64,000 bases of DNA from Ginglymostoma cirratum. Its lineage: Eukaryota. The notes under the pieces are model-generated. The model ran no database searches. It saw nothing but the letters and a program-made list of their open reading frames with translations, and was not told the origin of the DNA. Both the position numbers and the translations under genes were made by a program. The stretch is taken from NCBI GenBank assembly GCA_024137785.1, contig JAHRHZ010000068.1, positions 1,479,425 through 1,543,424 on the forward strand, given 5' to 3'. Shown one piece after another: positions 1 to 64,000 of the stretch; position 1 is the stretch's first letter, and the number at the start of each line of letters is the position of its first letter.

Positions 1-477
1 ATTAGGAAATGGTGAATGTATCATCTTAATTCACTAATAAGATGGTCTAAACAGTGAGTAATTTGGTTCTGAAGTTAATTAAATATTGAGATGTTAAAAT
101 AGATGACTTGTTCATTTTTATGACAAATTTGAACGTAATCTTGCAATAATTCTACATCAAGTGTGAATATTTGCGCTCTCCGAGGCCTAGCACTAAGGAT
201 TTGTATACTTCCAATTTGAGATACCCCGTAATCATTATTGAGCACTTCATGGCATGTTTATCAAAGCCAGCTGGAACTGCTCCCCCTCCCCCCTCCAACA
301 ACAACCCTTCCACTCTGAAAACACAGTTTAGCAACAGTAAATGGTTCCAACCCCTTACTGTACTGCTGTAATATTTTCATCTGTCACTTTTTGGGTAGTG
401 TTGCCAGTTTTGGAGATCCCCTTAAGGAACTGGTTTGAAACTGTTTTATTTCATAAGAACCCTCCAGTCAGTACAGT

Positions 478-758
478 GACCTAACCTGTCCATCTTCACA
501 CTCACCTATCTGCTGCACCCTTCCCATGGACCAATCACAATAGCCCCCTATCTGCACCCACCTATCGCTATGTCTCCTACCCTTTCCCCAGCAGCCCCCT
601 CCATTTATTTCTGGGCTCCCCTCCCTCATCCCAGTCCTCATGAAGGGTTTTGCCCAAAACATTGACTTTCCTGCTCCTTGGATGCTGTCTGATCTGCTGT
701 GCTTTACCAGCCTCACGCCTATAGACTCTGGCTTCCAACATCTGCAGTCCTTGTCTCC
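478..758 (+). mobile_element. Non-autonomous Penelope-associated short element with degenerate hammerhead motif
   Basis: AGTC-CTCATGA-AGGGTTTTGCCC-AAAAC-ATT-GACT (633-667), followed by the family tail ...cctgctcc..gatgctg..ctgctgtg..ccagc...catctgcagtcc. Confidence 0.7.
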
Positions 759-3700
759 CAGCGAAGGGTTCTTATTAACTTTAGGTTGGCTGGATAAAAC
801 CTTTGTTCTTGGGGTGATGGCTGGAGAATTAATCAATCCTAAAGGCATTTTTTTTGTATAATCATAGAAGAACACCAGAAAAAACTGCAATCGGCAAATC
901 AGTTGGAAGTTTTTTCAGGGGAGAGTCAAGAGTCTCTAAATTAGTATCTTTTCCTGATAGATGAAATTCTGCATGGTTCTGGCTAGAATTAATGTTTACT
1001 TCCATTAAACATTATTAGTTGGCCTTGTCAACAAGCCTGGTGTTTTGCCAGGTAGTATATTCATCATCCAGTTTCTGACAGCTTCAAATGAAAGCCATTT
1101 CACCTTCTTTGGTACCATTTTTGTATGAGCAGTGATGTCAACAAGTTAACAGACATGAAGGACGCAGGTAGGTTACTTTGCAATATCATAACTCATTCTT
1201 CAGCAGATTTGATCATTGACCACCCACACTTCATGCCTGCTTACCTTATGACCTAGAAGTGAAAAGGTGTACAGCAAACTGTGGCTAAAGCAGAGCTAAG
1301 ATAATGCTACAGTAGAAAGACATGGACACTGAAAATGAATTGCATCTTGTAGAAGATTATGACTTTCAATGCAAAATTTAAAGTAAGAGGTAAATGTTAT
1401 ATTTCTGTCAAGGAAGTTGCTAACAATGGGGTATGGTGAATGGGCAGGAATTATATTAGATGAATGGATCAGTATGCCATCAGGGAATAATCCACATTTT
1501 TTGTAATTTATTGCACTGCTGAGTTGTGAAGTGGATTTAAGTTTAAATGGCAATTCATATAAAATATCTAGTACAGCTCTCTTAAGTATCAGTCACAGTT
1601 TTCACTTTAGAGCTTTCAGTCTATCTCTAAGCCTGTATTTTACTTTCTTTATTTGACACCTGCTGTTTGTAATCTTATCACTCTTGAACTATAGTCTTAG
1701 AAGAAATTCTGGAACGGAAAAGCTGACCTTTGGTAATATGGAAAAAAAAAATTCAGACTACTATGAACGTCCAGCTGTGCTTGTCTTTTTGTGTTCTGTT
1801 TTCATCACTTTGTTCAGTTTCACTTAATAACATCTTCATCAAGAGATCACTGTGGTGCAGGGAACTGCATTTGCTGATCAAATTCAGTTGGATAACATTC
1901 TGATCCAGTAGCCTAAAACAGCAAAGATGTGCTTCGAATATAGAAGGATAAAGCAATGTGATTGATTGATTGCTTGTAACAAATAATGATAACTACATCT
2001 ATAAATATTATATACCATTCAGCACAATCCAAAAATAGTGTTGAGGGTAACACAGGGCTTCTTAGAACTGAGGAATGATGGGAAGATAGGACAACAGAAT
2101 GATGGAATGAACAGTAACTGTGTACACAAGGTTTCTCAATCAAGGTGCTGTAGGATTAAAATATATTTAGAAATATAGTATTCTTTAGATTAGTCTCTTT
2201 ATAGGACAATAGATAAGTAGAAAGCACAGATTTGAGGAATAAAAATGGAGACACCAAAGAACTATGGAGAAAATATGTATGATTAAGCTGATACATAACA
2301 CAGTGTGTGAATTATAAACTTTACTTGAAAAGGATGGAAAAAATGACAAGAAATCACATCCTCCCTCTCCACACAACTTGGCTTCACCCCAGATTACAAA
2401 TGATACAAAGTGTATGAGACTTGTCAGTGTTGAGTTGCGTTGTTAATGGCAGAGAGTATCAGAAAAGTGCTGCATAGTGTTCACATTGATACAGGTCTCT
2501 TTGGTATAGCTTGTAATTAACTCTTTATCATCTGAAAGAATCAGGTGAGGTGTAAAAAGCTATGGCTTTTTACTTACAATGGCACAAATGTATGAGGAAA
2601 ATTTATATCACATAACAGTGCTCCAGATGAAAAACAGTAAAACTTTAATCATGGCATGGTGAGTATTTTTTAATGTAAATGTGTCAGATAATCAATGGAC
2701 TTAAAGAGTTACCAAAATCCAATTGAGTGGTGTATGTTAAATTGAAATAGGTGCCATGGGGAGTTAAGACCCCGCCTTGTGCTCTGCTGGATGTAAGCCT
2801 ATCCTAGTTCCTGTCCTTCCCTTTTTCTTTTATCCTGCGGTGCTGCTAGACTATTAGAAGTACTGTCTGGGGTAATCTTTATAATACAGGTATTGTTTTG
2901 TGAGAAAATTCTTACATTTGAATGAAATGCATAAAGTGGAAGAGTTCAGTTTTAATGATAACAGTACACCCCTACACTCTACGATTTGTTTTCATTGGCA
3001 GGGCCTCCTGGATAAGAATGACATATTTATGCAGAAAGCTGGTATTCAATTTGGAATTTGTATGTATGGATGATGAACTAAACAGAACCTAGTTGTTTCT
3101 TTCCCTCCCTTGCCTATGGAAATGTGAAGTTATTGCAGACAAGTCTGAACCCATCTACACAGCACTTGGTCACCAGAATTAATAAATAGCGAATTCTTGG
3201 ATGATTCCAAGGGGACCAAAAGTGGTGATACTCTGTTTGCAATGCTGGGAAGTTAATAAAAAAAATCATTGCTGGAATAAAGTTTATGCACAGTAGTCTG
3301 TTTGTCCTGTATTTCAAACACCTGAATATGAGCCAGAAACACTATTGGCTGCTGTTTATTTCAAACTGATGCAGAGGGAAACATGCAAATAATGGAAATA
3401 AAAGACTATTGAATTTAAACTATTTAAATTGTTTACCCCATTTTTGACATTATTTATAGCTATATCTGAATCTTGGTTAATGGATTTTATATTGCAGCTC
3501 ACAGAAAAGTAATGAATAATAGCATTTTTTTGAACCATAACTTTCCTCTGTACATTATTACGATACAAAAAGTCATATTTCTTTGTACTGTAGTTATCTT
3601 TATATTTCTCCCACTTTATATATTGTACATCTGTACTAAGTATGACACTTGGAACTAACTTGAGTGTTTCCATTCTGAACCAGCGATAAGAGAGAAACAA

Positions 3701-3933
3701 ATGATTACTTAGCATCTTCAATGTAGTAAAAATGAGTGTTATAGTGGAGCAGAACAGACAATGACACGATAGGCATGATAGCTCAAAAGTGATAGATTTT
3801 TCCATGTCATTCATTCACTGAAATTTTCATCTCTGACAATATATACCTGTTTGTTACCTGAAAAAAAAAGTCTGTAACACTGATTTGCGATGGAAATTGC
3901 TGTATTTTCAAGTGTCAATAGATGTGTAAGAAA

Positions 3934-3983
3934 CAAGTTGGGCTAAAGGATCTGTTTCCATTCTGTACATCCCTATGACTCTA
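3934..3983 (+). repeat. 3' terminal fragment of HER1/CR1 LINE (or HE1 SINE tail)
   Basis: gggctaaaggatctgtttcca..ctgtacatccctatgactcta resembles the LINE 3' end at about 25985-26040. Confidence 0.6.
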
Positions 3984-4949
3984 AATAAAAGGCTAGTCCC
4001 AAAGGTGCAGCAATTTCCAAAAAATATATAATTGTTTGTATATTTCACAGCCGCAATACTTTTGTAGTCTTAATTTAGTGCTAAGAATGACCAACAAAAC
4101 CAATCATTACCCCAATTTCCAAGACATAAATATTTGAAATACCTGGATACTTGAAAAATGTGTCGTATCATCAAAAGATTTCAGTTTTGGATAAACATGC
4201 TTTCTGAAAAGCACCCAACATATGCATTTGTGGTGCCATTTTAATTTCCAGTAATGTTCAGTCCTTCTGGACAGACTGTTGGTTGTTAGGTGTGACTGCA
4301 AAGGCATTACTTTCTATTTATCATGATTCCACTTTCATGGCATTTTACTCAGCATGTGCTCAGTTATTTTCTTAAAAATAGCTTATTTCTGGTTTCCTTA
4401 GTGGTAGAGATTGTGTTTTTACTTTTTCTGCTAATTTATTGGTTACATCTCTGATGTTCCAGTCATTTTGAAGCATATGTGGAATATGCCTGGTTTACTT
4501 ATTGGTTTCATGGAAATATGCTGGTTTCCCAGTGGTTATGACGATGTTCCTGGTTTTCCTGGTGACTGAGTCAGTTGTGTGTCTGATGTGTATTTGGCCA
4601 GCAAGAATATATTTGAGTTTCTTGGATGAGTGGGAATGTCCCTGAGTTTCTTGATGCACATTGGCTATGTTTCTTGGATTATAGTTTATTAGATGTGGAT
4701 ACAGTTTTCTAGGCATGGTGTCCATTGGTTTTGTATTTGTTCTTACAAAGGTCTATCCACTTTATGGCAATTTGTACCCATTTTTCATGGTGCTTTGTTA
4801 ACTACACATCTGATGTATTTATGTTCAGTGTTTCTTGCTTTGTTGGTCACAGGTTCTGTTTTTGAATCTAAGTAGTCAGTGTAAATATGATTTTCATATT
4901 GATTTGAGGATAGATGAGTGGTTTAAAGAAGGGACAAATGAAAATACAT

Positions 4950-5095
4950 TTGTATAGTTGCTGCACAACTCCAGGAAATGGCAAAGGGCATCAAGTAAGT
5001 GGTTAGTTAATCAGTTCTGATTGTTTGGGAGTGGGCTAAACGTTGGTCAGGAAACTAGGAGAATTTGCCGTCTCTTTCAATAGTGTTACGGTTGT
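4950..5095 (-). repeat. Old DeuSINE (SacSINE1/AmnSINE1-like) fragment
   Basis: ...aaacgttggtcaggaaactaggagaatttgccgtctctttcaatagtg resembles the Deu-domain consensus as recalled; highly diverged. Confidence 0.35.
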
Positions 5096-8000
5096 GGACA
5101 TTTCAGCCCTTGATGTAATGCAGTGCGTTTCCTGTACCTTTGAGATGTGATATGCATGTATTTTGATTTTTCATGATGGATATTTCTTTGGAATTCTTTT
5201 GCAGTTTAGTGATGTACGTACTGTCCAACGTTTATTAAATTTATATTCAAGAAGTGAGGACTTTGGATAATGTATTGGTACCATTTTATTGAATTGTACT
5301 TTGCACTTTTCAGCATTCAGAATTTGGAAAATTTTAATTTGTTAATATTATTTTACAGAGACTGCAAGTGCTTTTGGAAAGTTACAATTTCAGTTCAATG
5401 CTTAATTCTGGAGAAACACAGTGTTAGTTTCTGTTGAATATAAAGTATTTGCAGTATTTCTATTGAAAATGTATTAAATAGTTGCTTTATTATTAAAATT
5501 ATATCTTTATACTAATCCAGTAAAGTTATGAATTGCATTTATTAACTATTTGAAATTGAACTATGAAAGGTATAAACTGAATTGGTCATCAGCAAATCTT
5601 TGGCAGTTGAGCCCCTCCTTCCAGAAGACTGCTTTATGCCCCTCAGCTATACACCTTGAATAAAAACTACTTGTGTAAATCAGTACAAGTAATCTGTAAA
5701 TATAATAAAGGATTTCTGACTTTCAGGTATGGCTTTGGCTTTAGGAGGGTTAATGAGTTATTGGGTGACTTCTTGCTGGAGGAAATCTATGTTGTTACTT
5801 GTTTTGCTGCCATGACAATGTCATTCTTCATGCTTTATAAATAACGCACAGTAATACAGAAAAACATTTCAACACATAGGAGTTTAGGTTCATCACAAGG
5901 CCAGAACAGAAGTCCACTCATGTTGTTATAATGCCCCCAACTGCTTATGGAGGAGGTTAACCTTTGTAAACTTGGAACATACTCTGTATTAAGAATATTG
6001 ACTGCAGGGGATAAAAAAAAAGTGTGTTGGATCATCCACTACTGTACGTTATGGGACTTTGATCATGTTTAGTTTTGCTTGAATTTTTTCTTAGTTTTTG
6101 TGTCAACTGCAATATCTGGAAATGGTTCACAGTAATTTTTGGGTAATTATAAATATATTGCAATTTCATTAGCAAGGATTTAGATGTTTACTCATTAGTC
6201 CATTTTTTTTTCAAGCACTATTGGACATTCCTCTGTGTTTAGTTAGAGAATATTGTAATAGAAAAGAAATTTTCCAGTATTGATAGCAACAGCTTGCAAC
6301 TAATTAAAGAGCATAAATGTTGAAATTGTGTGAGAATAATAATGGATTAAACTAATTAATTTTATCAAGAAATGGATTATCAGCAAATGTTAGCTGCAAA
6401 TATAATCATCAAAAACGGAATATATTTTCTTCTATTAATGCTGCACTATGTAAATATACTAGTCCGAGATGTGCAAGCAGATATGTTGCGAGAAGCAAGC
6501 CAGCGTGATCTTGATAAAAGATTTTGCCTGTGAACACCTAGCACCGGCTGGCAGAATGCAGGGCTGGCATATTCTGATATTAATTCCACAATTGTGCAAT
6601 GTTGGTTTGAAGGCAGGATAGCATTTTGGGCCCTGTATATCAGTTTATGCTGTGCCTTAATCTTGCAAAGCTGAACATGTGTTCAACAAAATATAAACCT
6701 CCTACCCACTCTATTTATATGGATTAAGAGCACTTTTTAGGTTAGTTACTGGTTATTTCTTCTGACTGATGGTGTAAGTCCAAGCTTTCCCATACTTGTT
6801 TGAAGTTTAAATGCTCTGGCATCTTTTTAATGCATTAAAGGTGCTCTATAAATGAATTTGTTGTTGTACTGATAGAATTTGCTTCTCGAATGTGAGTGAC
6901 CTGGCAGCTTTTTCTCTGACAATTGTACATGACTGGGAGAATGAAAACTGGACGTGCAGAATAAGCTGTTAAAAATGGGAGGGGAACTAGAACAATGGGC
7001 TGGGAGCAGGAGGCCATATCCACTGAGGAACTTCAGGGGTGATTTCTCTTAACCTTAATCTCAGTGAGGACTCAAAATGTCTTCACTTCACAAGAAGGTT
7101 GTGACTGAACTTTCCCGATTGCTATACCACAATTGAAGACTCAGTAGTACAAGGATTGCATTGTCGGGTGCTGTGAAGGTGCTCATCGTCGCCAAGCTGT
7201 ATTAGTTGCATTACTTCATCCAGTTACCACTTGACATATGAGCAACCACTGGCAATCCAATGTACAATACCACATTAGAAACTCGTGATTTTTGGGGAGG
7301 CTGGAGTGGAGGGGCCTTGGAGGGGGGAAGAGGGTGGGATTAATGTGAAATACATTGGGTGGCTCTCTGGATCGCTCTAGAGAAGTTCTACATAACTGAG
7401 TAATATCAAGGTTGGCGGTGTAATGAAGTAACAGCTCTTGCCATTGACAAATCAGATGAGAAGCTGAGGAGCAGAAGCATGTGAAGAGAGAAGTGCGAAG
7501 AAGGCTGAGAAATTAAAAGAGGAAGAGAAAGTGGCATCCTCTTTGTGCTCAGGCTATATGTGACAAAAGAAGTAACGAGCAATACGGGCAACCTGAACCA
7601 CACCTTCTCATTAATAAAGTTTCTTCTCTTTCTTCTGTCACTGACCTCTTGCCAACAAAGAAAAATAACTTTAAAAATCAAATTATACATTTAAGTTCCT
7701 TTCTGCATTCCCTTTATACCTGCCTTTTCATAACTGTTTGCTTGTCTTGTGCCACTTTTTTGAGATTCTGTAGCGGTTGCACCACAGACGGCCAAAGGTT
7801 GCTGACCATCATTGTTGATAGCCTTTGAGGCAACCTCAAGCTTTAGGCCCAGAAGAGCTGGTTTAACGCAGCACCTTCTCAGTTTGGGCACCCTGCATTG
7901 TCTTTTAACATATATTAGACTAGGATATACTTTGTTTTTGTTAAGTCAGCCTAATAAATCAAGACGTGAAAGGACATCTCAACTCTGAAAAGAAACACTG

Positions 8001-8820
8001 CAGGATGCTTATATGCAGGACATGCCATCAGTTAAAGGAGCTTCAGCTCTGGCTTTTTGAGGTTGTGCTTCAGCAAAGCTATGAGCTACTTTTTGAATTT
8101 AACAACGCCACAGCTTAGGGTTCTACAGGAATGAATGATTTCCACGCAGTCATGAAGACCAAGCAGAAAGCACTACAATTCCCTGGAGCATCTCAAATGT
8201 GGTTAAGGGCGATTGTTTCTTCCAGATATACAGTCAGAGCACAGTCAGTAACTGGCTCAACTTTGAGTGTGTGAGTGCGAGGAGGTGGCGGTCAGATGGA
8301 GCAACATTAGGAAGAAGGTCAGGACAGCAATATTGATAGTAGTTTCATTTGTTAGGGGAGCAGATGGGCATTTTGTGGTTGACATCATGATTCCAGGATC
8401 AAAAATGTCCACAATTTGAGAGAGGAGAATAAATAGCCAGAGATCGTTGTCAATGTTGACACCAATAACATGGTTTGAAAGAAAGGCGAGGTCCTGCCAG
8501 TATCTTTCAGATAGCTTGGAAAGAATAGGACTTTGAAGACAGTAATATCTCGGTTAACTCCCTGTGCCATACAGTAGTGAGTGAAGAGGTTGGAAGGTAG
8601 TGCAGCTGACTGTATGTTTGACCGGGGAGATGAAGCTGGCTGGATGGCTTTAGGTTCCCATGGAATTATGATGGACTTTTGGCAGACTGAATCTTTATAA
8701 TGGGGCCAGGAGCAAATTGTTTGCAGAGAGGTTCTGGTGCTGTTTGGAAGCGTGTAAATTACCTTGCTAGTGAATGGTAACCGAGAATAGATTAAGAAGT
8801 CAGAAGCAAAACTAGAAATA

Positions 8821-9042
8821 ACTAAAATGAGGAGGAATTTCTTCAGCCAGAGTGCGGTGAATGTGTGGATTTCATTGCCAGAAAAGGCTGTGGAGGTCAT
8901 CCTTAAGTGTATTTAAGACAGAGACAGAAAGGTGCTTGATGAATAAGGGGATCAAAAGTGATCTAGAGAAGGCAGGAGAATGGGGGTTGAGAAACATATC
9001 AGTCACGATCAAGTGATGGAGCAGACTTGATGGGCCAATAAT
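8821..9042 (+). mobile_element. Nested CR1 3' fragment
   Basis: atgaggaggaatttcttcagccagagtgcggtgaatgtgtgg encodes MRRNFFSQSAVNVW, the ORF2 C-terminal motif also seen in the 28244-28627 ORF (MRRHFFSQRVVGLW), followed by the 3' UTR. Confidence 0.75.
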
Positions 9043-9763
9043 AGAAGGCAAACAATTAATAAGCAAGATTAGAAGGTTGAGGGAACAATGGAAGGTTGCA
9101 GGCTTGAAAATGGCCAGTTAAAGGAATTGTTCATTATAAGTGGTATTCCCTTCAATACAAAAAGACAGGTCAAATAAGATAAATAAGCTGAAGACAGAAT
9201 AGCCATGTGAAAACATAATACTATCCTACAATAAAATGGCTCAAAGAAGTACAGGAAGATGATTCACCTTCCTAGTTGCATGATTTTTGGATAGGATCGA
9301 GCATGCAAATAGAAGAGGGTGATCACATCGTTGGTTTAAGGAACAATGACAGCAATGAGGAGAGATGATACGCCAAAAAGAGAATCAAAAGAAGACACAA
9401 GGGTTGAACTGAAGAACAAAACCGGGACAGTCACATTGCTGGGAATGTAATATAGACTCTCAACAAGTTAGAAGGAGGTGGAACAGTAAAATGTAGGTAA
9501 AATGCTGAAAAGTGCAGAAATGGCAGTAATATTACATGATTTAAACTCCTTAATATTAATTGGAATAAATTCATTGTAAAAAGTACAGAATTTTTAAAAT
9601 GCATTGAGGAGAATGTCTGTCTTCTTTTTATTTTATACTAGAACCTGCAACAGAAAGACCAGCTTTGAACTCAGTTTTAGGAAATGAAACTGAACTAATG
9701 GGAGGTGTGTAAGTGAGAGAACATTTTAGTGGTAGTGGTTATAATTCAACTTGACTTAAAAGT

Positions 9764-10481
9764 TGTCATCGAGTCTGTGCTGTCAAAGTTTGTGTTTGTT
9801 GAGGCAGACCTTAACTGAAATCGTAAAATATAAAAGGGAAACAAAAAATAGGAAGTGATCTTCCCAATTTCCACAGAAGTGAAGACTGAGGCTAAGTTTA
9901 GAAGCCAAAACCTCTGGGCAGGCTAAAACTGGTTGACTATATGAGGGAATGTAGAATTATCCATGCTTGATATAAGCAGTTGACAAGTGCAGTGGTACAG
10001 TTCAAACAAGCAGAACATCACAGAGCCCAAATCCAGAAACTGAGAGTAAGTTGTTGAAACTGTTTCTGCTCTTGAAGATAACATCAGTGGATCTATATTA
10101 TCCAGATCAAGTTGCCGAGGCTCTGCAGATACCAGTTTTGGTGAAGGTGATGCCAATGGAACTTGGGTTGGTTGTGCACTACTATTGACCGAGAATGAGG
10201 CTAACTCCTTCAAGGAAACGAGCTGAAATTTCCTGTGAGGAAGACAGACTTCTGCAACTTAGTTTAATGACCTGTGGACAGTTGAGCCAATTCATAATAA
10301 TCTGTTTTATTGTATCTACCATTAATGTGCCATTTCTAGTTTATATAATCATAACTTGCTTGTTAATTCATATTTTTCGTACATGTTGGAATATTGTGGC
10401 TTCATTCTTTCTTGTAAATAACTGATACTTTGGTTTTATTGAAACAAAAACACATTATTAATTTGTATCAAGATTATAACA
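9764..10481 (+). mobile_element. Possible solo LTR inserted in the old CR1
   Basis: About 720 bp interrupting the CR1, with TGTCA...ATAACA ends. No convincing TSD. Confidence 0.3.
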
Positions 10482-11147
10482 ATGGTAATGAACAGAGATA
10501 GACCAAGAGTAAGATTTTTAAATTGAGGAAAGTCCAATTTTACTGAGCTCAAGAAGTGTACTGGAGCAGCTGCTTGAAGATAAATCTGGGAAAATGCAAT
10601 AGGAAGCTTTCAAAGAAGAGCTGTAAAGGACTAAAGACAAATATGGTCCAATAAATAACAAAAGGGTAAGAATCATTAATCTGCACCTTTGAATGCCAGA
10701 GAAAATATTGAATAAATCAGCAGGCTCAGATTAAATGTACGAGTGTGTGCTAAGGGAAACAAAAGAAGAAACAATAGCGGCTTTGATCTTTATATTCAGA
10801 TCTTACCTAGCTAGAGACATTGTACTGGAGGACTGTTGACATCGTACAATTGTTTAAAATGGGAGGAAGGGAATTTCTAAATATTAGAAGTTTATCACCT
10901 TGTTGGTAAATAAAGTTGGCAAATTTTTGGAAAAAAAAAATGCAAAGAGATAATTTAACAAATGGAGGACGACCAGCCTCTGGTCTCTGGCTGCTTCCAG
11001 TTGGGTTCCACAGCACGTTGTACTAGATGCTGCTCATGAAGTATATCAATGATTTTAGATTAAAATGTAGACAGCATGATTAAAAAGGTTTTAAAATGAC
11101 TTGATAATTGATCATCTGGTTGATAGGAAGCAAACTGTAAGCTGCTT

Positions 11148-11270
11148 GAGGGAGGGTTCTTGTGGGCACTGGTAGTTTTCCTATCTCTGGTCCAGGAGCT
11201 CAAGTTCACATCCTACTTGCTACAGAAGTTTTTAATAAAATCCCTGAACAGGTTGACTAGAAAATATCTA
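11148..11270 (+). repeat. Short tRNA-like SINE nested in CR1
   Basis: A/B-box-like head (tgtgggcactggtag...aagttcacatcc), flanked by taagctgct / taaactgct as a possible TSD. Confidence 0.35.
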
Positions 11271-14200
11271 AACTGCTGAAGAATATCAGTGGACTGGTAA
11301 TGAGGGCAGAAAAATGACAAATGAAATTCAGTCTGTAGAAGCATATTTCAGGAGGACTAGAAGCCAAAGCAATGTGTATAAAGTGATAGGATTCTGAGAA
11401 ACGTCAAGTAAACAGGGATCCTGAAGCATAATGTCTCTAGATTCTTGAAGGTAGCAGGACAGTTGGGAGACATAGTCAAGAAAGCGTAAGGGAGACTTTA
11501 TTGACAGGCTTAGAATATAAGAAGAGGGAGGTTATGCTAGAACTGTATAAACATACTAATTCAAGGTTAAAGTCAGGGAGGATGTGATCACATTCGTAAA
11601 AAGCTGTAGAATAGATTTATAATTGCTAGGAATGAAAATCTTTAGTTATATGCAGGTTGGGTGAGCTTGGGTTGTTTGGAGTGTTAGAGGTTGAGGGGAA
11701 ATAGCCAGGGGCTATATATTGAAAGTAGCTGAGGGAAAGATTGCATGAGAATTGTGATGTTTTTTTCAACCAACGGGGAGGGCTGGAACACACTGTCTGA
11801 AAGGGTGGTGGAAACAGAAGTTCTCACCACATTTAATAACATACTTGGCTATGCACTTGATCTGCCATGTTCTCAAGGGGCTATGGACTGAGAGCTGGAA
11901 CACAGAATTTATCTGTATAAGTCTTTTTCAGATGGCATAAATAAAAATACTGTAAATCCATCTCCGTTTCTGTGTTCTCTGATAGGGATACACTCGAATA
12001 AAAACAACAGAATGTTTCTATTGATAATTGATAGACTTTCTTTTTGAGTCATTAACCCGAAAGTAGACCTCAATAACTTCATGAGGTTAGTCAGTCTTTG
12101 TCAACGAATTATAAAATGACACAATTACTAATGTAGGCATATGTTTCACAGGTGTTAATTTAGGTGTGAAGAATGCTCTGTATTATCATAAACCAATTCG
12201 GGAGCAGTACAGAGAAACCTAAGGCATTAGGAAAATCATTGAAAAGATGCCTTAATTAGCAGGATTTTCTGTTTTTAAAGGTTATAATGTTCTGTGAAAT
12301 GACTTAGTTTAAAGATGAATATCAAATGTGTCACTATTTTAAATTGATGTACAGCAAGCAGAATGCTAAGCATACATATGGATTAAATGTGAATATATGT
12401 GTGGATCAATTGTTCACTGTATATTTGACATTAAAAATATTAAGAGTCAAGAACACCACCCTAAGAACATATGAATCCTACAAGTGCTACATTTTTTACA
12501 ACAGTAGATGATCTTTTTCACTAAGATTCTATTAGATTTTTTGCACATGCAGATCAGGTGAAATAAATTGGGATTCTGACTTATTTATTTTTGTATCAGT
12601 GAAAATCATGATGAAATTATTTTCTGGTGCATTGCGAAATGCATGGGTCTGTTTTACTTTTGCTTTTATTTCTTCTTTCTTTAACTCCTTACCCTGCAAT
12701 GTTCCTCAACTAGGATTGATGAGGCACCCTGCTTTTAAGCAACTATCATTTCCTTTTGAGCAACATTAGAAGGATATATGTTTGCAAAAATATGAAATCA
12801 AATGGTTAATTTTTAAAATACACTCCATCCTTAAACACCACCTTAGAATAAATCTAAGTAATTGCATTCTTCAATATGGACCTGTATTGAGGGCTTTCAT
12901 AAACCTTGTGTTGGTGACATCATTTGAAGGCTGGATGAAGATTGCTGGATATAAAACCTCTATTGTATTTGGTACATTTTACTACACAGGCAATTCAGCA
13001 TAAAAATTGTCTTCATTCAGTCTATTAAGCTTCATGAAATTGCTTTAAAAAATAAAGTCTCCTAAAAGCTAGTGATGTCTTACTAACATAATACCTTTCA
13101 CTGAATATTTTCAGTTTAAAGTCAGAACAAGAAATGTGTGTTACATTACTGTGTGGCATGGGATATTAGATAATTTATTTTGAAAATACTGTGATGTGAG
13201 AAGCTAATTCTGTCACTTTATATTCTGTGGCATAGGCAGATATCTCTAAAATGTGTTTCTGTGATATTTTAAATTTTTTGTTTTCTTGATTTACTGAGTT
13301 TTAAAATGTTTCGGCAATTTTGTGCAACCAAATTTTCATGTTATTCACTTTTCACATTCACACAAAGATTTCATATGATAGAACCGAGGTATTCGCACAG
13401 TGCAGTAAAACACAGCTTACTAGTTACGTGAAGTACAAATAGTAATAGCCAAATGATGCTGATTTCCCCCCTCCCTTTGCTTATTACAGAGGCAGATTTT
13501 TTTCTATCATTAATGAAGGTAATTTGCTGTGGTTGAGGGATTGCAATTCAAAAGAATTAATTCAGCATTCCCACTCCAAGATTTAAACACATCTTAGACT
13601 TTTTCACAGGTCGTCTGTTTAGTGGATGGTGTTACTCTCGCATAGCAGCTAATGGGCTTGAACCGCAGCCTGTCATTTATTGTTACCTAAGTGTGTAGGT
13701 CCTTTGCCCTTGATAGTGTCTGTGCTTGCCTAACAGAACAACTGTGTTTAGTACAGGATTGTACATATATGTGGCATTTTAAGTACACTTTAGTAAGTAC
13801 TAAAGTGACTTCTATCCAGTGTGGTCGCTGAATTGTGTTAAATATCTAAAGTAGGATGGTTGAGGGGAGGTGCAACATGCAACTCTGAGATTAAAGTTGA
13901 TATTGTATTTTTGTACTGTGTCCTTTTGTTGGAACCATAAATAGCAGGAGTTTGCTTATGCAGATAATGAGCAGTATAACCAACGCAAAAATGAGAAATC
14001 AAAGAAGCATTTTACATGTAATAGGTTTCCAGACCATTTTCATGAACAAATAACAGCCAGAGAAGCTCTCTGCCACATTAGAGAGAGCTTCCTTTTTAAA
14101 TCTACTATTTATCATCTGTAAGATTTCTGATATTGTTGAAATAAGATGCTTTCTCATTCTCAATTAACTTAAAGCAGGGGTGTTAAAGATGCAGAAAGCA

Positions 14201-17200
14201 ACTGTGGATGACTACAAGTATGTAAAAATGCAGTACTTTAATGGTACATATTTTCATGTGGCAGCTCTGTTGCCTTTCATTTTGCAGCTAATATGTCTAT
14301 TCTTATGAGTCATTTACTTCTTTAATTACCTTTTGGAACCGAGGCACCGTAATGTATTAATGCGAATGATTTTTACAGCCAGTTTATCATACAATGCCCC
14401 TGAAGTTGAAAGATATAATTGACTTGGAAGAGCAGCTCATGAATGAAACAGTATTTAGTTGACAGTTTCCTTGTAGTCTCAGATGGAGTTTAACAAATAT
14501 ATACAATGAAAAAAGAAGTAATGGAGTCAATTAAGGGACAAAAAAAAACAGGATCAGAGTCCCTAGTAAATTAGTAGAAATGAATTACTTTACACATTAT
14601 CTTACTTAAAGAAAGAGAAAATATTCATTACAGTTTGACATGTTTAGCATTGTGTATGCTTTGACCTTCTTAACCTTGTAGTACATGTTCCACGTACAAT
14701 AAGTGCATCAAGTAAATTAACAGATTATAGACAGTAAATGCATTTATAAAATCAAATCTTTATTAACCCATACAGCACTGATCTTAGTTATTTGCACATT
14801 ATATAGCAATGAAATAATGTAAGTATTTTCAATTTTCCAATGTAAGACACTGGCATTCAAAGCATGTTAAAACACTGATTTACTAATACTATTTTTTTTA
14901 AAGCAAGGTAACATTCATACTTTCAACTATGTCCAGTGTAATTCAGCTAACATAATGGAACTTTTCTTGCCATATGTTTCAAGATCGTGGTGAACAAGGT
15001 CAGGATGTCCAAACAAAGTACTGGTCTCCTGTAAACTGAACCTGTCAACTAGACATAGCTTTGCTGACCTACCCAGTGTGCAGGGCATTATCTGGTACCA
15101 GGCACTCGCTTCATTTACAGCTTACAGCAGGGGACCAGTGAAGGGGAAGATGTTTACTTGTCTTAAATTCCTTTCTCTAACTACAAATAATTTGCACAAA
15201 ACTCTTAAGCAGTTCATCAAATTACTTGAAAAAAACAAAATTTTTAAAAGTTGTACTTCCTAAATTGCAGTTTTATTTCTACTTTTAAATTATTTATCCA
15301 GAACTTCCAAGCTTTTGAATAGTGTAGTTTGCTTATATTTTACCTTTTATAATGGAGAAACATTTCTGTAAGAGGATAGAGAGAGCCTTATGGAGTGTTT
15401 TCATTAAGGTTTGCTAATAAAACAAAGGAAAAGGTGAAGAATGACCAATCCTTGTAAACATAATAGTTTATCAATAACAGGGGTAAATGTTTCGTTATTT
15501 GGCCTCCGTATTGTAAGACCAAAAACTATAATCCAAGCCTGAATCATGCGCATAAGAAGAAACAAAAAGATTTTCAATGAAAGTTAGTGAGGGATAACGT
15601 CTTTAGGTTGCCAGTCAGGAGAATCATTATCTTTGTGATATAATCTAAACACAATTTCCAGGAAAATGGCATCTAGCTATGAGACCAATGAAGAAAGTGA
15701 ACTGATCTGATACATGGGGGTGGATGCAATTTAAATTTAAAAGAAAAAGCAACAAAAACTGGTGATGCAAAACTAGTGATGTAGAAAGCCCATTGGATTA
15801 TTAGCAGCACAGGTTATTTGGTGTACCGTACTAAATGTGCAACAGTCCAATAGTGTTCCACTGACCATGCCTGGTAGCACTGACTTTTCTTGGTAATATA
15901 TTCTTGTTCATTTATTCATCCCAAGCCATGCGCTTGCTGATTTTTTTCCAGTTTATTTGTCAGTGTTGGCCTTGCTCTGATACTGAGAAGGACATGGTAG
16001 ATGCTTTCTTTCTAGCATTTGGTATCCCACTTGCCTACACTGGTTACTACTCCATCTGAGATTAGAAACATTATTATATTCATTTATGGCATGTAATATA
16101 TTGTTTTTGTTTGTTGCAGTAGGCTACACATTTGATATTTTGTTAAAGAATAAGCTAACGTAAGTGACAAATTTTTCAAAACTAGATTGACTTTAGATGG
16201 TAAGGTATAGCACTTTGTTAATGAGAATGATGGGTTTTCATTGCCAATAATAGTTTGCCTAATACCTCTAACTTTGACTTTTGTGATAAGCTTATATTTT
16301 TACTGAGTTTTTTCCCTTAGTACCTTTTTCTTCCATTTTTAAAGGCTTTCTTGGGAGCTTACTTGGTTGTTGGTATTATGAGTGAGGGGCAGGATTACTG
16401 GTCCAGATAGTCTTTTGATGTCTTTTTATTTTTCATACATTTATAAATGGTAATGTAAGATTTCCATTAGTAATATACGATACGTGTTGTTCTTGAATTT
16501 GGACTAGTTTTTAATTATTGGAATTTGAAAATGATGGTCCACATTTTGAAGATTTAAAAGTAGTAATTTTGTTTGTGAAGATTTGTATACGAATGCCTTT
16601 GCTGGATTTAAACACGTTTCAGACAAATTCTTTGGTTTAAACCATAATCTTCAAACGATAGTAGGATAGGATTTCTGATCTAAATGTCAAGTTCCCTTAT
16701 GTACTGAAGAAGTGTGAAACGCCTCAGAAAGTCAAGCAGATAACCTTGACATTTGGGACACAAGCTGCCAGGATGCAAAGCCATACTTTTAAAAAGAGGT
16801 ACATTAAGAGGTCACCTATTAGTGATGTTTTTGCTGACTGTCTGAAAGCTAGGCTTGCCTGTCTATTAAACTCCAACCATTGTGTAAACATTCCTCTGTT
16901 GTTCCTGGTCTCGACAATGGCCTAAGGGATCAGGTTTCACCTGCCTGCACATCTTCAAGCAATTATATCAATTAGTTTCAAGTCCATTTTCACATTCGAG
17001 GTCTAAAGTGGTATTCAAAATGAGGCGGCTATTATTAGGAAATTCAGAACAACCTTTAGTTCATAGAACAGAACATTTTATGGAAACAAGATGTTGGTTG
17101 AAATGCTGTCTTTTAAAAATATTTATCTCAGTTGCATGAAACAACATCACAATAGTATCTGACTGCAAAGTTATGATCAATTCAAACTGTTGTATGTGGA

Positions 17201-17603
17201 ACAGCTTTAAAGAAAAATGTGCCTTTTCTAATTAGTATTGTACCTAAAACAAAATTGCTTCATTCTACTACGCTGCATTCTTGGTCCAATGGGCTTTTTA
17301 TATTTCCAGGAATTAAGTTGGTAAATGAAGACTATTTAATTCATATTTTATATGTTAAATAAAAGGATTTCGTTGTGATGGTGGCTGTTATTGAAATAGA
17401 ATACCATAGCACTTCAAATCCCTTACTTCCATCAATATAGTTTAGTAACAGTAATTTGCACTGGTGACCCCTTCTAGGATGTCCAAATGCTTCTTTTTGA
17501 AATAGTCACTGTTCTAATGCGGACAACTATAGCACTTAATTTACACACAATAAGATTCCACAATTAACAATGAGTTAATTAACCAGATAGTTTATTCGAT
17601 CTG

Positions 17604-17733
17604 AGGTAACAAGGTGTGGAGCTGGATGAACACAGCAGGCCTAGCAGCATCAGAGGAGCAGGAAGGCTGACGTTTCGGGCCTAGATCCTGCTTCAGATTC
17701 TCCAGCATCTGCAGTTCCTACTATCTCTGAAAC
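17604..17733. mobile_element. Penelope-associated short element with internal inversion and 15-bp TSD
   Basis: The minus-strand body (CTGAAGCAGGATCTAGGCCCGAAACGTCAGCC...) is joined to the plus-strand tail. TSD agtttattcgatctg (17589-17603) / agtttatttgatctg (17734-17748). Confidence 0.8.
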
Positions 17734-20700
17734 AGTTTATTTGATCTGTTTGTTTCTGTAAACTTATTCCAGAAAGGTCACCAATTTTAATCATTTCTGT
17801 TACTTGATTTTACAAACACAATAAGTGAATTATTATTTGTAATCCTTGTGCTCTTTAACCTAAAACCACTCAGTTGATTTCAGGTATGCTATATCACAAC
17901 TGTCAAAACAAAACAGTTAACTGTCAATTGTACTTACATCTGTCATCAGTGCAAAGTCTTGTGGAGGTTACTTTGCACATTTGATCCCAAAGTGACCACC
18001 AGGTGAGATTTCAATCCAGGTTGGATTTTTAAAATAGGTATTGATTGATTTAGAGCATTGACACACAGGGGAACACTATTAGAGACTTGGGTAATCCTGG
18101 TCAGTATCACTTACCTCTCACTCATTGTTTACAGGGAAATATTAGAAGGTATCTGTGAGAAGATTGCTTGTCTATTCTCATGACTGGAACATGTTAAACT
18201 GAAATGATATTTAAAAGAGGGGACAGTAATGAAACTCACCAAGGGTCTTCGACTTGCATTAATATTTGCTCATCACAATATCTTCTGGGAAAATGTAATG
18301 CTCCAGATTTTCTGATCGGCTGATAGGCGGGAATTGGGAACCTTGTGGATTCCCAAGCATAGTAGACCTAAATGAATTGCCTGAGATATTGACAATTCCA
18401 CTGGGCATTTCCCCCAAACTCCAAAGAGCCATCTAAAGGTCTCATTTTAAATTGGAGAATTTCAAGAGTTCTGATGAAATCGAGTAGTTACTCAGGAGAA
18501 GTAAGACTGTTAAATGTATAGTCTAACCTTTGATCCCATACTCACGCACAACCAAATTTATCTCCTACCACTTACCTTTCCACCTGCTCTGGGCTTGACC
18601 CCCTTCACCTAGTTTTACAACTCCTGTCACACTGATACCCCTCCACCTGCACCAGACCCAAACCCTTTCACCTGCTCTAGACACTACCGCCCCTTCAGAC
18701 GTGGGATCTGACCCCTTTCCCTGTTTATCCCTGTCTTTGGACAACTTGAGGCCCTTTGCTTACAATTAGTTTCATTTAACTGTCACTGCTATTCAATTTT
18801 TTGTTCAGCCTCAGTATTTCTCAAGTGGACCAAGCAAACAGTGTTTGTGGGCTTCCTTCATTCTTGTTCTTAAATGCAGTGAATTATCAATGGTTCCCTG
18901 AGCTTCTTCTTAGCCATGATTCGGTACAACACAGTCAATGACATTCGACCACCAACTGTTAAGTTTTCAGAACTTTTCCTGAACCCTGACTGCCTGGAGA
19001 CTGCTAATAGTAGCACCACTGCTGGACAGGATCCTCTTTGCTGTGCTCTGAAACCTATGACTGATAAGTGGCCCAAAGGTAGCAGCCTCCTGCTTTGACT
19101 GCCTCTAACCAACTGCCTGGTTGTCATGGGTTCCCCTTCCGATCACTCCCTGGTCTTCTTTTCATCCTAGAATCCACAGTACAAATGCGTTTGATGCTAT
19201 GAACATGACATGTTTCTCACATGTACCAGAACTCCCAGGCCATGTTGGAAATTGTTGATCACAGGCATCATGGCAACACCGTGATGAAGCATTTGCCTCA
19301 GCCTCCCAAAACATGTTATAATTTCTTCAAAAATCATTTTTTCAATCTCACTCCTTAATCTTGTTATAATGATGATCTCTTGACGCTATTCTACCAAAAT
19401 TTTCATGATGTTAAAAATGTGTTAAATCTCATATAATCCTTTTCATCTTCAATGGAAATTTTCATGTGCCACAATTTTCTTTTAAATTGTTTGCTATTGT
19501 TTACTATTTCTAACACGATTTTGGTGAATTTAGCTATATAGCTCCCACTGGTCTTTATATAGTGGGGTACGCAAACTAAACATGCAAATTGAATTGTAGT
19601 TTACCAATGTTTTGTATAAATTTCTATTTATTTGTTGATTGTTATGCTTTATGCTTTAACAGTAAAATCCAAAATGTTGGCCCTTGTATCCGTGTTATTA
19701 ACCATTCCACTAATTTGTCTATATCTTCTTTATATCTTTTACTGTCTTTTAAATCGTTTACTGAATCTCTATTTCTCATGTTAACAGCAAATTTGACAAT
19801 TATATTCACAAGCACAAAGATTTGTACATGTGAGAGCAAAATAAAATAAAAATGGAACATGCAATAATCCCCTAATGTACACCACATCTTTCTGTTCAAG
19901 CCAGTTAGTCATACATTTTCATCATTCAGTTTTCAATCATACTCATATATCTCTTGTGCCATACACCTGAATTTTTCCAGTAATCCTCTTGTGAGATGTC
20001 TTAATGAGTAGCTTCTGAGGCACCCATGCACTGATTAGTTTTATTTCTGTTTCTTTGCTAATGTTATTTAAGAAATTAGCAAGTGTAAAGTTGCGGAGTC
20101 TGCCTAATACTCATCCTGACATTTTCACAAAGAGTAAATGGTGAAAATGAACTGCACTAAAACAAAAGCAAAATACAATGTATATTTCTGTGATACTAGT
20201 TATTAATTGGAGTAAGTGCAGTAGGTAGTGATTGCTCAATTTACGTATAAATGCTTTCACGATGTTGGCTGTTGTGTTTAGTAATACTCCAATATGGTGT
20301 GATGTTTGTAGTAAAACAGCAGATGATGAATTGGTGAAAACAATGCACATATTCTGAAGAGGCACATTTTAATGTGTCTTTTGGATCAATGATAATATGC
20401 ACAAATGCTGCTAACATATAGTAATTCTGAGTTAATAAGTTATTTCCTCGTTCCTTTCTCATTCTGTGGTCAAGGTACAGACATGCACTCACCCAAAATG
20501 TTCTTAACAGTTGTTGCCTATTTTGAGCAATGGTTAGTATGGCACTTGGCAGACCTCTTCAATTTTGTTCCCTCCCTAAGAGGAGTTTCCTCCTTTTGTA
20601 TCTGAAATATTGACTCAGTGTGAAGGATAGCAATGTAAGTTCAGCATCCTTTGGCCTACTCACATTTTGTTGAATTTTTCAGGGGGCTGCAATATAATCA

Positions 20701-21509
20701 TAGTGAAGATAGTAAAGCTAACGGTTGGCATGTGCATGAAGTCACAAAAATGAGGTTTGAGATTTTTATGTTTTGGGATTGTGTTTTTAATTTAGCAAAG
20801 ATGAAGGGAGTTACGTGAACCGTTTTGAAGTTTGCCTGACTACAGGGCTCAGTGGTGTGGCTGTTTGAAAATTAAAGTGATACCAAGCTTGTATCAAGCC
20901 ATGCCAAGCTTCTGTGTTGGATTGTCTTTTTTGAGTCCGAGATATAAGAGCATTGGACTGTAATGGAGAACTAAGCAACATTTCTACAGGATACAAGGCC
21001 TGCGTGATGGGCTGGCATGAAGAGCGGATGGTTTCTAGGATATTCTTGAACTCAGTCAGACCAGTCAGTCTGGCAGGATTTGGGAGAGCGCGAGAGCATT
21101 TACAGACCACAAAACTCTGTGGTTCACCATGCAAGTCTGTGTGGGAGCTTGTGCTTGGGTTGAAATGACCTGATTCACGAGGAGGTAAAACAATGCTGGA
21201 AGATTTTCTTAATCTGTGTAACGGAAGAATTTCTGGAAAAGAAAGTTCACAATAAAAGCCAATAAAAGCCAAAACAGAAGCAAAATCCCAGGATCTAAGA
21301 ATCACCTTGCGCTGGTTCCAGCAGAAGTGAATATCTAAAGACTCTACAAAGGAGGTTTGTAAAGTGTGTTTTCAACAGTGCTAAAATTAAAAAAAACTGC
21401 TCTGCTTTATGGTGTTGAGCATAAATTGCACACACAAATTGTGTTTAGACAGAAGTGCTTTGCATGTTTTGTGAATATAAAAGTCTTAAATCAAGTAATT
21501 GTGTGATGC

Positions 21510-22204
21510 CGAGATAACAAGCATGGGGCTGGATGAACACAGCAGGTCAAGCAGCATCATAGGAGCAGGAAAACTTGACGTTTTGGGCCTAGACCCTTTT
21601 CTGATGAAGGGTCTAGGCCCGAAANNNNNNNNNNNNNNNNNNNNNNNNNNNNNNNNNNNNNNNNNNNNNNNNNNNNNNNNNNNNNNNNNNNNNNNNNNNN
21701 NNNNNNNNNNNNNNNNNNNNNNNNNNNNNNNNNNNNNNNNNNNNNNNNNNNNNNNNNNNNNNNNNNNNNNNNNNNNNNNNNNNNNNNNNNNNNNNNNNNN
21801 NNNNNNNNNNNNNNNNNNNNNNNNNNNNNNNNNNNNNNNNNNNNNNNNNNNNNNNNNNNNNNNNNNNNNNNNNNNNNNNNNNNNNNNNNNNNNNNNNNNN
21901 NNNNNNNNNNNNNNNNNNNNNNNNNNNNNNNNNNNNNNNNNNNNNNNNNNNNNNNNNNNNNNNNNNNNNNNNNNNNNNNNNNNNNNNNNNNNNNNNNNNN
22001 NNNNNNNNNNNNNNNNNNNNNNNNGCATCATAGGAGCAGGAAAACTTGACGTTTTGGGCCTAGACCCTTTTCTGATGAAGGGTCTAGGCCCGAAACGTCA
22101 AGTTTTCCTGCTCTTATGATGCTGCTTGACCTGCTGTGTTCATCCAGCCCCATGCTTGTTATCTCGGATTCTCCAGCATCTGCAGTACCTTTTATCTCTG
22201 ATAC
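21510..22204 (+). mobile_element. Palindromic Penelope-associated element with intact hammerhead core, spanning an assembly gap
   Basis: Inverted arms of about 90 bp. CTGATGA-AGGGTCTAGGCCC-GAAAC-GTC at 22072-22099. TSD aattgtgtgatgc at 21497-21509 and 22205-22217. Confidence 0.85.
21625..22024. other. Assembly gap (400 N)
   Basis: Run of N. Flanks 21554-21624 and 22025-22095 are identical. Confidence 0.99.
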
Positions 22205-22879
22205 AATTGTGTGATGCTGCCCTTTCATGATTATCTGGAAGTTTGAATTTTGTTTTAGAAAGTTACTGATCTCTACAGATGCAGCTGCAGATGCACTAGA
22301 TGTGTGTGTGCTTGCGCATCCCTGCAGCCAAGTAACCTTATAGAAGCAGGCAAGATGCAAGTGTTCCTGAGCTTCAAAATGAAGCTGTGAAGCGCGGAAG
22401 TGATGTGTAAGTTGGCCCGAAGGCAGCCGTAAGGATGTGGTGAGAACGGCCGTTTGCCAAGGCGTATTTGTGCAAGCAAAATGTTGAAAAGAAGTGTCCA
22501 TGGAGCAGGCAAGGAATGGTGGTGAAGGTGTAACTGGAAGAAGGGCTGAAGAAGCAAGCAGCAAGTTGCTGCCACCAACTTGTTGGGAATTGGTTGGAAT
22601 CTGGATTTTCAGGGAAGGAGGAAAGAATTGGAAGCCACATAGAAAGGAGGGGGAATTAGCTAATAATAAGTTTCAAATACAGTGGAAATAAAGTAGCTAA
22701 TGCTTAGTAGCAACATTTAGAACTTCCAGTTTAAATCTTAAGGGGAAAATCAGAAATAAGAAGTCTTTTTTTTTACTTTCACTTCTTAAACAGTTTTATG
22801 CCATTGCCCATGATTCTCAAGGGTGAAAATTTCCTCAAGAAAATTTCACTGTTGGAGTTTTGTTTTATTTCTCACTGGA

Positions 22880-24620
22880 ATGTGCTTTCTCTGAATGCTC
22901 TGAAATACCTCATTCACTGCATCTCTTTTGATGTATTCAATAACCTAACTTCCCAGTTCACTTCAACCAGCTCAGCCTTCATGCCTTCGTAATGGTCCTG
23001 ATTTAAATTTAAAGCGCTAATCTTAAATCGACTTTTCTCCTCCCTTAATCTGAATGTAGAATTCAATCATGTCATGACCACTATTAGCTAGAGGTGCCTT
23101 CACTGTTAGGTTATTAATTAACCCTTTCTCATTAAACCTTACTCGATCTAATATAGCCTGCTATTTGGTTGGCTGTAATGCGTGTTGCTCTGAGACCGTC
23201 CCAAAGATGCTCAGTGAATTCATATCTAGGCTGTTCTTGGCCTCATCCAGTCCATACATAGACTAAAATCACCCACAACATTTGCTGTACCTCTCTCACA
23301 AGCATTCTTTAGTTTTTCCTGTATACGCCATCTTGTGCTTACTACAAGGGAGCCTATATATGACTACCGCAAGTAACGTTTTATCATTATTATTGCTCAT
23401 CTTTACACAAATTGAGTTACAACTTGATCTCTGAACTATGTTAATTTCTCTTTATTGTACCGTTATCATTCTTAATTAACAGATGCATCCTCTGCTGTTT
23501 CCTAGTTTCCTGTCCTTCCATGTCTTCTACCCTCGAATATTCCAATCCCAGTCTGTCATCTTGGAGCCATGTCTCTGTAATGGCTACAAAGTCATACATA
23601 TGCAGTTCTCTTTGTGCTGTTTTGTAATGAATGCTGTGCATTTTCTGTCTTATTACTGTTTTTGAAACCTGTAAGCTTATGTGCTGGTGCATTCTTAGGT
23701 TTGTGTACTCTGTCCCTTCTTGCAATGTCCTGATCATAACTGCCTTATTGTTACCTTACGTTCCTTGCCTTGTTTTCTGTATTTAATTTATCACACATTC
23801 CCAAATTTGATCTTTTGCCACACTAATAGAGCTCTCTTTATTGCTGTCATTATACAGTTTACCAAAATATTGGTTCCATCATATTTTAAGTGAAGATCCT
23901 TCCAACAGTACAATTTCCACAGTTCCAGTGCCAGTGCCCCCTGAATTTTGGCCGGCAGGGTGGATCAGTGGCTAGCACTGCTGTCTCAAAGCACTATAGA
24001 CCCAGGTTAAATTCCACTGTCAGGTGGTTGTCTGTGTGGAGTTTGCACATTCTCCCTCTGTTTCCATGGGGTGCTTTGGTTTCCTCGAACAGTGCAAGTC
24101 AGGTGGATTGGCCATGCTAAATTGCCCCATAGTGTTCAGGGATGCATAGGTTAGGTGGGTAGCCATGAGAAATGCAGGGGTACAGGAGGAGGGTGAGTCT
24201 GGGTGAAATGCTGTTTGGAGAGTTCGTATGGACTTTTTGGGCCGAGTGGCCTGTTTCCACACTGTAGGGATTCTATGGAATTCTCTGGATTCTGTGGAAT
24301 GGAAACCCATTTATCCCACATCAATATTTTACCCACACATTTAATTCTCATTACGTTTGGCTTGGGCTAATTTGCTCATTGCTCAGCTTGCAATCCAGAG
24401 GTTTGATGTTATGCTTTTTAGTTTAGCCTCTGGGCTGCTCATACCCCTTGAACAGAATCTGTTTCTTGGTTCTGCCTACACCATTTGAATTTATATGGAC
24501 CATGGTAACTGGATCCTCCCCTTCCAGTATAAGTTGCCATCAACTCCAGAGTAGATGTCCCAAAACCTGCTCCCAAGTAGCCGACATATGTATTGGGTTG
24601 CAGAGAACCGTGTCACTTCC
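22880..24620 (-). mobile_element. Degraded CR1 LINE (ORF1 end and endonuclease region), interrupted by an HE1 SINE
   Basis: Minus ORF 23441-23737 contains YDFVAITETWL, the APE endonuclease motif. Flanks resemble the 39590-42990 copy. Confidence 0.65.
23951..24277 (+). mobile_element. HE1 SINE (V-SINE), full length
   Basis: tRNA-derived head (gtggatcagtggctagc...ggttaaattcc), V-domain tgtctgtgtggagtttgcacattctcc...ggtttcctc, gattggccatgctaaattgcccc, and HER1-type tail ggcctgtttccacactgtagggattctatg. Confidence 0.9.
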
Positions 24621-24804
24621 CTGTTTGTATTGTCCCTTACTATCACTACAGTTCTGGTTCTATAAAAACTGCTACAGTTTCCTGTCTCATAGTGCCATAG
24701 TCATTTTGCTTATCTAGCCTGAAATCACTACTTTCAACTAAATGGGATGTGAGAACGTCAGACTTGTTGACCAGTTAAAAAGACTTGAGGCTACTGCCCT
24801 TCTA

Positions 24805-26040
24805 CCTGCAAGGAAGAGGGTTGATGAGTGCAGAGTGGTGGATATGATCTTTATGCACTTAAGTAAGACATTTGACAAGGTCCCTCACGGTAGAGTGGTA
24901 AGCAAGGTTAGATCACACAGAATACAGGGAGAACTAGCTATTTGGATACAGTACTGGCTCAAAGGTAGAATACACGGGGTGGTGATGGAGGGTTGCTTTT
25001 CAGACTGGAAGCCTGTGACCAGCAGTGTGCAACTAGGATCGGTGCTGGGTCCACTGCTTTTTGTCATTGATATAAATGATTTGGATGTGAACATAGGAGG
25101 TATGGCTAATAAGTTTGCAGATGACACTAAAATGGGAGTTATAGTGGACAGCAAAGAAGGGTACCTCAGAGTACAGCGGGATCTTGATCAGTTGGGCCAA
25201 TGGGACAAGGAGCAGCAAGATGGAGTTTAATTTAGATAAATATGAGGGGTTGCATGTTGGAAAGGCAAATCAGGACAGGACTTATACACTTAATGGTAAG
25301 GTCCTAGGGAGTGTTGCTGAACAAAGACACCTTGGAGTGCAGGTTCATAATTCCTTGAAAGTGAAGTCACAGGTAGATAGGATAATGAACATGGTGTTTG
25401 GTATGCATGTCTTTATTGGTCAGTGCATTGAGTATTGGAGTTGGGTGGTGATGTTGCCGCTGTACAGGACTTTGGTTTGTCCACTTTTGGAGTACTGCAT
25501 AAAATTCTGGTCTCCCTGCTATGGGAAGGATGTTGTGAAACCAGAAAGGGTTCAAGAAATATTCATGAGGATATTGCCAGGGTTGGAGTGTTTGAGCTCT
25601 AAGGAGAGGCTGAGCAAGCTGGGGGCTATTTTCCCTGGAGCATCGAGGCTGACCTTATAGAAGTTTATAAAATCATGAGGGACAATGATAGGGAGAATAG
25701 CCAAGGTTTTTTTCCTAGAGTGGGGGAGTCCAAAACTAGAGAGGGCATAGGTTTAAGGTGAGAGGGGAAAGATATAAAAGGGATCTAAGTGGCAACTTTT
25801 TCACGCAGAAGGTGGCATGTGTATGGAATGAGCTGCCAGAAGTAGTGGTGGAGTCAGGTACAGTTACAACATTTAAAAGGCATCTGGATGGGTATATATG
25901 AATAGGAAGGCTTTAAAGGGATAATGGGCCAAATGCTGGCAAATGGGATTAGATTTATCTATGATATCTGGTTGGCATGGATGAGTTGGACCAAAGGGTC
26001 TGTTTCATGCTGTAAATCTCTATGACTCTATGACTGTATG
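24805..26040 (+). mobile_element. 5'-truncated HER1/CR1 LINE, RT C-terminal half plus 3' UTR
   Basis: ORFs 24742-25230 (KTFDKVPH, GSVLGPLLF, KFADDTK) and 25184-25660 (LYRTLVCPLLEYC) are joined by a frameshift. Ends in ctatgact tandem repeats. Confidence 0.95.
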
Positions 26041-26087
26041 TTGGGACCCACACCTGCCTCCTGTCGCTGATCACTGAATAAATCAGA

Positions 26088-26160
26088 AGACCATAAAGTA
26101 TAGGAGCAGAATTAGGCCATTTGGCCCATGAGTGTGCTCCGCCACTTGATTATGGCTCAT
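26088..26160 (-). repeat. CR1 3' end fragment
   Basis: agaccataaagtataggagcagaattaggccatttggccc matches the 3' end of the 28160 copy. Confidence 0.65.
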
Positions 26161-27749
26161 GTAATATGAAGACGCTTATGAAGAGTTGTTTGCTGCTTGG
26201 AAGAAAGTGTCCAAAAGTAGGCACGTTGCCGTGATTGCTAAACATCCACATGTTTGATTCAGTATGGCTCCAAATGTATTTTTAATTTGAATAGCTGTGT
26301 TTGCTGCAGCTTAGTACACGATTTATTGCAGCTAATACATCATCTTGAATAGCTGCTTCAGCAGTGATATTGCCATAACTTTATAACAATATAAAAAAAA
26401 ACGTTAAAGATAAACTACTGTTCTGAAGTGTTAAAAAATACATTGGGATATGTGCTTAGGTGACTGAATTGAAATCTTGGAGCATCGTACAATTTTTAAA
26501 TATCTGAATGATTATGGAATTATCTTCAGACAATAATTAGGGAACACTAGGTAGTATGGGAGTCATTTTCTAAATGCACAACACACACCTGTGTATCTGT
26601 ACCAAACTGACTATCATAGTGAAATTCTACCAGATAGTGGTTTTCCTTGAAAATGTTTTCATGTTATTAAAGTGGTGGCATCTTGTTCCCATAGACACAA
26701 CTGCTTCATTTTCGACTATTTGTGTGAACACCCACTATCATGAAATTAATCAAATGTACTGCATCGTTGTTGCAGGGTTGCACATATCAAAGAGCTGCTA
26801 ACTTAAATGTGAATTTTTTTTGAGTTAACTGAGTCAGTGACACAAGGATGGACAACTTGTGTCAAGAAGGAAAAAATTGGCTATTGTTTCCATTCCTGAC
26901 TGCCTGTCAGCAGGCATTAGAGTACCAGTATTTGCAGTTGAGAAATGAAGTATTCTGGGAAATATTTATCAGAAATTGCTTAAGTTGGAATGGCATTCAT
27001 GGAATCCACCATTTATGCAAATATGCGCCAGTTTCGAACTGCTTAGAAACTTGACCCAAACTTGTGTTGGCTTCAGATATACAGTGAGTGGAAACCTTTC
27101 TATATTCACTGCTGAAACTTCATTTCCCATCTTTGGTACAAACTTTTATATTTCCATCATAATGATGGATCCAGATTCAAGCAACTTAAATGGAAGGGCT
27201 TATCATTTTTATACTTTTTAAAATATATGGCTCCTTTTTATGGTTTATGTCAGTTTCTGTTGGATGTCTCATGACAGATATTCATTAAAATTACTGGGAA
27301 AGCATGACCAAATCTCTAATGACCTACATGGTAGTCATGTGTGTCTGGCTATAGTAGTATTAACCTATTATGGAGTGTGCATGCATTTGAGTCCATGGCA
27401 CTGTGTGTAAATCTACCCAGTAATTTTATTGTGAGAGTGCAGCTCAGTAATACAACATGTGCAAAAATGCCTATGGATATTGTGGCAAATTTGCTGGAAG
27501 CTGCATTTGCTTCTTGGATCAGAAGTGAACTGCTTGCCTTGTGAGCAAAAACATATCGACAGTTACTGAGTGATCACTGGATGCAGCTCTCATCCATTGG
27601 AGCTGAGTATTAGTTAAGTCCCGTCTGACTACTAGTATGTGATGCTAATGTGCTCTATAATGCTGAAGACGATGTTCCTCTTGCTCAATGTGCTTGTCCT
27701 CCTCATTAGAAAACTGCTTATACTCTCTCAGCTTGTTCACCTCCATCAA

Positions 27750-30073
27750 ATGCCATCTTTGTCAGCTCCACTTAAGCAGTGCACAGCATGCAAGGATAAT
27801 GTGGCAGACTGTGTAGGGAGTGCACTGCAATGTCCCAAGACCACTCCCTCCCCTGGACAGACCCAAACATCAGAACCTCATCTTCAACAGCCCTGAATGA
27901 AGAATGGGGTGCATTGAATTAATGCTTGACCTCAGTCGGGAGTTTGCGCATTGAAGTCAATGGCTGTAGTCACAGAGTGTAGCTGTTGACCCCCAGTAAC
28001 CATTCCTGTAAGACATCTGGCTTTCAAATTCAGCAGGAGCAGGACTTCTCAAGGACAAACGAGTGATGGCAGCTCCTAGGATACCTGGCGTCGATTTCCA
28101 AGATAGCGGTAACAACGATCACAGATGATTTGCCCATTGACAGTTTGGAATCCATTTCCATAAGACCATAAACATAGGAGTGGAAGTAAGGCCACTCGGC
28201 CCATCGCGTCCACTCCGTCATTTAATCATGGCTGATGGGCATTTCAACTCCACTTACCCGCACTGTCCCCGTAGCCCTTGATTCCTTGCGAGATCAAGAA
28301 TTTATCAATCTCTGCCTTGAAGACATTCAACGTCCCAGCCTCCACTGCACTCCGTGGCAATGAATTCCACAGGCCCACCACTCTCTGGCTGAAGAAATGT
28401 CTCCTCATTTCCGTTCTAAATTGACCCCCTCTAATTCTAAGGCTGTGCCCACGGGTCCTAGTATCCCCACCTAACGGAAACAACTTCCCAGCGTCCACCC
28501 TTTCTAAGCCATGCATTATCTTGTAAGTTTCTATTAAATCTCCCCTCAACCTTCTAAACTCTAATGAATACAATCCCAGGATCCTCAGCCGTTCATCGTA
28601 TGTTAGGCCTACCATTCCAGGGATCATCCGCGTGAATCTCCGCTGGACATGCTCCAGTGCCAGTATGTCCTTCCTGAGGTGTGGGGCTCAAAATTGGACA
28701 CAGTATTCTAAATGGGGCCTAACTAGAACTTTATAAAGTCTCAGAAGCACATCGCTGCTTTTATATTCCAACCCTCTTGAGATAAATGACAACATTACAT
28801 TCTCTTTCTTAATCACGGACTCAACCTGCAAGTTAACCTTTAGAGAATCCTGGACTAGCACTCCCAGATCCCTTTGTACTTCGGCTTTATGAATTTTCTC
28901 ACTGTTCAGAAAATAGTCCATGCCTGTATTCTTTTTTCCAAAGTGCAAGACCTCGCATTTGCTCACGTTGAATTTCAGCAGCCATTTCCTGGACCACTCT
29001 CCGAAACTGTCTAAATCATTCTGTAACCTCCCCACCTCCTCCGTATTACCTGCCTGTCCACCTAACTTTGTATCATCAGCAAACTTCGCCAGAATGCCCC
29101 CAGTCCCTTCATCCAGATCATTAATATATAAGGTGAACAGCTGCGGCCCCAACACTGAACCCTGCGGGACACCACTTGTCACCGGTTGCCATTCCGAAAA
29201 AGAGCCTTTTATCCCAACTCTCTGCTTTCTGTCAGACAGCCAATCCTCGATCCATGCCAGTAACTCACCTCGAACACCATGGGCCCTCACCTTACTCAGC
29301 AGCCTCCCATGAGGCACCTTATCAAAGGCCTTTTGGAAGTATAGATAGATAACATCCACTGGGTTTCCCTGGTCTAACCAACTTGTTACGTCCTCAAAGA
29401 ATTCTAACAGGTTTGTCAGGCACGACCTCCCCTTACTAAATCCATGCTGACTTATTCTAATCCGACCCTGCACTTCCAAGAATTTAGAAATCTCATCCTT
29501 AACGATGGATTCTAGAATTTTACCAACAACCGAGGTTAGGCTAATCAGCCTATAATTTTCCATCTTTTGTCTTGGTCCTTTCTTAAACAAGGGGGTTCCA
29601 ACAGCGATTTTCCAATCTGTTGGGACTTCCCCTGACTCCAGTGACTTTTGAAAGATCACAGCCAACGCCTCTGCTATTTCCTCAGCCACCTCCCTCAGAA
29701 CTCTCGGATGCAGCCCATCGGGCTTCTATTGATGAAGTTGAACCTTTGGCCCAAAGAGCATCACTGAAGTGCAGAATCGTACCGTAAGCGGCTCGGAGAT
29801 GTGCCACGATAATGCAGTGAGACTGGTACATGTGGAATGCCAATTTCTGTGGATGTCGGGGTGTGCCTATAACCATGTCCTGAGGTGATGCTGCCGGGTG
29901 TCCAAGATGGAGGTCCAGAGCAGCAGGTGCTGAGCTGGAGTCCCTGATTTTCTGAGAACCTCATTGGTTGGAAAAATTTCATTTTTGGCTAGGTCCTTGC
30001 TCAACATCCCAGTTGATTTTTCCCAAATTTCTCATCATGGTCCATGTCATTCAGGGCTGTGAAAATTCCACCC
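27750..30073 (-). mobile_element. PIF/Harbinger transposase pseudogene remnant, split by a CR1 insertion
   Basis: Minus-strand motifs occur in HARBI1/DDE_Tnp_4 order: GIPHV, FINR|[CR1]|GFQTVNGQIICD, IDARYPRSCHHSFVL, WLLGVNSY, GLLKMRF*CL, TVCHIILACCAL. TIR-like GGGTGGAATTTT ends at 30073. Confidence 0.75.
28160..29722 (-). mobile_element. Relatively young 5'-truncated CR1 LINE (complete RT domain and 3' UTR)
   Basis: ORF 28688-29689 (333 aa: NYRLISLTSVVGK, FQKAFDKVPH, GVPQGSVLGP, FADDTK) continues in frame after one TGA into ORF 28244-28627. Confidence 0.97.
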
Positions 30074-31984
30074 ATTACTTCTAAGAAGCATAAAGAAGAA
30101 GAAAGGAATAGATTTAGAAAGGGAATTCCACAGCCTAGAACTAAGGCAGCCTGAGTCATGGCAGGCAGTAATAATTGGGGATGTGAAAGAAGACAGAAAA
30201 GCACACGGATCTCAAAAGATTATCGAGCTGGAAGAAGTTACAGAAATCAGGTGGGATGACACTATGGTAGAATTCGAAAAGAATAATTAAGACCTAAAAA
30301 TTAAGCCCAAAATGAACACTTGTCAGAGCTGGATGAGCTACTTAATCATTTCATATCCTTGATTTGTGATTTTTTTTTACAGCCTTTGGTTTCCCTAATA
30401 TCTTGAACTTAATTTTGTATAGCTTTAATTTTTGATTTAGCTTTTGTTTCTCCCTTTCAGATTTCATTAAATAAATTCTCCAGTTTTCCTGCTGTTGTCT
30501 TTCTTCCTGCTTTTGTTCATAAAAAGCAGTTGGAGTGTGTTAGAGGAGCTTAGCAGTAGGGACCACTGGCCTATTTTTTTTTCTCTCCTGGGAAAGTGAC
30601 TTGCCTCAACTCTACACACTTTTGTAAGCACTAGATCGAGAGTCCAGTGAAGGGAGTGCTAAGCAAGATCCTGAATGTTATCACTTAGTTCTTCTGTTAT
30701 TTTTACTTGTTTTTTTTTCACTTTACATAATGTAAAAGCAATCAGTATTCGCACTTTTGACAAAACAGTACAAGCTGTAATACCTCTGAAATGATGATGT
30801 TTCAGATTTGCCTCTCGGTCTAGTTGTAGACTGTTGAAGTCTGGAATTTGTCCAATCGCGTATCTGTCCCACTGTGTTTTACTACATTGTGACACAGAAA
30901 ATGATGTATTCACCATTATCTTATACTTTTTTAAAGCAAGAAGGAAAATGAGATATTCCAAATATATTTTGTATTCAAATCTGAATGTCTCACCAAAAAT
31001 GGTGAAACTCTGTTATTGTAATAAAAAAGTAGTTACCTTATTACAAAATAATAACTTCTATTTAATTAAATTTTCAAGATAGATTGTAAAAAAATTTCAA
31101 TATTGATTGTTTTATGATAGTATTTAATTTTGCTGATCTTTGCATCATCATAAAGCAATACAGTGGTTGATGCCGGGCAACTATTGAATATGTATTCAAG
31201 GTTGTAACCTATTCAGAATAAAGGCATTCTGTCAATATAGACACAACAGCAAATTGTGAGTTAGATTTACATTGTTTGAGAATATCTATTTAAAATTATA
31301 AAGGTTATTTAAAGTCAGACTGAAAAAGCTGATACCAGCAAGAAGGATGACCATCAGGCTGCTGTAGATGGGGATTCAATCTATTACTTAGTTCCTGCAT
31401 CATAAAAACATACATCCATGTTTATTGTCAGCAGTTTTTATTCAGTATTAACAGTGAAAGAAAATAAAGTCTTTTAGCCATCACAAATACATGTCCAGGC
31501 ACCCTCGATGTATCAACGGGTGTACACTATGTGTTGTGCACTAAGCATTTGCGAAAAATGTCTCAGTTTGATACTTCACCCATGCTAAATCTGCTAATAT
31601 TAAGAGGAACAGCAATAAAACATTATAATAGAGCTCAAGCACTCCAATTTAGTATGGGGGATAAAAATCAGCTGAGGTTCTTGCTCTTGATTGACGTCCA
31701 ATTACGCCTGGTCGTAAGTGTGTGAACATGTACATCAAATGAGGACAAAATGCCTCTTGGCGGATGAACAGCTGTCTCGGCTTGCAGGAAAAGAATGGTC
31801 ACATGAGTAAGATGGCCAAGCAGTGCTGGGATCCATGAAGCATTGTCCGCTGTGACTCAGTGCCTTCAAGAGTGAACTAGAGAGAATTCATTTGTTCATT
31901 TTGCATACTGTTGAGTGAGGTTTTAAGCCTCACTTCAAATCTAGATTTTGGATCTGTAATTTGTTTTATGCATTCACATTCAAA

Positions 31985-31998
31985 CCACTAGATGGCAC
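31985..31998 (+). promoter_or_regulatory. CTCF-type motif
   Basis: CCACTAGATGGCAC closely matches the CTCF core, in non-repetitive sequence about 1 kb upstream of the candidate alternative exon. Motif match only. Confidence 0.5.
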
Positions 31999-32429
31999 GT
32001 CCAACTAGGGAAAATACTAACTGCTGAAAGAACAGGCTTCCTGATTACCAAATTAGCAACCAATGTTGGCATCAGAAGTTATGGGGAAAGCCTGTGGCCT
32101 TCTCACATACATTTCCAAATGGATGAGAATCTAATTATGATAAGCTGGTGTGAGAAGGTTGAGCAAGATAAATAACCTTTGTCAGTGATCTTCATAGCCA
32201 GCATTACAATATGTCACCTGTGTGCTGGAGTTTTTATTTGACGTTTTCAGAATCCCATGTACATGGATTATCAGTTGAGAGAACAAAACTTCTATCATTA
32301 TGATACAGTTACTTTGCCTTATGCTCCCTCTGCTTTTCTAAGATGATGTACTGCTTATATAATCACTTCCTTGAACTTTAATACATGGACAGTCAGCTTC
32401 ATCTAATATATGTCTTTCTTTTGCCATAA

Positions 32430-33330
32430 TACGTATTCAGACAACATGCTGTTACCCCCATTTGTGAGCTTTAGATGCTGCTGTCTGTCAGCCTCTGGTG
32501 GTTTATCTCTAGTGTCTGGATTTGCTTTAAGACTTGTATGTCTATCACAGTGGTGTTGCTTTGAATGTGAGATCAAAAGGAGATGAATTCCAGAAAAATT
32601 TTCCTTGTATGAAGAAAGGAACAGTCTTGTGTAAACATCCCCATGACAGCTCCCAATGAGTTATTTTACTGGAGCATTAGCACCCAGGATGACAGACAGG
32701 CAGAGACTACGTGCAAAATAGCAAATCAGTCCCTGTGTGCCAGCAGGCAGTTGCCACAACAGAAATAAGATTTCTAAAGGAATTTTGCTCCATTTTTATT
32801 GTAAACATTTGTGTGGCAGCTCATCCTTTTACAAGCTGTCTTTCCTTGCAGTCTTGCAAAGCAGGCACTGGATTTCTTTACGAGGAGCTGTTTGTACTGA
32901 GGCACTCACCTGACAGAAAGCAGCAGTATCATGAATAGAATCAAAGATAAATTTGAGAACAAAGTCAAGATGGCTTATTGTACACTTATGTTTGTCATTT
33001 ACTTATATGGGCATTGCTACTGTGGAAACAGGCCTTTTGCTGGCTAAAAAGGGCAGCCTTCCAGTTTATTTTCATTTCAGAGTGCTTCAGCTGCATAGCA
33101 CTTCCTGTTTATTCAACATCTTTACACCATTCTTCAGCCCCCGCTTTACAGCAACAGCCAAAGAACAACTGCAAGCCAACGGAAATTTAGAGGCATTAAG
33201 ATCTTTCGGTAAACTTCCCCACTCTGTAATTATTTGTGTCATATCCAGAATTAAATCTGCCAATTAAACTGTCCCAAAGAGCTGAACAGGGGAGTTGTCG
33301 AAATATGCAAATATTATGATTTAACCTTAA
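32430..33330 (+). promoter_or_regulatory. Putative internal promoter/enhancer block
   Basis: No recognisable repeats. Forkhead TGTAAACA at 32630 and 32800, FOX:ETS composite ACTTCCTGTTTAT at 33100-33112, TATA-like TAAAAAG at 33045 with Inr-like TCATTTC at 33072-33078. Confidence 0.45.
33007..33225 (+). other. Candidate alternative (first or cassette) exon of FOXP1 / conserved element
   Basis: Translations in different frames (FQFIFIS, VLQLHSTSCLFN, HLY, HSSAPALQQQPK..KPTEI*RH, RSFGKLPHS) resemble the human FOXP1 alternative N-terminus as recalled. It ends at TCT|GTAATT (33226). The frame from ATG 33007 is open to this donor and in phase with exon 34553. Confidence 0.6.
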
Positions 33331-34552
33331 ATTGATGGTAAATTAGGTCATGCTGATGAATAAGGAAAATGTTACAAAGAATCAATTTATATTTAATCAT
33401 TCATTTTGTATGTAAATAATGGAGATGACTGTACAACCAAAAAAATTCAGCTTACTAGAATCAAATAACAGGTAGTGACAAAGAAGAGCCAGTCTGCCAA
33501 AGCACACGCAATAAATGTTTGCAAAATAAAATTTAACTCCGTAAAAGTTGTCTTTTGTGATCAACAGTGGTCAGATGTTTGGAACTGGTCTAAACTATTT
33601 GTTTAATAGTAGGGGAGTAATCACATGGGGGAGGGGAATGGAAAGAGTGACTGAATTTATTTACTCAGATGTTATGCTGATGTAGGTGTGGAACTGAAAG
33701 TCACTGTGGGAACTGTGGGTTGTTTTTTGTTGGTATCTTCATAGTTCTGATGGTCATCGAATTTCCCAGCTTGTTGGTTTTGTTTATTCTGGACAGTGTA
33801 TGTTTGATTATTTATCAGAAGGAAAAGGGAGTAGCTTGGGCATAAAACTGACTGTGCTAGGTTTTATTTTTCCAGCAGTGTATAGTTTAGTACGTCGCAA
33901 ATCTTTTAAAGCCAGCATTCTATGGTATGATTTCTTTTGCTGAAATCTTTAATTCAATTCTAATTATCCCAAGTGTCGTTGTATCTTTAAGTTACCATTC
34001 AACGCTCCGGCCATTAATTTTCTCTAAATCCAACCTTTTATATCATTAAGGTTGGCTCGCTTTTTTTTTTATTTGTGAAATATTTTAATATATCCCATTT
34101 TCTTATTCTCCCACTCACAGCAACGAGGAATTCTTGGGTTTAGCTATATTGTAACATGCTAGCCAGCTCTTCATAATGCATTGTTCCTTTGGAAAATTTG
34201 ATATCTCCTGACAATCATCCAACAATATAGTCTGAAAATGGCATACTATTTTCATGGAGCAAGGAGACAATGGCATGCAACATTTTTTGTTGATATACCT
34301 TTATGTTGAATAAAAGCCCTGTTTAAGCTTAAAGAGACTTACTGAATGTAATTTGGCAGAATTATATGTGGCATTGTCATCAATCGAAATAAATCTAATG
34401 TATCTATTTAAAAAAAGGGTGTTGGTTTAAGCGGCAAAACAAACTGTATGAAGTGCCAGTTGTGGTAACCCTTCTTTGTGTGATGGAGTCGTAAACTGTC
34501 CCATTGGGTCCATTTATGGTTAAAAGGTGAATGTTATTCTCTTTTTATGTAG

Positions 34553-34642
34553 GCTTTTCAAGTTGCACGACAGCTCCTGCTGCAGCAACAAGCCAGTGGG
34601 TTAAAGTCTCCCAAGGGAAATGACAAGCAACCGACCTTACAG
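34553..34642 (+). CDS. FOXP1: Internal coding exon (90 nt, phase 0/0) of a FoxP forkhead transcription factor, N-terminal Q-rich region; best match FOXP1
   Basis: Acceptor tattctctttttatgtAG (34551-34552) and donor CAG|GTAAGT (34643). Translates without stops as [30 protein letters not shown]. Compare FOXP1 [34 protein letters not shown] and FOXP2 [30 protein letters not shown]. FoxP family is near certain. The FOXP1 call rests on NDKQPxLQ and on the upstream alternative-exon similarity. Confidence 0.85.
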
Positions 34643-37600
34643 GTAAGTGTATATTTATAGATTATATATAGTGTGTGTGTTCGAATCATTATGGGAAGAA
34701 TATGTCAGTGTACAACGGCCATGTACCATATTTATTGGAATAATGCAACATAATTAGTATAAAAGATTGTAAAAACTCAATATGATGCTATGTACTAAGG
34801 AAGTGGTTTGTTATGTTAGAGATATTTCATTTTCTAAGGGAATTTTTAAAAATTTAACTGTCTTGACCACCTTATTTGTGCAAATCCAAATACTTTGAAA
34901 TGAGCAAACCAGCCAGATTCATAGTCAAACTAAGAATGTTGTCATCGAGGGCACTCTTTTATAGTGGATTCTGTAACAGAACCCATGTGAATTCTTATCA
35001 AGGCTGGACACCCCCCCCCCCCCAATTTGAGATCATTATTAATATGAGTTTTAGTAATGCATTCAAGAAGAATTAAATGTGTACTATATTTATTCTAATG
35101 CTGCCTTAGATCTTTGGCATTTATATTTGCATCTATTCTGTACTAATGATTTTTGTTCTCTTCGTTGTCCCATTCAGAATCTACATTAAATGAAATGCTG
35201 TCCAGTCGTATGAATTCCTACCATTTTATTGGTCTCAATAAAATCATAAATTAAAAATATTCCACATTCCCCTAAACCCAGTCTAACATTACCATATTTT
35301 ATTGGTAAAGAAAGACTCATATCAGCTATTATACTTTCAATCTTAAGAAAGAAAGCTAAATATGACGTTTCAATTATATGTTTGGAAATTTGTTCTCACT
35401 TTTTAAGAAGGTGCATCTCCCCTAACTTGTCCTGTCCTCCACTGACATCTGTGCACAATGGGGTGAATTTTCTGGACCTGTTTGAGCACAGAAAATGAGT
35501 CCAAATATACCAGTGCTGGCTGGCTTGCCAATTGCCCACTGTTCTAGGTGCCACCATTCTTGTGAAGTAGCTTTGGGCTTGATTAGATTCACTGAGGGCC
35601 TTGTTAGCCAGGGTAAAGAAGGCTGACTAGGACTTTCCTTTTGGCTTCCAACTTCCTGACATGACAGAAAGCAGTTTGACTGCCTGGAGGCATGTAGCCA
35701 TTGGCCAACAGGCCAGGAACACTCTGGACAGGCCTACAAACCTCCCTGCCTGCCTGGATGTAGGAGAAGGATAAGGCCATTCAGCAAAGCGATACAAAGC
35801 CCACCTGCAGTGATGGCCTGGCTGATTTTTCTCTTCCATGATTACAGTTATAAAATAAAACAATGAGCAGTGCCTTCAGGTTGAAGCATCCTCTCAGTTA
35901 CTTAACTTTTGCTGCAGCCACGTGCTCTTTTCAAGCGAAACATCATCTGAGTGACCCTCCAGCCTTGAGAACCTGCCTTCTGCCCTTAATTGGACGGGGA
36001 GCCTGACTCCATGCAATTAGGTGGAGTTGTTGTCAAAATCTCAAATATGTCAGCTTCCTGTCTTCCCCCATCCACCATTCCTTCATCACCAATCAGGATT
36101 GAGACCAAGAACCAACTCCTGTTTACCACCCTAAACTTCAGAGATCAGGTAGTTGTCGCACAAACCAGCCATTGGGCTTGGATTCTCATTGGGTTAACTT
36201 TACAGATCTTTTAAAGGAAGACCAAATTTCATTTATAATCTATACAGATTTCTTGACAGTGAGCATGACATATGTTGGAAAAAGATTTTTAGTTAAAATC
36301 AGATTTGTAATTCAGGGAACTCAAGCTTCAGGTTGTCAGCTGCTGAAGGGCTAATATTGAAACTGTTTGTGAGTGGGCAGCAAACTTTGAGTGGCTGTTG
36401 CAAAATATCTCACATCGCTGACAGATGCCATCCTTCACTGAAACACTAAAAAAAACTAGTAACTTAAATGACAGCAAAGAAACTCGTCTTTGCAATTAAT
36501 TGATTGGCACAATTGAAACTGAATTTGGACAGTACTTCCCTCCTCCTGTAATACCAGGAACACGTCAGCAGCTGAAACAAGACAATACGTGCAAATATTC
36601 TGTCGCAAACTATAGCTGCATTCATTTTTGTGCGCACTGGATAACCTTTAATATTTTTACCTTCAGCACCCTACCAAGAATGGTAGGGATAATGGACTTA
36701 CAATTTCAACTCTATTCGTGAAAGTGAGCCCATCATTTAGGGTTTGCTGTTGCATTCAGTTGCAAAAAATGTTATTTACAGTGAACTAATATTCGTGTCA
36801 ATTGTTGAAAGGTGTAGGAATATTCATTCTCTAGCGTGAATTGGATCAATAAATTGTTGTTTGCTAGTCTGAATTTTTGATCTGCTGACCCTTCTTTAGC
36901 TTAAGACTTGGACTTTTCTCGCTTTAAGTGAATGAAGTATCATTTTTCTTTTGCCATCATTAGTTTTCATTTGTTGCTTGCAGAAATAAATATGAATACT
37001 GCTTGTGGATTATATGAAGCAGATATTGTGTAAAATGTTATCAGCTTCTCATTTTGGAATGTGAAATATTGCCTGGAGATGTATAACATAACTCTCCAAG
37101 TTGATGTACAGCGTAACATTTTGAGGAAGGGCAAAAGACAAACTAACTGTGCTGGACTGGTCATAAGTGTGCAAATTGCTTACAATTTTCCTCAAATGTC
37201 ACGTGTAATTATGGACATCCCTTCCCCCACTACTTGGTTTACCCATAGAATCTTACAAAAGAGACTCCCACCTAGCTAATTAACATTATCACTGAAATGG
37301 TAGGGTTGAGTCATTAGTTCCATGTGCATTTAATTAGAGGCAGACTGAAATTGGATTTAACTTATTACTTTTCATGGATCACTTTCTTGTCATCACTTCA
37401 AATTGGATTGCAGCCCCAGGTAACTAATTATAGGAGCCACAGGATCAAGAGTGAAGAAGAAGGTAATTAGGAACCACAGCGTTGGACCCTTGCTGATAGT
37501 CCACTAGTACTGTGGAAAAAATATAGTTTTATTTCGTAGCACTGCTGCAAGCAGGGGCATTAAAATTGTGGAAATAATATTCTGCTCTGTCTGGAATCAT

Positions 37601-40600
37601 GGGAAGGCTGCTGCCACCTATTGCGGTTTATGTGATGTGCAGCTGTGTTGAAGATGTTATGTCCACATGGTTCCACAATGAACTTCTTAATGCGTAGTTT
37701 AAACAAGTGAAGTCAACATATTGCATGTAGGCATGAGGTAATGCAAGAACTATGTACTCTGAGGCTTTTCGTTTGTGTGGAAACAAAAAAGCTATCAAAC
37801 AAAACTGGGTAGCAGGATGTGGAACAAAATCTCATATTTTGGACTAGGGTACATGAAAATTGTCTGTACATTGAGACGTAACCAACAACTGTTGTCTGTT
37901 AAAAGTACTCTTCGTTTTCTTAACGGGTAGAAAGTGTCTGCTGTTCTAGGATTATAAAACATATGCATAGGCAATGGTGAAAACATCATGACGTGGTCTT
38001 TTCAGGCAATGCTCATTGTTTCCAAAATAATATTAGTGGATTTAAGAAATAAACTGAGTTCAAAATGTAGCCTGTAAATTAGCCTTCAGTATTGTTTAAT
38101 TTTTCTTTTAATGAACAGAAACCCACAAAATCTGAAAACATGTTTTACATTTTAATAATAATTATGTAAAATCTTTGTGTGGTTTAAAGGGTTTCACATT
38201 AAAGTCAAATGCTGTAGTGGTTTTGCCTTTTCTGAGTGCTGACTGAATGGAGATCACAGTGGGCAATGAAACCTGACCTTTCTTCGAAGTCTGAGGCTTT
38301 TTCTATTTAGAACTGAGGGTCCTTTTCCTTCAGTTTATGTAGACAGCATTTGAACTACTGTGCTGTACACATCATAGCGTTGTCCCAGCATATACACACC
38401 AAACGGCTCAAATCTGCAACTCATTACTGCACAGCACTGGAGTCCATCCAATGGTTAGAATATTTCCTGAAGCCTACAATAACAGCAGTTAGTGCAAGCG
38501 CCACACTATAGAAGTGACAATGAGGGGCGGTCTACCCCTGTTGGCACGGTGCCCAGTGAAGAAAGCTAGTTGAGATAGCAAGACAGTAAAATTGCTGCTA
38601 TCCATATGTGTCGAACTTGGATGAGACTGATTTTTTTTTTGAAAGAGAATGCATTTAAGCATTGCGACAGCATCAGTCTGCTCCATTTCTTGCTTGTGTG
38701 GTGTAGAATTTAGTCTACAATTATGTATTTTTAAGATTTCTCTCAAGTGCTGCATGTAGCTCATTTTTAATGACTTAAATTGGTTGTTATGGATATACAG
38801 TTACTTTGCAAAGACTGCATACATTTTCACAATTATACTAGACTAGTAAAGATTGGGGACTTAAAAAATGTTTTTCTTGTCAAAAACAATTTAGTACATA
38901 TATCAGATATTAGAAGCAGATTTTAGAAGTTCTGTCTGAATTAAACAGTTTTTATTTTTTTGTATGATTTCTTTTAGAATTATGGGCAATCAATGAAGTT
39001 ATAAGTTTGTCCCCCTCCTCAAACCCATGCATCTTGAAAGAGAGGTGAAAATTAATTTTTTGCCCTTTCTGAGATACTTTGGTGTTTGTGTTAACAGCCG
39101 TTGTCCATTACATAAACAGACCAGGAAAGGGGTGTAGCTCCCATCTGTATGTTTTGCCGTTTTGAAAGCTTTAGGATTTTTCATGAGACTTTAGAATTAT
39201 GTCACTCAAAGTAAGTGTATTTTAATAAAAATGATTAACATTGGAGAATCTTAGCTCTGCAAATTTTTGTCTGCAGAAAGAAATTTCTGCATCTTTTGCA
39301 CATTTCTGTTTCCTCATTTACAGCTAAAATTGTGTAGCAATAAAGTATATAATTACTGTTACTAAATGATTGCAGTTGCCCTGTGACTTGTGAATGAAGT
39401 TCCCATTGGAAAGAAGATTTTTGTTAAAATAATCCAGTATAGATTTGTGACAGGTTAGGATTATCCAGAAGTGAGAGCAATGTATTGTTTTCATTATCAT
39501 GATGTAAAATATGGACTATTAATCTTGAATCACATTGTCTGATTTAATACCCGGGATTTTCATGGGCACAGGAACGTAAGAAAAGGTGAATTAGAAGCAG
39601 GAGTACGGCACACAGAGCCTGTTCCACCATTTGGTGATCTGATGCGTCCACATTCCTACCTACCTCAATAGCATTCCACACCCATTCTTATCAAGAATTT
39701 ATCTACCTTTGTCTTAAAAAAATTCAAATACTCTGCTTCCACCTTTTGAGGATGAGAATTTCAAAGAATCATGATGCTCTGTGAGAAACCTCTGTCTTAA
39801 ATAGTTTTTAAACAAAGACCCCTTGTTCTAGATTCTCCCACGAAAGGACACACCCACATTGCCAAGACCACTAACAATTTTTATATTTCAACCAAGATGC
39901 CTCTTTTAAATTCCAGCGAATATAACTCTAGCATGACCAATCTTTCCTCACAAAATAACCCTCTTAATTCAATGTATTAGTCCAGTAAATCTTCTGTGAA
40001 CTGCTTCCAACATACTTACATCTCCTTAAATAAGGAGGCCAGTACTATACACAGTACTCCAGATGTGGTCTCACCATTGCCATCAAGATAAAAAAATCTC
40101 TAAAACTTGCTAAATAGTTGCAGTATAACACCTTTTGCAATTCATGAACTAGAGCACTCAGATCCCTCTGCTTTCTCAGCAGTTTCTCGCCATTCAAATA
40201 ATATGTTTGTTTTTGGATCCTTTCTATCAAAATGGATAATATCACATTTTCACACACCATGCTCCAATTATCAAATCTTTGCCCACTCACTTGACTTATC
40301 TATAGCCTATTGTGGCCTCCTTATGTACTCTTCACAACTTACTTTCCAAACTATACATTTAGTTTTTTTCATTTAAACCATTTACATTGTGTTTAAAAAG
40401 TTGAGTACCCAACACACTGATCTATGTGGTATGCCTTGCCAACCAGAAAATGCCCCATTCATGCCTGTGTGCTTTCCTTATAGCCAACCAGTCTTCTGTC
40501 TATGGCAAGACCATGAGTTTTTTGTTTTTCACAATAACCTTTGATATGACACCTTATCAAATGCCTTCTGGAAATCTGTGTACAGTATAATCACTGGTTC

Positions 40601-40941
40601 CCCTTCATCTACAACACATGTTGTTCATAGAACTCCAATAAAACAATTAAACATTAATTTCCCTTCACAAAACTATATTCATTCTGCATGATTACCTTGA
40701 GATTTTATAAGTTCCGGCTATAACATGTTTTATAATAGCTTATAACAACTTCCCTAAGACAGTTTTTCAACTAACTGGCCTATAGTTCCCTGCTTTCTTT
40801 CTCCCTCCCTTTTTGAATAAAAGAGTCAGATTTAATATTTTCCAATTCAACAGAACCTTCCCTGACTCTACAGAATACTGGAAATTTAAAACCAATACAC
40901 TTGACACTGAAGACTAAAAGCATTGGAAATCACATTGGGTC

Positions 40942-41232
40942 AGGCAGTGTCTAGTGTGGTAGGAGCAAATTACTGCAGATGCTGGAGTCTGAGCTGAAAA
41001 CAAAAAGTGCTGGAAATCACAGCAGGATGGCAGCATCCATGGACAGAGAGCAAGCTACCGTTTCAAGTTTAGATGACTGTTAAGCTCTGATGAAGTGTCC
41101 TTTAGACTCAAAACATTAGCTTGCTCTCTGTCCATGAATGATGCCATCCTGCTGTGATTTCCAGCACTTTTTGTTTTCAGTACAGACTCCAGGATCTACA
41201 GTAATTTGCTTCTAACACACTAGACACTACCT
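40942..41232. mobile_element. About 290-bp palindromic element with decayed hammerhead motif, nested in CR1
   Basis: The left arm aggcagtgtctagtgtggtaggagcaaattactgcagatgctgg... is the reverse complement of the right arm ...ccaggatctacagtaatttgcttctaacacactagacactacct. Central CTGATGA at 41087-41093. Confidence 0.85.
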
Positions 41233-41330
41233 TTAAGGCCTTAGGAGGAGATCCATCAGGATCCACGGATTTATCAGTCTACAGCTCCGACAGTTTGTTC
41301 AATATCAATTCCCCTGATTATAAGTTCTTT

Positions 41331-41671
41331 TTCTATTCATCCATGAATGAGGGCATCACTGGCCAGGCCAGCATTAATTGTCCCAAGGGCAGTTATGAGT
41401 CAGCCGCATTGCTGTTGGTTTGGAGTCACTTGTAGGGCAGACTAGGTAAGGATGGCAGTTCCCTTTCCTAAAGGACATTAATGAGCCAGGTGGGTTTTTT
41501 TCAACAACTGGCAATGGATTCATGGTCATCATTATACCCTTAATTCCAGGTATTTATTGAATTCAAATTCCACCAGCTACTGTAGCGGGATTTGAGCGCA
41601 GGTCCCCAGAACATTACTTGGCTCTCTGGATTAACAGTCCAGTGATAATCCCATTCGGCCATTGCCTCCCC
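41331..41671 (-). mobile_element. tRNA-derived SINE (shark SINE2 family), full length
   Basis: The minus strand begins gggaggcaatggccgaatggg...ctcaaatccc (A/B boxes) and ends ...gctggcctggccagtgatgccctcattcatggatgaatagaa. A second copy is at 56500. Confidence 0.8.
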
Positions 41672-43013
41672 TCTGTTTTTTATTTACTGATTCATTGCTG
41701 TTTCTGGGATGTTACACTTAACACTCAGTAGTGACGGTCATTGCAAAAGATCTGTTCAATTTTTCTGCCATTATCTCATTTTTCATTATTAATTTCCCAG
41801 AATCACTTTTTATAGCATCAATGATCACTTTTTAATTCTTTTATAAATATGTATAAATTTTTACCATTTTTTGGTAATATTTCTAACTAACTTTCCCTTA
41901 TACCCTGTTTTTCTGTCCATATTGTTTTTTGCTTTTTTAAATGTTGTGTTTAATCTGCCACCCATCTTTGTGCAAGAATGTGCTTTTTCTTCAATTCGAA
42001 ATTTCTTTAGTAAAGAAGGCATTGTGGGTTCGCCAATGGAATGTTTTTTTCAGGTGGAATGTATCTATTCTGTACATTCTTAAATGTTCCATTTAATGTT
42101 TGCTGCTGCATCTTTATTCTTTGATTTCTTAACAGGATTTGCCAGTTTATTTTAGCTGGCACTGCTTCATGCCACCATGCATTTTTAGAAAAAGGTTTTA
42201 AACGCTAGTCTTATATCCACTTTTCTCTCCTTCAAACTGAATGTAAAATTCAGTCACATCATGATTGCTGCTCCTTAGGAGCACCTTAACTATGAGGCTG
42301 TAATTAATCTAATATGTGGTCTAAAATAGCTTGATGTCTGCTTGCCTCCAGAACTACTGTTTAAAAACTGTCCCTCATACATTCTGTGAACTCCTTAGCA
42401 AGACCACCTTTGCCCATCTTTTGCAGCCTATGTGTGGACTCTGGTTGTACCTTTCTCACAAGCTTGAACTATTTCTTCCTTTGTATCTATCATACTGCGT
42501 GGTTTCTCTTGGAAGGCCTGTGCACCATGCCCACAGTGACTTCTTGCCTTTAACATTCCTCATCTCTACTCGAACAGCTTCTACATCCTGGTTGTTTGAA
42601 CTTAGTTTATCCCTCTTGATTGTGCAAATACCATCATTAATTAATGTAGCCGGTTCCCCACCAGTTTCTACCTTTTATTCCATCACAAATGCCATTGACT
42701 GTTAAATATTCTAGTCCCAATCTGTGTTAGTCTGCAGCAATATTTCTGTAATGATTATACAATTGTATTTCTATTTATACCATCAGTTCATCTCTTTTGT
42801 TTCAAATGGCATGTGCATTCAAGTATAGAGCCTTTAGCTTTGTCCTATTATTGTTTTGTAAGGCTGAATTTTCCTGGGACCTGAACAGTGTGGGTAATGA
42901 TGACTTACCTCCATTCCTTCCTGTCATGGCCTGTCTATAATTACCCATATTAACAGCGTTCTTTCATATCTGTTCACTTTGGTTTACCACAACTTCCCAC
43001 ACTTGATTCCTTC

Positions 43014-43192
43014 ATAGAATCATAGATTCCATATAGTTTGGAAGCAAGCTCTTTGGCCCATCAAGTTCGTACCATTCGTCTGAATGGCATCCCACCCAGA
43101 TCCACCTCCTACCCTATCCCTGTAACGCTGCATTTCCCGTGGCTACTCCACCTAGGCAATTTAGCATGGTCAATCCACCTAATCTACACATG
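43014..43192 (-). mobile_element. HE1 SINE 3' half
   Basis: Reverse-complement match to the 3' half of 23951-24277 (ggcaatttagcatggtcaatccacct; catagaatcatagatt tail). Confidence 0.85.
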
Positions 43193-43274
43193 TTCTCTCT
43201 ACTACGCTAGTTATTCAATTAAAATTGAATTAAACTCAATTAAAATGACCACAAGCATCACCTGACCACACAGT

Positions 43275-44041
43275 GTGGCCATAGGTCATAAATCCAATGC
43301 GGATTAGACAGGGGGAAGCTTGTACTGACGTGAACATTTTTGCCAGGCCAGGAAACCACCCAACCCATTCTGCAGGGAGGGGGCATGAAAACAGACTGAA
43401 CACCTATCTAACTTGCACCAACATGAGAATATTCATATGTTGGAGATGAAACTTTGTCTGCAAACAGCATGTACCACCTTAGCTTGAATTTGAAGGAGCA
43501 TTTTGGGAGTATGCAGTGGAGATGATTTTTTGCAGAACTGAAACAAGCTGGAAAAGGCTCTTTTTATCGAGAGAGAGAGTGTAGAAGCCTGGTGGCCACG
43601 CCACTGTAAAGAAACATGAGGAAAGTGACATATTAAAAGATAACCCTAATATCCTCTATTGCTGGAGGTTCCAGAAATCAATTAATGAGCTCTCAGAGTC
43701 AACATTTATGCCTTAAGGAGACCCAAAAGGCTCTAGATTAAATGTTCTTTTATCTTCCGTTCTACTTAATACTATATCCTTTTAAGTTGGTACCTGTGTG
43801 TGTGTATGTGTGTGTGCCTTTATTATTTTCCTTGGCTTTAGCAGGTAATAAACCTGCTATGTCTAAACTTAAGAAAATCTTTGATTGGTCCCTTACTGTT
43901 ACAGTATAATTTAGTTAACTACATTTTATTTGGTGAAATAAATAACCAGATGCAAAGAAAAAGAACATAAACCGTCGTCCTGAACAAACAGGGAGGTTGA
44001 ATTAAGGGAAACTAAATCTCTATGCTCACATGATTATGACA
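43275..44041 (+). mobile_element. Possible solo LTR
   Basis: TG...TGACA-bounded block with AATAAA and a (TG)-rich tract, similar in layout to 61623-62431. No TSD found. Confidence 0.25.
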
Positions 44042-44532
44042 CATCTTTTAATTGAAACAAAATTCAAAAGGCGACAGCAGAGTTTGTAATAAGAAGGACA
44101 GATTAAAAAGGATTAAGAAGAAGTCCATTTGAGGTTCCCTATTTAAAAATAAAAATTTCTCCCATCTGTACCAAAACCACGAATAAAACCTGTATTGCCT
44201 CGGACAGTATTTGTTAAAGAAAACAACTGTCCATGCGAGCAGAACATCTCCATTATCATTCACAAATGTCAGGTCTGACCACTTACATACACATCTGCAG
44301 AATCCCGTTTAAAATGCAGTAATCAAAAATGGAGAGGAATTATAAACTTAAGCAACCTCACCCAAATATGTCCATTCTCATGTGTGTGTTGGTGGTGGCA
44401 TTGAAGGAGTAGAGCTAGAACGTTTAAATCTTTAAGTGGAATTCCCAACCAAATCTATTAACTTTCCCGCTATGGGCTTTAATTCCCAACACAAATCTCC
44501 TATTAGCATCTTGGCACCTTAATTGTTTTATG

Positions 44533-44705
44533 AGCATATGAAGAAGGAACAAAGCTAGGGCACTCAGCCCTTTGAGCCCACCGTACCATCCAATAAGCTC
44601 ATGACTGACCTGATTTTAACCTGAAGCTTACATTCCTGCATTCCTCCAACAATATTTCATCCCCATGGTAATCAAGAAACTATCTACCCCTGCCTTCAAA
44701 ATGTT
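44533..44705 (-). repeat. CR1 3' end fragment
   Basis: atcaagaaactatctacccctgccttcaaaat is antisense ILKAGVDSFLI, the ORF2 end, plus 3' UTR. Confidence 0.7.
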
Positions 44706-45349
44706 TGATAGAAGGGCCAGGCTTCCTGGACCCAAGTTGCTACATCCAGGTGTAATTCTACTACTGCCTCGACCCATTCTGCCTGCCTCAGCAATACCTG
44801 AATAAGGCAACCCCCACCCTTCACCAACACCGTATGCTTCTGTTGTATTGTAACTTTCTAAGAGCCTGCTCTGGCAATGGAGCCAGGGACTGCTGGTTGC
44901 ATTAGGCACAGAACGGGGACTCCTGGTGTTGGTAAGGGCAGCAGCTGCAGTAGCGGCAGTGTGCTATGCCCAGAGCCAGGACTCTGCAGCAGCAAAGCCA
45001 GGTAATCCTGGTTGCAGGGTGAGTGTGGGTTCAGCATGGGACCTGACATCGGTAAGGTGGGCCCAGCGACGAAAAGACAGCACCTGAAGAGTGGTGATTC
45101 CTATGTTGGTTTGTCCAGCACAGGTGGCAGCGAGGTGGTGGAGGAGGGGTGGCAGTGCAGGTGTCATTGGTGAGCCAGCGCAGGACTCATTGCAGAAGCA
45201 GCAGGATAAAGATAGACTCTCTTTCTGTTTCATTCTTAAATATTCAGAATGATGCTAGATTGTGGGTGACAGTTGAATCTTTTCACTGTATTTTGCTTGA
45301 TATTCACTGTTAGATACAAGTGACAATAAATCATTCAAATCAGCACATC

Positions 45350-45700
45350 GTTAATACGTTCAGCTGTAATAAACATTAACTACAACTAAACAGGAAGTGA
45401 TACTTTTCTTCTAACTTGCATGACATCTGTTTTCCTGCACTTTTAGTTTCTTGTCACAGCTGATTTATCCAGAGAAAGTATGTGTGTGATATTGTTCCCC
45501 AATTAAATGGGGGAGCAGATTGATGTGAACTCAGATCTCTAGCATCAGTGGAGAAGTAACAATAACTTCAGTGTTCACTTCAGATCTTAACATTCATATT
45601 GTGGCAGAGTTCTCCATAATGCTATTAATGGGCTGTTTGTCCAATGGTATTACATAAGAATAAGCTAATGGTAATTGACTACTCAATTCGCTGAGCTTGT
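45350..45700. promoter_or_regulatory. Putative intronic enhancer with FOX:ETS motif
   Basis: TAAACAGGAAGT at 45387-45398, a second forkhead-like ATAAACA, two CAGCTG E-boxes and a TTATC site within about 110 bp of unique sequence. Confidence 0.35.
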
Positions 45701-45922
45701 TCCATCTTCAGTTAAGACTCTTGTTAATTTATACTTTACCCCCCCGTTGCCTCATTCCTTCTGGACTTTGAATTTTTCATGCTCAAAAAAATTACTATTA
45801 GAATGAGTTTGACCTTGACCATATATTTAACAGTAAGCATTTAATGGAAATGAATAAGCAGAAATATTGTTTGAGTAACTTAACATTTCAATAAATAAAT
45901 AAATTCAAAATACATCACAAGT

Positions 45923-46086
45923 GCTGGAGAAACACAGCAGATCTGGCAGCATCTGCGGAGAGACAAATAGAGTTAAATTTTGAATTTAACATGCCTCTTT
46001 TTGCATCAATACTGTCATGCTGGACTCAAACATTAGCTCTGTTTCTCTCTCCACAGATGCTGCCAGATCTGTTGAGTTCCTCCAGC
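45923..46086. mobile_element. Older palindromic Penelope-associated element
   Basis: gctggagaaacacagcagatctggcagcatctgcggagaga and tctctccacagatgctgccagatctgttgagttcctccagc are inverted arms. The remnant ggactcaaacattagctc resembles 41105-41125. Confidence 0.75.
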
Positions 46087-47029
46087 CCTTTCTGCTTTTA
46101 TAATGTTTAAACAAGATTTGTTTGGCCTTTAAATTTCCTATGATTGTGACCACACGACTGCTGTAATTCTGGCAATAGTTTGACATAAATTAGGTTGGTT
46201 TCCACCAAACTTACAGTCAAATTATGGAGATAGAGCAAGAGCAGCACTCAGGAAATTCTAGGCTTGTAACCTCGAGTTCAACCTAATGCCAGAATGGAAC
46301 GTTTTGAGTTTGAATATTCAGTTTACATGCTGTTCAATTTTTGGCTTCATCGAATTCAATGGAGTGTGAAATCATGTTAGTGTAAATCAGGCTCCTACCT
46401 ACACCTTTTTATCAGACATTTTAGACTAAAATTGGTTTATCAGTCTTTTTGTATTGTGTGGAGATCTGGAATCTGCATAAGTAGTCTCCTTTTCATTTGC
46501 TGTTACATAGAATTGCGTCAAAACCACTTATTGCTTTTTCACTCAACTGAAGTTTCTATATGCCGCTAGGAGGCATATTGCATCTGCCTTCTGCCTTCTC
46601 TCCTCCAAGCTTATTCAGGAATTTCCCATGTAAGTACAACAGAGTTTGCTAGCTTGACACAATTTACACTTGATCAGATATAGTGGTGCAGTTAGGGTAC
46701 TGAACTGACAATCCAGAGAATGAGGGTTCAGTTCCACCATGGCAGTTTTAGAGCTGTAAGAACTAACTGGTTCACTGAGTGCAAAATCATGTCTGGCCAA
46801 ATCTGTCAAGACAAAGATTCTTCTCAGTACCCACTTGATCTTTCCACTGTCACAGATGCCATCTTTAGCTTTGCTCTACTTGAATCTTTAGATTCACTCT
46901 ACTTGATATCAAGAAATGACTAAGTGCACTGTACACACCAAAAACTGTTGCAGATATTGCAGCATCTCTATCCAAATTGTTCCCATACAATAAAAACCCT
47001 CCACTGTAAGTAAAAACTTTCAGGTACAT

Positions 47030-47850
47030 CCCGTCCACAAAAAAAGCAAGGCAAATCTAACCCAGACAATTAGTACCCTAATAGTCTACTCTGAATTATT
47101 AGCAAATTATGTAAGGAGTTGTCAACAGCGTTATTAAGTGAGAGTTATTTATCAACAATCTGTTTAATTCAGTTCTGTCAGCTATACCGGGCACAAAAAT
47201 TTCGTTACAGCCTTCAGCAAAGATGGACATAAAAGGTAAATTCTCTAGCTGACGTGAGAGGGTCATCTTTCAACGTAAAGCAGCATTCAACAAAGTGTAA
47301 GCCTCAAGAGTCTTGAGTAAAACTAAAATCTGTGGTGATGATAGGGTAAACTCTCCAGTGGCTATTATCATACTAGATATGTGATTATGCTTTGGTCATT
47401 GGAGAACAATCATTTCAACAGCATTGGAGTTTCTCCAGGCAATGTCCTTGACATAACTGTCTTCAGCTCCTTTATCAAAGATTTTGTTAATTGTGAGATC
47501 TAATCTGGCTCTGTGTACTAATGCTTGCTGTGTTCAGTTCTGTTTTTAGTTCCTAAAGCAATGAAACCTTCCATAAATCTAATCTCAGACAACATTCTGA
47601 GAATTGGCTTATAAGTGGCAAGTGCAATTTCCACCATGCAACTCCCAGCCATAATCATGAAAAGCAAGAAAGAGTATAACCATCTCATTATGACATTTAG
47701 CAACATTCTCAATACTGACTTTTACACCATCCTCATCCCAGGAATATTATTCTTCGTGATGAGTTTAGGCACATGAATATCAATGTGATTCACACAGATC
47801 ATAGCCTGGCATGTTTTGTGGAGAATTGATAACTTTCTGACTCCTAAGTA
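47030..47850 (+). mobile_element. Highly degraded CR1/L2-type RT fragment
   Basis: Remnants of YRPISLLSIISK, AAFNKV and GVxQGxVL-type motifs in the expected order. Confidence 0.5.
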
Positions 47851-48829
47851 AAATTCAGGAACTTCCAAAACAAGAGCTTTATTTGTAGTCATTATCTAAT
47901 GACACCCGTGGAGAAAATGGACACATGAATGTTAAATGAGCAAAGGATTGTGATATTCCTCCAGAGAAACATCCTGCTGGCACTACCGAAGCTCGCACAC
48001 AAAGAATGACCACTGATGTGAAATACTGGAAAGATCAACCAGCTCTTTGGATATGTGTCACAGCATGAGTTAGTGCCTTAAGGATTGTGGATTCCAGTCC
48101 CACTTAGCTCAGAAATTTGCTTGGGGCTCTCCTGCTGGGTTACTTTAGCTGTGGTGAAAGATCAGCGTAAACCACAGAAACGTACGTCTGCAGGATGCTG
48201 TCTGAAAGTAGAGCAGCTGATTGGGTGAACCTCTGAAGAAATCTCCAGCGAAAACATGAATTAATAATATGACAGTAATGGAGCTTGTCATTCTCCAAGA
48301 CAGTCTTTCAGACCAAAGACCCTTGTGCTTAGTTGCATCAATGTGAAAGATGCCTTGACAATTTGTTTGTAGAAAACAGAGAGGTCTCCCAGTGACTTTG
48401 CAAAGATCTTTATTCCTTATCCAACAGTAAATAAACATACACCTCCATGCTTTTGGGAGGACCTTGTCAGGGTCAAGTTGGCTATTTTCCTACAAAGCAA
48501 TAGTATATACAATGGCAAATAATTTAGGACATTCTGAGGGAATATATAACTCTTGTTTCTGTTGAAGAGCAGAGAAAGTTATAGTTGATTGAATTGTTAT
48601 TAGTTGGCCAGTTTGAAAATAATCCATGTTAAAATGCTAAGACTTGGATTTTTATCAAGTGATTATATGCAAATTTTTTTGTTTGCTGATCTGAGTTTTG
48701 ATTGTACTTCTAGGAGGTTTGCCAGAGCAACCAAGAGAACATCCATTTTCCCCTGAGTCTGATTTTGGCTCAGTGCTTTCTTCCTGATAGCATGATTTTT
48801 GGAAGGAAATCCTTGAGTTGGTTATCGTA

Positions 48830-49026
48830 GGGGCTGGTTAGCTGATTTGACTGCACTGCTGGTTTGTGATGCAGAGTGACACCAAAAAATGAAGGTTCGG
48901 TTCACCTTCTGAGCCTAACCTTTCACCTAGGCATGGTGACCCTCAGGTTAAACTAATATCAGTTGTTTCTGTCCAACAAGAGAGCAGCCCTATTATCCTC
49001 TGGGATTTTAGTGACTTTACCTTTTT
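48830..49026 (+). repeat. Short tRNA-derived SINE
   Basis: ggctggttagctga...ggttcggttcacc head and tail tgaccctcaggttaaac...gagagcagccct...gactttacctttt. Confidence 0.45.
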
Positions 49027-50129
49027 AGTATAAAGCATGTTCTAGCACAAAACCCATATGCCTCAAACCCAAAATCCAACACCAATCTTAAAATAAATGA
49101 TATTAAAAATATATTCAAATATTATAGTTTATATCACATTGCGAAGAGGAATGGTTACGTCTGTAAAGCATTATCTAAACTGGACGTGATTTAATGAGAG
49201 GTTTTGTAATTTTAGTACCTTTTGCTCCCCAACCTTCTGTGCCAACTTCTCTCCTCGCATGAGGGCTTTGACTCTTATGCTCCGGTATGGTTCATAAAAC
49301 ATGGCTTTTGCTTCTCCACCAATTCAAGTGTGAATATTGACAGGCCAATTTTAAAGGATATCTATGGGAGGAGTCATAGCTAGGCCCAGCCTATTCTCAC
49401 CGAGAATCCACATGGATATAGTTTCTTCTAACTATTACGAGATCATACTTAAGATGATTGAACTACGGCTAAACTGCCTCTTGTTAGAAGTGCGAAGGGA
49501 AATGACCAAGGTTGCTTGAAATGTCTTCACTGTAATCTTGGTTGAGAACATCAAACTTAGCATTGACTTGAGCTGAATGGCTCAGTTACATGTTGGCTGA
49601 GCTTTCGGGGAGTTGAATTTAATCATGATAATCTTAAATTTGTGCTGCACTGTTCTTGGTTTTCCATCATAAAGTAAATTAAGCCATTATTAAGTTTTGA
49701 TTGAACAATATGAAGGTTTTGCTTTATGTGCCATTACTTGAGCGATCTGTAATTGAAACAAACAAAAAAATTTAATCAGACCATTAATTTTTCAAACTTG
49801 GCAACATTTCAAAAAGCCTAATGAAATAATGTTAGCAGCATTTAGCTAATGTGAAATGCAAGGGTCTAAATTTGATCACCCCCCGAATTCAAATCCAGAC
49901 ATCATGATGCACGGTTAACCAGTGCTATAGTCTGCAGTGCAAGCAAAGATAAAAGTTGTGCTATTTTATACCACTGAACATCCAGCCAGTACTAACAGCA
50001 TGGGTGCCTGAGCCGGAGGCCAGTATTATGAGTAACTAATGCAGATTTAAACAAGCCTGCAAGTTGCATTATGGCTAGACCAGTGCTGGAAGTACTCGGA
50101 GCTGCATCTGACCTGGGAATGACAGGAGA

Positions 50130-50335
50130 ATGGCACACACACAAGATCATGCAGGCTCCAAGATTTTGCAGAGGATATCTTCCTGGAGGACGTAGCAGAG
50201 GATCTTTCAACCACATATATGCAAAGCATAGGCAGCATATTGCTTGAAGGCCAAAGCCAGGAGTCAGGCCCTGAGGATCTGGATGCATTGCCTTAAGACA
50301 TTGAGTGGCCTCACACAGGCAGTCAGAGTCAATGA
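50130..50335 (+). mobile_element. Remnant of Harbinger Myb/SANT (trihelix) ORF
   Basis: QAPRF... and KARSQALRIWMHCLKTLSGLTQAVRV resemble the trihelix pattern R-x-W-x-Q-C-R-K-K-F-N-D-L. Confidence 0.45.
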
Positions 50336-51825
50336 ATGCATCTTCAAATGCTGTATATTGCCACCTGCTCCAGACATTGCTGAATTCACTCGTCAGTCAG
50401 CTTACCAACAATCTCTGCTAAAACTTATAGCTAACTAACATTCATATACTTCACTGGAACTCTAATTTGTCAATAAATCACCCTCACATTCACATTTCAC
50501 AGCATAATATACTGTTTTTTTTTACCCCCTTCTCCCCCTAATCAAAAATAAAAGTTACCACAGTGAAGTAGGTTGAATAACAATTACTGACACAATCACA
50601 TGATCTTTCTAGACTGTGTAATGTATAACTGGAGTTGGCAGATGTACTTGTATAGCTTGATTCCCAGGGAGGAGATGGTGACGGCAGTTGTTAGAATATT
50701 TATGGCTGAGGCCATGGCCAGCAGAAAGGCAAACACCACTGGAAGTCGGGGTGTCTTCATATTTAATTCTACCTCTCATATCTTGCACTCCGGATCCCAC
50801 AGACAGTTTGATTTACAAGTTACAGATGATAGAAGCATTCATGTCCTACTTTCTCCCTTTCCATGTGCAACAATTTTGTTCGTTTGCCTTTTTCCTCCCG
50901 ATTAGATGTCTGAAAAGTGGTAGTTTTGACTCCATCAGCAGTGGAGGAATAACAAAGAAATAGTGATCATAAAGACCCAAATGTCTACATAATGTTTGCA
51001 CAACACCAATCTCCAAAACTGGAACTGTCTGTAATGTAGATGATGACTTGGAATTGGGAGCTGCACATGCGAGATACTAGGCTGGTTTTGGCTGCATCTA
51101 GGGCAGGGGCAAGGATACTACATGTGCTAATTCACTGGAAGATGAGGCCACACAAACTCTGTTGAAACCTTGAGTAGGAATACAAGGCCAGTCAAAGGCA
51201 CCCATGATAGTTATCAAATGCACAAGTGTATTTATTGCTTTTTCAATGCTATTTGGAATTATTTGATTAAAACATTGATTATATCATGGTGTTTATTCTC
51301 TTATTTTAGTCACAAGCATATCTTGTCAACATGGACATATGAAAGGTAAGCTGTTGGCCAGTTTGTAAACTGAGAGTTGGGATTGGTTTCATTTCTGTCA
51401 GTTTTGGATAGTTCTTTGTGGGCAGTACAGACAGAAGGGTCAAGTCTAGATAGCCTCCCTCCTTCTTTTTTCTGTTTCCCCTCCACTTCACTTGTTTCAA
51501 GGGCTGCCCCTTTATGGTGGGACGTTCTGCAGCATGCAGCAGAGTTGAATGGATCTGAGCCAGATGATAGAACAGGTAACAAGGTCTTTGTTTTCCTTAA
51601 TAGTAGGTTCACTCACAGAATGTAGTCTTACAGATCTCGGCCTCCTAATACTATTCTAGTGTCCCACTTGTCACTTTCTTTATACTCTTTTGAGACTGAT
51701 CTGTCCTTATGTGTGATCTTAGGCTTTAACCAATGCCCATTACCTCAAAATATTTAACAACATAGTCAAAAATATGATTCTTGTTTCCACACTGTGGCGG
51801 TTCTATGACTTCCCCACTCTAAGAA

Positions 51826-52197
51826 AAAGACCTTGGCTATCCTCCCTATTGTTGCCGCTCATGATTTTATAAACCTCTATAAGGTCACCCCTCGGCCTCT
51901 GACGCTTCAGGGAAAATAGCCCCAGTCTATTTAGCCTTTCCCTATAGCTAAACCCTCCAGTTCTGGCAACATCCTAGTAAATTTTTTCTGCATCCTCCCA
52001 AGTTTAACAACATCCTTCCTTTAGAACTGTGGTCAGAATTGTATGCAGTATTCCAAAAGTGGCCTCACCAATGTCCTGTACAACTGCAACATGATATCCC
52101 AACTCCTATACTCGGTGTTATGACCAGTGAAGGCAAGCATGCCAAGCTCCTTCTTCACCACCCTGTCTACCTGTGACTCCACTTTCAAGGAACTGTC
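51826..52197 (-). mobile_element. HER1/CR1 ORF2 fragment
   Basis: SSLKVESQVDRVVKK...LYRTLVRPLLEYCIQF in ORF 52033-52260. Confidence 0.9.
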
Positions 52198-53853
52198 TGA
52201 TGGCCAAGAGCATCTTGGCAAAATTCCTATGGGTTTTGGAGGTCCTGAGTGTATTGCCAAAAACTACATCACTAGTGCACGTACAGACTTGGTAATTGGA
52301 ACAACTGGCAGAGTGTGTGATACTGCCTGTGGCAATAGGTGAGAAGTGGAAGCATTGTAATCAGGTTTCCCTTTAAGCTTTATGCATAGCTGCTCTAATG
52401 TACCGCACACGGCAGATGGCATTAGCACGCCACTCGCGGCATTCTCCTTACCATGCACAGCCCTCAGAGGCCTGGGCGGCTGGGAATAAAATGAGACAAA
52501 ATTCTGATTGTGACCAAACTCACCACTTCCATGTTCTCTTTCACAACCATCACCCTGATAGTCCACCCATTCATCCCTGCTAGGAATGAGCAGGAGAGCA
52601 GTTGCTGCAGATCAGTGAGGTGATGAATAGCCAAGGCTAGGGCTTCATTAATCTTATTTAAGATGTTATTTATTGCGTGCAAACTATCGATTAGGGTCAC
52701 TGTGATACTCATTTACCTGCCATGTTTGATGCTTCATGCACTATTTTAATGGAGAAGGTCCATTGTCACTGATGCTCATTATACCAGTACACTTGAACTG
52801 CAATGGTACTGCTCTAGGATTACTCACCTCCCCCCACCTGCCCACCCGTGATGTTCAGAATCTGCATCTAGCTGAGTAAAACTTGGAGCTTCTTATGTCC
52901 TTCTCATTGCTGTTCCTGCCTTCACCTTCTATCCTGTTCACTTGAATTGTGGGAATCCCCAGGTGTAAACCCAACTAAAGCATGAGGATTTGTTTCTGCA
53001 GTAGATGGTGCACTCTCAGAGCTCACCTCAGAGGGAGCAACACCTCCAAGAGGTCCTCGTTGTCCTCCTACAATGCCTCCTGTGAGATGTTTGGAGGCCT
53101 TGTGGGAGACTAAGGGCAATACATTAAAATTGTCAAGCTAAAATTGTTAACTGATCACAATGTTTCTGATCATATTTCACTTGCTGCTGACATCAGGTCA
53201 GCAGGACAGAGTGTTGAGTGCCATGTGGCTGTATGATATTTATATATGTCAACGGCCTGCTGGTCACCAGCCATGTTGAGACTTATTTAAGGTCCAACAT
53301 AACCTCATCTGCTGTTAAAAGATTGATAATGGCCCACTTCTGCTTCTCTGCCTGTTCATGGTGTTTTGTGCTTAATTCTGAATGGAGGGAAGAAGAGATC
53401 TAGGATGGAGAAAAATGGCATATTTTGAACAAATGAATGGACAGCACCTGTTGAGGGTGACAATGAGGTAAAAACATGTCATTTCATAAGCAAGAAGCTG
53501 AGTTTCAGTGCTGGTTGACATATGGGGGTGTGAAGAAGTGCGTAGACAGAATATGTTCAGCGCAACTGTAGGTAAGTTATTGTGAGGAATGATGTCCTAG
53601 AATAAGCTTGAGAAGACATAGTGAGTGGAATTTAATGAGGTGTGTATTTGATTGGGTGGGAGGGTACAGAGTGGGTAATCTACACCACCTCTCTACCTCT
53701 AAGTGCAGACAGGAAGGCTCATGGATCGCTTCTGGAAGCTAATTAAGGTTCTTAAGTGGTTAATTAGTACAGATTTAAGGGCCTAATCCCATTTCTGCTG
53801 TTAATCAACCATGGGACTACTGTTTCAAGTTTGGTAGCAGCTGTGGAGTTAAT

Positions 53854-54450
53854 TGTATTGTCTTAGATATGTGCTAGCAATAGCTACCATTGTGTTTCAA
53901 AGGATCTATGCCATAGTGATGTCAGATCGCAGGGAACTGGAGTCTGAGTCTGCAAGACTTTAGATGAGGTGTGCTTTCGTACTGATCTGTCTGTATGGTT
54001 GTATTCAATAAAGCCTGTTGCAGTTAATTCACCAGAGTATAGAATTCACGTTATTACATGATGGTGGCAGTGACTAAACAGACAGACCTGGAGGCAAAGG
54101 CGCAGGCAGCACTAAGTGACAGACGTTGAGGTTCATCCAGATACTGAACTACGGAGGGGAAAGCCCCATAAAAGTCCACAGCAAGGAGCATGGCATTACA
54201 AACAGCAGAGAGGGCATTTAAGACGACCTGAATCAGATCAAGTTACAGATCGAAAAAAAAACACAACTGCGGGATATCGACTGTATTGTGGGCAAGCTCT
54301 GAATTCTTTCTTAACCTGACAACTGTCTTTCTGGACATTGTAGGACTCCAGAGTGGCCAGGCAGCACCATAGAGGGTGCAGAACTGAATTCATGCCACAA
54401 CAGAAACCAAGGCAACTGGATAGAAAAGATGCCAATTGCTTTTGTAATCC
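53854..54450 (+). mobile_element. Gypsy-like LTR with PBS and degraded internal sequence
   Basis: TGT...ATTACA (53854-54058) with AATAAA at about 54007, followed by tgaTGGTGGCAG (PBS-like) and purine-rich gag-like sequence. Confidence 0.45.
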
Positions 54451-56499
54451 TCACAAGGCAGTGTGAAGAAGTTCCACAGATGGAAAGAAAGCTCTGTTCA
54501 AATTACAGAAACTCATGGACTCAATTCCAGCATTTCCCATTCATCACAGGAGTTCATATTAGAAGAAAAAAAGGCAAATATTTTTGAAGGCACACCTGCC
54601 CAGCAAATGTTCATTCTTGGGGACATTCTGGACAGGATAGCCTATACTTTTGCCATCTACCACTGCACACTGAGAGACATTACCATGCAATCTTCATCTG
54701 TTCAACTGTATGACCGAAGAAGAATTAACCTCATGTTAAAAAGCAGTATTAGTGAAGATTACAATACAAAAATAATCTTATTATCATAACACTGTCTACA
54801 AGCAGCTATGTCCGCTGCTCAGCAGGGGAGCCTGCACAGCCATCAACTCCCTTCTTAAATTCGTGGTAGTTGCCTGCCAAGCATAAACGAGTGAGTTTAG
54901 GCAATAGCCCTCAAGACTTATTAGAGGGCTAGGAAAGCTGAACACTGCATACCACATTACCCTCAAGGCAGCTGCCAACACTCATCTGCTTGTAAAAGAG
55001 GAAATTGAGACATGGTCCATAACTATTTTATTTCAAACGTCACACAGACAGCTACATAGTGCTCTGCTGTTGTGCCAGTTGCCAAGCTAAGTAGATTCAT
55101 TAGAATTTGTCAACCTAAATGTTTAAATGGGTTTCCTGCACGATACCAGCCTAAGGTCCACCTAAGCCTGTTTAATTTTCCTTATTTTATGGATTTATGT
55201 GTGCAGGGTGTGCAAATGGGTTGATCAGTGGAGCCATCAACCATGTAAACAGCATTTCCATGTTCAGTAAAGTCTCCACCATGCTTTTTGTCATGCTTCA
55301 AATTAGCCTGCATTTTATTTTGGGTTTGGCATGTGATTTATCAGTTGGAAATCCTTTTTGCTACCAACCTCTCCAACCTTCCATTTATCCAGTCTGGGAA
55401 CCAACATCATTGCATGCTGGCTTGCCTTCACGAGCAGTGTTCTTCCATGGAGGATAAGTCCTGAGGTGCAACTTGAAACTGGGCTGTTCGGTTCAGCAAC
55501 AGAGCCATTATTGCTCCCTAGAAGTTAAAATTTTCGCAACTTATGTTGAACAATATTTAACAATCAAAACCATTATTGTGGTGAAGCAAACTGGTGTAAG
55601 AAGGTACAGTAGATAAACGTTGAACTTCTTATAATTGGCTCTATCTATGACAAGATCTGACAAAAGAATTTCAATGTGTTTTGATTGTAGTGTCGCATCC
55701 CACTTAGCATTTTTACTGTATAATACATTGTATAAAAGTACTGTATTAAAGGATATACAAAAATCAAAAAAAGACATTTATTAATGGCTTACAATTTCTA
55801 GGCTCTGCTTAGATTTTACCTTCATATCTAAAATCATAAACCATTTCTATCAGGAAGCCTTTGTTTTTAGCAGTGTCTGTAATATTGGGTAAGACAGTGA
55901 ATGGAGCAAAGCGCTTCAGTTTCTGTCACTTGTTCATTGGAATGACATGAGCCTGTATATCAGGTCCTTTATTTGGTAACTGAAGAATGATTATTTTGTT
56001 TGGTTGTACTGATTTTGTTTATAATCAGGTATCACCTTTATAAGAGTAAAAGCATAAAAGTAGTAAAAAATTAACCAAGGCATATTCCACTAGATTTCAT
56101 TAAATTTATAGCTTTTATTTCATAAAAGGAAGATATAGCTATCCTTATAACACTGGATTTGGACTGACTTTTGAAATACAAACTTTATGCATTATACTCT
56201 CAAGAAGCATTTGTTTGCTCATCTGTATGTAGTCTGTAGCACAAGGGAACTGTATGAGTGACTTTAACAAAAGGTGCCAAGTATGTTTCTTTGCCTCGAT
56301 GTGCATCTTGTCATCACCACCAGACACCTAGACATGCTGAGGCATTCACTGCCATATGGAACCAGTTATTTTAATATAATTTTTTTAAAAATTGAAATTG
56401 TTTCTCGTTTAACAAAATCAAGATGCACCATTTCAAACACATTTACATGGAATAGCAAACATTTTTAGAGGCTTTCAACCTTTTAAGTATTGGGGCTTT

Positions 56500-56886
56500 T
56501 TCTATTCATTCACAGGGTGAGAGCATTCCTGGCAAGGCTAACATCTTTTGACCATCGCTATGGTCCCTAACCAAGTGGCTTGCTAAGACATTTCAGAGGA
56601 AGGGTAATAGTTAGCCACATTACAATAAGTCTGGAATCACATACAGGTGAGGCTGGATCAGCACAATAGATTTCCTTTTCTAAACAACATTAATAAACCT
56701 TATGGATTTTTACACCCATTGGTGTATACATTTCACTGATACTCTTTAGTTGAACAATTTTTTAAAAAATCTACCAAATATACATTCCTCTGCTGGCATG
56801 GTAAGGTTTAAATTTCTATCTCCAAATCTCTAGGAAAGGTTTTGGGATTACTAGTCCAGTAACATTACCTCAATGCTATTATTCCC
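56500..56886 (-). mobile_element. tRNA-derived SINE, same family as 41331-41671, more diverged
   Basis: Collinear similarity from ttctattcattca...ggcaaggctaacat through gattactagtccagtaacattac. Confidence 0.7.
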
Positions 56887-57734
56887 TATAAACTATTCCT
56901 TCATTTCATTACAGTACAGTGCTAATGCTCCACCAAGTTACAAGTGGCATCATTTGAATCTAGCAAAGTGAGGCTAGTGGAGAAGCAACTTACGTTTCCC
57001 TGATTTGGACCACTGCAGCATTTGGGGCAGTTTACAATCAGGAACTGCTGCTGAAGGAAGAAATGAGGAGTTTTTTGAATCCATATTTCTGTAGAAAGAA
57101 ATATAGAAAAGTATTGAGATTTCCTTTTGCTGCTGTTGTGCACCTTAATCTGACTTTCTCGGCACCAACTTGATTTTCAGCCTTCTCCAAACCTTATCCA
57201 CAGGAAAAGGGCACTTATTCTTGTCTTCAAGATGCCACCTGGGAGTCAGATTTATAGGACTTGGTTGGCTGCTCATTTTACACAAAATTCTTATCTTCAC
57301 TTGTTTCTTGGTAGCTTGGTGTTGCTTTCGGTGTTATACTGCTGTAATGCTATGAAACGTCCATCTCAGCTATCACAGATGACGCTATCACGTAGCTGCA
57401 ATTCCTGATCAGTATATTCCTAATTATCCTCCTCAACATTATCATCATTAGCTTCCTCCTCGTGTTTGCCTGTTGTTGTGCTGGATCTGCAGGCAAGAGG
57501 AGATAAATGAGAATTGGTGATCCTTTTCTTTGGGATGAGGGAGGTAGAGAAGATGCAAGGCTGTGGAAGTTGGAATATTGTGTAGTGTTGTGCAGCTGCT
57601 GTTTTAAGACCAGCTGGTGATCACGTGGAAAGAAGAAAGGAGAGAATTGTTACTTGACTGCTCTGCTGAGACTTGAGGACTCCTTCACTTAGGGATTTAT
57701 CTGTTCTATCTTCAAAACCAGCTAGTAAACTTTG

Positions 57735-58205
57735 AGGTAAGGCTGTAGATTTGCTCGCTGACCTGATGTGTTTGGTTGCGGATGTTTCGTCACCCTGCTA
57801 GGTAACATTGTCAGTGTGCCTCCTGGTGAAGCGTTGGTGTTCTGTCCCTCTTGTTATTTATATGCCTCGGTTTGCTGTGGTGGTTGGCATTACGTCCGGT
57901 TCTGTTTTTCAGTGGTTTGCATATCGGGTCAAGTTCAGTGTGTTTGCTGATAGAGTTCTGGTTGGAATGCCAGGCCTCCAGGAATGCCCTGTCATGTCTC
58001 TGTGTGCCTTGTGCTGTTATGGATGTGTTGTCCCAGTCGAATTTGTGTCCTTCTTCTTTGTCTGTGTGTATTGAGACCAGTGAGAATTGGTTGTTCGTGT
58101 ATACTTATTGTTAGCTTTCTTCCAGTTTGGCCTATGTAATGTTTCTCACAGCCTTTGCATGGTATTTTGAATATTATGTTGGTTGTGGCTATGGGATCCA
58201 AGCTA
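57735..58205 (-). mobile_element. Penelope-like element 3' remnant: GIY-YIG endonuclease plus pLTR with hammerhead motif
   Basis: NIIFKIPCKGCEKHYIGQTGRKLTISIHE, then after a frameshift SLVSIHTDKEEGHKFDWDNTSI...RAFLEAWHSN. Downstream is CTGACAA-TGTTACC-TAGCAG-GGTGAC-GAAAC-ATC (57814 to 57781). Confidence 0.9.
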
Positions 58206-58945
58206 CAAATCTTCTTAAAAACTTCAAACTTTGGAGGTAGTTGCATTTATCATCTCCATTTTGATGCCCACACCTTCTGGCGTTTGATCCCAAATGATTC
58301 TCAGTGGTTAATTTTGTAGAAATCTAATACAAATGTAAATTTTAATAATTATTAATTTTATGAATATTGCTTGCTTCTTTCACCTGTCTCTAATAGGTTA
58401 TTAGAGTTGTGATAGAACCAAGCAGTATTCTTCTCATGCCTGTTTGACCCCCATCGGCTACAAAAGTTTGCCACTCAGCTGTCTTCTTGTACACTACAAA
58501 GAAATTTCCAAGTAGTTCTGAGGTTTTAGTGTGTTTTACACTAACTCTTGTACAAATGGGAATGTAAATGACTAGACCAGGAAAGTCATGTGCATTGATC
58601 TCTAGAGAATAACTATGAGTATAACACCTTTATTTGTGTCTTGGCCAATTAGATATATACTTTTGAATTAATGCTTAGTCTAGGTCACTGTGAGAAAGCC
58701 TGTTCAACAATTCTAGGAAATAGATAGAATTAATTCTTAACCATTTTCCCTGCTTTCCGCTCCAATCCATCCATGTCTACTGCTCTGATCTACAAGGCTT
58801 ATTTTTCTCTCCCCTCAACCCTGCTGACTAGCATCTTCCCAATAAAAAAAATCTGACCACTGTGCTTTTGTCACCCAAAATCCCACATCTCATTGTACTC
58901 ACAAGAAAGTTGAATTTTGAAGCACTGAAAGCTTCTTTAAAAGCA

Positions 58946-59070
58946 GAAGGGTCTAGGCCCGAAACGTCAGCCTTCCTGCTTCTCTGATGCTGCTTGGCCT
59001 GCTGTGGTCATCCAGCTCTACACCTTGCTATCACAGGTTCTCCAGCATCTGCAGTTCCTACTATCTTTGA
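58946..59070 (+). mobile_element. 5'-truncated Penelope-associated short element
   Basis: gaagggtctaggcccgaaacgtcagccttcctgct...ctccagcatctgcagttcctactatct; same family as 17604 and 21510. Confidence 0.85.
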
Positions 59071-61622
59071 ATGGATGGGTGGTTTGGAGAAGAAAGAGAA
59101 CACAACAAAAGTGAGAGGAATTGGGAGTTGTTGAATGTAAAGTTTGAGGCAATAACAATGGAGTAAGTGGTAGAAGAAGATACAGGTATTGATTAGTATG
59201 AAGTTGAGAGAATTTAGTGAGAGAGAAACAGAAGTTGCTGTCAGAAACAGCTGTCAGACCCTGGAAGAATGGTGGCTGGAGAAACAATAAAACCAAGATG
59301 ACAAATAATAAAGTTGTTTTATTCTTTCATTTATCATGTATTCAGCATCAAACAGATTTGCTGTAATAAATATCAATATGTCTCGTACATGATTTGTTAA
59401 TCATCAGTTTCACAGTTTCTGTTACTCATCAGTTTCACAGTTCCTTGAATCATAATTTTTATGCGCAGTTATTCCAATTCACAGTAAATGCATCCCAGCT
59501 AATTGATTAATATGCTTGTTTATTTATTATCATTAACTGTAATTTAATCATGTAATTTTTCTTATAAATGAGAAGACAGTTCAGAATCACAAAATACTTG
59601 TTGGAAGACCTTAGTCCCTGTTAAAAGCTTTTATGTTAGAAAGAGAACTAACACAAGGCAGTATGTTTTTTTTAAAAAATCACATTGTACCATATATAAT
59701 TATGTTTTTAACAATAAAATTGCCCCTTGTGTTTTTGAGGACTTATATTATGGGTATTTATGTGAAGGCCTAGCATCTCTCTAAAGGCTAGTTTTGGAGT
59801 TCCTCTTCATTCCATACCTATCAATCAATCTTGTCAGGCAAAGTAAATTATCAGCTGCTTCACACTCCTCTCCTCGGTGCCTTCCTAAACATTCCTCCCT
59901 AAAGCTGTCAGACCATGAAACTTGCCTAAGTGACACTTGTCATTTTCAAATATTCCTCTGCTATTATAACCCTTCCCACAGTGCTGAAAGATTCCAGAAA
60001 TCCTCCACCGAACAAAACTCACAATCTCACATCCAATCACCTGTTTTACCAAACCGTCTTCCCTCAATGTTCCCTCTGTTCAGTGTTGCCAATGACAGAC
60101 CTTGATGCTTTCAATCTCATGTATTTTCTTCAGAGTGTTGCTAAATCCCAGGAATCACCTATTATTCTACTAAACTGCGAAATATGTGGTATCCAATCTG
60201 TAAAACATAAAAAAAGCTGCCGTGTCTGGTGTTCATTAACCCGGTTTCTTGAATGCTTTAAGTGCCATCAGAACTCCAAAATACATTACGTGTCATGTAC
60301 ACCGAGGAGTGACAGGTGCCACATTGAGCTTTAGTGCATGCAGTGAACATTACTGCAGGTATGCAGAGCAGCAGTGCCATTTTGGACCTCAACACTCCAG
60401 TCAATGCAATCCCTTAACCTTGCATAAACGAGAAAGGTTCAGCAGCAGGAGGCCCCCCCCCCCCCCGACCTTCACTAATTCTATTGAAATTACACATCCA
60501 CTGCTTACAGGTTAGTTGCTGGTTGATTCCTTTTGGATAAAGTTAAGATTGTATGATTGTTTAGTGCTTTCTGTGATCGCTTCAATTGTCAAAATTCTAC
60601 AGTAAAAGATTTTAAATTAAATAATGTAGATGCTGATTAAGTTTTTGCTGATTTCACAGCCTCTGCTCAAACCAGCTGTGGGTATAGTAGTAGAGATTCT
60701 TGTTGGAATACAATTTAAGTTGTAGTATAAAAAGAGGATACACAGAGCCGAATAGGGTGCTTGGTTCGGGATGAGTAGCAGAAGGATGATGAGTGAAAGC
60801 AGGGGGAAATTCCCAATTTCACCAGTCTGCCAGTGAAGAACACATCTGAGGATGATATTGGAAAAAAGAAATTCCAATTTTTCTTTCACCAGCATTCCAT
60901 ACCTTCTCTTCCCTCTGCTACTAACCATGACAATAATTACTTAGCCACAATGGAAAAGTGCAAATCATTGTAAAATAAACAGTACAAACAAATTTATAAA
61001 TAAATTAAATTGTACCATATTGCATACAAGTATTACTGAATAATCCATGCCTATTCCCTTAGTGTCTTTGCATGGCCTAGTGTTTTCACACAGGGCTACC
61101 TACATGGCTGATGGAAGATTACTGACCTTTGGTAGGGGGAACTGGAGGTGACCTTAGAAGACAACCTCAAGTAGTTCTATTTTGCCTACATCACCCGTGG
61201 GCAATGTTCTCCGCCGTGGCATCGTGGCAGCAGTCTCAGCAGACTGTCTGACAGAGATCTATAAAGGCACTGGCAGGGGGTGGTAGGATGAATGCTACTA
61301 TTCTGAGACAGGACAACGGTGTCACTGACGCTGCCCCTAACCTTGATAGTGCATCAAGCATCTTATTATTCTGTTGGAGGACAAGTTGTTGGATGGTTCT
61401 GAGACTCTGCGAGCTCCTTTGTACACTGTAACCCACAGCCATGCTGACACGGAACTGACTTTGCGGGGCAGCAACTTCATCTTCCAGTGCGACCGTTAGT
61501 TATCAGCTGGCCTCTATTGGAGCTACATTGGAAGCTGCAATATCAGCCAGCAGATGTGGTATTGTAGTTGGGTACAAGTTTGTGAACTTTCACAAATTGT
61601 GGACTGAACCAGGAAAATAACT

Positions 61623-62208
61623 TGTAAAAATCAAGGTTTCCTGCATGTTTTGAAAACAAATAATCTGTCACTCAGGGGAGACATTGTTTCCACAGCTCCT
61701 TTACAAGCAGTGAATTAAATTTAGTTTGGAGCTAATGGCTGTGTAAAGATTGAGCTTTGGTTGGTAACAAGTAGCAGATTGGTTTGTGACTAGTGACCAG
61801 TTGCGAATGGCAAAGGCCTACTGCCTGCCAGTAACTCGATGATTAGTTCCATGGTAGCTGAACAGCATGTGGCTGTGATGAAGATGTAAGAAAATTTTGG
61901 AGCTCTTTTGGCTTAGGAGCTCTCTTTTGGTTCTCTGCAATAAGCCACTTAAACCTGAAGGAAACCAATGTAATGTTCTTTCAGTAGTTGCTCTAAGCCG
62001 TGACTTTCAGTTGATAAGTCGGTGATCTTTTATCAGTGAACCAGTCAGTCTCTGCCTCCTGCAAACTAGTGGAGATATCTGCAGAAGGATAACTGAGAAG
62101 CAGCATTCGGACCTTACAAGTATCAGCTCAATGGGACCAACAGAACTGATTTCCCAGTTTTTCCATCCATCCATAACCCATCTTTATTTTGTGTGTGTGT
62201 GTGTGTGT

Positions 62209-62242
<34 letters not shown>

Positions 62243-62431
62243 CTTATGACTTGGAATAAATAGTAATTGTTTTGTTAAGTACAGAAACTTATGTCTGCTT
62301 TCTGTCAACTTTGGTCTGAAAATCAGATAAATTAGGGAAGTTTTGCATCCTTATCTAAAATCTTCACCTTTTGTGATGACTCTTGGAATAGTGGGACTTG
62401 ATTTCCAGCACGTTACCCCAGTATACCCATC
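61623..62431 (+). mobile_element. Possible solo LTR containing a microsatellite
   Basis: TGTAAA...CCATCA-bounded block of about 810 bp with AATAAA. No TSD verified. Confidence 0.3.
62191..62242. repeat. (GT)n microsatellite, 26 units with one interruption
   Basis: Directly visible. Confidence 0.98.
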
Positions 62432-62691
62432 AAGTCGTCGTCTGTGATATTTCCCTTGAGACTGTCAGGGACAACTCTGCCACCTGCAGGAAATCCTGTG
62501 CTGTTTCCAGTGCCATATGTTGAATGCAACATGGAACCTGGCGTTTTCCTTCACCTGTTTCAATTACTAGTCCCACAACCAAATCCTTGATGCCTCTGTT
62601 TCAAATCACTCTATCCTGGATGAACCCCAAACTTTGTCATGAATCACAGGGGAGGTGCATTGAAAACCAAGTCTTGCTACCCCATTAAGTT

Positions 62692-63326
62692 AGAGTGTCA
62701 TAGAGTTCTAAAGCAAGGAAACAGACCCTTTTGGTCCAACTCGTCCATGCTGACCAGATATCCTAAATTAATCTAGTCCCATTTGCCAGCATTTGGCCCA
62801 TACCCCTCTAAATTCTTCCTATTCATATACCTGTCCAGATACCTTTTAAATGTTGTAATTGTACCAACGTCCACCACTTCCTCTGGCAGCTCATTTCCCC
62901 TATACACGCACCACCCTCTGTGTGAAAAAGTTACCCCTTGGGTCCCTTTTAAACCTTTCCCCTCTTGCTTTAAACCCTATGCCCTCTAGTTTTGGACTCC
63001 CCTTCCCTGGAAGCTAAGACCTTAGCTATTAACCCTATTCATGCCCCTCATGATTTTATAAACCTCGATAAGGTCACCCCTCAACCTCTGACGCTCCAGG
63101 GAAAATAGCCCCGTCCTATTCAGCCTCTCCATATAGCTCGAGCCCTCCAACCCTGGCAACATCTTCGTACATCTTTTCTGCATCCTCTCAAGTTTAACAA
63201 CATCCTTCCTAAAGAAGGGTGATCATGATTGAACACAGTATTCCAAAACTGGCCTCGCCCATTTCCTGTACATCCTCAACATGACATTCCAACTCCTATA
63301 CTCAATGCACTGACCAATGAAGGCAA
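62692..63326 (-). mobile_element. HER1/CR1 LINE 3' fragment
   Basis: Reverse-complement similarity to 25400-26040, including the 3' UTR gacccttttggtccaactcgtccatgc. Confidence 0.92.
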
Positions 63327-64000
63327 GAGTACCAGACAATTCCTTCATAGTCATGACATCTGTGTACAGCCAACCTATGAACAGCTTCTCATAAATTGCA
63401 GATCATCTGTTTAACTTAGCGTGTGAAGTAGAGGCAGTATCAGTATCTGAGATGAAATCTGCAAGTGCAAAATCAACTGGTCGCGCCATGCCTTCTTCAT
63501 AACTCTTTTCTTGCTGTTCTTCCCCTGCCAGTACAGGTGGTACCTTGAGGGTATCTGAAGTTGTAAGAGCACAGCTAAGATGCAGGAATGTACAGAAAAC
63601 CAAAAGTACATACTTGCATCACCTTCAGCTTGTCAATCAGAAAATAATGTGATGGGCCTGTTTGGGGAGTCAGATATGAGAAGGAGCATGAGGCTTGAGA
63701 ATACCGGTATCTTTCATGTTTTCAGCTCTAGTATTTGCCAGAGGTTCAGCAAATGGCTGTCCCAGTAATGGCTAGCATAATCTCCCCAGTGGTGTAGAAG
63801 ATGCAGACACATGTATTCCCCTCCCCTTATCTCCTGCTGTCACTGTTTCAGTGAGTGCCATGCAATCTTGTGCTGCCATGGTCAAATAGCATTTGGTGTG
63901 TACAACCTATCAGCTGAGGATATGAGGCTTGCAGCAGTGTTGTGTAGAGGTAGGATGGTAGGAACCCATGAATGTTGGCTTGAGTCCTAATTGATAAAGA

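What the first reader, a model, noticed from the sequence alone, without database searches (positions are those of the whole stretch)
478..59070. Several distinct short-element subfamilies share a hammerhead architecture with covarying helices, alongside a candidate autonomous Penelope partner
Seen: related motifs at 633-667, 17665-17696 (minus), 21601-21624/22072-22099, 41082-41122, about 46000-46040 (very decayed), 57781-57814 (minus) and 58946-58968. Helix I differs between families but stays complementary: AGUC/GACU at 633 and AAGCU/AGCUU at 41082. Helix II is GGG/CCC, GAGUC/GACUC (reconstructed) or GUUACC/GGUGAC. Most core mismatches fit CpG decay (CGAAACG to CAAAACA; CUGACGA to CUGACAA). 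Inference: covariation supports a genuine ancestral ribozyme. About 7 copies in 64 kb suggests a very abundant retrozyme-like system in this genome. The PLE-hammerhead link is already known; I cannot tell whether these shark non-autonomous families have been described as ribozyme carriers.
Basis: partly seen in the sequence, partly recalled or inferred. Interest (0 to 1): 0.7.

Follow-up and report, generated by a model that had tools for sequence, protein, structure and literature searches.

The report
Penelope retroelement stubs starting at hammerhead
These short repeats are cut-off and mirror-image end pieces of very common Penelope-type jumping genes, carrying a known tiny ribozyme motif; they are ordinary in kind, but so many begin at the motif's front edge that this is likely where the element's RNA starts, which suggests the RNA is copied uncut.

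Summary
The motifs are real: minimal hammerheads of the kind published for Penelope-like elements (PMC4209133). They are not separate non-autonomous families. Each Neptune-type motif family (A, B, C, D) is the 3' end (pLTR) of a long RT + GIY-YIG element elsewhere in this genome. The window's 22 kb arm is 132 of 137 nt identical to the end of a copy with a 609-aa open frame. The 57.8 kb Penelope is a dead Poseidon-type stub with an unrelated end, not the partner. 21601 and 22072 are one palindrome duplicated across an assembly gap. Only 1 of 7 sites has an intact core. Helix changes between families are compensatory, on a biased sample. The added value is mechanistic: genome-wide, 46% of young arms are lost in the 11 nt before the core, against 9% in the next 11 nt, while 1 of 100 starts at the cleavage site. 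A TATA-like box lies about 30 nt upstream in four families. Most likely the RNA starts at helix I and is copied uncut. The scan has reported the same elements in at least 10 genomes, including this reading.

The parts
477..770 (+). 5'-truncated 3' end of long Neptune-type family C: 3' UTR, TATA-like box 602-609, hammerhead 633-667 (core damaged), pLTR and tail
   Evidence: 29 other copies align; several extend more than 1.4 kb upstream into RT, Zn-linker and GIY-YIG coding sequence
17604..17733 (-). Family A (older variant) insertion: tail-less sense arm starting at the core, joined through shared CTGA to an inverted tail-only arm (17693-17733); 15-nt target duplication with one mismatch
   Evidence: (D6, I5)
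21510..22204 (+). One young family A palindrome (about 215 nt when intact): tail-less inverted arm plus sense arm with the only intact core in the window (22072-22103) and a tail; 13-nt target duplication
   Evidence: (I4, I15); sense arm 132 of 137 nt identical to the 3' end of long copy L232
21625..22024 (.). Assembly gap of 400 N with 71 nt duplicated on both sides; makes one element look like two
   Evidence: D7; many other young palindromes also abut N runs
40958..41213 (+). Older family B palindrome centred on AGCT (helix I 5' strand), hammerhead 41082-41122 with CpG-type core changes; unusually both arms carry the tail and 13 nt of flank are repeated inverted
   Evidence: (I3); parent copies with GIY-YIG upstream L267, L270
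45919..46090 (+). Old palindrome of a D-like family; pLTR recognisable, first core box not
   Evidence: (I10); D-type long copy with endonuclease upstream in L154
57735..58240 (-). Dead Poseidon-type stub: inverted tail, GIY-YIG fragment, 3' UTR, own hammerhead 57781-57814 (CpG-type core changes), about 12-nt target duplication
   Evidence: the 84-aa piece has no Pfam hit at E<=0.01 but aligns to the Neptune endonuclease motif (E 2e-05)
58946..59068 (+). Family A solo arm that starts inside the core (no CUG), with tail; no clear target duplication

Best explanation
These are truncated and inverted end pieces of protein-coding Penelope-like retrotransposons (four Neptune-type families and one Poseidon-type), and the short ones are likely dead-end copies of the first 95-135 nt of an RNA predicted to start at the first base of the hammerhead. 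Shown: long parents with RT and GIY-YIG carry the same ends; the pLTR is followed by the ORF start in tandem copies; insertions have variable target duplications, one optional tail, and 5' ends piled 3-6 nt before CUGANGA; a TATA-like box lies 29-31 nt before the A that opens helix I. Inferred: RNA polymerase II starts at that A; the element's RT starts inside the RNA at one of two sites (with or without the tail, as shown in vitro for anole Poseidon, PMC11167929) and runs off the uncleaved 5' end, giving a solo arm; priming on both target strands, or fold-back of the new DNA, gives the palindrome. Solo arms and palindromes lack the TATA box, so they would not be transcribed by themselves, and the palindrome's RNA is predicted to fold into one hairpin that hides the ribozyme. 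The hammerhead itself is probably functional in the parent, as a dimer or with protein help (untested).
For: Parents: family C, A (Pfam RVT_1 E 1.4e-05, below its curated cut-off, and GIY-YIG E 3.8e-05 above it), B (tblastn E 2e-25), D (E 7e-44). The 150 best endonuclease matches are stop-free, 97-100% identical, out of 116,421 first-look candidates. Exact counts: 26,131 arms reach -3, 14,116 reach -14, 12,806 reach -25. Of 55 arm rows examined from the group reaching -3 but not -14 (a few duplicated by overlapping loci), 48 end at -3 to -6, 1 at -10, 2 are mutated long copies, 4 abut gaps. Family B, 30 copies picked by a downstream motif: 12 long, 12 solo, 6 inverted; all 18 short ones stop matching the parent within 6 nt of the core. 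Cleavage site: 51,040 arms reach +28 and 41,981 reach +20; of the 16 in the first 100 that differ, 1 starts at the cut site. Repeated short restarts at 5' junctions and jumps from -4 into the ORF start fit a physical RNA end. TATA spacing. Target duplications of 9 nt or more in 11 of 12 young palindromes, 0 of 132 mismatched controls. Palindrome folds at -58.5 kcal/mol as one hairpin.
Against: No 5'-end RNA data: the poly(A) run shows no pile of starts anywhere on the element. No clear extra G from a cap at 5' junctions (6 of 9 solo rows at -4, but with duplicates and target-templated cases). In one family C copy the box is shifted and degenerate (L116). D. virilis Penelope uses a TATA-less internal promoter (PMC2377424, passages), so solo arms might still be transcribed. 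The youngest family has the weakest helix I (one G-U pair; older A variants 2-3 pairs), and the monomer does not fold as a hammerhead. No uninterrupted full-length ORF was seen among 20 long loci.
Confidence: 0.7

Rival explanations
1. Same Penelope origin, but the pile of 5' ends marks an RT stall or a microhomology-favoured join at the folded ribozyme or its T run, on an RNA that continues upstream; no start site is involved.
For: Ends spread from -6 to +7; many joins share T or AT with the target; no start pile in RNA reads.
Against: The pile sits at the same offset in family B, whose junction is AGCT not TTT; TATA-like boxes at matching spacing in four diverged families; a structure would be expected to stall RT before, not after, it is copied (inference).
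Confidence: 0.15
2. Solo arms and palindromes are self-propagating non-autonomous elements (retrozyme- or SINE-like) with an internal promoter, mobilised in trans by Neptune.
For: Short copies are about 40% of young arms; some junctions recur exactly (but that sample was picked by likeness to the window junction); internal promoter in D. virilis Penelope (PMC2377424); tandem retrozymes reported in one chondrichthyan (bioRxiv 10.64898/2026.07.22.740005).
Against: Junctions vary in samples not picked on the junction; short and long copies share the same sequence variants; adjacent same-strand units occur at 3 distinct places among 253 arms counted (12 pair rows); no tandem array in the window; palindrome RNA would bury the core.
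Confidence: 0.12
3. MITEs of a DNA transposon, with the hammerhead look a by-product of inverted repeats.
For: Three window elements are long inverted repeats of 170-290 nt.
Against: Arms are unequal by one tail, target duplications vary from about 9 to 17 nt, the same sequence ends RT + GIY-YIG elements, and the hammerhead helices lie within one arm.
Confidence: 0.01

Closest known systems
Minimal hammerheads (min-HHR) of metazoan Penelope-like elements, Cervera and De la Pena 2014 (PMC4209133; parts 1-2 of 4 read)
   Same: Type I core with no real helix III, palindromic CG at 15.2-16.2, one extra base after A9, G10.1-C11.1, several families per genome with compensatory changes, mostly single motifs from truncated PLEs, some pairs on opposite strands; found in fish Xena, Poseidon and Neptune.
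   Different: Sharks are not named in the parts read; helix II here is shorter (4-6 bp); that paper does not map copy 5' ends to the ribozyme edge in the parts read.
EN+ PLE insertions with inverted 5' pLTR and one 30-40 bp tail (PMC3846280, PMC8557442; passages read)
   Same: Inverted pLTR, optional tail at one end, target duplication, assembly trouble, solo pLTRs; a TATA box and initiator-like sequence noted in a rotifer pLTR.
   Different: Here the minimal form (two pLTR arms and nothing else, or one arm) numbers in the tens of thousands for one young family, with a sharp 5' boundary at helix I.
Anole Poseidon in vitro system, Frangieh et al. 2024 (PMC11167929; parts 1-2 of 4 read)
   Same: Two internal RT start sites that define the tail; both target strands extended; uncleaved RNA is the main template; no RNA-seq ends at the cut site.
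   Different: Poseidon clade, in vitro; the present data are genomic counts for Neptune-type families.
Animal non-LTR retrozymes (bioRxiv 10.64898/2026.07.22.740005; parts 1-3 of 5 read, supplements closed)
   Same: Type I hammerhead, related to PLE pLTRs, dispersed monomers, present in one chondrichthyan.
   Different: Retrozymes are defined by head-to-tail arrays of two or more ribozyme units; the window elements are single or head-to-head arms contiguous in other copies with a coding parent.

Membership tests
PLE minimal hammerhead | Core boxes CUGANGA, GAAA, UH | tested here: met
   Invariant or nearly so across five families; intact in 1 of 7 window sites
PLE minimal hammerhead | Helices I and II kept by compensatory change | tested here: met
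   5 of 8 pairs change on both sides, 94% of cells paired, 0 of 500 shuffles reach the score; copies were picked with patterns that include helix letters, only five lineages, Poseidon rows gapped in helix II
PLE minimal hammerhead | Extra base after A9, G10.1-C11.1 pair, palindromic 15.2-16.2 | tested here: met
PLE minimal hammerhead | Lies in the pLTR of an RT + GIY-YIG element | tested here: met
PLE minimal hammerhead | Self-cleavage (dimeric or protein-assisted) | not testable with these tools
   No pile of read ends at the cut site in one poly(A) run, which cannot show it either way
Neptune/Nematis-type EN+ PLE (families A-D) | RT followed by C-terminal GIY-YIG in one frame | tested here: met
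   609-aa frame in L232, frames up to 850 aa
Neptune/Nematis-type EN+ PLE (families A-D) | Cys linker CX2-5CxxC between RT and EN | tested here: met
   Present in A and C; not read for D, frameshifted in the B copy; absent in relatives of the 57.8 kb stub
Neptune/Nematis-type EN+ PLE (families A-D) | Inverted 5' copy, one tail, target duplication | tested here: met
Neptune/Nematis-type EN+ PLE (families A-D) | RT phylogeny separating Neptune from Nematis | not tested
   No named reference set at hand; 'Neptune' rests on the linker and on Neptune being the linker-bearing clade reported in vertebrates
Non-LTR retrozyme | Head-to-tail array of two or more ribozyme units | tested here: not met
   None in the window; 3 distinct places among 253 family A arms in fetched loci
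Non-LTR retrozyme | Non-coding unit independent of a coding parent | tested here: not met
   54% of young arms continue into the parent 3' UTR
Non-LTR retrozyme | Circular RNA from double cleavage | tested here: inconclusive
   No back-join at the cut site among the 15 joints shown of 179; poly(A) selection would lose circles
MITE | Equal terminal inverted repeats and short fixed target duplication | tested here: not met

The most novel reading that the evidence does not exclude
In these Neptune elements the hammerhead is the very first structure of a capped mRNA, so cutting removes the cap with 32 nt: a self-decapping switch that sorts RNA between translation, copying and decay. The TATA-bearing 3' ends of more than 12,000 young truncated copies act as scattered promoters that feed short ribozyme-headed templates to the RT in trans, which is why stubs flood the genome.
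Probability: 0.2. Interest if true: 0.65.

Novelty: new member of a known kind. Interest (0 to 1): 0.3.

Why it matters
The role of the hammerhead in Penelope elements and the origin of their inverted, tailed insertions are open questions. A young family with over 40,000 identical ends gives exact genome-wide counts showing that copies start at the ribozyme's front edge and almost never at its cut site. This supports in vivo what was seen in vitro for anole Poseidon, and names one base to test by 5' RACE. It also warns that short-read assemblies break and duplicate these palindromes. As a class of element it is not new.

Tried and rejected
Rfam scan: no hammerhead family at E<=10; minimal hammerheads lack helix III, so this is no evidence against. 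DNA search with an 81-nt arm returned nothing because very common words are skipped; counts came from pattern searches. No RNA holder was listed in the run index; raw poly(A) run X20 laid 44,164 of 12.9 million records with equal strands and no start or end pile, X21 laid 22. These reads probably come mostly from copies inside host transcripts, so they were not used for the start site. A second read-laying over a pLTR-ORF junction gave no answer, which leaves that junction unexamined in reads. Cap-derived extra G: inconclusive. 57.8 kb stub as partner: rejected. Fixed master palindrome: rejected after samples not picked on the junction. Host gene: 0 of 88 open stretches hit Pfam at E<=0.01 (88 of 116 listed were given), so gene context is unknown. 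Random sample: 34 of 76 stretches were over 90% N, so density rests on 398 kb. R-scape, Repbase and Dfam were not available; supplements of the bioRxiv retrozyme paper, which list chondrichthyan families, could not be seen and may bear on novelty. Literature searches that found no description of these shark families.
Full report
Setting. The window is G000:C68:1479425-1543424 of a 4.36-Gb assembly. Positions below are counted from the C of CUGANGA as 0, so the predicted cut lies before +28.

Observation. Hammerhead-like sequence is present at every listed place. A strict descriptor finds one site, a relaxed one two, and 30 shuffles give none. Only 22072 has an intact core. The 21601 and 22072 motifs are one insertion: 71 nt are duplicated around a 400-N gap and a single 13-nt target duplication brackets it. 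The 58946 copy begins inside the core. The 17665 copy takes its CTGA from a join with an inverted tail. At 46000 the first box is gone.

What the elements are. Searches of the own genome gave copies of each family. Family C (478-770) extends over 1.4 kb upstream in several of 29 other copies, into RT, a cysteine linker and GIY-YIG. Family A ends long young copies: the 150 best endonuclease matches are stop-free and 97-100% identical, 20 fetched long loci show open frames up to 850 aa, and a 609-aa frame hits RVT_1 (below its curated cut-off) and GIY-YIG. The window's 22 kb arm matches such an end at 132 of 137 nt. Family B has GIY-YIG upstream in 2 of 30 copies and parent 3' UTR in 12 of 30. 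A D-type end follows an endonuclease in L154. The linker marks A and C as Neptune or Nematis type (PMC8557442, passages). The 57.8 kb element is a 500-nt stub whose relatives lack the linker and whose end does not align to A-D: a Poseidon-type copy (clade name by absence of the linker and recalled motif), neither autonomous nor the partner.

Architecture. Palindromes have one arm with and one without a tail of about 36-40 nt, and long copies show the same plan with kilobase arms. Target duplications of 9 nt or more flank 11 of 12 young palindromes, against 0 of 132 controls. This is the published form of EN+ PLE insertions (PMC3846280; PMC8557442), and the two arm ends fit the two internal RT starts of anole Poseidon (PMC11167929).

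Abundance. One exact 40-mer of the young family occurs 41,981 times, its reversed control 0 times. In 76 arbitrary 10-kb stretches, 398 kb were readable and held 88 arms in 76 elements, about 190 per Mb. If typical, that is several hundred thousand elements; nearly half the sample was N, so this is rough.

Covariation. On 15 real copies of five families, 5 of 8 pairs change on both sides and no shuffle of 500 reaches the score. Caveats: the copies were picked with patterns containing helix letters, there are only five lineages, and the Poseidon rows misalign in helix II. The youngest family has the weakest helix I. Within families, changes are decay: 13 of 15 point changes in GAAACGUC are CpG-type. 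The features match the min-HHR of PMC4209133, including mostly single motifs from truncated elements.

Where copies start. Exact counts fall from 26,131 (reaching -3) to 14,116 (-14) to 12,806 (-25): a 46% loss, then 9%. Of 55 arm rows from the lost class, 48 end at -3 to -6 (a few rows are duplicates). In the first 30 places, 17 end between -6 and +7, one more abuts a gap at +20, and 12 run further upstream. Family B behaves alike. At the cut site there is no comparable step: 51,040 to 41,981 over 8 nt, explained by CpG decay, with 1 of 100 arms starting there. In long copies of A, B and D a TATA-like box begins 31 nt before the A at -4, and most C copies have one at about the same place. That A lies in an initiator-like context (consensus recalled) and is the first base of helix I in all four families. 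In L081 and L261 the pLTR runs on into the ORF start seen in L213, so the pLTR heads the coding RNA.

Mechanism. Most likely the RNA starts at helix I, the RT starts inside it at one of two sites and runs off the uncleaved 5' end. One primed strand gives a solo arm; two primed strands or fold-back give a palindrome. Fold-back is hinted at by the window's 41 kb element and L030, which have two tails and an inverted flank repeat. Stubs lack the TATA-like box and palindrome RNA folds as one hairpin, so they are probably dead ends. The start site, the priming route and cleavage are inferred, not shown. RNA reads confirm that family sequence is common in poly(A) RNA, with 1,176 reads diverging at -3, but show no start pile.

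Against this reading. No direct 5'-end data; no clear cap G; D. virilis Penelope has a TATA-less internal promoter (PMC2377424), so short copies might be transcribed; stalling or microhomology could shape part of the pile.

Novelty. The ribozyme type, its link to Penelope and the insertion form are in print. Six searches found no paper describing these shark families; Repbase, Dfam and the retrozyme preprint's supplements were not seen. The scan holds 37 similar findings in at least 10 genomes, and several reach the start-site reading; I had noted it beforehand. Verdict: new members of a known kind, with a useful, testable mechanistic count. Interest 0.3.

Noticed in passing
window 40942-41232; L030; L028; window 455-790: Inverted, not direct, flank repeats: 13 nt at the 41 kb palindrome, 10 nt at L030 (both have two tails), 14 nt at L028, 11 nt around the 478-770 stub. 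3 of 25 family B palindromes show this. It suggests a fold-back copy that ran through the element into the target.
   Followed up: partly
L261/L262, L081, L092, L185: Tandem units in which a pLTR plus the first 15-170 nt after the tail are joined to a second arm at -4 or to the 3' UTR, as if RT jumped between RNAs.
   Followed up: partly
L213 4400-7880: Near full-length young Neptune-type copy with ORF start, one frame change and a gap; no uninterrupted full ORF was seen among 20 long loci.
   Followed up: partly
L232 7819-7955 and L261: The pLTR after the hammerhead reads as a short open frame starting MLLDLL or similar in families A, C and D, ending in family A at a stop that overlaps the region just before the main ORF start; possible upstream ORF.
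   Followed up: no
window 28247-29725 (-), 24742-26000 (+), 51807-52192, 62727-63347: LINE reverse-transcriptase remnants (Pfam RVT_1); CR1-like by recalled motifs.
   Followed up: partly
window 24092-24126 and 43155-43189: Two copies of another short repeat in opposite orientation (I19); probably a SINE (label recalled).
   Followed up: no
L062-L090: Poseidon-type copies often carry inverted arms of variable length; their TATA-like box lies further from the core, with a small hairpin before helix I.
   Followed up: no
L036-L057, L293-L331: Young palindromes very often abut N runs, so the assembly probably undercounts or duplicates them.
   Followed up: partly

Follow-up and report, generated by a model that had tools for sequence, protein, structure and literature searches.

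Two head-to-head pLTR ends of an abundant Penelope-like element very probably make up a hammerhead-bearing palindrome in a FOXP1 intron of Ginglymostoma cirratum

An intron of the Ginglymostoma cirratum FOXP1 gene carries a palindromic insert with a hammerhead ribozyme core on the sense strand. Is this insert a retroelement in its own right, spreading without a protein of its own, or a remnant of a larger element, and how did its two arms come to face each other? The insert occupies positions 21497-22217 of the 64,000-nucleotide stretch analysed here (hereafter the window), that is C68:1500921-1501641, between the first two FOXP coding exons found. FOXP exons flank it on both sides on the + strand, at C68:1434570, at window position ~34553, and at C68:1566716 and beyond. 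The forkhead exon has its best match in FOXP1 (33/34 to 2kiu), and the placement in a FOXP1 intron made in the first-pass annotation therefore stands. Another FOXP exon compared was less discriminating than the forkhead exon, and an ESM Atlas comparison of the first FOXP exon gave no usable match. The exon at about 34550-34645 (+) is the sole FOXP1 coding exon found in the window.

The insert is bounded by a perfect 13-bp direct repeat (21497-21509 and 22205-22217). In two of the four runs examined (X2 and X8), a single contig joins position 21510 to 22219. Both runs are from a relative, organism B, in two different studies, and their flanks differ by about 3-4% from those in the window. Because the contigs of the relative carry the uninterrupted empty site with a single copy of the repeat, the repeat is a true target site duplication (TSD), as had been proposed. 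The absence of the insert from the relative places the insertion later than that split. Together with the low divergence of the arms (2/90), this agrees with the young age initially assigned to it. In runs X1 and X10 the site is unbridged by contigs.

The inverted repeat of about 90 bp reported previously was recovered at 21509-21598 and 22078-22167 (90 nt, 98% complementary, two mismatches). The bounds of the 720-bp span are real, but the span includes a run of 400 N (21625-22024) absent from the earlier description. The 71 nt to the left of this gap (21554-21624) are exactly duplicated to its right (22025-22095). Gap sizes in the examined DNA are stereotyped (n=16: 400 in 12, 10 in three and 100 in one). 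Several of these gaps coincide with pLTR palindromes, while the 71-nt flank overlap is unique to the gap at 21625-22024. No contig across this gap was found in the four runs examined. Given the stereotyped gap sizes and the exact overlap, the insert is likely about 237 bp long plus the TSD once the gap is discounted. As judged from the assembled sequence, the gap is most likely a placeholder without missing sequence, and the second copy of the core an assembly duplicate. Other young pLTR palindromes (L053:5506-6137, L059:4551-5057, L012 and L029) likewise have a 400-N gap at their apex; such pLTR stubs therefore recurrently break the present assembly.

From left to right, the assembled insert comprises an inverted, tail-less pLTR arm (21509-21598, - strand, pLTR positions 9-98), which is without the core CUGAUG and exhibits a CpG transition at G12; the beginning of the direct arm, in the copy assembled to the left of the gap (21599-21624, +), with which the duplicated 71-nt stretch ends; the gap, at the palindrome apex; the inner part of the inverted arm in a second assembled copy (22025-22069, -), likely the assembly duplicate; and a direct, tailed pLTR arm (22070-22204, +, positions 1-135), recognised by its identity to copies of the parent element. 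The last 37 nt of the direct arm (22168-22204, +) form a one-sided "tail" between two clusters of pLTR 3' ends, at ~96 and ~130 (see below; PMC11167929, PMC8557442). An inverted, 5'-truncated pLTR, a 37-nt tail at one end and a 13-bp TSD are the features of an inverted-pLTR insertion of a Penelope-like element (PLE). A T/C difference at 22114 was considered as proof of two templates and rejected as an ascertainment effect, since the similarity search had selected the rare T allele (1/26 in unselected young copies; C in about 97% of the depth of run X1).

The hammerhead core is read directly from the sequence at 22072-22099 (+) as CUGAUGA-A-GGGU(CUAG)GCCC-GAAA-CGUC, with the predicted scissile bond after C22099. 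It has every element of a minimal type-I hammerhead (min-HHR) with a zero-loop palindromic helix III, as the first-pass annotation had recognised; the ACGU of helix III can form only in a dimer. Rfam hammerhead models are probably built around a longer helix I and a helix III closed by a loop. A covariance-model check of 20500-23500 found no Rfam hammerhead family at E<=10; what it did return were chance matches to hairpins, all scoring under the gathering thresholds. The core fits instead the published description of the minimal motif (PMC4209133). It shares with metazoan PLE hammerheads the full core, the extra nucleotide between 9 and 10.1, the G10.1-C11.1 pair, the loopless palindromic 15.2-16.2 and a short helix I, and its helix II has 4 bp against 7-8 in Schistosoma, as described in that source.

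Conservation across the family supports the assignment. A lack of excess conservation at the CUGANGA/GAAA positions, together with a failure to cleave, had been named beforehand as the result that would count against the first-pass proposal. In 94 unselected copies, 681 of 694 cells in the ten non-CpG core columns carry the majority base, compared with 6,399 of 7,042 in the downstream pLTR (column test, p=0.003). This contrast is tempered by the relatedness of the copies, by the trimming of alignment ends and by invariant columns at pLTR positions 37-59 that are equally conserved. The placement of the variation is more informative: N7 is free (T28/A32/C2), loop II is also variable, and the helix II pair 14-19 is U.G in 34/56 and U-A in 18/56. 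The CpGs of the core decay, with G12 changed to A in 13/80 and G16.2 to A in 18/80 copies, and the full core is intact in 24/56. This pattern fits selection in the transposing lineage followed by neutral decay after insertion. At 22106-22128 (pLTR 37-59), downstream of the cut site, most columns are as conserved across subfamilies (about 97%) as the core; this block is perhaps a protein-binding element.

The 135-nt arm has 1,115 first-look candidates in the genome; the 40 of these that were scored are 98-100% identical to it. By eye, 17 of the 30 top family loci extend upstream into a common C/T-rich sequence. In the 10-kb versions, this sequence leads to reverse transcriptase (RT) and GIY-YIG endonuclease (EN) ORFs on the same strand (PF00078 scores at its cut-off or slightly below, with E 1e-6 to 7e-7; PF01541 exceeds its cut-off). 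Both RVT_1 and GIY-YIG lie upstream of the same 135 nt in L033 and L040. No intact full ORF was seen in the parent copies examined, which exhibit frameshifts or gaps. The translations contain a DKG motif (IKPADKGG in L036), a CX4CxxC linker between RT and EN (CNRRKCYTC in L033, L036, L040 and L043), and a GIY-YIG domain with the CCHH motif including its two cysteines (VVYCIRCTRCGFLYIG...H...H); the CCHH, DKG and CX2-5CxxC definitions are those of PMC8557442. With DKG, CCHH and the linker present, the parent is, by these sequence motifs alone, an EN+ PLE of the Neptune/Nematis type. With RT and GIY-YIG directly upstream of it in other copies, the 135-nt arm is the pLTR of an autonomous element. 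The suspected link to Penelope is thereby borne out, whereas the notion of a separate protein-less element is not, given that parent and the variable junctions and ends described below.

To survey the family without selection, we took sixteen 50-kb blocks at round coordinates; seven, which consisted wholly of N, were excluded, a possible source of bias, and the nine readable ones amount to 438,659 bases. These contain 68 pLTR matches in 51 events, 17 of which are head-to-head pairs, and extrapolate to about 5x10^5 pLTR events in the genome. Fifteen intact cores in the sample correspond to about 1.5x10^5 (Poisson range 0.8-2.5x10^5, ignoring gaps and sampling bias). The 3' ends of the pLTRs fall into two clusters, 23/66 at positions 90-103 and 32/66 at 127-140 (two gap-adjacent ends dropped), and the distance between the clusters is that of the known tail (PMC11167929, PMC8557442). 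The 5' ends concentrate at the hammerhead border: 24/61 lie at -4 to +9, 14 of them at 0/+1 (seven gap-adjacent ends dropped). The other 5' ends are distributed as 23 further upstream, seven at 10-29, none at 30-33 and seven at 34 or beyond. A hammerhead cleavage product would begin at pLTR position 31. As BLAST end-trimming blurs 5' ends, the five starts at 34-37 were inspected by eye; that of B11 13360 could lie at ~32, close to the cut site. Solo TSD-bounded copies begin at the U-run, often with extra Ts.

Pairs were counted when they had a TSD of at least 8 bp, and an arm was called short when it ends at or before 103, some ending earlier. A long arm is paired with a short one in 29 of 30 TSD-bounded pairs, and in 17/17 in unselected DNA including the FOXP1 locus (p=3e-5 for 16/16). 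At shared-variant sites, differences between paired arms number 8 in 90, against 25.8 expected at random, so that the two arms usually derive from one source lineage; discordant arms occur in B11 and L044 (two shared sites each) and in L013 (one). Among nine compact gap-free palindromes compared, the junctions vary. Both arms reach position ~0 in three (B08, B15 and L018), two of them with extra bases in between, while L008, L012 and L023 share a junction type in which the inverted arm extends to position 4. Pairs form a continuous series in length, from about 140 bp to over 3 kb, and some include ORF sequence. Within the window, a head-to-head stub of this pLTR family, 140 bp long and older (82-87%), occupies 17599-17738; it too joins a long to a short arm and has an 8-bp TSD. 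Older solo pLTRs in sense orientation, whose cores are incomplete or decayed, lie at 58946-59070 (82%) and 617-752 (72%). Compact head-to-head stubs are dense near the FOXP1 3' end (C68:1685000-1745000, L153-L158; 22 matches in 98,800 bases).

The parent element, the TSD, the empty site, the tailed and tail-less arms, the two 3'-end sites and the 5'-end cluster upstream of the cut are thus established. The insert is very probably made of two head-to-head, hammerhead-bearing pLTR ends of this abundant protein-coding PLE, likely joined in a single integration rather than copied from a palindromic master. For its formation we somewhat favour, as a whole, two-nick, two-start priming on uncleaved RNA. 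The GIY-YIG/RT protein would nick both target strands 13 nt apart. One 3'-OH would prime reverse transcription at pLTR position ~135 and the other at ~98, and both cDNAs would extend to or near a fixed 5' end of the template at the U-run before CUGAUGA, where the two cDNA ends would be joined head to head. Since the insert keeps the 30 nt that precede the scissile bond, the template RNA would not have been cut by the hammerhead. The strict pairing of tailed with tail-less arms in unselected DNA, and the 24 of 61 5' ends at the ribozyme border against 0/61 at the cut, suggest that both strands prime on uncleaved RNA. These steps have precedents: in purified form, a PLE protein both cuts and extends the two strands, and it begins reverse transcription, on uncleaved RNA, at two internal sites between which the tail lies (PMC11167929); an inverted pLTR with a one-sided tail is described as typical PLE structure, which breaks short-read assemblies (PMC8557442, PMC3846280); and an internal promoter with a defined start is described in D. 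virilis, for Penelope rather than the present element (PMC2377424). Against this explanation stand a gap closure that no contig spans in the four runs, the fold-back self-priming discussed next, which has the same geometry and likewise predicts concordant arms, and the recurrent junction, which is also expected from a replicating palindrome.

A credible though less probable account keeps the same parent and derives the inverted arm from fold-back (self-priming) of one cDNA, or from an antisense template. The tail-less end would then arise by endonuclease resolution, and the fixed 5' end would be an endonuclease cut at ATT, not an RNA end. The concordance of most arms at shared variants is what this account predicts, self-priming has been proposed (PMC3846280) and so have EN-made tails (PMC8557442), and the 5'-end cluster reads CC-ATT-TCTGA where the anole protein prefers ATT (PMC11167929). 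However, solo tail-less copies with TSDs exist (B03 1291, B10 25529), and therefore ~96 is also a start site. The three junctions in which both arms reach position 0 and the discordant sites in B11, L044 and L013 also argue against fold-back.

It is improbable that the insert belongs to a separate palindromic, non-autonomous retroelement mobilised as a unit by Penelope proteins. Inserts of the pLTR without ORFs, solo or palindromic and bounded by TSDs, are indeed common, one junction type recurs at three loci, and non-autonomous PLE derivatives (retrozymes) exist (bioRxiv 10.64898/2026.07.22.740005). Against this, the junctions, both outer ends and the lengths are variable, some pairs include ORF sequence, and the insert shares 98-100% identity with the pLTR of copies that carry RT and EN. 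Like the retrozymes described in that preprint, the FOXP1 insert is ORF-less, PLE-derived and carries a type-I hammerhead; but retrozymes are head-to-tail tandem arrays with at least two co-oriented hammerheads, each unit bearing a complete one, whereas the FOXP1 insert is head-to-head with one intact core and its sole direct duplicate flanks the N gap.

The first-pass annotation had further supposed that the inversion reduces helix I to about 3 bp and that the hairpin silences cleavage, making the intronic insertion tolerable. Helix I is natively short without any inversion, 3-4 bp in young and about 2 bp in older unrearranged copies. The predicted hairpin does bury the ribozyme fold (P(helix II) ~0, ddG 51 kcal/mol), but even without the opposite arm folding prediction puts that fold 8-11 kcal/mol above the MFE with a helix I probability of ~0. 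The same FOXP1 intron also contains an intact, unpaired copy in sense orientation (C68:1438300; older subfamily, 85% to the reference), and of the unpaired copies counted from the first coding exon to C68:1645000, four are sense and five antisense (a tiny n). Lunse and colleagues reportedly observed cleavage by dimers in 2017. Single minimal hammerheads exhibited no detectable cleavage in vitro (PMC4209133), and the anole hammerhead requires the PLE protein (PMC11167929). Despite the predicted burial and the reported under-representation of retrozymes in Xenopus introns (bioRxiv 10.64898/2026.07.22.740005), it is thus very improbable that the inversion silences an otherwise active ribozyme and is why the sense intronic insertion is tolerated, as the short native helix I, the uphill fold, the unpaired sense copy and these published results make that idea unneeded. 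The core in the FOXP1 pre-mRNA is likely, on folding models, buried in the 90-bp hairpin, inert and decaying neutrally; a lone minimal hammerhead would likely be inert anyway. There is no sign of an effect on FOXP1, and the insert is likely harmless.

Other elements occur in the window and in other loci examined. Two short head-to-head pLTR matches (about 82%) at 45923-46088 may be a palindromic stub from another PLE family. Two overlapping frames at 57814-58246 (-) resemble the GIY-YIG end of a different, Poseidon-like PLE. The broken reverse transcriptase frames at 28247-29725 (-) and 24742-25657 (+) resemble CR1/L2 LINE fragments. A frame at L046:5750-6256 resembles the C-terminus of an LTR retroelement integrase.

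The architecture with head-to-head pLTRs and a one-sided tail, min-HHRs in fish pLTRs and opposite-strand pairs are already published. EN+ PLE insertions such as Pen2a_Av (PMC3846280; scheme in PMC8557442) likewise exhibit a TSD, a shorter inverted pLTR, a direct pLTR, a 30-40 bp tail at one end and assembly trouble at the inversion; compared with these, the FOXP1 insert has no ORF between its arms and is a minimal case of about 237 bp. Opposite-strand min-HHR pairs 100-700 bp apart, and solo motifs, are reported in PMC4209133, with about 4,000 motifs in coelacanth and 9,000 in Xenopus by a different search, against the roughly 1.5x10^5 intact cores extrapolated here; sharks are unnamed in the portion of its text examined. 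Poseidon of Anolis carolinensis (PAc, PMC11167929) shares with the present family two 3'-end/RT-start sites bounding the tail, and its extension of both strands on an uncleaved RNA template is likened to the model proposed here. PAc also shares an AUG at the start of helix II with the young subfamily. In PAc the main ORF is described as beginning at the position of the core AUG, whereas here the core AUG opens a 14-codon frame only (22075-22119), which is missing in older N7=A copies. The parent here also has the CX4CxxC linker that Penelope/Poseidon are without. In the open-access literature we found no report of PLE twin priming or of shark hammerheads, although evidence of 5'-end clustering, or motifs from sharks, could already be present in Fig. 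S2 of PMC11167929 or in the supplementary material of PMC4209133.

Taken alone, the locus is ordinary, being one among roughly half a million insertions of this kind; its value is collective. Short palindromic PLE stubs break assemblies, and placeholder gaps inflate the apparent size of the inserts. The strict pairing of long and short arms and the 5'-end cluster yield sharp predictions on how inverted pLTRs form and on the role of the hammerhead in PLEs. Tentatively, a single complex may extend both nicked strands, one from each RT start, on an uncleaved RNA whose 5' end would lie exactly at the 5' border of the hammerhead, probably the transcription start site. Some 10^5 intact cores would have spread in this way with the cleavage product almost never serving as template, and the conserved ribozyme would therefore have to act at another step.

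Follow-up and report, generated by a model that had tools for sequence, protein, structure and literature searches.

The analysed window, a 64,000-nt stretch of shark DNA (C68:1479425-1543424 in a genome of 4.36 Gb), contains one recognised coding exon, at 34553-34642. This is exon 7 of FoxP1, the second coding exon of the gene, which begins in phase 0. Shark FoxP1 sequences are the nearest proteins by protein comparison, the remaining FoxP1 exons lie downstream on the same contig, and the paralogue on contig C21 is FoxP2, judged from its exon sequences. Exon 6 is found at C68:1434570 and exon 7 at C68:1513977, intron 6 being 79 kb long. A conserved element sits inside this intron, 1.3 kb upstream of exon 7. 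It belongs to the exon 6-7 interval of FoxP1 (not FoxP2 or FoxP4) and is single-copy at the sensitivity used, no second copy having been found in the genome search or in the 20 kb ahead of FoxP2 exon 7. The main features, in window coordinates, are:

32601..34000, no strand assigned: module rich in forkhead motifs (13 RYAAAYA sites) around the element; predicted from sequence as a likely internal promoter or enhancer
33016..33195, + strand: conserved homologue of the alternative first exon of mammalian FOXP1, from the 5' leader through codon 50 of 62; does not code in the mammalian frame
33056..33058, + strand: GCC in place of the mammalian start ATG, from the profile alignment
33100..33111, - strand: FOX:ETS composite motif TAAACAGGAAGT, the best-conserved core of the element; 2 in the window against 0.11 expected
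33188..33190, + strand: TAG where mammals have Gln, in the mammalian frame, from the alignment
33226..33231, + strand: GT proposed as a donor, TCT/GTAATT; position plausible, score weak, use not seen
34553..34642, + strand: FoxP1 exon 7, with a strong donor; in run X3 the exon 6 end is joined ahead of it

The first-pass annotation of this DNA had recognised a homologue of the human FOXP1 alternative first exon from peptide fragments spread over three frames. All these fragments are present in the frames listed, and the homology is borne out: frameshift-aware alignment of the 62-aa mammalian peptide scored 94 at 33059-33187 (next-best 42 among 254 tiles), and a back-translated DNA profile scored 83 at the element (next-best 31 among 182 tiles of the window). 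Over 33016-33195, 80 of the 100 fully determined bases are identical to the DNA of the placental alternative N-terminus, represented by a back-translated profile and a 5'-extended cat model. The comparison was thus made with mammalian proteins and their back-translation, not with mammalian genomic DNA; the similarity is collinear, significant and far above chance. The shark DNA has 1-nt deletions after 33078, 33116 and 33125, and a 3-nt gap follows 33163. The ATG and open frame of mammals are absent from the shark element, and the missing start, the frame switches and the TAG for Gln were all correctly described before. As the shark DNA has no start codon and no reading frame, the element is likely to be old gene-control DNA; the earlier view that the constraint is regulatory rather than coding agrees with a homology kept without a shared reading frame. 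No Rfam match to a structured RNA was found at E<=0.1, and a search of metagenome contigs with the 20-nt core pattern gave one match, by chance, in a bacterial operon (L008). No earlier description of the shark element was found in the literature, judged from titles and abstract openings. On these alignments, the element is genuinely homologous to a known mammalian exon, ancient and non-coding.

The 62-aa alternative N-terminus was found in a rhinoceros FOXP1 isoform (P0072) by a search with the zinc-finger exon, and in P0135, labelled human Q9H334-3, by a cluster listing. The human isoform cited in the first-pass annotation therefore exists, its residues 7 and 24 differing from those given there. 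The peptide occurs in 17 of the 288 proteins compared, all 17 mammalian, and another search, with 13 hits among 17 candidates, likewise showed it in placental mammals only; since the comparison covered the representative of each cluster and at most 15 of the members listed for it, absence of the peptide outside placentals is weak evidence. Nine of its 62 columns are variable in 14 sequences. Primates and camelids differ at 4 of 62 positions in the peptide and at 4 of 53 in true exon 6; with the peptide as conserved as exon 6, either coding or DNA constraint fits. The whale model P0050 (bmy_17726T0, presumably bowhead whale from its prefix) reads 16 codons of the exon in another frame and then continues in the usual one. 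This reading is compatible with the camel peptide codon by codon (0 of 10000 shuffles were compatible), and the two frames combined fix the mammalian DNA, the FOX:ETS motif included. The whale and camel readings imply a 1-nt frame break in P0050, possibly an assembly error. This apparent break lends added weight to the earlier suggestion that the coding use in mammals is probably secondary.

Conservation of the mammalian exon in mouse may reportedly have been described already, by Brown in 2016. From its position and product size, the mammalian exon is very probably the one called 'exon 6b' in the account given by PMC3887110, where its transcripts are reported as common by 5'RACE in human lymphomas and the exon is annotated with both 573-aa and 76-kDa products. 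The main short lymphoma isoform, as summarised in PMC5394978, comprises exons 7-21 and is translated from Met101 in exon 8; alternate 5' exons are reported in mouse too (PMC7145990).

The FOX:ETS composite motif AAACAGGAA is present in the shark element and conserved in mammalian DNA; throughout the motif the decoded mammalian DNA agrees with that of the shark, one base being ambiguous. The ETS:FOX2 composite is described from enhancers of endothelium and blood (PMC5295818). Intron 7 contains another perfect FOX:ETS motif, at 45387-45398. Around the element, 13 forkhead motifs occur in 32601-34000, against a mean of 3.2 in dinucleotide shuffles, and none of 2000 shuffles reached 13 (the range was set by us). 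This segment ranks first among 45 non-overlapping tiles (11 sites in the next), is tied by 3001-4400 in sliding windows, and exceeds the upstream intron, where the maximum is 10 in 31 tiles. No TATA box was found in 32601-34552. Contig sequence from organism B differs at 17 of 332 bases over 33097-33428, against 57 of 459 in the nearby intron at 34080-34538 (Fisher p=0.0005), and its conserved contig extends 200 nt beyond 33225, so conservation does not end there. The earlier account of the element is supported on regulatory constraint; it overlooked the FOX:ETS core, the cluster of forkhead motifs and the downstream donor region used in a horn shark model.

It had also taken the splice donor of the mammalian exon to be conserved in the shark, at GT 33226. 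The local alignment to the mammalian exon stops at 33195, 30 nt before this GT. When the last 13 mammalian codons were forced onto the shark DNA, GT 33226 gave the best fit among the five GTs tried, and 14, 20 and 23 of 300 random sites fitted as well in the three profiles used (p about 0.05-0.08). In a matrix of donor base frequencies TCT/GTAATT scores -3.3, ranks 33 of 119 local GTs and is equalled or beaten by 33% of the window's 3672 GTs; with the same matrix the true donors of exons 6 and 7 score 1.4 and 8.8. The site has no G at -1 or +5, does not resemble the U1 consensus and scores like a background GT. With the alignment ending at 33195, a marginal fit and a background-like score, we do not uphold conservation of the donor.

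Use of this donor in the shark, also implied before, was sought in contigs of four of the seven listed runs, placed on 32840-34700. None of the listed runs is recorded as RNA; three of the four were guessed to be RNA and one is of unknown kind. Over this interval, contigs of the three possible RNA runs contain no splice joint from the element region with any donor, and hence no 33225-34553 joint; contigs of X1, X2 and X3 cross 33225 unspliced, and exon 7 was seen joined to no exon other than exon 6, in X3. Since X1 and X2 extend over parts of the intron and leave exon 7 uncovered, they may be DNA and uninformative on expression; X3 is taken as RNA because the exon 6-exon 7 end is present. As contigs lose rare splice forms, the missing joint means lack of support for the donor, not its absence. 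In X3 the element has much less depth than exon 7, with an increase in the direction of the exon; this was discounted, as parts of one gene cannot be ranked by the depth of contigs. X3 also has an 839-nt high-depth contig that runs from exon 7 into intron 7 (34556-34669) and could represent a transcript ending in intron 7.

Three sites between GT 33226 and exon 7 bear on how transcripts might leave the module:

33335..33343, + strand: candidate donor ATG/GTAAAT, which could give a Met-AFQ start; outscores GT 33226 (2.0 at 33338)
33922..33930, + strand: candidate donor ATG/GTATGA; outscores GT 33226 (1.6 at 33925)
33927..33992, + strand: homologue of the horn shark alternative 5' exon (P0189), with the exon end at 33986; the donor, TTAAGT here, is dead

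Five shark models begin with Met-AFQ and therefore require an exon ending in ATG. Among the 101 ATG/GT sites of intron 6, 17 score as plausible donors, nine of them above both local ones, and the Met-AFQ exon has no unique position among these sites. The best-scoring ATG/GT donor of the intron (ATG/GTGAGT, 2656-2664) stands just ahead of the forkhead cluster at 3001-4400, where 13 sites fall in 1400 nt; the region is a candidate for the Met-AFQ first exon or for a second regulatory module. In a sheep FOXP1 isoform (X5, P0158) Met is joined straight to exon 7, as in the five shark models, and an ATG-ending first exon may be common to sheep and sharks. A search of protein cluster representatives with exon 7 gave four matches, none informative.

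Horn shark P0189, one automated gene model, begins in the homologue of 33927-33986 and joins exon 7, its donor lying about 760 nt beyond GT 33226. At the end of this exon the present genome has TCT/TTAAGT and the organism B contig TTT/GTAAGT, in exact register; X3 has a loose end behind 33974, near the same point. Two further alternative exons of intron 6 are recognisable. The first (L013:6794-6826, C68:1461293 onward) has AT instead of GT at its donor here; its N-terminus of 11 aa appears in the annotation of three further sharks, a turtle and a frog. The second (L013:8823-8867) is a homologue of a zebra shark alternative N-terminal exon and carries an in-frame TAG ahead of an intact donor. 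With one exon broken by a lost GT and the other by a TAG, donors and short ORFs in this intron appear to turn over quickly.

The reading that we favour, with a probability slightly below 0.6, is that the element is a non-coding homologue likely kept since the jawed-vertebrate ancestor, within a forkhead/ETS-bound module that is probably an internal promoter of intron 6, and that the mammalian peptide is secondary. Forkhead and ETS factors, possibly including FoxP1 itself, would bind the module, which would start transcripts that skip the first coding exon, exon 6. In sharks these transcripts would exit via donors downstream of 33226 that differ between species, and the product would be an N-truncated FoxP1 translated from the exon-8 methionine or from Met-AFQ. 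On this DNA a start codon, an open frame and a functional donor were probably acquired in an ancestor of placental mammals; the 62-aa peptide would then be a secondary reading, and its apparent conservation would come largely from the underlying regulatory DNA. Tentatively, this could be carried further: the internal FOXP1 promoter of the lymphoma-associated truncated protein may be as old as jawed vertebrates, forkhead/ETS-driven and possibly autoregulatory, with transient donors and frames, and the human 62-aa N-terminus may have arisen de novo over FOX:ETS sites, so that the conserved residues of the peptide would spell the FOX:ETS motif.

The chief rival, unlikely but to be taken seriously, is a plain enhancer that was later repurposed: the shark element would be only an intronic enhancer of the FOX:ETS type, possibly endothelial or of the blood, and the promoter and first exon would have been added later, toward mammals, through gain of a donor. 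The weak GT 33226 and the lack of any spliced product in the contigs agree with this, as do the reported association of FOX:ETS motifs with endothelial and blood enhancers (PMC5295818) and the documented conversion of enhancers to promoters with changes in U1 sites (PMC6172195). Against it, the horn shark model has a 5' exon within the module whose donor is retained in organism B, and the end of the mammalian exon still fits GT 33226 best of the five GTs.

The same fit, with a collinear end at TCT/GT matched by 14-23 of 300 random sites, is the main argument for the version of the first-pass annotation, in which the shark has the same first exon as 5' UTR, spliced from the same donor, 33226. 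True donors can score low in the matrix (1.4 for exon 6), and rare splice forms may be lost from contigs. We nevertheless consider this version improbable, given the score of -3.3 without G at -1 and +5, the rank of 33 among 119, the unspliced contigs of X1, X2 and X3 over 33225, and an exon 7 seen joined only to exon 6. Less probable still is a coding exon already present in the common ancestor and later degraded in cartilaginous fishes. Together the three 1-nt gaps make up 3 nt and restore the frame between the ends (1 in 3 by chance), and the peptide is well conserved within mammals, but the N-terminus is absent from non-mammalian FoxP1 among cluster representatives and listed members, and DNA identity of about 80% without a frame implies that constraint persisted without coding.

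The remaining alternative is a shark-specific N-terminus encoded by the element itself, which had been raised as a possibility. Two open reading frames are concerned:

33007..33225, + strand: 73-codon frame from an ATG, in phase with exon 7; probably incidental
32931..33047, + strand: upstream ORF with ATGs at 32931, 32970 and 32988 and a stop at 33045-33047, overlapping ATG 33007 out of frame

The frame from ATG 33007 indeed runs through 73 codons without a stop and would enter exon 7 in phase if spliced at 33225. An in-phase ATG frame of at least 73 codons precedes only 28 of 3599 GT sites in the window (0.8%), and 11 of the 73 codons are in register with the mammalian peptide. The starts of 70 cartilaginous-fish FoxP1 proteins are 46 canonical, 13 at the exon-8 Met, 5 Met-AFQ and 6 other, none of the 70 beginning with the 73-aa frame; searches of proteins, Pfam and the Atlas, all weak tests, gave no match to it. 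ATG 33007 has a poor -3 context, and ATG 32970 of the overlapping ORF is in a strong one. With these results and the weak donor, a 73-aa N-terminus of this shark is the least credible of the readings.

Returning to the favoured reading of an old module with a probable internal promoter, the closest known counterpart is the mammalian alternative first exon (Q9H334-3), with which the shark element shares homologous DNA, the intron, a position upstream of exon 7 and the FOX:ETS core; it differs in having no ATG, no frame, a TAG, a weak donor and no splice seen. A second counterpart is provided by the internal promoters of the short isoform, FOXP1S or delta-N100 (PMC5394978, PMC7145990). Any transcripts with starts between exons 6 and 7 would be translated from the exon-8 methionine, and 13 of the 70 cartilaginous-fish proteins begin there. 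The FOXP1S promoters are presented in these papers as demonstrated in human and mouse B cells, whereas the shark promoter is putative. The conversion of regulatory DNA to a 5' exon, accompanied by altered U1 sites, is described in mammals for P/E elements (PMC6172195) and resembles the history proposed here; the FOXP1 case would span the jawed-vertebrate distance and include an extra step to a coding N-terminus.

Among enhancers, the same composite motif within FOXP1 is reported for FOX:ETS endothelial enhancers, including Foxp1+138 (PMC10952167, PMC11896612, PMC5295818). This one is a published enhancer, while the shark element is a candidate. We rejected identity of the two, as the coordinates of Foxp1+138 place it upstream of the first coding exon on the gene map. 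These coordinates are given as hg19 chr3:71,493,515-886 (PMC10952167, PMC11896612).

On the favoured reading, an internal control region of FOXP1 with relevance to disease would predate the divergence of sharks and mammals, and its FOX:ETS site would be a testable target. Variants in the human exon may have their effect through transcription and not through the protein. Conserved non-coding elements are common in introns of developmental regulators, so the element by itself is unsurprising; its interest lies in the probable origin of the mammalian peptide on a FOX:ETS regulatory module, which would illustrate how old regulatory DNA can give rise to a coding N-terminus.

Elsewhere in the window, broken reverse-transcriptase-like fragments of LINE type, ordinary repeats recognised by eye from the list of ORFs, lie at 24742-25660, 28244-29725, about 52000-52300 and 57800-58250. 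An assembly gap of 400 N at about 21625-22025 has near-identical flanks and could mark a false duplication.
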